Shown: one piece after another, positions 1 through 33,560 of the stretch
Numbering within the stretch: the stretch's first letter is position 1
Layout: each line of letters begins with the position of its first letter
Position numbers and translations under genes: made by a program
The notes under the pieces: generated by a model
Database searches by the model: none
Told to the model about the DNA's origin: nothing
What the model saw: only the letters and a program-made list of their open reading frames with translations
Source of the DNA: an uncultured virus (IMG/VR IMGVR_UViG_3300025623_000002)
Lineage: Duplodnaviria > Heunggongvirae > Uroviricota > Caudoviricetes
DNA: 33,560 bases
IMG/VR virus record: IMGVR_UViG_3300025623_000002
Reading direction: 5' to 3' (one strand)

Positions 1-1309
1 CATTTTTGTCTTTAACTATATTTCTTTGTATTAATAATAATGATGACCTATCCGATATGCCAGTAAGTTGGGGTTCTATTTTAGTTGATTCTTTTTCTTC
101 CTTAATAATATTAATAGTTTTAACAATAGATTTTAATAATTGTTTTTCCATTGGTTCTTCATCTTCTTCTATCTTAGTTGATGCTTGTGATTGTTTATAT
201 GCCCTAAATATCTTTTTAAATAATCGTCTTATATCAGTAGGTAGTAACTTGTTATCGTTAAAAAATGTTTTGAATTTATTTTCTACTTTAGTTCCATGTA
301 TTTTTTCAGGTGTTAAACTTTCATCATAATTATCTAATATTCCATTTATTGTTTTAATCTCTACATCGTTAAATTTCCAATCTTTTTTAAATTTATCAAA
401 CTCTTTCATTTCTTTTGTTTTTTCCAACCATTCATATAGATTTTTATTACCATTATATAAATCAGTAATTATATCAAAAATTTCATTTACTTGTATTTCT
501 TTTAAAAATGTATCTTTTTCTACAAAATTATAAGGAAAACCCGACTCATCCCAATCACCAAATGGTTTATCAAATACATTTTTAATATAATCTAATATTT
601 TTATTGTAATAGTTATCTTTTCTTTTTTAATATCTACATATAAATGATTTTCTAATATTTTAGTATTTAAAATAGGTTTTGATGTTTGGATTTTATTCTC
701 AATTTCCTTTACTACTGTACTTTTATAATCTATTGTAGATTCTCGTATTTCCTTTTCTTCGTTTTTTGTATCTGCTACTGCATCTTTATCACTACTAGTA
801 GATAATTCCGTTTCTTCTAATATCTCTTTAAGATTTCCTTTATCAAGCCCTTCTGCTACAGTTTTTTTTCCAATGCGTTTTATTATTCGCGTAGTAAGAA
901 TATCATCTTCTATATATCCTTCATTATGTAATAATTGTATAATCCCTAATAAAGTAGAGTTTGATAATTTATCCACTACTATTATTTTTAAACAATTTTC
1001 AAGTTCTGTTAAATTTGTTTTAGAAGTTTTACGGTTAGGATATTCTGCTCTTAAATCTTCCAGTTGAACATTTAACAACAGTTGAATTTTATCTTCACTT
1101 TGTTCCATTTTAGATGTTATGTCTAAAAAACTATCCGAAAAAATATAAGCAGCGTAATCTAAAAAAAGGTTGGGTACATTATCATTAGAAACTATTATGT
1201 TATCATCTTTTGTTGTATGATTAATTATTTCCCAACCATTAACTATTTCTTCTGTTAATGTAATTGAAGTAGGTAAAGTAGGTATAATTCTCTCAGTAAT
1301 TTTTACCAT
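1..1309 (-). CDS. Large hypothetical protein, truncated by the window edge (MVKITERIIPTLPTS...)
   Basis: Hand-translated open frame from ATG at 1309 to the window start; GGTGG SD upstream; K/E/I-rich; absent from the ORF track because no stop lies in the window. Confidence 0.75.
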   Translation of the reverse strand, partial: MVKITERIIPTLPTSITLTEEIVNGWEIINHTTKDDNIIVSNDNVPNLFLDYAAYIFSDSFLDITSKMEQSEDKIQLLLNVQLEDLRAEYPNRKTSKTNLTELENCLKIIVVDKLSNSTLLGIIQLLHNEGYIEDDILTTRIIKRIGKKTVAEGLDKGNLKEILEETELSTSSDKDAVADTKNEEKEIRESTIDYKSTVVKEIENKIQTSKPILNTKILENHLYVDIKKEKITITIKILDYIKNVFDKPFGDWDESGFPYNFVEKDTFLKEIQVNEIFDIITDLYNGNKNLYEWLEKTKEMKEFDKFKKDWKFNDVEIKTINGILDNYDESLTPEKIHGTKVENKFKTFFNDNKLLPTDIRRLFKKIFRAYKQSQASTKIEEDEEPMEKQLLKSIVKTINIIKEEKESTKIEPQLTGISDRSSLLLIQRNIVKDKN

Positions 1310-1322
1310 TCATTAAACCACC

Positions 1323-2057
1323 TTAAGCAAGCCATTTAGCCCAAGCAACTGCTTTGCCTAATCCTTGTGCTAGACCTAAACCGCTCTGTGGTGGGGTGTA
1401 TGTTGGCTGACCGGTCTGAGGGTCAATCCAATAAGGATTATTCATACTATCATATCCTTGTGGGGGAATAGGATAACCACTGCCATTTTGTAATGCCATT
1501 TGTTGTTGGTTCATAGTATTATTAAAATTAGTACTCATGTTACCACCTTGTATTTGGCTAGGATTTAAGCCTTGAGGGTTCATACCTTGTTGCTGCATAC
1601 CCATTTGTTGCCGCATATCCATTGGTGTTTGAGTTTGAGATTGGGGTTGTGATGGAGATGAGAACCCTTGTGCTTCAAGATATTGTTGTTTAGCCATCCT
1701 TCGTTGCATTACAACTTCACTATTAATAGCAGTAGCCAAAAGATTAGCCATATCTAAATCAATATTTTCTTGAGTAATCCTAGTAAATTCAGTAAGAGCA
1801 TCTGGAGATATAACAAGATTACCACTAGAACTTTGATTAAATTCTAACTTAATTAACATTTGGCTAACTGCTCTTTGAACAGTATCTTCAATTAGTTTTT
1901 CCATTGCCTTTAAAAATGATTCACCGTGATATTGAAAGAAATCTTCAACATGATTTTCTTGTAAAGTTAAAAGGTTATTGATTGTTTTAAATTGGGTTTG
2001 CTGTTGCGCCCCCATTTGTGTTGATAAGTTACTATTACTCGTTCCAAATAACCCCAT
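1323..2057 (-). CDS. Hypothetical protein with Q/M/P/G-rich low-complexity region and C-terminal amphipathic helix
   Basis: 244 aa; QQQMGMQQQGMNPQG tract; ends GLGLAQGLGKAVAWAKWLA; coupled to the upstream gene by TAATG. Confidence 0.8.
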   Translation of the reverse strand: MGLFGTSNSNLSTQMGAQQQTQFKTINNLLTLQENHVEDFFQYHGESFLKAMEKLIEDTVQRAVSQMLIKLEFNQSSSGNLVISPDALTEFTRITQENIDLDMANLLATAINSEVVMQRRMAKQQYLEAQGFSSPSQPQSQTQTPMDMRQQMGMQQQGMNPQGLNPSQIQGGNMSTNFNNTMNQQQMALQNGSGYPIPPQGYDSMNNPYWIDPQTGQPTYTPPQSGLGLAQGLGKAVAWAKWLA

Positions 2058-2743
2058 TACTCAACCACCTCTTCCGTAACAATTGCGACCTTAACGCCAT
2101 CGGTTAATAGAGTTTTGACTCGCTCATTAATACTGTTAGTTTCTATTACTAATCTAAATAATTCTTCTTCTTTAGATTCAATACCCATAGTAGGTGGTTT
2201 AATTGTCCAACCTAATGAAGATAATGATTGCATGTCTGTCTGTTTTAAACTAGTCAATGGGGCAGAAATTAAAGGGTTTAACATTTTAGCAGAAGGAATA
2301 TATGCACTAAAAGAAAGACCATGTTCTTCTGCTAACATTTGTTGTTCTAACATTTCATATTGCTTATGGATTGTTGCGTGTTTATTACAATAAGTTCCCC
2401 TCATAGGATAGCCCCTTCTTACTTTATGTAATGGTAAAGGGGGGCGCATAGAATCTCCTGCTTCCCATATTTTTTGAGAGCCACATACAACACATCTATC
2501 TTTAATATTATATTTAAATTTATATGGGAATTTAAGAAATGTTTTTTTCTCAGGCATTAAAACTTTAATTATTTCCTTCAATTGTTTTTTGGGTTTTAAA
2601 TTTTTATATTCATATTGCATTACTGACCCTGCTGCTCTCGCAGTACTAAAAGTATCTAAATATGGGTTTGAAGTAATATGTGCTGATTGTGCGCCTATTA
2701 AATTTGGGGGGTTGAAATTCATTGCCATGTGATATTCTCCCAT
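2057..2743 (-). CDS. Hypothetical Zn-binding protein
   Basis: CVVC ... YCNKH motifs; stop/start overlap with the downstream gene. Confidence 0.75.
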   Translation of the reverse strand: MGEYHMAMNFNPPNLIGAQSAHITSNPYLDTFSTARAAGSVMQYEYKNLKPKKQLKEIIKVLMPEKKTFLKFPYKFKYNIKDRCVVCGSQKIWEAGDSMRPPLPLHKVRRGYPMRGTYCNKHATIHKQYEMLEQQMLAEEHGLSFSAYIPSAKMLNPLISAPLTSLKQTDMQSLSSLGWTIKPPTMGIESKEEELFRLVIETNSINERVKTLLTDGVKVAIVTEEVVE

Positions 2744-3411
2744 TAGTAATCCTTTATCATTGTTAGGATTCCCCTATATACCATTTCTGAATCTGATTTA
2801 GCACTTACTATGTATTTATAACAAGGTATTCCTTTATCATTTAACTTTTGCATACCATTTCTAAATGAGTCAAATATTGGATGTTTTTCAATAGATGTAT
2901 AGTCATATTTATCTTTCCATAAATCATGTTTATTAGCCCATAATCCAACTGCAACAGGGTAATCATGTATTTTCTTTTTTTGTTTTTTTCCTTTGTGGTT
3001 CCAATAAGGAGTACAAATTGTATCAACTAAAAAAGTCCAACATAATTGTTGTTCTATATCATAATGTTTATCCATATGTCTATCATCAATCATAAAAATA
3101 ATATATTTTACTTTTCTAGTTTTCATGTCTTGAACCCATTCATTCCAAAATACTGTTTCACCACCAACATCAGCAGTTTTAATGGTATGAGCATCACCAT
3201 CTAATTTTACAAATTTTCTAGATGGTCGTTGTAATCCAACAGTTCTATCTGTAATAGCAGGGATTTCACCTCTAGTTCTTAATTGATGATGTAGAGTAGT
3301 TTTACCTACTTTACTTGCACCATATACTCCAAAAGGAATTGAATGTAATCTTTGATAGATTCTATTCATTCCTTCTACAAATAAAATAGCGAAACCCGCC
3401 ATCACCGACAT
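2743..3411 (-). CDS. Ras-superfamily small GTPase, Arf/Sar-like
   Basis: G1 GASKVGKT, G2 RTVG, G3 DVGG, IIFMID strand, G4 NKHD, G5 SAK; hydrophobic/amphipathic N-terminus. Confidence 0.85.
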   Translation of the reverse strand: MSVMAGFAILFVEGMNRIYQRLHSIPFGVYGASKVGKTTLHHQLRTRGEIPAITDRTVGLQRPSRKFVKLDGDAHTIKTADVGGETVFWNEWVQDMKTRKVKYIIFMIDDRHMDKHYDIEQQLCWTFLVDTICTPYWNHKGKKQKKKIHDYPVAVGLWANKHDLWKDKYDYTSIEKHPIFDSFRNGMQKLNDKGIPCYKYIVSAKSDSEMVYRGILTMIKDY

Positions 3412-3417
3412 TATTAA

Positions 3418-3642
3418 TCACACCAAATGATGCCATAAATTAACAATCCCATTCCATGTAGAAGAATATAAATTATACCCAAATAAAGGTATTGCATGAC
3501 CTATCAAAAAACCTATTACTGTTGAGATTATACCCCATAACCAAAACCTCGCTCTAAGAAACCAAATATCAGCAGAGTGCGCTCTTTGCAAATCATATGC
3601 TAATGTGGATTCATCGAACCCCATTAGTATCTCAGATACCAT
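3418..3642 (-). CDS. Small membrane protein
   Basis: Hydrophobic stretch FWLWGIISTVIGFLIGHAIPLFGY. Confidence 0.7.
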   Translation of the reverse strand: MVSEILMGFDESTLAYDLQRAHSADIWFLRARFWLWGIISTVIGFLIGHAIPLFGYNLYSSTWNGIVNLWHHLV

Positions 3643-3649
3643 TTAATCA

Positions 3650-4084
3650 CTACTCGTTAAATCCAGTTAAAAATGTAGGGTTTATTGTATTGCTATCAAA
3701 TTGCGGTTGTTGGTTTTGTTGCATTGTAGGTAAGTTAGCATCTCCATACACCGGCTGACCGAAGGTTTGATTGAAACTTCTTAATGATTCTCTAACTCTC
3801 TTTCTATTATCTTCATCCCTTGCTTTTCTATTCCAATAAGAATCTATTTTTCTTTGTAGCAGGAAATCTTCTATTACATCATTTAACATTAAATCAAATA
3901 GTGCTTTCAATAACATGATACCCCCTACTGTGCATATACCGAATAATACTGCATGGGAAAGTCCTGTGTATGGGAAATCCATACCATATAAAGTATAGAA
4001 ATAAATATTTGTTCCACTAATTGCACCAACAAATAGTATAGTCATTACTAGTCTTGTATCTGTATCAATACTAGGCAAACACAT
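3650..4084 (-). CDS. Two-TM membrane protein with coiled/polar C-terminal tail
   Basis: Hydrophobic segments LVMTILFVGAISGTNIYFY and AVLFGICTVGGIMLLKALF; start uncertain (4093, 4084 or a downstream TTG). Confidence 0.7.
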   Translation of the reverse strand: MCLPSIDTDTRLVMTILFVGAISGTNIYFYTLYGMDFPYTGLSHAVLFGICTVGGIMLLKALFDLMLNDVIEDFLLQRKIDSYWNRKARDEDNRKRVRESLRSFNQTFGQPVYGDANLPTMQQNQQPQFDSNTINPTFLTGFNE

Positions 4085-4362
4085 CAACTCCATGTGCAGG
4101 AATATGAGCCACCTGAACCGGATAGTATTGCAGTTATACCTGTTCCCATTGCTCTGTCGTGCATATCAAATTCAATAGTATTATTAGCAGTAAGAATTAA
4201 TCTAGCAACTTCATCTGCTGAACCAACAGTAGTGTTATTATGGTCATATAATTTTAATGTTGCAGTTCCAGTAGAACAAAAATGAATGCTGGTCATTTTA
4301 CATCTACCGTCATTCAATACTGCACTAGATGTTTTAACAGGACTACCTGCTGAAACCATCAC
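4084..4362 (-). CDS. Small beta-rich protein, possible capsid decoration/minor structural protein
   Basis: 92 aa, G/S/T-rich, two genes downstream of the major capsid gene. Confidence 0.55.
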   Translation of the reverse strand: MMVSAGSPVKTSSAVLNDGRCKMTSIHFCSTGTATLKLYDHNNTTVGSADEVARLILTANNTIEFDMHDRAMGTGITAILSGSGGSYSCTWS

Positions 4363-4772
4363 TTCACATCCTTAGTGGTTTTCTTCTTAGTAGTGGTTTT
4401 CTTAGCAACGGGTTTCTTTTCTTTTACTGTTTCTTTAGGGACAACAGTTTCAACCACTGCTTCAACCACTGCTTCAACCTGCTTTTTAACAGGAGTTTTT
4501 ACTTTCTTAGGAAATAATATATCATTAACATCGCCTTCTACACCTAAATGTCGTCGTATTGCTTTAATTCTATTTTCAGGTAAATTAGCAATATCCTTTT
4601 TATCATCAACTGTAAAGTCAACTTGGATTGCTTCATCTCCTAAATAAAGTGCTGCGATTCTAGCAGGTACTTCACAAGGGGTTTGTGCTGTAAGAGAATA
4701 TATTTTTTCTCCAACCCCTCTAATTTCTAATGCGCCTTCAACTCTATGTGTTTTCAATCTTATTAATGCCAT
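4359..4772 (-). CDS. Hypothetical protein with K/T-rich basic tail
   Basis: Start moved to ATG 4772 (MALIRLK) because GGTGA SD lies just upstream; VEAVVEAV repeat. Confidence 0.7.
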   Translation of the reverse strand: MALIRLKTHRVEGALEIRGVGEKIYSLTAQTPCEVPARIAALYLGDEAIQVDFTVDDKKDIANLPENRIKAIRRHLGVEGDVNDILFPKKVKTPVKKQVEAVVEAVVETVVPKETVKEKKPVAKKTTTKKKTTKDVK

Positions 4773-4793
4773 AATATCACCATTTTTTAAAGG

Positions 4794-4835
4794 GTAGTAA
4801 CCCCTACCCCGATGTTTCGGAGTAGAGGCTACTAC
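4794..4835 (-). terminator. 19-bp RNA hairpin downstream of the major capsid gene (terminator, stabiliser or processing site)
   Basis: GTAGTAGCCTCTACTCCGA-AACA-TCGGGGTAGGGGTTACTAC; the three non-Watson-Crick pairs are all G-U on the minus strand. Confidence 0.6.
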
Positions 4836-4863
4836 TTTACATTTCACTTATTATTTAAGTATC

Positions 4864-6267
4864 TCAAGCACTCTTTAGGTTGGTAATCTTACCTTGACCC
4901 TTGAAGAAGGAACAGCATGTTTCGCCCATTGTGCGATACATACCTTGATTTCCAAGTTTACCAACACCGAATGGATTTCCACTAGTAATTCCATCCTCAA
5001 AATACTGAGTAGGCTTCATTACAGATAACCAAAGATGGTCTGTATCAAGAATTAACATATCACTTAACCTGTTGCTTGTTGATTGACCAGTTGACGGCAT
5101 ATCTTTAGCAGGGATAATTGGTATGTCGTAGTAGGTTGCCACACGGAAACCTACTTCTTGACCCTTTACTCCACGAACACCATTATGGGAAGGAACTATT
5201 TCTTTCCTATCCATAAATCGCTCTTGTGATTGTAGTAAATCAGAAAGTTTCTGTATGGTATCATATCCAGTAATGATAACTTTAGGATTACCACCGTTAG
5301 TGCGGATTCTACGAATCATATCATTAAGTATGCTTAGAGTTAAAACTCTACAATTACCTGATGTATAATCAGTACCGAAGTCAACTTCTGCGTCTAGGAA
5401 AGATGCAACACCTGTGTAAGTGTAAGCACCTGTTCCGCCGCTAGTATCAACAGTAACAGTTCTAGTTGAACCAAAGATAGTAGTAGCATCAGCAAGTTGT
5501 GCTGCTGTACCATTATTTGTTTGGTTGTGATAGAATACGTCGTCATCAGCCATCTTTGCAAGTTCAGCAGCAGATGATATAATCTTCATTAGAGAAGTAT
5601 AATTCTTCTCAATTCCAGTTGTACCGTTCTCTGAATACTTTTCAAGAGGCATAACTAACATCTTGCTTTGTACTTCAGCGTGTAACTTACCCATGTCTTC
5701 TCTAACGATAGCGCGAATATCTCCGACACCATCATCAATTGCAGCCATTTCCATTCCTAGTTCTGAGAACTCAAATAGATGTGCAATAGTCTTAGGGCTA
5801 ACATATAGTTTAGTATATTCAGGAGCGATTGCTCTGAATCCATCTGCACCACCTAATGCTGCGTTTTCTCCAACACCACCAATTTGGTCTGCTCTAGGTG
5901 TTTCTGCCTGAGCAGAAGTCATTGCTGCTGTTACTGCATTAGTACCAGTTCCGAATGCTGCACTTGAACCACCAATAGGTCGGCTCTTTAGTACTCTCCA
6001 ACCACTAGATGTGTAAGGTCGCTTTGCAAGCATTGCAAGAGGGTTAACTTCTTGGTTTAATACTGACCAAACTTTTTGTCCGTATAATAGGTTGTATAAA
6101 TCTCCTAATCCTGCTGCACCGGTAAATGCATTAGCACTAGTATCGTGAGGTGTTCCAAATCCACCAACGACTCCACCTGCTTTAAGCAAAGCGTTGCCGC
6201 TACCAGTTCCACCATATCCGTATGTTGCTGCTTCTAAATCTTTCATTGTCTTAATATATCCACTCAT
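4864..6267 (-). CDS. Major capsid protein (HK97-like fold)
   Basis: 467 aa directly after the prohead protease; YGQKVWSVLNQE, GFRVATYYDIPII, GKITNLK motifs typical of archaeal head-tail virus capsids; GGTGA SD. Confidence 0.85.
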   Translation of the reverse strand: MSGYIKTMKDLEAATYGYGGTGSGNALLKAGGVVGGFGTPHDTSANAFTGAAGLGDLYNLLYGQKVWSVLNQEVNPLAMLAKRPYTSSGWRVLKSRPIGGSSAAFGTGTNAVTAAMTSAQAETPRADQIGGVGENAALGGADGFRAIAPEYTKLYVSPKTIAHLFEFSELGMEMAAIDDGVGDIRAIVREDMGKLHAEVQSKMLVMPLEKYSENGTTGIEKNYTSLMKIISSAAELAKMADDDVFYHNQTNNGTAAQLADATTIFGSTRTVTVDTSGGTGAYTYTGVASFLDAEVDFGTDYTSGNCRVLTLSILNDMIRRIRTNGGNPKVIITGYDTIQKLSDLLQSQERFMDRKEIVPSHNGVRGVKGQEVGFRVATYYDIPIIPAKDMPSTGQSTSNRLSDMLILDTDHLWLSVMKPTQYFEDGITSGNPFGVGKLGNQGMYRTMGETCCSFFKGQGKITNLKSA

Positions 6268-6269
6268 AT

Positions 6270-7448
6270 TTAATCACCCCTCACTAGGTTGTGAACGTCA
6301 TCCCAAGTCATAGATGCTGCTGCTTCTAAACTTGTAGGTATTCCTTCAGGTAGCGTCATAGACACTTCTGCGCTCTTGCGAATTGTTTCATTTTCTTTTG
6401 ATAGAGATTTGCGTAGTAATACAAACTCTTCTTTTAGTGCTGCTACATCTGTTCGGGCATCGTATGATGCTGATTCATGGTTTGCTTTCTTTACAGAAAG
6501 TTCTTCAGCAAGTCTAGATTCAAAAGTCTTGCTTAGATTATCATAAGCGTATTTTTCCATCTGTTCTGCTTTAAACTGCACATATGCCTTTTCAACATTC
6601 TCTGCGCTTAGGTTAAGAGTACTAAAATCAGAGTCATTTAGACCCTCACTCTTTAGTTCAGAAGGTGCTGCTGTTGGTTTACCGCCGCTAACAACTAATT
6701 CTCCTGCTTCATAATCTCTAGTTGTATCTTCATCTAGAGCCTTCAGTTCTTCCTCTTCTTCTTCAGAATCTCCCTTTTCCATTTCAGGTTCTTCTTCAGT
6801 GTCCATATACTGTTCATTCTTCGTTACTTCTTCATTTTCTTGCTCTCCGAGTCCGTTAACTTGTTTCATTAAGTCATTCAACTCTTCAAGTGCTTTTTCT
6901 AATTTTTCACTCATTGTTTTGTCCTCCATTTTTAAAATGTCGAATTTTGCTTCGGGATTAATACCCTTTTCGCAGATAGTTACTTCGTGTAACTCTAATC
7001 TGTCTATCTCATTGTATTCGCCAAACTCTTCTGATGTTCTTTGTTTCTTAGAAATCGCTTGACCCCCAATACTAAAAGAACGAAGTGTTCCCTTTCTAAT
7101 ACTTCTTGAAATTTCTTTTGCTTTTTCTATGTCCTCTCTTAACTTAATAACAACATAAAACCCTACATCATCTACACCGGTTTTATGTAAAGTTCCATTA
7201 GTATCACGATATTTTTCAATAACTTCTCCAACTTGCACATTAGAATGATTAGACATTACATTTCTATATTTCTTCTCACCCATATATTTTACAACTGCTT
7301 CATCTAAAGCACTTAATGTAATTAAATCGTTTTGTTTATCTACTATTTCTATAGAAGCATATCCACCAATAACTAAATTATCAGACTTAAGAATAGTAAA
7401 TTCATGATGAGAATTTGCTTTCAACAAAAGTGTAGGCTGCATCAGCAT
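6270..7448 (-). CDS. Prohead protease (HK97-family) fused to acidic scaffold domain
   Basis: IGGYASIEIVDKQND, MSNH, LRSFSIGG, LHEVTIC..GINPEA motifs; acidic coiled C-terminal half. Confidence 0.88.
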   Translation of the reverse strand: MLMQPTLLLKANSHHEFTILKSDNLVIGGYASIEIVDKQNDLITLSALDEAVVKYMGEKKYRNVMSNHSNVQVGEVIEKYRDTNGTLHKTGVDDVGFYVVIKLREDIEKAKEISRSIRKGTLRSFSIGGQAISKKQRTSEEFGEYNEIDRLELHEVTICEKGINPEAKFDILKMEDKTMSEKLEKALEELNDLMKQVNGLGEQENEEVTKNEQYMDTEEEPEMEKGDSEEEEEELKALDEDTTRDYEAGELVVSGGKPTAAPSELKSEGLNDSDFSTLNLSAENVEKAYVQFKAEQMEKYAYDNLSKTFESRLAEELSVKKANHESASYDARTDVAALKEEFVLLRKSLSKENETIRKSAEVSMTLPEGIPTSLEAAASMTWDDVHNLVRGD

Positions 7449-7470
7449 TATTTTTTAATTTTTAACTTTT

Positions 7471-7480
7471 ACTATATTAA
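7471..7480 (-). promoter_or_regulatory. Putative TATA box for a leaderless protease/capsid transcript
   Basis: TTAATATAG about 25-30 nt upstream of ATG 7448; no SD in the gap. Confidence 0.4.
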
Positions 7481-10066
7481 CTAATCGCTATTTTTATTAG
7501 GAAATTTTAAATTACTATATTTATCCTCATTAATATTCCATATATTAACATCATCTTCATCCTTTAACATTGATTGTTTCTTACCTGTCCAAGCAATCCA
7601 TGTTTTCTTTTCATTTATTGGAACAACTCTTAGATGTAGTCTAGTTTCAAACTTATCTCCTTCTAATTTATATTCATGATAACCGTCTTTTTGAACACCT
7701 AATGTTACTATCCCCTTATCTATAATTTTACCTTCATTTATATTAGTTGCAACAATAGCAGGATATTTATTAGATTTACCAAATAAATTATAAATATCAT
7801 CAGTATCTTCAATATCTATTAACCATGCTAATCTTTTATTTTTATAATTAATTACAAAATTAATATTACCATCTTCTTGAAGAGAAATATTAAATTTTCC
7901 TTGTTTAGAATCTTCCTTATAGATTATATTTTCATCCACATCTTTTTCTAAAATTTCTTCATTAGAAAAGAATTTATTAGGATGTTTGTAAATGAATGAA
8001 TCTTGTTTTTTCATCCAAGACATTAATTTAGATTCTACTGATTTAAATAAACTTTGGAATAAATCAGGGTATTCTTTCTTTACAAATAAAACTATTTTTT
8101 CAAATTCTAATTCATCATTTCCGCTATTTAATATTTCATTTCTTATAGATATTCTTAACTCAGAACGCTTACTTTTTATTAATTGATTTAATTCTTCTTT
8201 CCACAAATCAATATTATGTAAAGCGTTTTTCTCCATTAAATTATCTCCTTCAAATCCATATAAAGTATAGCCTTCTAAATTTTCTTTTAATATAATTTCA
8301 GCAGTTCCATGTATATCGTCTGTAATATAATATCCCTTTTTTAGTTTTTTAGGTTTTACTAAATCAGACTCTAAACCACTCATAACTCTAAATGGTTTAG
8401 GAACAACTCCTGAAACTAAACCGCGTATAGCAGATAATGATTTTTTACTTTTAGATGCTAATTTTTCTAATGTTGCGATATTATCAGATTGAGTAACTTC
8501 AGGAACTTCTATCACTTTAGCGGAATACAAACTAAAACCATTTTTATTTTTAGTAACTTCATCAACTTTAACTCTAACAATACTACCAACATCTACATTG
8601 ATTTTAGTGTTTAAAGCCTTACCAACTTCTAAATAATCCTTCCCTTCAAATTCAACAGTTGCATAATTTCTAGCAACTTCTGCTGTAACTGCACCTATAC
8701 CCATTGTATAAGAATGTAAATTGCTTTTAGTTTTTCTATCTTTTAGAACTATCACATCTAAGTCAACAAATTTTTTCCATTTAATCCATTTTGGATTTTT
8801 TCTATTTCCAATATAATAGGTAGATTCTATATCTTTAATAACTACTCCTTCAGAAGCAGGTAATTTCATAATATCTTTAGAATACTCTTCTACTTCTTTC
8901 TTAGAATCTGCAATACGAGTATCTTTTTTAGAAGGAAATGCTAAATTTTCAGAAGAGTGTTGAGCATATTGATATAATAAAATATTAATTCTTTCTCTTA
9001 AAGGTTCTTCTGTTATTTCTTTTCCTTCATGTATCATAATATCAAAAACATGAGCCTTTAGTGTACCTTCAGTTTTTTTATGGAAAACATGAGTAATAGT
9101 GTCTGCTCGTTGTAATGGCTCATCATCTAAGAATAACATTAATTCTGCATCTAAGATACAATCACCAAACTGTTTCTTTTCCATATGTTTAACTTGTTCA
9201 GGGCATTTTAAAGTAATATCTTTTTGATTAAAAGAATAAATTTTAACTTTATTATCAAACTTATGAATTTGTATTCTCATTCCATCATATTTTTCTTGAA
9301 CTACAAATTCACCTGTTAAACCTTTAATATCATCTAAATCATCTATTTCAAATATCCTATACATTGGTTTATTTGGTTGAATAAAATCTATTCCTGCTTT
9401 TGTTATATCTAATTCTAATAATGAATCCCATTGTTCTTCATTATATTTTTCTAAATATATTTTTTCTAATTGTTTAAATGCGTGTTTACATTTAGATTCT
9501 ATTCTTCTAGTATCGTCATTTTCATCACCATAATGTTCAATAATATAAATAGGAACATCTTTAGGTTCTAAATCCAAACCCATATATCCTTGAGTAATAT
9601 TATCAGGTTGTAAATTATGTGCATTCCAAGATTTATCAGGAATAGGATTAGTATGAGAACGCACTGCATAATGAATAAATGCTAATAACATAGATTCATT
9701 TTTCATAAATTCTTTGATTACATCATCACCTAATTGTTTTGAAAATGGGTCGCTTACTTTATCAGATTTGAACCTAAGACTTTTAACACCTTCATAAATT
9801 TCTTTTGCTTGTCTAGATTCAGGGTCATATGCTTCTTCTGAAAAAACTATATCTTCTTTCAAATATTTTTTTAATTCTCTAGTAAAATCATCTAAAGAAT
9901 CAAACTGATTTCTAACTTCCTTTACTGTTTTTCGCCACTTCTTGTTATAATCAGAAGGGTTTTCTTTAGCAGATAAATAAGAATATCTGACTCTTTCAAA
10001 AAAATCCAATACTCGTTTAGTTAAAGTATCTTTTTCCTTTTCAAAAATAACCCCTGTTTGCGGCAT
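7481..10066 (-). CDS. lig: ATP-dependent DNA ligase with long N- and C-terminal extensions
   Basis: Motif I EKYDGMR, III ILDAEL, IIIa HVFDIM, IV EGVVIK, V WIKWKK, followed by an OB-fold-like region. Confidence 0.88.
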   Translation of the reverse strand: MPQTGVIFEKEKDTLTKRVLDFFERVRYSYLSAKENPSDYNKKWRKTVKEVRNQFDSLDDFTRELKKYLKEDIVFSEEAYDPESRQAKEIYEGVKSLRFKSDKVSDPFSKQLGDDVIKEFMKNESMLLAFIHYAVRSHTNPIPDKSWNAHNLQPDNITQGYMGLDLEPKDVPIYIIEHYGDENDDTRRIESKCKHAFKQLEKIYLEKYNEEQWDSLLELDITKAGIDFIQPNKPMYRIFEIDDLDDIKGLTGEFVVQEKYDGMRIQIHKFDNKVKIYSFNQKDITLKCPEQVKHMEKKQFGDCILDAELMLFLDDEPLQRADTITHVFHKKTEGTLKAHVFDIMIHEGKEITEEPLRERINILLYQYAQHSSENLAFPSKKDTRIADSKKEVEEYSKDIMKLPASEGVVIKDIESTYYIGNRKNPKWIKWKKFVDLDVIVLKDRKTKSNLHSYTMGIGAVTAEVARNYATVEFEGKDYLEVGKALNTKINVDVGSIVRVKVDEVTKNKNGFSLYSAKVIEVPEVTQSDNIATLEKLASKSKKSLSAIRGLVSGVVPKPFRVMSGLESDLVKPKKLKKGYYITDDIHGTAEIILKENLEGYTLYGFEGDNLMEKNALHNIDLWKEELNQLIKSKRSELRISIRNEILNSGNDELEFEKIVLFVKKEYPDLFQSLFKSVESKLMSWMKKQDSFIYKHPNKFFSNEEILEKDVDENIIYKEDSKQGKFNISLQEDGNINFVINYKNKRLAWLIDIEDTDDIYNLFGKSNKYPAIVATNINEGKIIDKGIVTLGVQKDGYHEYKLEGDKFETRLHLRVVPINEKKTWIAWTGKKQSMLKDEDDVNIWNINEDKYSNLKFPNKNSD

Positions 10067-10076
10067 AATACCTCAC

Positions 10077-10292
10077 TCAGTTAGATTTATTTTCTTTTCC
10101 TTCAATATTACTAGTTTGAGGCAATTTAACTTCTTTAGGATTTTCTTTAGGTTTCTCTACCTTAACTTCTTCACCTGTTAATGGTTCTTTAAGTTCTAAA
10201 GTTCCTAAATGTTTAGCCTCTTGAATTACTTCTTTGGCTTTTGCAATCGCTAGTTCTAATATTTTTTCTTCTCTTGTTACTTTTTCCGGCAT
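10077..10292 (-). CDS. Hypothetical protein
   Basis: Start moved to ATG 10292 (MPEKVTREE) after GGGGTGA SD. Confidence 0.65.
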   Translation of the reverse strand: MPEKVTREEKILELAIAKAKEVIQEAKHLGTLELKEPLTGEEVKVEKPKENPKEVKLPQTSNIEGKENKSN

Positions 10293-10297
10293 TTTAT

Positions 10298-10528
10298 TCA
10301 CCCCATTGTATTTACTAATTCGTGTATATCTTCCCATTCCATACTCTTTTTTATTGGGCTGCCACTCATAGGAATATTTGTACTGTCCATCATTGGTGAA
10401 GGAGAATCTACCACTACTAATCCTGATTTCATAAGTAAGTTATCTTTATGATAAACTGCTTCTTCAAGATGTTTCACTTTACTTACTAATTCTTTTAATA
10501 ATAATAACATTTCATTTTCTTCACTCAT
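10298..10528 (-). CDS. Small coiled-coil protein with scaffold-like C-terminal motif
   Basis: MSEENEMLLLLKELVSKVKHLE; ends SMEWEDIHELVNTMG. Confidence 0.7.
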   Translation of the reverse strand: MSEENEMLLLLKELVSKVKHLEEAVYHKDNLLMKSGLVVVDSPSPMMDSTNIPMSGSPIKKSMEWEDIHELVNTMG

Positions 10529-10601
10529 AAAAACCATTCCTTCGATATGCTGCCACTAGTTCTTCTGTTATTAATCTTTTAAGTTCTCTTTTCATATTCA
10601 T
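10521..10601 (-). CDS. 26-aa microprotein MNMKRELKRLITEELVAAYRRNGFYE
   Basis: Fills the intergenic gap exactly; TAATG coupling upstream and overlap with the next start. Confidence 0.45.
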   Translation of the reverse strand: MNMKRELKRLITEELVAAYRRNGFYE

Positions 10602-10909
10602 TATTTACCATCTCTCGGTTTATATATTTTAGTTCCTATATATTTCGGTTCAGGTAATGTAGGACTTAAAGGATGTTCAGTATTCATTAAACAACTCCCA
10701 TTATCACTAATAGTTACTTCAGGTAAAGAACATTTTAAGTTTTTATTATGACCACATTTGGTAGCCTCACATTTTCTTACTTTACAATCTGATGCAGTAG
10801 GTATAAACGCAGTTCCTTTTGGTATATATTTTGTTCCGCCACCTGCAATATCACTAATTCTAGAAGCCATTTCTGCATCTTCATTCTTAACTATATCTTT
10901 CCAACTCAT
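10601..10909 (-). CDS. W-leader protein with Cys-rich DUF1540-like domain
   Basis: MSWKDIVK leader; CEATKCGHNKNLKC...I..NGSC. Confidence 0.7.
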   Translation of the reverse strand: MSWKDIVKNEDAEMASRISDIAGGGTKYIPKGTAFIPTASDCKVRKCEATKCGHNKNLKCSLPEVTISDNGSCLMNTEHPLSPTLPEPKYIGTKIYKPRDGK

Positions 10910-10921
10910 TTAATCATCTCC

Positions 10922-11398
10922 TTAATATTCTGCACCATATTGGTTATCTACTTTAACAGGCAGCATTAGTCCATCACCCATTGGTTCTCCCCACATTTCA
11001 TCATCCTTTAGTTTGTAATCTATATATGCTGGATGAACTTCACCCATTCCACCTGAAGGAGTTTGTCGCATATTGGTATCTTTCTTACTATTCGTTTCTT
11101 CCTTATATTCATCAGATGTATCTACTAAGCCTTGAATTAAGTGAAGCAAAGCACTATTGTAGGATTCTTTAGCATGTTCTAACCTGTTAAATTTCTCATC
11201 AATATATTTAAAATCTTCTTCTGATAACTTTCCGTCTAATTTTGGAAATCGCTCATATGCTAAATGCTCAAAATCACCCCAATCTAATTTGGAAAAAGGC
11301 TCTATTTCCAAACTTTCTAATTCGTCTGCTATATCTTCTAATTCTTCCGCAATGCTACCTTTATCATTTATCTTTACTATATCTTTCCACCAACTCAT
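10922..11398 (-). CDS. W-leader acidic hypothetical protein
   Basis: MSWWKDIVK; AGGTGA SD. Confidence 0.75.
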   Translation of the reverse strand: MSWWKDIVKINDKGSIAEELEDIADELESLEIEPFSKLDWGDFEHLAYERFPKLDGKLSEEDFKYIDEKFNRLEHAKESYNSALLHLIQGLVDTSDEYKEETNSKKDTNMRQTPSGGMGEVHPAYIDYKLKDDEMWGEPMGDGLMLPVKVDNQYGAEY

Positions 11399-11430
11399 TT
11401 AATCACCTTAATTTTGTCGTATCTGCAAAT

Positions 11431-11703
11431 TCAGGTGATTCTGCTGTACCACTCAATTTTCTCCTTTATTAGTATATCTTTTATTGTCTCGGCTTCCTTA
11501 TCCCATTCAACATCTTCAGGATTTGTGTCGCCTTTTGCCAAATCCTCAAACAACCTTTGAATATATTTTAAACTTCCTAGTAAATTATTTACCCGCCCTC
11601 CAAGTTCACGAATTACGGCACTATCAGTTCCCTGTCGTAGGGTTTTATTATTAGGATTTCTCTTATCTGCGTCTTCTTTCTTTATTTCATCTTTCCAAGT
11701 CAT
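11431..11703 (-). CDS. W-leader hypothetical protein
   Basis: MTWKDEIKK; ATGA overlap. Confidence 0.7.
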   Translation of the reverse strand: MTWKDEIKKEDADKRNPNNKTLRQGTDSAVIRELGGRVNNLLGSLKYIQRLFEDLAKGDTNPEDVEWDKEAETIKDILIKEKIEWYSRIT

Positions 11704-12026
11704 TCTAAATCCCCCTTACTCTTAGGATAAACCATATCTCTTAATTGACGATATAGTGTTTCATAATCTTTTCTAAGTTCTGCTGCTGATGATACTATTT
11801 CTAAATTCCTTTCATCAAAGCCCTCAAACTTTTTTTGTAATTTTTTATCAGATTTAACTAAATCTAATTTACGCATTTCATCTAATAAATCAGATAAATG
11901 AGTCATCTCTTGACCCATATATTCAGTAGGTTGGGTTTTCTGTAAAAGTTTCTTAAGTTTCTTTTTTTGTTTAGGTTCAACTTTTTCTAAAATTGAAGTA
12001 GATTTAAGTATATTTTTCCAACTCAT
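11700..12026 (-). CDS. W-leader hypothetical protein
   Basis: MSWKNILKS. Confidence 0.75.
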   Translation of the reverse strand: MSWKNILKSTSILEKVEPKQKKKLKKLLQKTQPTEYMGQEMTHLSDLLDEMRKLDLVKSDKKLQKKFEGFDERNLEIVSSAAELRKDYETLYRQLRDMVYPKSKGDLE

Positions 12027-12063
12027 ATCTTACCCTTATCCATTCGCTTGTATGTATAGTTTA

Positions 12064-14052
12064 TCAATTTATGTTTTTAAGTTTAGAAATAATTAATTTT
12101 TCTAACCCGTTATTTTTCATAGATGTTACATATTCATTATAAATATCATCTAATTGCTTTTCAGTAGGGTTTGTTAATTTACTTTGTTTTTCTTTTAGTG
12201 TTTTTATAAATTCCATATGTTGTATCTGCGCTGGTCTATTTAATTTTAAATCTCTAAGTGTATCAAACCATGAATCAGCCTCATCTTTCAAACTATCTAT
12301 ATTATCTCCTGTTTGGCTAGCATTTACATCTTTAATTTTCCTCTTCATGCGATGTGTTTCTTCTTTAGTATTATCAGGTAAATCTCCAAACCCTTCACCT
12401 AAAGCACCAGTACCATTAAATAAATTACTTAATTTTGTTAATTTCTTAACATATTTCTTTTTAAGTTCCTTAATTTTATTTATGTTAGATTTGTTTTCCC
12501 GTTCTGTTATAGATGCGTCAACACGTTCTGTTAATTGTTCTATAGTTAATTTTTCACCTTTTTTACTATTTAAAGTAGTATCAAGCATATCTAAAATTTC
12601 TGTTTCTATTTCAATTATTTCTATATTTAACTTCTCTAGAAGAATATATTTTCCTTTAATTTTCAATGCAGATAAAATACCATTAAGTGCTTTTGATATT
12701 TTTTTCCTTTTACTAACTAATTCTTTAAAATTATCAATAATGGCTAAAGGCTCATTAGGTTTTGAATAACTAATACTATCTTTGAAATCTTCAGTCATTT
12801 CATATCCATCATCATTAATATCTTTTACCCATTGTCGTTTTTGAGGTTTAACTTCTTTAGAGAGTTCGTATAGTTCTTTTATTGATACTCCGTCTAATGG
12901 AATGTCTGCATCTATTAGTGTTATTTCGTTTGATTTATCATTTAAATCTTTTATTGATTCATTTAAATCATCAATTCTAGATTGTTTCATAGGATTTTTA
13001 ATTTCTACCATACAACTAATTATGAGTCTTAATATTTTTAAATTAGATTCAATTTCTAACATAAATTCTTTAAAATCAGGTTTATCCTTTTCAATATCAA
13101 TACCATTATCACCTATTTCATCTTCTAATATTATTATTTTTTTTATTATTTCATATCCAATTAAATCATTATTTTTTTTAAAAAGAAGTGGTAAATGTTC
13201 ATCTGCCTCTTTTATTAATTCAATATTATTTGATTCTATAGGTTCAATAAATTCTTCTATAAATTTAATAGTACTTTCATAATCCATATCAAAATATTCA
13301 GTTAACAATTCTGTTGATTTATCACTTATATATTGATTATCAAATGTAATATCTAATTTATCAAATATAGCATATAATATTTTTTTGGATTTTATAAATC
13401 CGAAGTCTGTTATAATTTTAGAATATCTTTTAGGTATTTTTTCATTATTATTTAAATAACCATTTAATGATTCAGCAAGGCGTTTAATTAATTCATTTTC
13501 ACTGTTAGTAGTAGTCTTTCCTGTATTTAATATTTTTTTAAACATTTCAAGGTCTTTATCTGATTTGTGTTTTTTAGGAATACCATAAATCTCTTTTAAT
13601 CTAAAAATTAATCCACTTTTACGCTTTTTCTCTTCTAATAATAAGTTATATGCTTCAGGATATTTATCTTTAGTTATATTTTTTTCAACATCATCTATTG
13701 CATTTTTAAGAATATTTAAAACTTTAAAATCATCTATTTTCCTTGTTCCTGTATCGTCTTTAGGAGTAGTAGTTTGTGTTTTTTCACCCTCTTCAAGTCG
13801 TTCCGTGTCTGTAAATGTTTTATGATGTATATATGTCCACTCACTATTATTAATATCATCCAAATTAAAAATATCTAATTGAGGAACACCATCTAATTGA
13901 TTATATTTATTTTTTACGTCTTTCATATCCCTAATTAAAGTCTTACTTTCCTTTAAATCCATCTCCCTATATTTACGCAAAATTTTTATTATGATTTCCG
14001 ATAATGGTTTAAGTTTACGTTCTTTATTTTTTAAAATATCCATAAACGACAT
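12064..14052 (-). CDS. Large K/E/I-rich hypothetical protein with F-variant leader
   Basis: 662 aa; MSFMDILKN; GAGGT SD. Confidence 0.75.
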   Translation of the reverse strand: MSFMDILKNKERKLKPLSEIIIKILRKYREMDLKESKTLIRDMKDVKNKYNQLDGVPQLDIFNLDDINNSEWTYIHHKTFTDTERLEEGEKTQTTTPKDDTGTRKIDDFKVLNILKNAIDDVEKNITKDKYPEAYNLLLEEKKRKSGLIFRLKEIYGIPKKHKSDKDLEMFKKILNTGKTTTNSENELIKRLAESLNGYLNNNEKIPKRYSKIITDFGFIKSKKILYAIFDKLDITFDNQYISDKSTELLTEYFDMDYESTIKFIEEFIEPIESNNIELIKEADEHLPLLFKKNNDLIGYEIIKKIIILEDEIGDNGIDIEKDKPDFKEFMLEIESNLKILRLIISCMVEIKNPMKQSRIDDLNESIKDLNDKSNEITLIDADIPLDGVSIKELYELSKEVKPQKRQWVKDINDDGYEMTEDFKDSISYSKPNEPLAIIDNFKELVSKRKKISKALNGILSALKIKGKYILLEKLNIEIIEIETEILDMLDTTLNSKKGEKLTIEQLTERVDASITERENKSNINKIKELKKKYVKKLTKLSNLFNGTGALGEGFGDLPDNTKEETHRMKRKIKDVNASQTGDNIDSLKDEADSWFDTLRDLKLNRPAQIQHMEFIKTLKEKQSKLTNPTEKQLDDIYNEYVTSMKNNGLEKLIISKLKNIN

Positions 14053-14067
14053 TACTATTACCTCTGC

Positions 14068-14298
14068 TTAAAATGGGATATTTTCACTACGCATATTTTT
14101 TCTTTTAGGAGTTATCATAACATCAGGTATGTTACTAGGGGCATCATCTGTTTTATTTTTTAATGTTGTAGATGGGTCTACACCAACTACCGCATAATCC
14201 TTACTAACAGTAACATTACTTCTCTGTTCCGAACCTTCCTTAATTCTTGCTTGCTTCAATTCTCTTTCTAATTGTCTTACACTTTTTTCTTCACTCAT
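14068..14298 (-). CDS. Hypothetical protein
   Basis: 76 aa ORF tightly packed after the portal. Confidence 0.65.
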   Translation of the reverse strand: MSEEKSVRQLERELKQARIKEGSEQRSNVTVSKDYAVVGVDPSTTLKNKTDDAPSNIPDVMITPKRKNMRSENIPF

Positions 14299-14299
14299 T

Positions 14300-15970
14300 T
14301 TATCCTACTCTCCTTTCTGTTCTTTTATCATTATTTTGATTACCAGCATCTTTAGGTAATCCTGTAAATCTTTTATCAGGGGCAACATTCATTCTAGGTT
14401 TGTTTCTCTTTTTAGGGGGTTCTGATTTTGCTTTTTCTGGAACACCCGCTTCTGCCAAACTAGGTTTATTACCCGCTTCCATCATTTGCCCTAATTGGCT
14501 TGCATCAACATCAGTTCCAGCATAAGGGTCAGGTTTGAAATCATCACCATCTGTTTGGGTTTTACCTTGTTCATCTCCTTCTACTGGTTCGGGTTTAGTA
14601 TAAATAAATCCACCTTCATCATCCATTTCTACATCAAACCCTAAATTCTTTATTGAACCTGCAATATTAACTTCCATTTCTCTTAATCGAAGAACAGCAA
14701 TTTCATCTTCTTCTTCAGAAGGTGGTAATTTTAATTCCCAATCAGTAATGCCAAATTCACTAGTCATAAAAGGAAATACATAATTATTCCAAGTTGTTTG
14801 TGCCATCTCTACTGCGCGATTAGTAACAAGAATTTGCATACCTTCGTTATTTAACCCACCACTAGCAGAAGCATCATTCATAAACACTTTACTAACTCCA
14901 TAGAACCCTGATATTCTATCTCTCAAATCATCTTTAACTGCAATATAATCCATTTCCTTAAGGCTGTCCATAAATCTAACCCATTCAACAGAACCCTTAC
15001 CACCTTCAGATTCTATTCCCATTACAGGTATGAAGTGTGGGTCTTGTTCCATCTTCTCTTTAACGCCACGCCAAAAAGATTTCATTGAATCCATATTTCT
15101 AGTTTGAACAGCCAACAATCCCTTCGGCATTCTTGCCTTAGTATATGATGAATTTACATAATTATCCATTGCTATTAAGGTTGTAACATTATTCCATAAT
15201 GTTATTATTGGCGACATACCATATAATCTAGAAGGAGAATATTTACTAAAATGTACTACTTCACCTTTAATGAAATACTGTTCCTCTCCATTTACTCTAT
15301 TAACATAATGAACAGGATATAATTCAGATGCACAAGTTTCACATAACTCAGTTTGATGACTATGTACTCTATCTCTATGTCTTAAACAAATAAATCCACC
15401 TTTACCTCTTTCCCCTAATTCATTAGAATAAATATGCATAGTAACAGGGTCGCCTCTAAATATTTCTTTAATTTTATGCATTCTAATTTTTGAATTATTA
15501 TCTAAATAATATTCTTTAACATTAACTAAATATGCATCATCCATAATATTCAAATCATCTTCTAATTCTTTTAATACATCAATAAATAATTGTTCTGCAC
15601 CATTAACATAACCATCTAAAAAATCTTTAGCATAACTTAATTGTTTAGGTTCAGGTTTAACTAAATTGGTAGAACCGCAATCAACACATTCCTTTACAGG
15701 AGTAGAATGTTCTTTATCACATTCTGCACACTTTTCTGTAAATTTTCCTTCCCATATATATCCCCGTCTAAATATTTCTTGTTTCAATTGAGTTATACAA
15801 GTTCGTACTATTGTTGATTGTTGAACTATATGATAAATTATAGGACTAGTTAACATATAGGAATTATCTCTTTCTTGTATTCCTAAATTAAACACCGTTC
15901 TATCTGCGGGTTTAGGTGTAGTATTTCTAAACAAGTTAGTAAATGAAAACTTTCTTTTTTCTTCAACCAT
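14300..15970 (-). CDS. Portal protein with Zn-ribbon insertions
   Basis: EVVHF..YSPSRLYGMSPI, MPKGLL, RISGFYGVS motifs of HK97-type portals; position between terminase and protease. Confidence 0.85.
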   Translation of the reverse strand: MVEEKRKFSFTNLFRNTTPKPADRTVFNLGIQERDNSYMLTSPIIYHIVQQSTIVRTCITQLKQEIFRRGYIWEGKFTEKCAECDKEHSTPVKECVDCGSTNLVKPEPKQLSYAKDFLDGYVNGAEQLFIDVLKELEDDLNIMDDAYLVNVKEYYLDNNSKIRMHKIKEIFRGDPVTMHIYSNELGERGKGGFICLRHRDRVHSHQTELCETCASELYPVHYVNRVNGEEQYFIKGEVVHFSKYSPSRLYGMSPIITLWNNVTTLIAMDNYVNSSYTKARMPKGLLAVQTRNMDSMKSFWRGVKEKMEQDPHFIPVMGIESEGGKGSVEWVRFMDSLKEMDYIAVKDDLRDRISGFYGVSKVFMNDASASGGLNNEGMQILVTNRAVEMAQTTWNNYVFPFMTSEFGITDWELKLPPSEEEDEIAVLRLREMEVNIAGSIKNLGFDVEMDDEGGFIYTKPEPVEGDEQGKTQTDGDDFKPDPYAGTDVDASQLGQMMEAGNKPSLAEAGVPEKAKSEPPKKRNKPRMNVAPDKRFTGLPKDAGNQNNDKRTERRVG

Positions 15971-17307
15971 TAAGCAACAACTCCTTCTAATCTATCCATT
16001 TCAAACATCTTACATTTATCATGTAATTTCGCTACCGTAGTAATATCTACCCCATCTTTAGAAAAATCATATCCTACATGGTCTTTATGATTCTCATATT
16101 TCATTAATTGAAATAATTCTGTCTTTCTATTATTATACCAATCTTCTTTTTTATGTGATTTTTTCATTCGTATTAACTCCAATAAAATATCAGCATTAGA
16201 CCCCTTCATTTTGAAGTGCGGTCTACACTTAGTTAGTATTTCAGTCACATCTGCTGCCGAATAAAAATTTAATCTATTAACTGGTCTAGTATCTTGTGGT
16301 GATTTTTGGTCTAAATGTAATCTCCCACATCCTAATGATTTATGCATTTCTAACATGAAAGCCTTACCTCTTTCACCTGTTGCAACTAATCCTACTCTTG
16401 GATTGAATTTTTTATCCATTGTTATGTAGCCATCAGAATCTATGAAAGCCGCAGTATATGCATAAATATCCTTTTTAATATCATCACTAATTTTATACAA
16501 AGCACCGTTTACATTTGTAACATTACAAGATACTGCCATCTTTGAAATTATACTTGGAGTAGTTTTATTGAATAACGATTTAGGTAATCGTTCATGTATT
16601 TGTCTTGCTGAAATACCAGCATCCTCACTAACAAGTTTAACTATGTTTTGCTTTATAATTTCTTTATCAAATCCCTTGTTAATAGATTTCATATGTTTCT
16701 TTATTAAATGTTTAAATTTTCTTTTGGTTGAAGTCATTTCCTTAGATAAATCACAATATTCTTGATTATATTTCATATCTTTTAGTTCTAATTTTGCTTC
16801 CCAATATTTACATAATGTATCTACTAATTCTCTTCTAGTAGATTCATCTTGAACATATGATAATTTAATTAAATGTTCTTCACTGCAAGTCATATCTTTA
16901 ACTACGGGTTTATATTTACTTATCCAATAAATATCATCTATACTTTTATCTAAATGATTAGAATAACCATCAATTAAATTATCTATTGAATTTGATATTT
17001 TTATTTTATTATCCCCCTTTAAAGTTCTACGATATTTACGCATTTGTTTTATTAATTTAGGTATATCATTTCCTTCAACTTCATATTTTTTTAATTTATA
17101 ATTCAAATGTTTTTTAGCATCTGTTAATGATAATTTAAATTCTTTAGCAAAGATTTTCTCAAGTTGTGTATGGTCTGATAAATTAGAATCAACTAACCAA
17201 CTTCTTTTTAACTCATCAGTTATTCTTTTTTGTTCATCTTTAAGACGTTCTTCTTCATCAGCAAGTTCAGCCATTTCTCTCAAGTTTTCGCCTTTTTCAC
17301 TAACCAT
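15970..17307 (-). CDS. Helical/HTH plus LAGLIDADG-domain protein
   Basis: AYTAAFIDSDGYI motif in the C-terminal third; ISARQIHERL HTH-like segment before it. Confidence 0.75.
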   Translation of the reverse strand: MVSEKGENLREMAELADEEERLKDEQKRITDELKRSWLVDSNLSDHTQLEKIFAKEFKLSLTDAKKHLNYKLKKYEVEGNDIPKLIKQMRKYRRTLKGDNKIKISNSIDNLIDGYSNHLDKSIDDIYWISKYKPVVKDMTCSEEHLIKLSYVQDESTRRELVDTLCKYWEAKLELKDMKYNQEYCDLSKEMTSTKRKFKHLIKKHMKSINKGFDKEIIKQNIVKLVSEDAGISARQIHERLPKSLFNKTTPSIISKMAVSCNVTNVNGALYKISDDIKKDIYAYTAAFIDSDGYITMDKKFNPRVGLVATGERGKAFMLEMHKSLGCGRLHLDQKSPQDTRPVNRLNFYSAADVTEILTKCRPHFKMKGSNADILLELIRMKKSHKKEDWYNNRKTELFQLMKYENHKDHVGYDFSKDGVDITTVAKLHDKCKMFEMDRLEGVVA

Positions 17308-17319
17308 TATATCACCGCC

Positions 17320-18753
17320 CTAAAAGTTCAGTCCTAGCATACCGCCTAAAGAGTTATTCGTAGGAGTAGGAGATTCAAATAACCCCATATCATCTAATAA
17401 CATAAAAACATCTTGTGAATTTTGAGTAGCGGCATTGGCTAATGCTAAACTCATAACTAAATCGTCATGTGCGCCAACTCCCTCAAATTTACCTGAATGA
17501 GTAATAGAAAACATAGACAATTCTTCTACTAATAAATTAGTTAATCTCTTACTAGTATTATCACCATAAGGAAAATTGATTTTTCCATTTTCTATGTTCA
17601 TTTGAAGGTTCAAAATGATTTCTTGTTTTCTTTTTCTAGTAGTATTGAAATCTGTAACATTCAAATCTGAAATGTTTCTTAATTCTTGAGTAAATGCTTT
17701 AGCAAAGGTATTAGTTTCGTATAGGATTTCTTCAGGTTCAAATATTTTACCAATCAATCTAATTTTATCTATGTTTTCTCTAAACTCAACATTTTTTGCT
17801 CTATCAACATGAACTACGGTTTTATTCATATGTTCATCTACTTCTAATACAGTAATAACATTATAATCACCATCTGTTGAAATAGCAGGGTCAACCCCAA
17901 CATAATATTTGTAGCCTTTGTGTTTTCTATGTCCTAATTTAAGAACGTAATCTTTATTTTTACATTTATCTATAAATTGAGGATTAAATAATGCTGTTCC
18001 AGTGGAAATCGGAACACATAGATATTCCCTTGTAAACTTTAAAGAACCAATTTCCTTTTTCCTACGCATAAGGGCATCATAATCCCATCTATCAACCCAA
18101 AGTGGTTCATTTAAGGCATTAAGACATGGATATTTAGTAACAGTATATGCTTCATTATCCTCTAATTGTGCAAAAATATCAGTATAAGTGAAAGGAGTTC
18201 CAATCATTCTCAACTTAGAAGAATGGTGTAGGGTTGGTATCATATCTCCAAAGAACCAATCAGTTACTTTCTCAATACCTACTAAACTAAATTCTTTCAA
18301 AGGGTCATCAATAATGATTTCTTGCGGGTGAAGTCCTCTAATTTGAGAACCAACTGAACGCTCTAAAATTGCGTTTCCATTTGTAAGTTGTATATTTCCA
18401 ATAGCCCAACCACGACTAGGTTTGTATGGTTTTAATGCTGGAAGATTAAAATATCTATCAATTTCTCGCATGTGAACTAATGTCTGTTTTTGGTTAGATG
18501 AAATGTATAGCATTTGGAATGGTGGTTCTTGGAATACTAAGTTCCACACAACCCAACTATGCATAAATACAGATTTACCGTGGTCGCGGCTACAAATGAT
18601 AACTGTTCTATCTGTTGTTTGCATACTCTCTAACCATTCATGCATATATTCAGGATATAATAATCCCAATACATTTTGGAAAAAATATGGAAAGGAAGTT
18701 TTAGATAATTCCATATCCATTTGAGTTACAAAATCTAAATTATCCAATTCCAT
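17320..18753 (-). CDS. terL: Terminase large subunit
   Basis: Walker A SRDHGKS, Walker B IIIDD, IGTP coupling motif, nuclease VGVDPA and HDDLVMS. Confidence 0.92.
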   Translation of the reverse strand: MELDNLDFVTQMDMELSKTSFPYFFQNVLGLLYPEYMHEWLESMQTTDRTVIICSRDHGKSVFMHSWVVWNLVFQEPPFQMLYISSNQKQTLVHMREIDRYFNLPALKPYKPSRGWAIGNIQLTNGNAILERSVGSQIRGLHPQEIIIDDPLKEFSLVGIEKVTDWFFGDMIPTLHHSSKLRMIGTPFTYTDIFAQLEDNEAYTVTKYPCLNALNEPLWVDRWDYDALMRRKKEIGSLKFTREYLCVPISTGTALFNPQFIDKCKNKDYVLKLGHRKHKGYKYYVGVDPAISTDGDYNVITVLEVDEHMNKTVVHVDRAKNVEFRENIDKIRLIGKIFEPEEILYETNTFAKAFTQELRNISDLNVTDFNTTRKRKQEIILNLQMNIENGKINFPYGDNTSKRLTNLLVEELSMFSITHSGKFEGVGAHDDLVMSLALANAATQNSQDVFMLLDDMGLFESPTPTNNSLGGMLGLNF

Positions 18754-18754
18754 A

Positions 18755-19345
18755 CTATGTCTCCATAAACATAAACATAGTTGCTTCTAATTCACTCATT
18801 GCCTTTACAATATTCCAAGCCTTATTCATTGAATTAGGATTCCAAACTAATATTTTATCCCCGCCAATTCTTTTTCTTTCATTTTCAACTACTTCCATTG
18901 GTAATCCTTCAGGAATTTCTTCATCAGTAGGATTTTTAATCCAACCTCTTCTTTGAAATGCAGCAATCCAACCACCATCAGGTATAGTTTTATTATTTAT
19001 ACTACCTAAAATAGGTTTATCCTTTATCAATTGCATTCTTTTATCTATTAAATTAGAAGAAATTCTTTTTTTTCTATATGGAGTAGCAATAGTGCTTCCG
19101 GCTAAAACCACATAACTTTTTTTTTCAGACCAACCCGAATAACCCACAATCATATCTCCGTCTAATGCAATTAGATATTTTACATTATCAACAGAATATG
19201 GACTTAAAGTGGGGCGTGTTTTTCTAGGGTTTTTATTTTGAACATATATTTTTTGCCAATTTTCTTCGCGAGATTCTCCCCATTGACTATTCCATAGTTC
19301 TAACATCTCTGCTTCTGTATATATTTTACTAGGGTATGTTATCAT
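18755..19345 (-). CDS. GNAT-family acetyltransferase-like protein
   Basis: YLIALDGDMIVGY strands; IATPYRKKRISSNLI degenerate acetyl-CoA motif A; AFQRRGW; C-terminal WNIVKA. Confidence 0.55.
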   Translation of the reverse strand: MITYPSKIYTEAEMLELWNSQWGESREENWQKIYVQNKNPRKTRPTLSPYSVDNVKYLIALDGDMIVGYSGWSEKKSYVVLAGSTIATPYRKKRISSNLIDKRMQLIKDKPILGSINNKTIPDGGWIAAFQRRGWIKNPTDEEIPEGLPMEVVENERKRIGGDKILVWNPNSMNKAWNIVKAMSELEATMFMFMET

Positions 19346-19349
19346 AATA

Positions 19350-22112
19350 TCACCTAAAGTTAGCCTTTAAGAAATATACACTTTCTTTTGGAACACCATG
19401 TTTTACACCAATTTCACCTAAAGAATTAATCTCATTAACTATTAAATATATTTCATGGGCAGTTACATCTACATTATAATCATTTTTCATTATTTCAATA
19501 GCAGCATTAGTATGGTCGAAATTATCTAATTTAGATGTATTATAGTATATTGGTTTACCTAACATTTTTCTAATACTATCATGTGCTTTTAGCATTTTAT
19601 ATTCCATAGTTGCTTCAGAATTTTTAAACTCATCTAATGCCTGTACGAAATTAATTATAATATTAGCATTTTTTTGTTTACTTCCACTAAAAGACTGTTC
19701 AATACTTTCTCTATGATTATGTATTTCTTTAACTATCATATAAAATGGGTAATTTTTTCTCTTACTCTTACTACTATCATCATGCCAATTTTCAGGAGTT
19801 TTCTTAGAGTCTGAATTAGGGAAATATCCTTCAGGATTAATATTACTCTTACTATGATACTCAAAATATTCCTCTAACCTTCCATAGTTATCTAATATAT
19901 TATACAGATGTGTTCCGAATTCTTCATTAGCATCTGTTAATAATATTTTATCATTTTTATCTAAATCTGCAATTAGTTTAACTAAGTTAATTCCTTCTTT
20001 CATCAGGTCAATAATTTTAGCCATTGTTATATTTTTATTGGGGGTATTTATTTTATTAAGATAATTAGTTACTCTTTTAATATGTCTAGGTTTAAATTTA
20101 CTATAACCTAGTTCTAATGTTTCATCCGACATATAATTTTCAAGTGTTTTTCTTTTAGTAGCACCTCTCAATATACCAAATACTCTCGTTAAATTATTAT
20201 CTCCTGTATCTAACGATAATGAATCTTCAAAAGGGGAATATCTACTGTTTATGGGAGTTACAAAATACTCATTAATAATTTCTAATAATGCTTTAAATGT
20301 TTTATCTAGTTTTTTAAGTTGCTCACCTTCAATCATAATTTCATCATCACCAATAGAACCTAAGTTTTCCAATAATGGTGATATTAATGCCTGTACTGCT
20401 GTTTTTTTCTTACGATATTTATCAGTAGTTTTGGTAGGTGCAACAACACCAGTATCATATAACTTAGAAAAAGTAATTAAAAATTCTGCAATCCTATCTG
20501 TTTTTATCTTTATTTTTCCAACTTCTGTTATAGGAGTTTCAACATATTCATCAACATTTTCTTCTCTACCTTCCTTTACTTGATTATCCATTTTACCCAT
20601 AAATAATGTAGATATGGTAGTCTTAGATAATGGTAAATAATATTCAGACTCATTTAACACAGAAGCAGTTCGGTTTAATTTTTTAACATATTGTAATATT
20701 AATGGCTCTATATCCACATCCATTACTGAATGATATTTATCTGATTCATTAAGTAATAATCTTTCTAATGTTTTCATTTCATCGAATAATACAGGAGTAG
20801 GGTCTTTAAATGCTTTATTTTTAAATTCTAAATAATACAAAGGGTCAACCTTTATTTTTCTCATATCACTTAATGTCTTACCTAAAACAATAATATCTTT
20901 TTTAGGTAATTCTGCTCCTTTTTTCCCACCTTCCACTTCCGCAGTATCAGACACTATATTACCCTCATCATCAAATTGAGCAACACTCTCGTAATGTTGT
21001 TCATCAGGTTCAAATTCATCTTTTATTAAAGGTAATAATTTTTTATTGTTTAAAATCCCCTCAAATAAAACTAAATGTTTTTCATGTTTCATAAAATCAT
21101 CTAACTCTTTTGCTTCAAAAGAACTAACATAATTTAAATTATTATCAAGTTCATTACTAACTATATTTTCATTAAATTCTAATAATTTAATAATAATATT
21201 TTTAGTTTCTCCGGTAAATTTTTCTATACCCATATTGTCGATTTCTGTTTTAAATGCCTTAAATTTATTTTGAAAGACCTTGTAATCTTTATTTACTTCT
21301 TCCCAATACTGATATATGGCCGCTCTATTACTTGCTTTACGAGAATCTAATGTTCCTACCATATCATTAATAGGTAAAAACATTTTTTTATTATCATTTG
21401 AATTATATATTTTAAGTTGTTCATAGATAGGTTGCATTGGAGTTTTCTTATGTGGTTCAAGAAGATTAATAAAATCCATATATTTATCTATATCTTTTTT
21501 ATCTATATCTTTACCTTGTTTGAAATTAACTACATCTATTTTTTGCGTCATGTTTTCAAACACTTTTTTGTAGTTTACAGATTTACCATCAGAATCAACG
21601 AACAAATTCAATATTTCTTTTATTTTATCATTTTCAGATTGTAACTCATTTTGTCTTTGTCCAGCAGATACTTTACCACTTACCTCTATATCATGTTCTT
21701 TTAATACATGTTGTATCATTAAACTAACCTTATTTGAAAAATCACTAATATATTCTTCATCTATTCTTTTATTAAGATGGGTATAAGCACCAAATATTTG
21801 TTTTGTAAACTCATTTTTTGTTTGAGTATCATTTGATGTTCTTTCTAGGTTTAATTTTCCATCTTCATTTAATATGTATTCTCTTTTCGGTGTTGAAGGA
21901 GAATTTAAAAAATCATTTAATTTTTCAGGTTTATTAAATATTTTATCAAGAACACTTTTTGTAAATTGTATTTTATCTGATATAGTATTTTCAATAAATT
22001 CGGTATTTTCTTCATAGAAATTTTTGATAATATATTTCCTAGTTGGTTTATATCCTTCTAACATATACTTAGCAAAAATTTCCTTCTCGTCTTGCCAACT
22101 TATTTCACTCAT
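19350..22112 (-). CDS. Large hypothetical protein (possible internal virion protein)
   Basis: 920 aa; AGGTGA SD; C-terminal MLKAHD...FLKANFR. Confidence 0.75.
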   Translation of the reverse strand: MSEISWQDEKEIFAKYMLEGYKPTRKYIIKNFYEENTEFIENTISDKIQFTKSVLDKIFNKPEKLNDFLNSPSTPKREYILNEDGKLNLERTSNDTQTKNEFTKQIFGAYTHLNKRIDEEYISDFSNKVSLMIQHVLKEHDIEVSGKVSAGQRQNELQSENDKIKEILNLFVDSDGKSVNYKKVFENMTQKIDVVNFKQGKDIDKKDIDKYMDFINLLEPHKKTPMQPIYEQLKIYNSNDNKKMFLPINDMVGTLDSRKASNRAAIYQYWEEVNKDYKVFQNKFKAFKTEIDNMGIEKFTGETKNIIIKLLEFNENIVSNELDNNLNYVSSFEAKELDDFMKHEKHLVLFEGILNNKKLLPLIKDEFEPDEQHYESVAQFDDEGNIVSDTAEVEGGKKGAELPKKDIIVLGKTLSDMRKIKVDPLYYLEFKNKAFKDPTPVLFDEMKTLERLLLNESDKYHSVMDVDIEPLILQYVKKLNRTASVLNESEYYLPLSKTTISTLFMGKMDNQVKEGREENVDEYVETPITEVGKIKIKTDRIAEFLITFSKLYDTGVVAPTKTTDKYRKKKTAVQALISPLLENLGSIGDDEIMIEGEQLKKLDKTFKALLEIINEYFVTPINSRYSPFEDSLSLDTGDNNLTRVFGILRGATKRKTLENYMSDETLELGYSKFKPRHIKRVTNYLNKINTPNKNITMAKIIDLMKEGINLVKLIADLDKNDKILLTDANEEFGTHLYNILDNYGRLEEYFEYHSKSNINPEGYFPNSDSKKTPENWHDDSSKSKRKNYPFYMIVKEIHNHRESIEQSFSGSKQKNANIIINFVQALDEFKNSEATMEYKMLKAHDSIRKMLGKPIYYNTSKLDNFDHTNAAIEIMKNDYNVDVTAHEIYLIVNEINSLGEIGVKHGVPKESVYFLKANFR

Positions 22113-22116
22113 ATTA

Positions 22117-24378
22117 TTAACCTCTTATATTATGTTCTTCTGCTAACCAAGTAATTGGTTGAAACTTACGGTTTCCACTTAAAACAACATCTTCATTTAT
22201 TACATATTTTATAGATTCTTGTATTTCATTAAGAAGTGATTTTCTTACATGTTCGTATCTATCTAATAATAAATCACGCATGTCTTTAATAAGAGTTTGT
22301 TTATTTTCATCATCATCTATTTTTTCATTTTTATTTTTATCTAAAATATCCCAAGCACGACGTATTTCATTGTTACCATTTATATTCCCATCTAAACCCT
22401 TACTAAACATTATAAATTTCCCAAAATTTCTACTTACATTATATTCGATTATTTCTGCTTCGGGAGATGTAAGGGTTTCTTCATCTTCATCCTCAGTATT
22501 AAAAACCATTTTTTTGAATTTTTGAAGAGTTATTTTATCTGCATTATTTTGAGTTTCAAAATCTATATGTGTCTTAACCATATTGTTAAGTATTGTTTTA
22601 AATTTATTTATATCCATCAGACTCTCTATTGCCATCCCAATATCAAAAAATTCTAATCCTGTTAATCTTTCTATTTTATTTTCAGTTTCATCATCTACCT
22701 TACCTTCAAATAATAACAAACCTTCTCTTTCATTAGAAGTTAAAGTAGCCCCTAAATATGAATCTTCTAGTTTATTTAATAATTTTTTAACACCCGTTTT
22801 AAATCTCAAATCACTTTCGTTATCTACATGTCTGTCTACCGGAAGTATTGTTGCCATTAAATTCCAAGTATTAGAATTATAATTATTATATTTATTTTGT
22901 AATTCATCTAATAAGTCGTCGTCTATTTTAGTGTCTGTTTTAAGTTGTTTTGTTTCATGTTTATCAAAATAACTTTTTAACTTAATAAGCAATTTACTTG
23001 TTTTAATTTTACTTTTAACTTCGGTTAACATCTCATTAAGTAATGGTTCTAGTTGTTCTTTATTTTCATGGTTAAAATAAATATCAAACATATACTTATA
23101 GGTATCATAATCATCAACAAGAAGTCTAAATGACTTATTAGTACCTTGTAACATTTGCTTTTTATCTGACTTTGTTCCAGTCGTTATAGCCTTTAAAAAA
23201 TATTCTATTGATACCTTTGTTGATGGTTGTTCAATCTCATTTTTACGTCGCCCAGTAATCCTTGTTAATTCTTCCGTACTTTTTTTACCTGCTTTTTTAC
23301 GCGAACTTTTTTCACTTGAATCAAAATCAATATATTCAGCAAACTTCAAAGTTTGAGCCAACTTAGTTCTTTTAATAGCATTATAATTATTAGTTGTTCC
23401 ATTAGAAAATATAAATAATTGTTCTTTAGTCATAAATTTAGGAAACCCTGTAAACGCAAATAAACTTCTTTCTTTATTTCCATACGCCCTTTCAGTTTTT
23501 GATTTGCTAGGTAGTTTTAATTTAGGTGGTGGGGCTAACAGGTTCTTACCCGAAAGAGGTTGAGGATTCGCATTAAATCCGAACGTAGACCAATCTATAT
23601 GTCTAAATTTAGATTCTAATGGTTTACCACCTATAGTATATGTTTCATTTATTTTATCATATAATACAGGTTTAGGTGTATCAATATCAAGGTCGAGTTT
23701 TTCAGCCTTAATCTTAATAGCATCTGCAACTTTACCTTCTATCTCCATAAGTATCATAGTTCCATCTTTAATTTCATACCCTAATATTTCAGGATTAGAT
23801 TTTAATTTCTCTATGATTTTTTTCTTATCAATTTTATTATTATTAATTAATCTACCTAATATCACCTGTCTTTGAGTAATTGCATCTTCCGCTAATACTC
23901 TTTTTTTGGTAACTAGTTTTTTCTTATCTCTAAAAATATGTTCACTATAAGAAACCTTACCAGTTAAATATTCAATAAGTTTTTCAATATCATTATTATA
24001 TAGTTCCATAATAATACTATGATTATGATTACTATGCATATTTTTCAATTCTATAATCCATTTTATTTTTTCACGATATTTTGAGAATTCTTTCATAGGT
24101 AATTTAACATGTGAAATTGATATTGGTGGTTCTTTAAAATAATCAACTTCAGGTGGGGCTAACAGTTTCTTATGTAGTATAGTTAAAATTTCTTGAAATT
24201 TAGGTTCAGTCATTTTATCCGAAGGAACAGGGGGTTTACCAGTATGAATATGTTTATCATAAAAATCACTAACTGCATTATTCATTTCTGATTTATTATA
24301 TCCTAATAATGGATATACTAATTTCATTTTAGGCGACATAACTTTCGCTCTATCTTTAAGAATTAATTGCCAACTCAT
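22117..24378 (-). CDS. Large W-leader hypothetical protein
   Basis: 753 aa; MSWQLILKD. Confidence 0.78.
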   Translation of the reverse strand: MSWQLILKDRAKVMSPKMKLVYPLLGYNKSEMNNAVSDFYDKHIHTGKPPVPSDKMTEPKFQEILTILHKKLLAPPEVDYFKEPPISISHVKLPMKEFSKYREKIKWIIELKNMHSNHNHSIIMELYNNDIEKLIEYLTGKVSYSEHIFRDKKKLVTKKRVLAEDAITQRQVILGRLINNNKIDKKKIIEKLKSNPEILGYEIKDGTMILMEIEGKVADAIKIKAEKLDLDIDTPKPVLYDKINETYTIGGKPLESKFRHIDWSTFGFNANPQPLSGKNLLAPPPKLKLPSKSKTERAYGNKERSLFAFTGFPKFMTKEQLFIFSNGTTNNYNAIKRTKLAQTLKFAEYIDFDSSEKSSRKKAGKKSTEELTRITGRRKNEIEQPSTKVSIEYFLKAITTGTKSDKKQMLQGTNKSFRLLVDDYDTYKYMFDIYFNHENKEQLEPLLNEMLTEVKSKIKTSKLLIKLKSYFDKHETKQLKTDTKIDDDLLDELQNKYNNYNSNTWNLMATILPVDRHVDNESDLRFKTGVKKLLNKLEDSYLGATLTSNEREGLLLFEGKVDDETENKIERLTGLEFFDIGMAIESLMDINKFKTILNNMVKTHIDFETQNNADKITLQKFKKMVFNTEDEDEETLTSPEAEIIEYNVSRNFGKFIMFSKGLDGNINGNNEIRRAWDILDKNKNEKIDDDENKQTLIKDMRDLLLDRYEHVRKSLLNEIQESIKYVINEDVVLSGNRKFQPITWLAEEHNIRG

Positions 24379-24509
24379 ATTAAATCACTACTTTCTAAAA
24401 TAATTCTAATATCATTTATGGTTGGATTACCTTTCATTACTTTTATAATTTCATTTAGAGCGTCTGACCTTTTAGCCCCTATGTTTTTAATGGTATCTTC
24501 CCAACTCAT
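24375..24509 (-). CDS. 44-aa W-leader microprotein MSWEDTIKNIGAKRSDALNEIIKVMKGNPTINDIRIILESSDLI
   Basis: Not in the ORF track; ATGA overlaps at both ends; GGGGGT SD. Confidence 0.7.
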   Translation of the reverse strand: MSWEDTIKNIGAKRSDALNEIIKVMKGNPTINDIRIILESSDLI

Positions 24510-24865
24510 TTTGCCTTACCCCCCGTACATTTTTCAAAATTATCTATCATTTTTTCTAGTTCTGCTAATCCCCAAGTGGGAAAGTTACTATCTTTTTGTG
24601 GTTTTTTAACTTCATCTATCATATGCAAAATTGTTCCCACTACCACATCACAAGGCTTTTCTAATATGCTCAGAAAATAATCTTTCATACCGTTAACATC
24701 TTCTTCAAACAACCCCTCTCTAGAATGACCTAATTTTTCAGCGTAATATTCAACTAATTTTTCAATAAACATACTATACTCAGTTTTTAATTGAGAACAA
24801 CACGATTCATACGCATCGAACTTTACATCTAAAATTTGTATTTTTAAAACATCTTGCCAACTCAT
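24506..24865 (-). CDS. W-leader hypothetical protein
   Basis: MSWQDVLKI. Confidence 0.75.
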   Translation of the reverse strand: MSWQDVLKIQILDVKFDAYESCCSQLKTEYSMFIEKLVEYYAEKLGHSREGLFEEDVNGMKDYFLSILEKPCDVVVGTILHMIDEVKKPQKDSNFPTWGLAELEKMIDNFEKCTGGKAK

Positions 24866-24871
24866 TGTAAC

Positions 24872-25207
24872 TTATCCCTCCAAATTACCATCTAAACTAT
24901 ACAGTATTACATCTGATACTGCTACTTCTAATGATATAATCAGTTCTCTTAATTCTTTATCTAATACCCCTGCGTTTCTTACCGCCATCCTATAATCATC
25001 ATCATGCTCCATGTCGTAAGGTTCTCCTTTCTCGTCTATTAAATACGGGTTATTTTTATGATGAGCATATTTTTTAGCGTTTAATAAGAACTGTTGAAGT
25101 TGTCTAATTTCATCAAGAGTCATAGAACCAAAATTAGGGTGAGTTTGCATAAGTTTAACCATAGCATTTACTTCGGGTTTATTCTTTAAGATATTATTCC
25201 AACTCAT
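24872..25207 (-). CDS. W-leader hypothetical protein
   Basis: MSWNNILKN. Confidence 0.75.
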   Translation of the reverse strand: MSWNNILKNKPEVNAMVKLMQTHPNFGSMTLDEIRQLQQFLLNAKKYAHHKNNPYLIDEKGEPYDMEHDDDYRMAVRNAGVLDKELRELIISLEVAVSDVILYSLDGNLEG

Positions 25208-25614
25208 TGCATCAACTCTATCATTAATCCTTTTTCATCAATTTCTGTAACTTTCAGTTCTGAATTATTCTTCAGTTTATCTGCAACCTTATACAAATGA
25301 GGATTCGTTATTCGACCATAGGCTAACCAAAATGGCCTATATTCTCCTAATACCCCATTAGTGTCCATTAATGCCCCAACTACCATTTTTTCTGCAAACC
25401 CTTTTCTTTGGTAATCAGGATGAATAGAAATATGTAATTCTCTTATCTTTCCATCATTAAATGGCTTCATGTTTTCAAGGCTACTATAATCTTTAGGCCG
25501 GTAATGCAAAATTAGTTTATCTCCGTATTCCTCAAACAAAACATTGTGAAACCAACCATCATCATCTACTGAAATAGGACTAATTTCCGCTTTTAATAAC
25601 TGTTGCCAACTCAT
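25204..25614 (-). CDS. W-leader GNAT-like acetyltransferase
   Basis: MSWQQLLKA; HISIHPDYQRKGFAEKMV matches GNAT motif A (Q/R-x-x-G-x-A). Confidence 0.65.
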   Translation of the reverse strand: MSWQQLLKAEISPISVDDDGWFHNVLFEEYGDKLILHYRPKDYSSLENMKPFNDGKIRELHISIHPDYQRKGFAEKMVVGALMDTNGVLGEYRPFWLAYGRITNPHLYKVADKLKNNSELKVTEIDEKGLMIELMQ

Positions 25615-26270
25615 TGTAACTTCTCCATTTTACTTCTAACATCTAACCAAACTTCAGGATGGTTTTGTGCTAACACCTCTTTGATAATTTGCATCTGATG
25701 AACAATAATTGTATCTTGCCTCTTATGTACTAACTTACCTTTGAACTCCATCAAGTATCTCAAACTCTCACGGACTTCTTTAGCCAACTTAGTTAGTGAA
25801 TCAATATGTTTAGCATCCAAATCATCGGAATCAAAAAGCATATCTAACTTAATATCTAATCTAGAAATATTTGCACTCAAGGTATCAACCTCATTTATTT
25901 CTTGCATAGCAATCATATTTGCAGCAGACTGTTGAACTAAAGGTTGCACATGATTTTTAATATGTCTAACTACTTGGTCAGCAGTACAATTTAACATTAA
26001 ACCAACTTCTTCAGGAGTTATATTTGCACCATGTAATTGCAATTCAATCTCACTTCTATGTTCACTAATACAAATGTTACATCTAGGATTAGAAGAATTA
26101 ACATATCCTTCCATGTGATTTCTTTGATGTCTTGAAGCAGTTCCACTAGACCAATCCATTTGGACATCCAAATCATCAGCAGTAATTATCATATTATCTA
26201 ATTCATCTTCTAGAGTTTGCCTATTATCTAAATTACAAAATACACAACGTTTTCTGGTTATCATTTCCAT
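25611..26270 (-). CDS. Tandem CxxC...HxxxH Zn-HTH protein, candidate terminase small subunit
   Basis: CVFC...RHQRNH and CNIC...RHIKNH repeats followed by helices; lies upstream of terL in the operon. Confidence 0.5.
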   Translation of the reverse strand: MEMITRKRCVFCNLDNRQTLEDELDNMIITADDLDVQMDWSSGTASRHQRNHMEGYVNSSNPRCNICISEHRSEIELQLHGANITPEEVGLMLNCTADQVVRHIKNHVQPLVQQSAANMIAMQEINEVDTLSANISRLDIKLDMLFDSDDLDAKHIDSLTKLAKEVRESLRYLMEFKGKLVHKRQDTIIVHQMQIIKEVLAQNHPEVWLDVRSKMEKLQ

Positions 26271-26629
26271 AATTCCTCTTCAGGGTAAAGTTCCATAGCC
26301 TCTTCTATATCTTCTCTAAAGTTTTCAGCGACTTCTAACCAATCAACATCTGATATTGAATCTCCTACTTCATCTCTATCATTAACGGGAGATAATAATT
26401 CATCCATGAAACCTTTACTTTGAGTCATCATTTCAGGTAACTCTTTTGCTATTGTATTTAATATATCATCTATAACATCTTGTTTAGTCCAGTTGAATTC
26501 AAGATAACCTTTTACCTTTAATTTAATTAACTGTACTATAGGAAAATAAAGTTCTTCAGTATTCATAACCCATAAATCTGCACTTCTAGTAGCAGTTGCG
26601 GTATCTTTCAATATCTTTTTCCAACTCAT
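26261..26629 (-). CDS. W-leader acidic hypothetical protein
   Basis: Start moved to ATG 26629 (MSWKKILKD); GGAG SD; LWVMNTEELY...VDWLEVAE. Confidence 0.7.
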   Translation of the reverse strand: MSWKKILKDTATATRSADLWVMNTEELYFPIVQLIKLKVKGYLEFNWTKQDVIDDILNTIAKELPEMMTQSKGFMDELLSPVNDRDEVGDSISDVDWLEVAENFREDIEEAMELYPEEELWK

Positions 26630-26701
26630 CTTAATACTCTCCACAATAAGGACACATAATCCCTGAATAATTATCACTGTTAATATTTATTTTACAACAC
26701 T

Positions 26702-27868
26702 TTAACATATTAATTCCCTCTTTAAAATATCTCGCCAATCATTAACTTCTACATCATTAGTTTTTTTAGTTTGAGATTTAACTTCCGGTTTATCAAATCT
26801 AATAGTAACAGTATTATGTTTCCTACCTGTTTTTGGTTCAGTAAACTTTCTATTATTTTCCTTCAATAATATTTTTGCCATCTGATTTGCTACCCCTCTA
26901 GTTAATTTAAAATATCCTCGTTTAAGTGTGAAAAATTCAGGTATTCCTAAATTATTCCTAACTCTATTTTGAAAATCTTTTCTTGTTGGCAATAAATGAC
27001 TTTTACTCTCTATTTCTCGCATAACCTCGCCATATCGAAATGCACCATTTCTACCTGCCATATCAGGTTCAATATATTTACGAACTATTCTCTTAATACT
27101 ATTAATTTCTAATGCTTTTTCAGCCCAACCTGTTTGTCCTTTTTTTCCTAATTTAATAGGATTATCTTTACTTATACCTACACCGTCTTTTAAGGCTTCA
27201 ATACCTTCTTCTATGATTTCATGTAAACTTTTAGAACTTGTAATTTTAACCTCACCTTCTCTACCATACATAACTTGCCAAAAAGGTGGTTCGGCTACAC
27301 CTTTAGAATAGTCATACCAAGATTCAGGACATGCCGGTGCAGGGTTTAAATCCCTTTTAGGGAATTTTTTCATTTTAATTTTTCTTTTATTTTCATAATT
27401 TTTAGTACGATAGTGTCCATATACTTCTTCTTCATCTACAACTTTACCACTATCTTCATCTACTTCTTTATCGGTAAAAGAAATATTTCTAGGATTTAAA
27501 GGGTTTTGAGGGCTACTATAAGAATCCATTAAAAGTCTAACTTTATTTAATTTTATTATATCATCTATACCAATATCTTCTCCATCAACAATATTAGTAA
27601 TAATTCCTATAATTTCAGAACCACCTTTACCACTAGTATAAGGTGAAGGGGATTTATCACCTTGTAATCTACCAATTAATCCTTGTTGTTTAAACATCTG
27701 ATAAAGACTAATATCATTTTCCATAAATAATGTTTCACCACTTATTTCTGATAACTGTTGTTGCCAATTATCAAACGATTTTCCAAACATTTGGACATTA
27801 GCACCAGTTAATTTAACATCATTTTTTAAGATTATATTTGACGTTCTTTCTAGGTTTCTTTTTGCCAC
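26702..27868 (-). CDS. Hypothetical protein with C-terminal WRDILK motif
   Basis: 388 aa; GTG start with GGGGGT SD. Confidence 0.75.
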   Translation of the reverse strand: MAKRNLERTSNIILKNDVKLTGANVQMFGKSFDNWQQQLSEISGETLFMENDISLYQMFKQQGLIGRLQGDKSPSPYTSGKGGSEIIGIITNIVDGEDIGIDDIIKLNKVRLLMDSYSSPQNPLNPRNISFTDKEVDEDSGKVVDEEEVYGHYRTKNYENKRKIKMKKFPKRDLNPAPACPESWYDYSKGVAEPPFWQVMYGREGEVKITSSKSLHEIIEEGIEALKDGVGISKDNPIKLGKKGQTGWAEKALEINSIKRIVRKYIEPDMAGRNGAFRYGEVMREIESKSHLLPTRKDFQNRVRNNLGIPEFFTLKRGYFKLTRGVANQMAKILLKENNRKFTEPKTGRKHNTVTIRFDKPEVKSQTKKTNDVEVNDWRDILKRELIC

Positions 27869-27986
27869 GTTTTTTACCCCCTATTGATTTATTATTAAAT
27901 AAAGATGAAGTTCCACTATTACTAGTAGTAACTGCCCCTGCCATTCTTAGTATTGTAAACCATTTAGTGTTAAGAGAAGATGCCAC
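27819..27986 (-). CDS. 55-aa basic microprotein (MASSLNTKWFTILRMAGAVTT...KKRGKKKPRK)
   Basis: Hand-translated; carries the WFTILR variant of the leader; GTG start. Confidence 0.5.
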   Translation of the reverse strand: MASSLNTKWFTILRMAGAVTTSNSGTSSLFNNKSIGGKKRGKKKPRKNVKYNLKK

Positions 27987-28017
27987 TTATCTAAGCGCAA
28001 TACTACTTGGACTATAA

Positions 28018-28107
28018 CTATTCTTCTTCTCCTTCTATTGCTCTAATAATAGCATACCAGTATTCTTCTTCTTGAGTTAGAATTTTATTATTCTTATCTT
28101 TTTTCAT
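28018..28107 (-). CDS. 29-aa microprotein MKKDKNNKILTQEEEYWYAIIRAIEGEEE
   Basis: Hand-translated; contains WYAIIR. Confidence 0.35.
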   Translation of the reverse strand: MKKDKNNKILTQEEEYWYAIIRAIEGEEE

Positions 28108-28129
28108 TTTTATTAAACCAATTTCTATT

Positions 28130-28429
28130 TCACTCCAATCCTTTAAACGAATCTCTTTCTGAAATACCAGCATCATCCATTATATCTTGCAATCTAGCAA
28201 CAAGATACTCATTTGTGAACACCTGCCAATTACCTTCTTCGGTTTGCATTGCTTCTAATCCACTTTCTAACCAAGTCAACCATCGGTGAGCATCATGTTC
28301 TAACTGTCCTTTCAACTTAGGCAAATACTCTAATCTAAACCTTCTAAGAAAATCCTTTACTTGCGCTACAGTCAATTCATTAGGATTGTAATGGGGTTTT
28401 TCCTTTCTAATTATATTAAACCAATTCAT
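28130..28429 (-). CDS. W-leader hypothetical protein
   Basis: MNWFNIIRK. Confidence 0.72.
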   Translation of the reverse strand: MNWFNIIRKEKPHYNPNELTVAQVKDFLRRFRLEYLPKLKGQLEHDAHRWLTWLESGLEAMQTEEGNWQVFTNEYLVARLQDIMDDAGISERDSFKGLE

Positions 28430-28644
28430 TTTAATTGCCTTCTTAACATTGGTTTTTTAAATGTATTATATAATTCCCATAATGGTTCACTTGAATTAAG
28501 CCTAGTTATTTCATCATTCAGTTTTTTCATTCTATAAAGTGCTTGTGCGTCAGATTTAAAATCTTTAACTTTATCTCCTACTTCTGTGTACCATTCAGTA
28601 TTACCCGATATGTGTCCTTTCTTAATTTGTTTTTTCCAATCCAT
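28426..28644 (-). CDS. W-leader hypothetical protein
   Basis: Start moved to ATG 28644 (MDWKKQIKK), which removes the overlap with the upstream gene. Confidence 0.65.
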   Translation of the reverse strand: MDWKKQIKKGHISGNTEWYTEVGDKVKDFKSDAQALYRMKKLNDEITRLNSSEPLWELYNTFKKPMLRRQLK

Positions 28645-28648
28645 AATA

Positions 28649-29131
28649 TCATTTCCCCCTTGCCATAACTTCAGCACACCTTCTACAATAGTGTAACTCT
28701 TTAGGTGAACCCTTTGAATGTATTTTACCATCTCTTATATATTTTTTAGTGCCTAGAGATACCGGTTTTTTGCATCGAACACAGCGAAATTTACTAAGAT
28801 TAGAATTTGGTTTTTTCTTTTCTTTTCCTTCAGGTCGCCCACTTGCATTAAATCCTTTAATACCATATTGCACTTCACCTTCTTGTGCCATTGATGTTCC
28901 TAACCTAGTTTTTCTCTCTTCGATTAATTTTTTACCTTCAACATTCCTGTTTAGTGGTAAATCTGTTCCTCTTCCCATTGTTCTACTAGTGCCTTTGGGT
29001 GCATGACCTTCCTCTTCAATAGATTTTACTCTTTCGTTAGGTTTTAATCGTTCACCACCCATTATATCAACAGGTTTCCTGTTCCTATTCTTTCTAGGCC
29101 GATTTCTTTTAATTAAATCAAACCAAGTCAT
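28649..29131 (-). CDS. W-leader basic protein with C-terminal Zn finger
   Basis: MTWFDLIKR; CVRC...CRRC. Confidence 0.72.
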   Translation of the reverse strand: MTWFDLIKRNRPRKNRNRKPVDIMGGERLKPNERVKSIEEEGHAPKGTSRTMGRGTDLPLNRNVEGKKLIEERKTRLGTSMAQEGEVQYGIKGFNASGRPEGKEKKKPNSNLSKFRCVRCKKPVSLGTKKYIRDGKIHSKGSPKELHYCRRCAEVMARGK

Positions 29132-29394
29132 TTTTTCCCACCTTCTAATATATTCCTACTAACTTGGCAACACAATCTAATCTTTTGTGTACTTTCTAAA
29201 AACCAAAAAGAATCCTTATCCCAATCAAATTTATTCTCAACATGATTACAAAGTTCTCTTCTTCCCATGTTTTGCAAATCACCATCTATACTAACATCAA
29301 GAATATCACCTTTCGGATGCACTAACTTCTTATCTAACCAAACATAGGTACTACCCATGAATGCAATCAATTTTCTAATTATCCATTGCTTCAT
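29128..29394 (-). CDS. Hypothetical protein
   Basis: 88 aa; AGGTGA SD; ATGA overlaps. Confidence 0.7.
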   Translation of the reverse strand: MKQWIIRKLIAFMGSTYVWLDKKLVHPKGDILDVSIDGDLQNMGRRELCNHVENKFDWDKDSFWFLESTQKIRLCCQVSRNILEGGKK

Positions 29395-30092
29395 ACTAAA
29401 TCACCTACTACAATATCATGAATATTATTTGAACTATCTAAATATTGCAATATTAGTTTTACTTTTTCTTCATGCTTGATAACATCGTCATAAAAAATAT
29501 CTATAGATGAAGGAAACAAATATACATTCTCATGCTTTAATTGCCATACTTTATTACTGTAACTACCAGTTTCATCCCACGTTGTTATATTTTCATCGTA
29601 AATAGTCAATGGTCTAATTACCAGTAAGTTATCCATGTGATTTAGTAGTTCATTTAAAGGCTGGTGGAAAATGGAAGTTCTGTTGTTTTCGGAGAGCCAT
29701 CCATCATCTTCTTCTTGCATTGCGTTATACTCTTCCCACATTCTTTCATTCTCTAATTCATTTTCTGTTTTTTCCGGTTCAATCATATGGAGTTTATTAT
29801 ATCTTTTCGTTATATTATTTTTAGCAATATTAACTATCTTTTTGAATTTTTCATTCAACACATTATGCCCATTAAGAGTTAGACCACGATTACGCTTAAT
29901 CCAATTAATAGTTTCTTCCTTAGTTTTCTGAGTTTCAATTGGTTGGCTCTTAGTCCAAGCAGACGGTTGTTCATGATATTTTTTCGGAGTAACATTTCCA
30001 CCTGACTTATTAGGACTTGACTTATTTCTATTCTTCTTTTGAGCATTACTAGGCCACTTCTTTTTTCTTTTTAGAATATCAAACCAAGTCAT
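29391..30092 (-). CDS. W-leader hypothetical protein
   Basis: MTWFDILKR; GGGTGA SD. Confidence 0.75.
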   Translation of the reverse strand: MTWFDILKRKKKWPSNAQKKNRNKSSPNKSGGNVTPKKYHEQPSAWTKSQPIETQKTKEETINWIKRNRGLTLNGHNVLNEKFKKIVNIAKNNITKRYNKLHMIEPEKTENELENERMWEEYNAMQEEDDGWLSENNRTSIFHQPLNELLNHMDNLLVIRPLTIYDENITTWDETGSYSNKVWQLKHENVYLFPSSIDIFYDDVIKHEEKVKLILQYLDSSNNIHDIVVGDLV

Positions 30093-30096
30093 TTTT

Positions 30097-30525
30097 TCAC
30101 CCTTTATTTTCTATGCCTAATTTAACATTTGGTGTTCCAAACAAACCATCAATAATTCGCCTGTATGGTTTACTAATATAACTATTGTATGCAACAAAAT
30201 CTATTAATTCTTGAACGGAACTAAATTCTGTCTTAGTTAAATATTGTTCTATTTCTTCAGAATCCCACATAAAATGCCCCCCATTAGAAAACGAATTACC
30301 ATCCAGTCTTTTGGGAGAACCACGCTCATCATATTTTTTATATTGTAATCCTAATCTAGATGCTGTGTTTTTAATTTCTTCTTCAATTTCATTAGACCAA
30401 GAAATAGGAATATAACCAATTGCCTTTTGTTGATTTGAATTAAACATATTTTCTAATTCTCTTAATTTATTTAGATTGTGTTCTTTATCGAACCTTTCAT
30501 TCTTTAAAACACTAAACCAATCCAT
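30097..30525 (-). CDS. W-leader hypothetical protein
   Basis: MDWFSVLKN; GGTGA SD. Confidence 0.75.
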   Translation of the reverse strand: MDWFSVLKNERFDKEHNLNKLRELENMFNSNQQKAIGYIPISWSNEIEEEIKNTASRLGLQYKKYDERGSPKRLDGNSFSNGGHFMWDSEEIEQYLTKTEFSSVQELIDFVAYNSYISKPYRRIIDGLFGTPNVKLGIENKG

Positions 30526-30667
30526 TTTATCACCAAAGTTGTGGGTACTGAAATGTTTTACCTAATGAAAACTGAAAAATGTGGTGGAATTTATTTAGCA
30601 CTAGCGCGATTTTTTTTGTTGGGTAGTAACCATAAACAGTATAAGGATAATAGTAATGTGCCATTTA

Positions 30668-30877
30668 TTATTCCTCGATAAACTTTAGTGTTGTTTGTTT
30701 TGAATTAGGTTTCTGTTCATCAGCACTAATAACTTTAGTTGGTTTAGGTTTACCTTTAAACCATTTACTCGCAGGTTTAGATGATACAGTTGCACCGTCA
30801 ATTAATTCTTCAGGTAGTTTTGTTTGTGTTGTATTCTTTTTATTTTTACTATCTTTGATAATATTAAACCAGTTCAC
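30668..30877 (-). CDS. W-leader basic small protein
   Basis: GTG start, MNWFNIIKD; GGTGA SD. Confidence 0.65.
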   Translation of the reverse strand: MNWFNIIKDSKNKKNTTQTKLPEELIDGATVSSKPASKWFKGKPKPTKVISADEQKPNSKQTTLKFIEE

Positions 30878-31056
30878 AACATCACCAATAGATTAACCCG
30901 ATACACTATCCTTAATTAAATTAGTTATTAATAATAATAAAATAAAAAAAAAATTAAAACGCAAAGCATATGGTTGGATAAATATATTGTTGTCCAACCA
31001 TATGGTAGCATTCATTGTTAAATGTGCTACCATACGGGGTTTCGGGGGGAATACTA

Positions 31057-31077
31057 ATGTTTGACGAAGAAGATTGA
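31057..31077 (+). CDS. Minigene MFDEED (copy 1)
   Basis: ATGTTTGACGAAGAAGATTGA after a G-rich SD. Confidence 0.4.
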   Translation: MFDEED

Positions 31078-31176
31078 TTAACAAGTTAAGTCTATCATAC
31101 GGGAGTATTCCCCCCAACCATATGGTAATGCACTTTGTACTTATTACCTTATATGTATGGTAATTATACCATTATT

Positions 31177-31380
31177 ATGGTAAACTTTACACGAGCGGAC
31201 TTTCAATTACTTGCAGTGTTAGCAATTGATATGAAATTAACAGAAGAACAAAAGAACATATATGTTGCTAATCTAAAACGCACTAATATTAACTTCAATG
31301 AAGATAAATTCAGAAAGGCTATGATGATTGAATATAACAATCGTCATATTGCCGGCGAATTTGCAATAGGTGGGATTTAA
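31177..31380 (+). CDS. Small early-type viral protein (MVNFTRADFQLLA...NINFNEDKFRKA)
   Basis: TTATAT about 25 nt upstream of ATG 31177 suggests a leaderless start. Confidence 0.65.
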   Translation: MVNFTRADFQLLAVLAIDMKLTEEQKNIYVANLKRTNINFNEDKFRKAMMIEYNNRHIAGEFAIGGI

Positions 31381-31464
31381 ATGAAAGAATGCTATAAATG
31401 TGGAAAAATAATCAGTGATAATAAATATTGTTGTTATTCTTGTATTAAAAGTGAGGCGATATAA
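31381..31464 (+). CDS. 27-aa Zn-finger microprotein MKECYKCGKIISDNKYCCYSCIKSEAI
   Basis: CxxC...CxxC; AGGTGG SD; directly follows the previous stop. Confidence 0.55.
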   Translation: MKECYKCGKIISDNKYCCYSCIKSEAI

Positions 31465-31484
31465 TGTTTGACGAAGAAGATTAA
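31464..31484 (+). CDS. Minigene MFDEED (copy 2)
   Basis: TAATG coupling to the Zn-finger gene; GAGG SD. Confidence 0.45.
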   Translation: MFDEED

Positions 31485-31705
31485 TATAACTCAAACGGGC
31501 AAATGCGAAGACTACTGAGCGAACTTTGTAGGTTAATGAACTCGGCCATAATGGTTTTCTATTGAAATACCATTTGGATAGCCAACCTACCCATTGTAAG
31601 TCCCGACCTAATAAAATTCCCTTCGGGGTCTTAATAATCACAAAGTTCTCACAACCATATGGTAGCATCAATAAAGATGCGCTACCACATCGGGGGTGAA
31701 AATAA

Positions 31706-31726
31706 GTGTACGACGACGAAGATTGA
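31706..31726 (+). CDS. Minigene MYDDED (copy 3)
   Basis: GTGTACGACGACGAAGATTGA after GGGGGTGA SD; in-frame TAA immediately upstream. Confidence 0.4.
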   Translation: MYDDED

Positions 31727-31822
31727 TTATCCTAACAATACAAGTGTAAGTCCTACCACACCATATGGTTTGGTAACTTTGTGGAAACCCTAATTATAAT
31801 AAAATTATAACAAATTACTAAA

Positions 31823-32003
31823 AGGGCATCGGGTAGCAGTGACTTTACTATAAAATACGATTAAGGTTCTTGCAATCCGTTCCGGTATGTCGAAGTTTCT
31901 AGAATGTCGGGATAGCGGTCAGGCATAGTGTTTGTGTCTTGCGTCGTGGTTTTTTATATCGTGAAATTAATCACTGTGCGTGTGTATTGCTACTTTCAGC
32001 CCT
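31823..32003 (+). ncRNA. Candidate structured non-coding RNA
   Basis: Ends pair (AGGGC/GCCCT; GTAGCAGTG/TATTGCTAC); nested stem TACGATTAAGG/TCTTGCGTCGTG; TATA-like sequence about 25 nt upstream. Confidence 0.35.
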
Positions 32004-32011
32004 AAAGGTAA

Positions 32012-32296
32012 TCAGATTACAATGGGAATGGGTGTTAGGGAAAGAAGAAGAGTATTATATTGTTCAATATTATCTTCAGTAATATCACCAAAGGCATTTA
32101 TTGCATCAATGTTTTTCTTCATTATTGTTAGTGCTTTAGTTGCTTCTTCTACTACTTCAGATGCAAAATCACCTCTAAATTTTAAGGACTTAATAATAAT
32201 CTTATGTACTGAACCAGATTTAGATTGTGATATTTCTATTTCAAAGGGATAAGACATATTTAATATCTGTTCGGGTGTGTTTGTATGTTCTGCCAT
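32012..32296 (-). CDS. Hypothetical early protein
   Basis: Likely start ATG 32296 (MAEHTNTPE), downstream of the divergent promoter. Confidence 0.55.
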   Translation of the reverse strand: MAEHTNTPEQILNMSYPFEIEISQSKSGSVHKIIIKSLKFRGDFASEVVEEATKALTIMKKNIDAINAFGDITEDNIEQYNTLLLSLTPIPIVI

Positions 32297-32309
32297 AATC
32301 CAAGCATGA

Positions 32310-32390
32310 TAAATATACATATGAGGTAATGATTACAAAGTATCATACCATATGGTTGTGAACTTTGTGAACTCACCCTATATGTGAATA
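32310..32390. promoter_or_regulatory. Symmetric divergent promoter/operator
   Basis: ACAAAGT-N5-ACCATATGGT-N5-ACTTTGT (32335-32368) with TATA-like sequences pointing outward on both sides. Confidence 0.6.
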
Positions 32391-32436
32391 TATTCACCCC
32401 TCATTGTGCTGAGGGTAATACCACAGAGAAAGGAAA

Positions 32437-32919
32437 GTGAATAAAATGGCAAAATACACAACAACCGAAATAAGAGATATAATGACGACATGGGTGGATT
32501 CTGAAAAGAACACTACCGGATGGATGAAAGGAGCAGTTGAGGATGCTTGCGCTAATTTAGATGCAGGAGAAATAACTGAATCTGTATTCAGTTCTTCAAT
32601 TCAAGGAATGTGCAGACAACTTAAGGAGAATCCACTATCACGACGCGGAACCAATTTCTCATATGATGAAACACGAGAAATTAACCTCGCAGAATGCAAG
32701 ACCTTTACCACAACAATTGAAACAGCATTTAATAAATTAAGCCCAGTGGCTCAAACTTATTACCGAGCAAAGATTTCAGACCAACGCCCAGCAGGAATAT
32801 ACGCCAACGGCGCAGATTTAGCCGGATTTATGTACGAAAGATGCGAAGGCGAAGCAAAAATTCAGCAAAAGGCTGATAAAAAGTCAAGCAAAGCAAGTGC
32901 GAAAGGGGGCAATATCTGA
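32437..32919 (+). CDS. Hypothetical early protein
   Basis: 160 aa; GTG 32437 or ATG 32446; visibly more GC-rich than the late block. Confidence 0.75.
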   Translation: MNKMAKYTTTEIRDIMTTWVDSEKNTTGWMKGAVEDACANLDAGEITESVFSSSIQGMCRQLKENPLSRRGTNFSYDETREINLAECKTFTTTIETAFNKLSPVAQTYYRAKISDQRPAGIYANGADLAGFMYERCEGEAKIQQKADKKSSKASAKGGNI

Positions 32920-32977
32920 GGTTGTCCCTTCCCTCGGCACACTTGGGGTTTCTCACAAAGTTCCACACCATATGGTT

Positions 32978-33035
32978 GGATAGTATATTCTTAGATTTTT
33001 TAAGGATAGTATATTCTTAGGATTTTTAAGGATAG
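32978..33035 (+). repeat. 26-bp-period tandem repeat
   Basis: GGATAGTATATTCTTAG at 32978 and 33004; partial GGATAG at 33030. Confidence 0.8.
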
Positions 33036-33431
33036 GAAAAAAAGAGAGGGTACATCGGATGGAAAAGTTGCTTTATATATGAATGGAATGTATATGGATT
33101 ATAGATGATGGGAGAATCCGTTAAAGTGCGTGTTTCTCTATAACATCATATAATGACCACTAACTTAAGGGAAAAACATTTCACTACCTATTTTAATGGT
33201 TCATAAGGATAGTAATATCTCCCATCCCATATAATATAATATAAAATATCAATATTTATACTATATAGGATATATCATAATAAATATAATAATACATGAT
33301 TTAGTTATCATGGTTTTCTCACACTTTCTCATCGTTTCTCATATGATATGAGAAAAAGAAAGGGGTAAAAGGTTAGAAACTAACCTAATTAAGTACTTAT
33401 TTATTATAATTATCATATTATCATATTATTA

Positions 33432-33484
<53 letters not shown>

Positions 33485-33560
33485 GAGCATGAGAAAGTGA
33501 GAAAATGCGATAAACATACTAAAATATGTGAATCCGGCTCAATTTCAAAGATTTCATTTC

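Follow-up and report, generated by a model that had tools for sequence, protein, structure and literature searches.

An eight-residue peptide opens 17 otherwise unrelated proteins in a 33,560-nucleotide stretch of DNA from an uncultured virus (the window, part of a 78,572-bp contig) and mimics the tail of the capsid scaffold encoded by the same virus. Because of this likeness, the sequences indicate that the peptide is probably a portable address label that loads the tagged proteins into the virus head.

The shared leader and its carriers

An earlier note on this DNA had drawn attention to a common N-terminal leader, and the peptide was indeed present at 17 of the 17 starts it listed, where M-x-W-x-x-hydrophobic-hydrophobic-K, with few deviations, opens a minus-strand reading frame. 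The leader genes are:

10601..10909, minus strand: 102 aa, MSWKDIVK; Cys-rich DUF1540
10922..11398, minus strand: 158 aa, MSWWKDIVK; acidic (pI 4.4)
11431..11703, minus strand: 90 aa, MTWKDEIK
11700..12026, minus strand: 108 aa, MSWKNILK; cluster of 80 members
12064..14052, minus strand: 662 aa, MSFMDILK (F for W); two genes downstream of the portal
12253-12276, minus strand: internal leader-like copy DSWFDTLR in the 662-aa protein
22117..24378, minus strand: 753 aa, MSWQLILK
24375..24509, minus strand: 44 aa, MSWEDTIK
24506..24865, minus strand: 119 aa, MSWQDVLK
24872..25207, minus strand: 111 aa, MSWNNILK
25204..25614, minus strand: 136 aa, MSWQQLLK; sub-threshold GNAT match (E 0.013)
26261..26629, minus strand: 122 aa, MSWKKILK; real start at an internal ATG (26629); acidic (pI 4.2)
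28130..28429, minus strand: 99 aa, MNWFNIIR
28426..28644, minus strand: 72 aa, MDWKKQIK; starts right after the stop of the upstream gene
28649..29131, minus strand: 160 aa, MTWFDLIK; very basic (pI 10.4), CxxC...CxxC close to the C-terminal end
29391..30092, minus strand: 233 aa, MTWFDILK
30097..30525, minus strand: 142 aa, MDWFSVLK
30668..30877, minus strand: 69 aa, (GTG)NWFNIIK

The deviations are F for W at 14052, an extra W at 11398 and a GTG start at 30877; position 6 is E at 11703, T at 24509 and Q at 28644. Most starts are preceded at 5-12 nt by a purine-rich Shine-Dalgarno-like stretch (read by eye). Given a W frequency of 0.014 in the contig's proteins, the chance of W at residue 3 in at least 16 of 47 proteins is P = 2e-18. 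The earlier note had named conservation at the DNA level only as a finding that would count against it; codons vary synonymously at both position 6 (ATA/ATT/ATC/GTT/TTA) and position 7 (CTT/TTA/TTG/CTA/ATT/GTT/GTA/ATC), so it is the peptide, not the DNA, that is constrained.

As that note had also stated, the proteins share nothing visible after the leader: with leaders removed, no phmmer match at E<1 was found between any of the 17 bodies, and lengths range from 44 to 753 aa. The 753-aa protein had no family match in Pfam or the ESM Atlas. Of the note's labels for single proteins, Cys-rich and acidic hold. The Cys-rich 102-aa protein matches DUF1540 (24.3 bits against a cut-off of 22.1), and two leader proteins are acidic (pI 4.2-4.4) within a range for all carriers of 4.2 to 10.4. 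The GNAT match of the 136-aa protein is present but sub-threshold, and for the Zn finger label a CxxC...CxxC can be seen in the 160-aa protein but the profile match again falls below threshold.

Among relatives, 169 of 678 sequence clusters carry the leader. Core genes occur in 66-84 of 81 loci, and most leader genes of the window are singletons; the leader itself is conserved (492 leaders from 80 loci, one logo), whereas the proteins behind it vary from one related virus to another. A single leader family, the 108-aa one (80 members), is conserved among relatives; it is K/E-rich, belongs to the head module and carries A/S next to the Lys, as at the corresponding site of the major capsid protein (MCP). 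Transmembrane-like segments were seen in 0 of 15 leader carriers versus 12 of 85 other proteins, and a few of the tagged proteins can be recognised as enzymes (GNAT-like, PAP2 phosphatase, CCA-adding enzyme, HAD RNA-repair domain). In sum, the carriers are soluble and resemble a polymorphic cargo set.

The scan of the full genome and of relatives that the earlier note had proposed confirmed that the leader is confined to the capsid-gene arm and strand. A six-frame regular-expression search of the whole contig, blind to the F variant and the GTG start, returned 16 matches, all on the minus strand that also carries the capsid genes; 15 are leaders already listed and one is a 47-aa ORF at window position 32971 with different spacing. 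None fell in the replication arm, where equal frequency would have spoken against the note's reading, and no recognised replication or tail gene of the contig was found to carry the leader. Relatives gave 492 matches on the gene strand and 0 on the opposite strand (80 loci, 1.41 Mb), a second clade 244 and 1 (34 loci), and five complete relatives 15/0, 10/0, 13/0, 8/1 and 9/1, with one match in total for a reversed control pattern.

Placement within the arm was less uniform than the note had it. Rather than all lying in the head-morphogenesis operon, only 5 of the 17 leader genes sit between portal and scaffold/protease, and the other 12 are in the small-gene block that opens the arm, followed downstream by a 920-aa gene, a GNAT-like gene and the terminase large subunit (TerL). 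The landmarks are:

14300..15970, minus strand: portal protein, head module
17320..18753, minus strand: TerL

Among 515 leader genes, 230+34 lie between the portal and the ligase/protease, adjoining the scaffold paralog. Another 188 are upstream of the 920-aa gene, 31 fall in the interval from it to TerL, and 11 in the next interval, up to the portal. The promoter-proximal start of an arm holds early genes in many phages, and the position of these 12 window genes counts against the head-loading explanation.

Scaffold tails and copies at other positions

The link to the capsid is stronger than the earlier note could see, as leader residues 1-6 match the extreme C-terminal tails of two scaffold proteins (tail copies are called pegs below):

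6270..7448, minus strand: S78 prohead protease fused to a helical scaffold domain
6282-6311, minus strand: C-terminal peg MTWDDVHNLV of the protease-scaffold
10298..10537, minus strand: 79-aa coiled-coil paralog of the scaffold C-terminal region
10313-10342, minus strand: C-terminal peg MEWEDIHELV of the 79-aa paralog

A position-specific scoring matrix for the first six leader residues was derived from relatives alone and applied to 23,804 positions in all contig proteins. Among real internal positions it placed the 79-aa tail first (16.6 bits) and that of the protease-scaffold third (10.3 bits). The pattern [M/L]-x-W-x-[D/E]-[I/V/L]-[H/N] is shared by every one of the 43 distinct tails that end 73 protease-scaffold proteins; in the 79-aa family, 28 of 30 distinct tails have it. 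W382 of the protease-scaffold is invariant, and its tail is predicted, with low confidence, to form a helix at 382-390 after a linker. Two points tell against the head-loading explanation: the tails depart from the leader at positions 7-8, with H/N-x in place of [L/I]-K, and leaders did not covary with the scaffold tail in data that are few and nearly invariant. Leaders and W tail do co-occur, however: in an outgroup (L161, L163-L165, 62 kb; MCP about 45% identical) leaders are absent, and the protein upstream of the MCP has no W tail.

The same peptide also occurs away from the N-terminus, in two families represented in the window:

26702..27868, minus strand: 388-aa protein without N-terminal leader, peg at the extreme C-terminus
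26705-26743, minus strand: its C-terminal peg NDWRDILKRELIC, directly before the stop
18755..19345, minus strand: 196-aa GNAT-like protein just upstream of TerL

The C-terminal peg of the 388-aa protein, for which no fold match was found, is predicted to be a helix on a disordered linker. W lies in the last 12 residues in 28 of 30 family members, with canonical W-x-x-[IVM]-[LIVM]-K in 21, and two members, from the most divergent clade, have an N-terminal leader instead. In the GNAT-like family, whose window protein is homologous to that of the relative L079 (E 2e-21), the peg is N-terminal in L079 and L063 and C-terminal in L011, L017, L019, L075 and L044. In four two-module proteins a copy reading S-W-x-D-[IVF]-[ILV]-K is retained internally, where the modules join. 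Together, the scaffold-tail match, the end-swapping in two families and the internal copies make the peptide look like a position-independent docking peg.

Putative cleavage, proposed mechanism and alternatives

Motifs resembling the end of the leader recur in the MCP and in the protease:

4864..6267, minus strand: HK97-type MCP, presumed peg receptor
6175-6195, minus strand: conserved N-terminal NALLK|AG of the MCP
6930-6944, minus strand: invariant FDILK at the end of the protease domain
7416-7430, minus strand: LLLKA near the protease N-terminus
7383-7400, minus strand: FTILKS near the protease N-terminus

MCP K29 is conserved in at least 90% of 114 homologs, down to 27% identity, and among the MCP N-termini listed every one has [L/I]-L-K followed by A/S/Q. 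The protease belongs to Pfam Peptidase_S78 (HK97 type; E 4.9e-10, residues 26-175), and EF-x-ILKS and A-[K/R]-FDILK are invariant in it. Conservation of [IL]-L-K in both the MCP leader and the protease makes it plausible that the S78 head protease clips the leader after the Lys. FDILK falls inside the Pfam match and may have a structural role; the structure model of the protease is poor (pLDDT 47). The bodies of 407 cargo proteins contain somewhat fewer [ILV][ILV]K motifs than expected, 202 against 276 (z -3.3). This reduction of only 27% leaves 202 copies, and the mirrored motif is not depleted (303 versus 270). Since C-terminal pegs stop 1-5 residues past the Lys, a cut there would release no cargo, so cleavage cannot be what the Lys is generally for. 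The C-terminal copies argue that docking, not clipping, is its conserved core function.

In the mechanism that we propose, x-W-x-[D/E/N]-[I/V]-[L/I]-K would form a short amphipathic docking helix copying the C-terminal tail of the protease-scaffold. By analogy with other HK97-fold systems, that tail would anchor the scaffold on the inner face of the assembling shell, and a soluble protein with a peg at a free end would co-assemble into the procapsid, most likely by docking at the scaffold's own site. We assume the receptor to be the MCP rather than the portal, the protease or a host protein. In this way the virus could load a large, rapidly exchanged accessory set, which numbers 17 proteins in the window and, across relatives, at least 169 clusters. 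Where the peg is N-terminal, the S78 protease might then cut after the Lys and free the cargo; more tentatively still, cargo might exit with the DNA at infection and act before viral gene expression. The whole course, from scaffold-mimicking peg through exchangeable procapsid cargo and S78 clipping to departure with the DNA, is one on which we are evenly balanced.

The docking partner of the peg might instead be a hub distinct from the shell, for instance the protease domain, the portal or, from the host, a chaperonin, a proteasome activator or a ubiquitin-like system. Tagged proteins would then be regulated, processed or localised by way of the peg and act as unpackaged intracellular effectors. 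This is unlikely, though it has several points in its favour. Helices of the W-x-x-[I/L] type bind proteins generically, the 12 small genes nearest the promoter resemble a classic early/accessory block, and the contig encodes a ThiF/E1-like protein. The tagged CCA-adding enzyme, HAD RNA-repair domain and PAP2 need no virion location, and for the first two an ordinary cytoplasmic role is equally workable, which speaks against packaging. What ties the peptide to head assembly is that it ends the protease-scaffold and the 79-aa paralog in every relative examined; moreover, the interval between portal and protease holds the largest group of tagged genes, and none lies among the replication genes.

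The peg shared with two scaffold proteins, together with the conserved 108-aa family, would also suit a distinctly less probable reading, that tagged proteins are auxiliary scaffold or core parts that enter the procapsid by the peg and are degraded or expelled at maturation, not delivered. Assembly factors are normally conserved, however, and the tagged genes are mostly singletons, with different ones in close relatives; GNAT-like, PAP2 and nucleotidyltransferase proteins have no obvious assembly role, and the putative cut motif is mildly avoided in tagged bodies. It is very improbable that the leader is the remnant of one duplicated ancestral gene whose N-terminus was retained for translation start or mRNA structure. 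Leader genes are clustered in tandem with A/T-rich sequence downstream of the ATG at all starts, but synonymous variation at the hydrophobic positions and the invariant TGG (Trp) oppose an RNA-level element. Bodies so dissimilar in sequence and length, recurrence of the motif at C-termini, at internal sites and on scaffold tails, and its swapping of ends within homologous families all speak against common descent.

Comparison with known systems

Among named viruses, those matched best by the MCP are tailed viruses of Haloarcula (23-24% identity), and the contig encodes an RFC-like AAA protein, a split PolB, an ATP-dependent ligase, XPF/ERCC4, a UvrD helicase and a TFIIB-like Zn ribbon. Magroviruses are described as combining a structural module like that of haloarchaeal tailed viruses with a near-complete archaeal-type replication module (PMC5434244). 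Judged against that description rather than against named records, the contig fits the magroviruses (Marine Group II / Poseidoniales). We found no published description of a shared address peptide in magroviruses in the literature.

Scaffold C-termini of P22, 80alpha and herpesviruses are capsid-docking tails, and HK97 gp4 is said, in work of Duda et al. in 2013, to have a C-terminal targeting tail. The protease-scaffold and its paralog are alike in ending in a conserved short helix (predicted) on a flexible linker; those tails, however, sit on one or two assembly proteins, whereas here the peptide is copied onto many unrelated passengers. Encapsulin cargo peptides, at the C- or N-terminus of diverse enzymes, dock to the inner face of an HK97-fold shell, and the terminal peptide at either end of the 388-aa and GNAT-like families shows the same kind of position independence. 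The motif is not that of encapsulins, though, the cargo is viral and polymorphic, and the shell is a DNA-packaging capsid: genes for portal, TerL, S78 maturation protease and tail tube rule out an encapsulin shell.

In T4, the capsid-targeting sequence (CTS) on internal proteins IPI-III and Alt is reported to direct them into the prohead and to be removed by the prohead protease gp21, and the tagged proteins are described as non-essential, injected with the DNA and active on host defence or transcription (PMC9958956, PMC7411985). One short N-terminal peptide common to otherwise unrelated, hypervariable proteins of one virus is found here too, as a pattern at the gene level. The Pfam S78 (HK97-type) protease and the different motif rule out homology to the CTS/gp21 system, and there is no sequence likeness to the CTS leader as quoted in the earlier note. 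For the CTS, the stated target is the scaffolding core; the peptide here instead copies the scaffold's own tail, so that it and the scaffold should be rivals for one receptor. It also differs in occurring C-terminally and internally, in an archaeal host, and on a far larger repertoire. In SPN3US, a C-terminal propeptide of the protease has been proposed to target it into the prohead (PMC7411985).

P1 DarB, an anti-restriction enzyme delivered with the DNA from an HK97-type head, needs only its N-terminal 30 residues for capsid loading (PMC9024508). The P1 signal is known on one protein and requires other Dar proteins added stepwise; the Dar system has no short motif common to many proteins, unlike the virus studied here. 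In kind, we would place the peptide with T4-type capsid targeting and HK97/encapsulin-type docking, while this particular tag appears to be new. If the proposal holds, a scaffold-tail peg would give an archaeal virus a position-independent means to load a large, variable set of accessory proteins into its head.

The capsid arm and its leader-bearing genes

The 78,572-bp contig (L225, 30.6% G+C) that contains the window, at its bases 12,695-46,254, is built as two divergent arms. The minus-strand arm carries head genes and the tail genes, tail tube included, and the plus-strand arm encodes a UvrD helicase, an RFC-like clamp loader, a split family-B polymerase, a second ATP-dependent ligase, XPF/ERCC4, a Cas4-like nuclease, a TFIIB-like zinc ribbon and a ThiF/E1-like protein. 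The major capsid protein (MCP) has its best named relatives, 23-24% identical, in haloarchaeal tailed viruses. In the surface ocean, magroviruses rank among the most abundant archaeal viruses, and the function of most of their genes is not known. PMC5434244 describes for magroviruses the architecture that this contig has; on that published description the contig would be of magrovirus type.

Genes of the contig outside the leader set
Window 4864-6267, minus arm: HK97-type MCP
Window 6270-7448, minus arm: prohead protease of Pfam family S78 with a fused scaffold domain (protease-scaffold)
Window 7481-10066, minus strand: 861-aa protein with a ligase domain at residues 251-431, in the head module between scaffold paralog and protease; conserved in 70 relatives
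Window 14300-15970, minus arm: portal
Window 17320-18753, minus arm: terminase large subunit (TerL)
Window 19350-22112, minus strand: 920-aa protein, conserved in 71 loci; no family, no leader
Window 2743-3411, minus strand: 222-aa protein among the tail genes; sub-threshold small P-loop GTPase matches (SRPRB, MMR_HSR1, Roc)
L225:14837-16381, plus strand: canonical 514-aa ATP-dependent DNA ligase, replication arm
L225:10152-10826, replication arm: ThiF/E1-like protein (E 4e-19)
L225:9114-10034, replication arm: TFIIB-type zinc-ribbon protein (below the Pfam cut-off)

The virus has an ATP-dependent DNA ligase domain in two of its proteins, and the ThiF/E1-like and TFIIB-type genes adjoin on the replication arm. 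The 920-aa gene stands between a promoter-proximal block of 12 leader genes and a GNAT-like gene followed by TerL.

The earlier note had proposed that about 16 otherwise unrelated proteins share a short N-terminal leader and had listed 17 starts, and every one of these starts was found to open a minus-strand ORF beginning M-[S/T/N/D]-W-x-x-hydrophobic-hydrophobic-K/R. Deviants have F for W (14052), an extra W (11398), a GTG start (30877) or, in three cases, E, T or Q at position 6. Most leader starts have a purine-rich ribosome-binding stretch 5' of them. Trp at residue 3 in at least 16 of 47 proteins has P = 2e-18 at a Trp frequency of 0.014. The hydrophobic positions are written with many synonymous and conservative codons while TGG stays fixed, which places the constraint on the peptide rather than on the DNA. 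Stripped of the leader, the 17 bodies are mutually unrelated, as had been noted, with no phmmer match at E<1 between them. Their pI ranges from 4.2 to 10.4, and none of the 15 leader proteins scored has a transmembrane-like segment, compared to 12 of 85 other proteins. When the complete contig was scanned in six frames, the motif turned up on the minus strand only, entirely inside window 10,601-32,971, and was absent from the replication arm and the tail genes. A candidate 52-aa gene (window 28018-28176, minus strand) lies partly over the 3' portion of the 99-aa leader gene (28130-28429); its KDWSEIEIG is similar to the scaffold-tail form of the peptide.

The leader extends to related viruses. 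The IMG/VR regions that surround relatives of TerL (80 loci, 69-100% identity, 1.41 Mb) hold 492 ORF starts with the leader on the gene strand and none on the opposite strand; 34 further loci from a second clade gave 244 and 1. Five relatives rated complete have 15/0, 10/0, 13/0, 8/1 and 9/1 leaders on the TerL strand and the other strand, clustered within about 12 kb or less either side of TerL on its own strand, and a reversed control pattern matched once in total over all five. The logo of 497 canonical copies reads M, S (then T, N, D), W, F/Q/E/K, D (then E, N, S), I (then V, T), L (then I, V), K. Tagged genes occupy fixed slots among conserved genes: 230 + 34 in the portal-to-ligase/protease interval, 188 upstream of the 920-aa gene, 31 from there to TerL, and 11 in the TerL-to-portal interval. 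Core genes were found in 66-84 of 81 loci, and the leader is present in 169 of 678 sequence clusters. The window's tagged genes are mostly singletons or members of clusters of 2-12, with the exception of a 108-aa leader protein (window 11700-12026) whose family has 80 members.

Likeness to the scaffold tail and placement of the peptide

The protease-scaffold ends in ...SMTWDDVHNLVRGD, and a 79-aa coiled-coil protein (window 10298-10537), which groups by BLAST with the scaffold's C-terminal region, ends in ...SMEWEDIHELVNTMG. A position matrix of leader residues 1-6, built from relatives only, was slid over all 23,804 positions of the contig's proteins; among real internal positions its best match was the 79-aa tail (16.6 bits), and the scaffold tail came third (10.3 bits). 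Among relatives, the pattern [M/L]-x-W-x-[D/E]-[I/V/L]-[H/N]-x-hydrophobic is present in all 43 distinct protease-scaffold tails (73 proteins) and, for the 79-aa family, in 28 of the 30 distinct tails. Leader and scaffold tails have M-x-W-x-[D/E]-[I/V] in common and diverge at the next two positions, which leaders fill with [L/I]-K and scaffolds with [H/N]-x. W382 of the protease-scaffold is invariant in an alignment of 53 sequences, none of them less than 55% identical to the protein of the window. The AlphaFold model made from this alignment (mean pLDDT 47) suggests only a scaffold helix at 282-362 and a tail helix at 382-390, so that the tail would be a short helix after a linker in a low-confidence model. 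Sequence searches of the PDB gave no usable match for the protease, and scaffold tails and leaders from the same locus showed no covariation, in a comparison of few pairs in which both are nearly invariant. An outgroup of four loci (L161, L163-L165; MCP ~45% identical) has neither leaders nor the Trp tail, consistent with the two features belonging together in so far as a single lineage can tell.

The peptide also occurs away from the N-terminus. In the same matrix scan, a 388-aa protein that has no N-terminal leader showed the full motif at its extreme C-terminus (NDWRDILKRELIC*, window 26705-26743). Within its family, 28 of 30 members have Trp inside the last 12 residues, 21 of these as W-x-x-[I/V/M]-[L/I/V/M]-K, and the remaining two, which come from the most divergent clade, carry an N-terminal leader in its place. 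A model of the 388-aa protein (pLDDT 74.5) places the peptide as a helix on a disordered linker; the model has no Foldseek match in the PDB at E<=0.001, and its best Z of 6.8 in a wide VIA-align search lies within the helical-bundle background. The family of the GNAT-like protein directly upstream of TerL (window 18755-19345) carries the peptide at either end, as an N-terminal leader in loci L079 (E 2e-21) and L063 and as a C-terminal W-x-[D/S]-[I/V]-[L/V]-[R/K] in L011, L017, L019, L075 and L044. The 662-aa window protein has a second copy, DSWFDTLR, near its C-end (12253-12276). Four two-module proteins have, in addition to the N-terminal leader, S-W-x-D-[I/V/F]-[I/L/V]-K inside the chain where the two modules meet, and in three homologs the flanks and the downstream module differ.

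Two-module proteins with a second, internal leader
L005:3827-4471
L006:3107-3700
L058:11412-12152
L048:931-1605

The downstream module of these proteins is one found elsewhere as a separate leader gene, and they may be polyprotein cargos.

Proposed docking, clipping and other roles for the peptide

A role that needs the first codons, such as translation start or N-terminal modification, is argued against by placement at the N-terminus, at the C-terminus or between modules; judged from sequence, the same placement argues for a docking peptide that is not bound to the N-terminus. The suggestion of the earlier note that the leader is cleaved after its Lys has evidence on both sides. In the MCP, [L/I]-L-K and then A, S or Q stand in every N-terminus listed, and K29 is kept by 90% or more of 114 MCPs whose identity goes down to 27%; the protease has the invariants EF-x-ILKS and A-[K/R]-FDILK; and [ILV][ILV]K is 27% depleted in 407 bodies of tagged proteins (z -3.3), the mirror-image motif not being depleted. 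These sequence patterns count for clipping of N-terminal pegs after the Lys. Against it, the same bodies still hold 202 copies of [ILV][ILV]K, the protease FDILK lies inside the Pfam protease match and may be structural, and cutting behind the Lys would leave the cargo of a C-terminal peg unfreed. Counts of the cut motif in the homologous portal, TerL and protease families were dropped as evidence because their members are not independent.

The simplest mechanism, drawn by analogy, would have the peptide bind the scaffold's receptor inside the procapsid, which is most likely the capsid protein, and any protein bearing it would then be co-assembled into the procapsid. A wider reading, which we offer tentatively and regard as somewhat doubtful, is that this 8-residue scaffold-tail-mimic helix, placed at either end or between modules, is a position-independent 'capsid address code' of magroviruses that supplies the virion with interchangeable effectors from well over a hundred families, a first strike prepared in advance and delivered along with the DNA. 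Those families would include GNAT-like acetyltransferases, PAP2 phosphatases, a CCA-adding enzyme, an RNA-repair phosphatase and the two-module polyprotein cargos.

Tagged proteins and kindred systems

Among 82 representative tagged proteins of relatives, 75 have no Pfam family; the other seven comprise four PAP2, DUF5754, a tRNA nucleotidyltransferase and HAD_SAK_1.

Tagged enzymes of relatives
L016:2121-2711, soluble PAP2-superfamily phosphatase (E 2e-7 to 3e-13 for the four)
L012:2781-3374, the same
L054:10322-11122, the same
L051:9940-10467, the same
L186:4729-5967, tRNA nucleotidyltransferase
L186:4221-4721, HAD domain, adjacent to the preceding

In locus L186 the tRNA nucleotidyltransferase (CCA-adding/poly(A) polymerase family) adjoins a HAD gene of the 'Swiss Army Knife' RNA-repair type, both leader-tagged, and the pair are possible tRNA-repair counter-defence enzymes. 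The 753-aa leader protein gave only sub-threshold EF-hand matches in Pfam at E<=5 and an uninformative best score of 0.76 in the ESM Atlas. Metatranscriptome contigs from four marine runs of one study contain identical pieces of MCP and protease, together with short stretches from the 102-, 158- and 662-aa leader genes and the 79/86-aa genes. Coverage by window-identical contigs is far fuller over MCP and the start of the protease gene (4864-6921) than over the rest of the 20 kb compared. This bias looks more like RNA than DNA carry-over, although carry-over is a possible source; the contigs give no level, ranking or timing, and stretches without cover carry no meaning.

No paper mentioning the peptide was found in the magrovirus, archaeal capsid-targeting or Poseidoniales virus internal-protein literature, supplements aside, and PMC5434244 and PMC11706807 hold nothing relevant on an N-terminal leader motif, scaffold or protease. 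If the 'capsid address code' is true, no such system would have been seen before in an archaeal virus, and its cargo repertoire would be larger than any other known from a tailed virus. As a capsid address, the peptide would give one shared explanation for about a third of this virus's capsid-arm genes: they would encode accessory proteins that the virion delivers and that probably serve in counter-defence or host take-over. A simple sequence rule would find such genes in hundreds of uncultured genomes. Cargo loading would have arisen as a copy of the docking tail of the scaffold itself, a link between phage internal-protein systems and the cargo loading of encapsulins, and the 8 residues would be an attractive minimal tag for engineered protein loading into HK97-fold shells. 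Should it be a docking motif for another hub instead, it would still be a virus-wide short linear motif organising dozens of orphan proteins.

Scaffold tails dock to the shell interior in P22, 80alpha and herpesviruses, and in HK97 the scaffold/protease tail reportedly, in work of Duda et al. from 2013, docks the protein to the inside of the shell; encapsulins load cargo by short terminal peptides. A protease tail is proposed to dock inside the shell of SPN3US (PMC7411985), and short terminal peptides load cargo in T4 (PMC9958956, PMC7411985) and P1 (PMC9024508). The internal proteins of T-even phages are a polymorphic cargo set, and by analogy the tagged carriers look like one of the same kind. 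The system would work like T4-type capsid targeting. It differs in that the peptide copies the scaffold's docking tail and is usable at either end, and in its HK97-type protease, its archaeal virus and its unusually large cargo repertoire.

Follow-up and report, generated by a model that had tools for sequence, protein, structure and literature searches.

SD-led acidic mini-ORFs in a candidate control hub between the late and early genes of a magrovirus-like genome

Six-codon genes are discarded by gene callers and few accepted cases exist anywhere. A locus with three such units raises the question of whether they function at all and, if they do, whether it is the product or the act of translation that matters. 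The window studied here (the whole stretch of DNA that was analysed, 33,560 nucleotides) belongs to a single contig of 78,572 bp (78.6 kb; 30.6% G+C). The original prediction held that three 21-nt units at 31057, 31464 and 31706, reading MFDEED, MFDEED and MYDDED, specify either a functional acidic micro-peptide or a ribosome-dependent regulatory element. Reading of the sequence confirmed these units, each with four acidic residues at positions 3-6, and confirmed that each is preceded by a well-spaced G-rich SD, 6-7 nt ahead of its start:

31057-31077, plus strand: mini-ORF 1 (MFDEED), ATG TTT GAC GAA GAA GAT TGA
31464-31484, plus strand: mini-ORF 2 (MFDEED), ATG TTT GAC GAA GAA GAT TAA
31706-31726, plus strand: mini-ORF 3 (MYDDED), GTG TAC GAC GAC GAA GAT TGA
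31044-31049, plus strand: SD of copy 1, GGGGGG, 7 nt ahead of the ATG
31453-31456, plus strand: SD of copy 2, GAGG, 7 nt ahead of the start
31692-31699, plus strand: SD of copy 3, GGGGGTGA, 6 nt ahead of the start

A repeat search of the window placed all three copies in one 37-nt repeat family made up of SD and mini-ORF, and recovered the upstream context that copies 1 and 3 had been said to share (ACCATATGGTAGCAT..GCTACCA). The SD of copy 1 was indeed located inside a perfect 12-bp inverted repeat (31044-31055 with 31104-31115; GGGGGGAATACT/AGTATTCCCCCC), which is the core of a longer one (31044-31064/31095-31115). TAATG joins the stop of a Cys-rich ORF of 27 codons to the overlapping start of mini-ORF 2, an arrangement in which the two frames are stop-start coupled. 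A frame-aware pattern scan of the 78,572-bp genome returned the three units and no others, and when an SD was required they were the sole acidic mini-ORFs on either strand. Without the SD filter, five acidic mini-ORFs were counted, against a mean of 1.8 and a maximum of 5 in 30 shuffles; since the shuffles reach the same five, the count is not significant by itself. The significance of the units lies in their forming one repeat family, their clustering inside 670 bp and their conservation.

From its gene content, we assign the genome to a group-B magrovirus-like virus of marine archaea rather than to a bacteriophage. All 10 records matched by its portal protein (23-30% identity) are tailed viruses of haloarchaea or Methanomassiliicoccales. 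Pfam searches of the plus-strand half detected a UvrD-type helicase, an ATP-dependent DNA ligase, an RFC-like ATPase, a family-B DNA polymerase split into two ORFs, an ERCC4 nuclease, a ribonucleotide-reductase fragment, a TFIIB-like zinc-ribbon protein and a ThiF-family protein. Passages of PMC5434244 describe group-B magroviruses as viruses of Marine Group II archaea and give as their hallmarks a split polymerase, a reductase, ligases and a halovirus-like structural block. An SD-like 4-mer precedes 42 of the 67 long ORFs of the genome, compared with 7.9% of random sites, so SD-led initiation is normal in this virus.

The late genes occupy the minus strand up to ~43.2 kb of the contig, the early/replication genes occupy the plus strand from ~45 kb, and the mini-ORFs sit in the hub of ~2 kb that separates the two blocks. 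This hub contains all six CCATATGG palindromes of the 78.6-kb genome. Rfam gave no match at the gathering score over the whole window, nor at E <= 1 over 30880-32450; ARAGORN detected no tRNA or tmRNA, and blastn of 30880-32000 against a phage collection gave no match. The elements that surround the mini-ORFs are the following:

30966-31006, no strand assigned: central palindrome (GCATATGGTTGGATAA..TTGTCCAACCATATGG) at the late/early boundary, an inverted repeat adjoining a 35-nt A/T run
30995-31128, plus strand: cassette 1, comprising operator, P1 hairpin, SD, mini-ORF, anti-SD and operator; 14 homologous units
31004-31031, plus strand: P1 hairpin (GGTAGCAT / GTGCTACC), its 5' arm overlapping the operator ACCATATGGT
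31044-31055, plus strand: SD and 5' arm of stem P2, pairing with 31104-31115
31104-31115, plus strand: anti-SD, 3' arm of P2 (AGTATTCCCCCC), found by inverted repeat, alignment and fold
31117-31126, no strand assigned: operator ACCATATGGT, then ACTTTGT and ACCTTATATGT; putative promoter
31381-31464, plus strand: 27-codon Cys-rich ORF (CxxC..CxxC), its stop overlapping the start of mini-ORF 2
31451-31487, plus strand: copy 2 of the 37-nt SD and mini-ORF repeat, found by repeat search; locus L089 keeps this copy with TGA
31652-31771, plus strand: cassette 3, comprising operator, P1 hairpin, SD, mini-ORF 3 and the operator at 31760-31769; 16 homologous units

In relatives, the central palindrome is likewise found at the boundary, in either orientation relative to the mini-ORFs. 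The operator at 31117-31126 lies upstream of a 67-codon ORF that starts at 31177. Its arrangement with ACTTTGT and ACCTTATATGT is promoter-like and may act as a promoter; the same layout stands ahead of the early ORFs of L001, an IMG/VR relative in which a neighbouring 142-residue protein is 90% identical.

Conservation was assessed with an unbiased query composed of operator and hairpin (pattern CCATATGGTAGCAT-N9-17-GCTACCA), which contains no letters of the mini-ORF itself. This query retrieved 32 loci on 28 metagenome contigs. SD, start, acidic ORF and stop were present in 32/32 distinct 150-nt units, and a second operator closes 30 of the 32; relatives that keep the DNA repeat while having lost the frame or the start, which would have spoken against the original prediction, were not found. 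The encoded peptides were MFDEED, MFDDED, MFDDDE, MFDDEE, MFDDEEN, MFNDEE, MFDDDA, MYDDED, MYDEED, MYDDTDDE, MDEEEEEQE, MDEEEEEEQE, MDEDEEEEQE and one ending ..DDEDDDC. Homologues of cassette 1 amount to 14 distinct units of 133-137 nt, with a mean column identity of 89%, and the orthologues of mini-ORF 1 read MFDEED, MFDDED, MFDDDE, MFDDDA, MFNDEE and MYDDTDDE. For cassette 3 there are 16 distinct homologous units, in which mini-ORF 3 reads MYDDED from ATG, MYDEED from GTG, MFDDEE, MFDDEEN, MFDDDE or MFNDEE, or takes the longer forms MDEEEEEQE, MDEEEEEEQE and MDEDEEEEQE. Of the three copies in L001, two are ATGTTCGATGAAGAAGATTAA (MFDEED, with TTC and GAT as synonymous codons) and one is ATGTTTGATGATGAAGAAAACTAA (MFDDEEN).

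A frame-based scan of the 32 loci also yielded copies that lie outside the cassettes. Some are coupled by TAATG or TGATG to the ends of two unrelated ORFs, others stand behind an early-type promoter (MKDDEEEEEN, MKYDDEEEEEED and MKSDEEEEEED), and there are variants with Cys at the end (e.g., MDDDDC). The total across relatives is 39 distinct contexts of 6-12 codons, 27 of them with six codons. Starts are ATG (30), GTG (5) or CTG (4), stops are TAA (32) or TGA (7), and residue 2 is F or Y in 31 contexts. The four CTG contexts are the sole possible start losses; each retains an in-frame GTG 9 nt upstream, inside the SD, and their true start is therefore uncertain.

The comparison of synonymous with nonsynonymous change gave a coding-type pattern. 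In an alignment of 12 six-codon type-1 units, 5/5 sense third positions vary, as opposed to 2/10 first and second positions; the start is invariant, the stop alternates between TGA and TAA only, and 36 of 116 flank columns are variable. The chance that all five third positions fall among the 7 variable sites of 15 is about 0.007 (hypergeometric, hand calculation). Differences in unit length are whole codons. The changes between copies were thus found to preserve coding sense, as had been proposed for the window, and relatives vary by ATG/GTG, TAA/TGA, GAN third positions and 3-nt indels. All four bases occur at the GAN third positions and Asp and Glu interchange freely; since these changes swap the two residues without restriction, it is acidity and frame that are conserved and no nucleotide word. 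Tyr is encoded by TAC in 8/8 cases, compared with 17% in the long ORFs of the genome, and Asp by GAC in 26/88, compared with 11.5%, a codon choice that resembles that of highly translated genes and is indicative only, as related rows do not give independent counts.

We infer that the mini-ORFs are translated, and consider it very probable that they are translated and selected as coding sequences. The target of selection appears to be the reading frame and not the nucleotide string, and the units are best explained as a clade-specific family of SD-led acidic micro-ORFs consisting of Met, usually Phe or Tyr, 3-9 Asp/Glu residues and a stop. The relatives therefore support the proposal of a functional acidic micro-peptide or a ribosome-dependent element, and single out neither alternative.

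In type-1 cassettes the SD forms the 5' arm of the 11-12-bp stem P2, and the anti-SD of its 3' arm stands just ahead of the next operator. The RNA fold of 31036-31120 has a free energy of -33.5 kcal/mol (z -5.2; 0/200 shuffles as good), and the P2 stem of L001 has a z of -2.9. Over the 14 units, 97.4% of cells are paired in P2 and two pairs show compensatory changes (6 cells), a count to be read with the caveat that related sequences may outscore shuffles without any structure. The eight pairs of P1 are unchanged in 14/14 units, so this hairpin is uninformative for covariation. A significant hairpin is confined to type-1 cassettes, and in the window neither copy 2 nor copy 3 folds better than shuffles (cassette 3, z +0.56). 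Because P2 is so stable, it suggests that initiation would be possible only during RNA synthesis. Contigs assembled from RNA libraries cover copy 2 (31416-31566 in X18 and 31383-31591 in X20) in two of three runs, from different studies; these contigs are strandless and may include DNA. No such contig spans copy 1 or copy 3 in the three runs, contigs of this kind being unable to prove absence.

The distribution of the family was examined in 40 loci fetched via the nearby helicase (96-32% identity). SD-led acidic mini-ORFs are confined to loci in which the helicase is at least 84% identical and the hub is present, with counts of 2 in L185, 3 in L187 and 1-2 in L193. Those loci at 47-70% helicase identity that retain 4-10 CCATATGG operators have no mini-ORFs, and the remainder of the 40 gave a single probable chance match, MEDELY. 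Three complete or near-complete genomes of 78.6, 96.1 and 99.3 kb contain 3, 3 and 2 SD-led acidic mini-ORFs, respectively, all of them in the hub, and the hub also has all of their 6, 8 and 6 CCATATGG sites. Each hub has 2-4 copies, and in one locus four lie inside about 800 nt.

The hub is rearranged among close relatives. Two arrangements were seen in the 9 mapped loci: in the window, L087, L089 and L096 the mini-ORF module faces away from the late genes, and in L001, L086, L090 and L099 it faces them, the module being inverted in about half of the relatives. The inversion breakpoints coincide with operator palindromes. Four related loci have no mini-ORF 2, and their Cys-rich ORF extends to a longer C-terminus; because of this longer ORF, copy 2 is read as an insertion of 37 nt, which in the window and in L089 took the place of the ORF's 3' end.

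As to how the mini-ORFs act, we lean, weakly and with less than even confidence, towards ribosome-level regulatory mini-cistrons that work in cis via early-acidic pausing. The acidic run straight after the start codon would cause the ribosome to pause or drop off, as archaeal ribosomes may also do. A ribosome occupying a patch of ~30 nt flanked by two operator palindromes would then determine how the hub transcripts fold, how stable they are or how far they are read through, and in copy 1 the 12-bp SD/anti-SD stem would leave a short co-transcriptional window for initiation. We favour this cis mechanism because the peptide is only loosely constrained, in a way that follows its charge, and because the hairpin gates the SD and the mini-ORFs occur in the control hub alone. 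Passages of PMC11282234 report that early acidic residues pause or destabilise bacterial ribosomes while the exit tunnel is still empty, that the effect needs a short nascent chain and that it is context-dependent even in E. coli. Pausing or destabilisation by early acidic residues is also reported for eukaryotes. The three copies all have at least two acidic residues within the first ~10-30, the measure used in PMC11282234. Known cases of such pausing and destabilisation, among them the MgtL leader and the EttA-dependent ORFs of E. coli, are alike in having an Asp/Glu run early in a short SD-led ORF of a regulatory region. These cases, all bacterial or eukaryotic, differ in being often proline-aided and in regulating one defined downstream gene, whereas here the host is archaeal, the acidic run makes up the entire ORF, each genome has several copies and there is no single target.

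Several observations count against the cis mechanism. The downstream context offers no target common to all copies: copy 1 precedes the promoter-like element and a leaderless-looking ORF, 100 nt upstream of that ORF; copy 2, like its analogues, is the final cistron ahead of a terminator-like hairpin, after unrelated ORFs of 27 and 127 codons; and copy 3 precedes non-coding RNA in the window and late genes in L001. Copies 2 and 3 of the window, moreover, lack a significant fold. Most destabilisation work has used long runs, compared with four acidic residues here, and acidic-run pausing does not account for the aromatic residue 2. A leader-peptide attenuator, in which a short ORF lies in the 5' leader of its target gene and RNA structures alternate with ribosome position, may be a related arrangement. 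Copy 1 is separated from the following ORF by that ORF's own promoter-like element, copy 2 comes last in its operon and the neighbours of copy 3 vary among relatives; the one stem that emerged as conserved is the SD/anti-SD stem of the type-1 cassettes. The six-codon uORF of the AdoMetDC mRNA (MAGDIS) reportedly encodes a peptide that acts on its own ribosome, but that uORF is eukaryotic, scanning-dependent and polyamine-sensing, with a fixed sequence ahead of one gene.

It is possible, though we hold it to be doubtful, that a free acidic peptide of the form M-F/Y-[D/E]n acts in trans in the infected cell, so that the product matters and not the translating; this trans reading is nearly as likely as the cis mechanism. 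Such a peptide might titrate a hub protein that is basic or binds DNA, or imitate an acidic C-terminal tail, and could in this way be a dosage- or time-dependent switch of the early/late hub. In its favour, one product class is found in three expression contexts, namely the hairpin cassettes, the TAATG/TGATG coupling and the early promoter (MK[DYS]D..E(n)[ND]), and the 2-4 copies per hub, the frequent aromatic residue 2 and the codon choice like that of highly expressed genes fit as well. On the other hand, sequence and length are very loose (from MFDEED to MKYDDEEEEEED and MDDDDC), which is unusual for a specific ligand, and a stable stem sequestering the SD would restrict the output of copy 1. 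No receptor-like protein was found: about 60 early-side ORFs (23 + 5 + 40 queries, some repeated), most of which match nothing, gave neither TPR nor any comparable Pfam family.

The hub encodes a protein of 160 residues (window ORF 32437-32919) that bears on this trans reading. It is related to L201 paralogues (pairwise E 3e-4), and a profile search retrieves its family with E down to 6e-62. In the clade at 47-50% helicase identity, where there are no mini-ORFs, the protein ends in a Pro-rich linker followed by ..GGEEEE or ..EVSEEE, and in the mini-ORF clade it has no such acidic tail. Tethered tails and mini-ORFs thus seem complementary in distribution, a pattern that is suggestive and weak: L189, L191 and L192 have neither, and the comparison is essentially one phylogenetic contrast. 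Nor does the protein have a recognisable fold, its model (pLDDT 80) finding no Foldseek match in the PDB at E <= 0.001; it belongs to no Pfam or PHROG family, and an IMG/VR locus search with it returned no related locus. In the fullest form of the trans reading, unprocessed acidic hexa- to dodecapeptides would be trans effectors, untethered versions of the hub-protein tails that time the early-to-late switch by titration; we regard this form as unlikely.

Four further explanations were weighed, and we consider all of them improbable. In a lambda bar-type sink for ribosomes or tRNA, short SD-led ORFs would release peptidyl-tRNA (Asp/Glu) and depress host translation. That the SDs are very strong (up to AGGAGGTGAT) and the ORFs very short, mostly of six codons, is in line with this, and minigenes of 3-8 codons are reported to sequester tRNA as peptidyl-tRNA in E. 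coli (PMC2490762); there, as in the bar case, where the ORFs lie in a virus control region, it is the translation of few-codon SD-led ORFs that acts and not a folded product. A sink would starve the virus's own Asp/Glu-rich proteins, and it leaves the acidic composition, the aromatic residue 2 and the SD-sequestering hairpin unexplained. The bar effect is seen in hydrolase-deficient hosts, where toxicity arises through accumulation of peptidyl-tRNA, and the bar frames have two sense codons (AUG AUA) plus a stop and no known conserved peptide class. The units here have six codons in the window and 6-12 in relatives, are selected for acidic residues and belong to a virus with an archaeal host. 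Very improbable is a functionless frame in which the mini-ORFs merely hitch-hike in cassettes shuffled by recombination at the operator palindromes. Palindromic operators do bound the cassettes, the early module inverts between close relatives exactly there, and copy 2 is an apparent insertion absent from four other loci. There is also a precedent in the PeSLs of T4-type phages, small repeated promoter/stem-loop cassettes of a plastic early region that drive its shuffling by recombination (PMC2839356). The hub shares with them repeated short early-region cassettes at rearrangement borders, here with an inversion and an insertion; PeSLs differ in having no conserved coding frame, whereas the cassettes here contain a mini-ORF and their promoter or terminator activity is putative. 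Hitch-hiking makes no prediction of 32/32 intact frames, third-position variation or whole-codon indels, and the coupled and promoter-led copies, which have no cassette context, still keep the ORF.

An untranslated nucleic-acid motif, such as a purine-rich (GAN)n protein-binding site or an antisense seed, is highly improbable. It would suit a region rich in binding-site-like repeats, and translation is here deduced from sequence; the sole invariant features are nevertheless those of an ORF, four-base variation at the GAN third positions would break a sequence-specific site or antisense pairing, and Rfam has no match even at E <= 1. We give the lowest probability of all to a microcin C-like precursor of a modified peptide (a 7-codon mccA with a ThiF-like MccB) or an arbitrium-like quorum signal. 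mccA, the 7-codon microcin C precursor, is one of the few accepted genes for a functional peptide this small; it requires that the peptide end in Asn and that an MccB-type ThiF enzyme, specific to peptide carriers, be encoded next to it. The genome does encode a 224-residue ThiF-family protein (PF00899, E 3.7e-19), and Asn stands at the end in 2/39 contexts. The ThiF gene is about 12 kb away, is found in 4/5 records, including the mini-ORF-less relatives G003 and G005, and its match begins at residue 13, which leaves no room for the N-terminal peptide-binding domain of MccB; the window peptides end in Asp. We therefore rejected the link between ThiF and a microcin, given the distant gene, its occurrence in relatives without mini-ORFs and the wrong terminal residue. 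Arbitrium signals (AimP/AimR) are also hexapeptides, but they are cut from a secreted precursor and recognised by a neighbouring TPR receptor/regulator. Here the six codons are the whole ORF, which leaves no leader or signal sequence, and the scan of early-side ORFs turned up no TPR receptor; the arbitrium idea fails because neither precursor nor receptor was found. The parallels that the original prediction drew with lambda bar and arbitrium stand as analogies only, since the defining features looked for in either system were not found and the host is archaeal.

The frame of the family is under clear purifying selection, and the viruses that carry it, those of uncultured Marine Group II archaea, are abundant in the ocean. 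If the family acts at the ribosome, its members would be the first candidates for nascent-peptide regulation in an archaeal system and a natural test of early-acidic destabilisation of archaeal versus bacterial and eukaryotic ribosomes. If the peptides act in trans, they would constitute a new type of viral effector, the smallest functional viral gene products and a new kind of archaeal peptide regulator. Either way, the mini-ORFs mark a previously undescribed control hub with palindromic operators and an invertible early module. Term searches of the main text of the magrovirus papers PMC5434244 and PMC11706807 gave no mention of these elements, and in the wider full-text literature we found no paper tying these viruses to mini-ORFs.

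Searches with the mini-ORF sequence itself gave a complementary view. An exact-like pattern of the window matched 0 loci in IMG/VR, and the 16-mer AACCATATGGTAGCAT matched 57 loci, with mini-ORFs in one relative alone; the remaining loci look like chance matches. A degenerate MFD[DE]ED pattern gave 72 matches in 185,579 prokaryote genomes, nine of them with fewer than 30 open codons upstream; none of the 72 has the context seen in the virus and none is a comparable minigene, the match in a Marine Group II genome bin being antisense within a 178-codon gene. In IMG/VR the same pattern gave 18 matches. Two are minigenes of L001, and the other 16 are the C-termini of frames that are open for at least 89 codons. 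The idea that these long frames end in SSB-like tails is unsupported, Pfam being empty for the four ORFs tested. Thirteen of the 16 form one family, ending ..SRMFDDED.

The roughly 2-kb control region between the late genes (minus strand) and the early genes (plus strand), referred to here as the hub, contains a palindrome, ACCATATGGT, that is confined to it. This palindrome, other features of the window, and three genes found elsewhere in the same genome are as follows.

Window 30997-31006, 31117-31126, 31654-31663, 31760-31769, 32347-32356 and 32967-32976: palindrome ACCATATGGT
Window 30966-30975: variant of this palindrome
Window 31381-31464: CxxC..CxxC ORF of 27 codons
Window 31829-32016: RNA-library contig, depth 18.6, with sequencing-adapter letters directly at both ends
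Window 32437-32919: ORF of a hub protein family also encoded in relatives' loci L198-L205; helical, with motifs P..RRG and H.R.GG.Y
Window 32978-33038 and about 33430-33470: tandem 26-27-nt repeats, two to three copies, GGATAGTATATTCTTAG.TTTTTTAA, and a (GA/TC)n microsatellite
L110 9059-9979, L110 10097-10771 and L111 2803-5785 (parts of the genome outside the window): three genes

All CCATATGG sites of the genome (6/6) lie inside the hub. In many cases the palindrome has CAAAG(T)..(A)CTTTG arms on either side, and the palindrome with its CAAAG/CTTTG arms is conserved among relatives as far as 47% helicase identity. Upstream of early ORFs, ACTTTGT and an ACC[TC]NATATGT box come after the palindrome, the box lying ~26 nt upstream of a leaderless-looking ATG. 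The palindrome is probably an operator or an upstream element of the early promoters.

The early module carrying the acidic six-codon mini-ORFs is in the opposite orientation, relative to both flanks, in the window (30995-32480) and in L001 (240-3190), a locus from a 90%-related virus, and the breakpoints of this inversion fall at palindromes. Both orientations are recurrent among relatives, with four loci each. The inversion could stem from recombination at the operators, or the segment may be truly invertible. In four related loci, the CxxC..CxxC ORF is extended (..MKEKLEMALENKTEEMKI), so its 3' end was replaced in the window lineage by the insertion of a Shine-Dalgarno sequence and a mini-ORF. 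It should be noted that long ORFs of unrelated viral contigs in IMG/VR (L059-L076) also end in MFD[DE]ED and a stop codon; among these endings, the ..SRMFDDED C-terminus represents one family in thirteen contigs and overlaps with the next gene.

The RNA-library contig at 31829-32016 lies 3' of a promoter-like element (operator at 31760, A/T box at about 31790-31810) and terminates past a T-run at about 31945. No convincing ORF was found in this stretch, Rfam gave no match for it, and its fold z was -1.1; it is possibly an abundant non-coding RNA. In two RNA-library runs, a contig starts exactly at 32422, preceded by adapter letters, just past a small hairpin (32398-32415) and 15 nt upstream of the GTG of ORF 32437-32919. 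A transcript may begin, or be processed, at this position. The fold of the protein family to which this ORF belongs could not be recognised. In relatives with 47-50% helicase identity the family has 2-3 paralogues; at the C-terminus, two of these carry a Pro-rich linker followed by an acidic tail (..GGEEEE, ..EVSEEE).

The tandem repeats adjoin the last operator and are iteron-like; they are a possible replication origin. A (GA/TC)n microsatellite, visible as an ERERER.. frame, is also present.

On the late side, four successive minus-strand ORFs (28649-30877) share an N-terminal motif (MTWFDLIK, MTWFDILK, MDWFSVLK, and MNWFNIIK), and in most of them a basic stretch comes next. This common N-terminus may be a shared signal, perhaps for packaging or processing, or the mark of a paralogous family. 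An MSW[KQN] start is common to many other late ORFs.

The genes outside the window encode a viral TFIIB-like protein (zinc ribbon, E 2.8e-5; cyclin repeat, E 0.003; both below the Pfam cut-off), a ThiF-family protein of 224 residues, and a family-B DNA polymerase whose coding sequence is divided between two ORFs.
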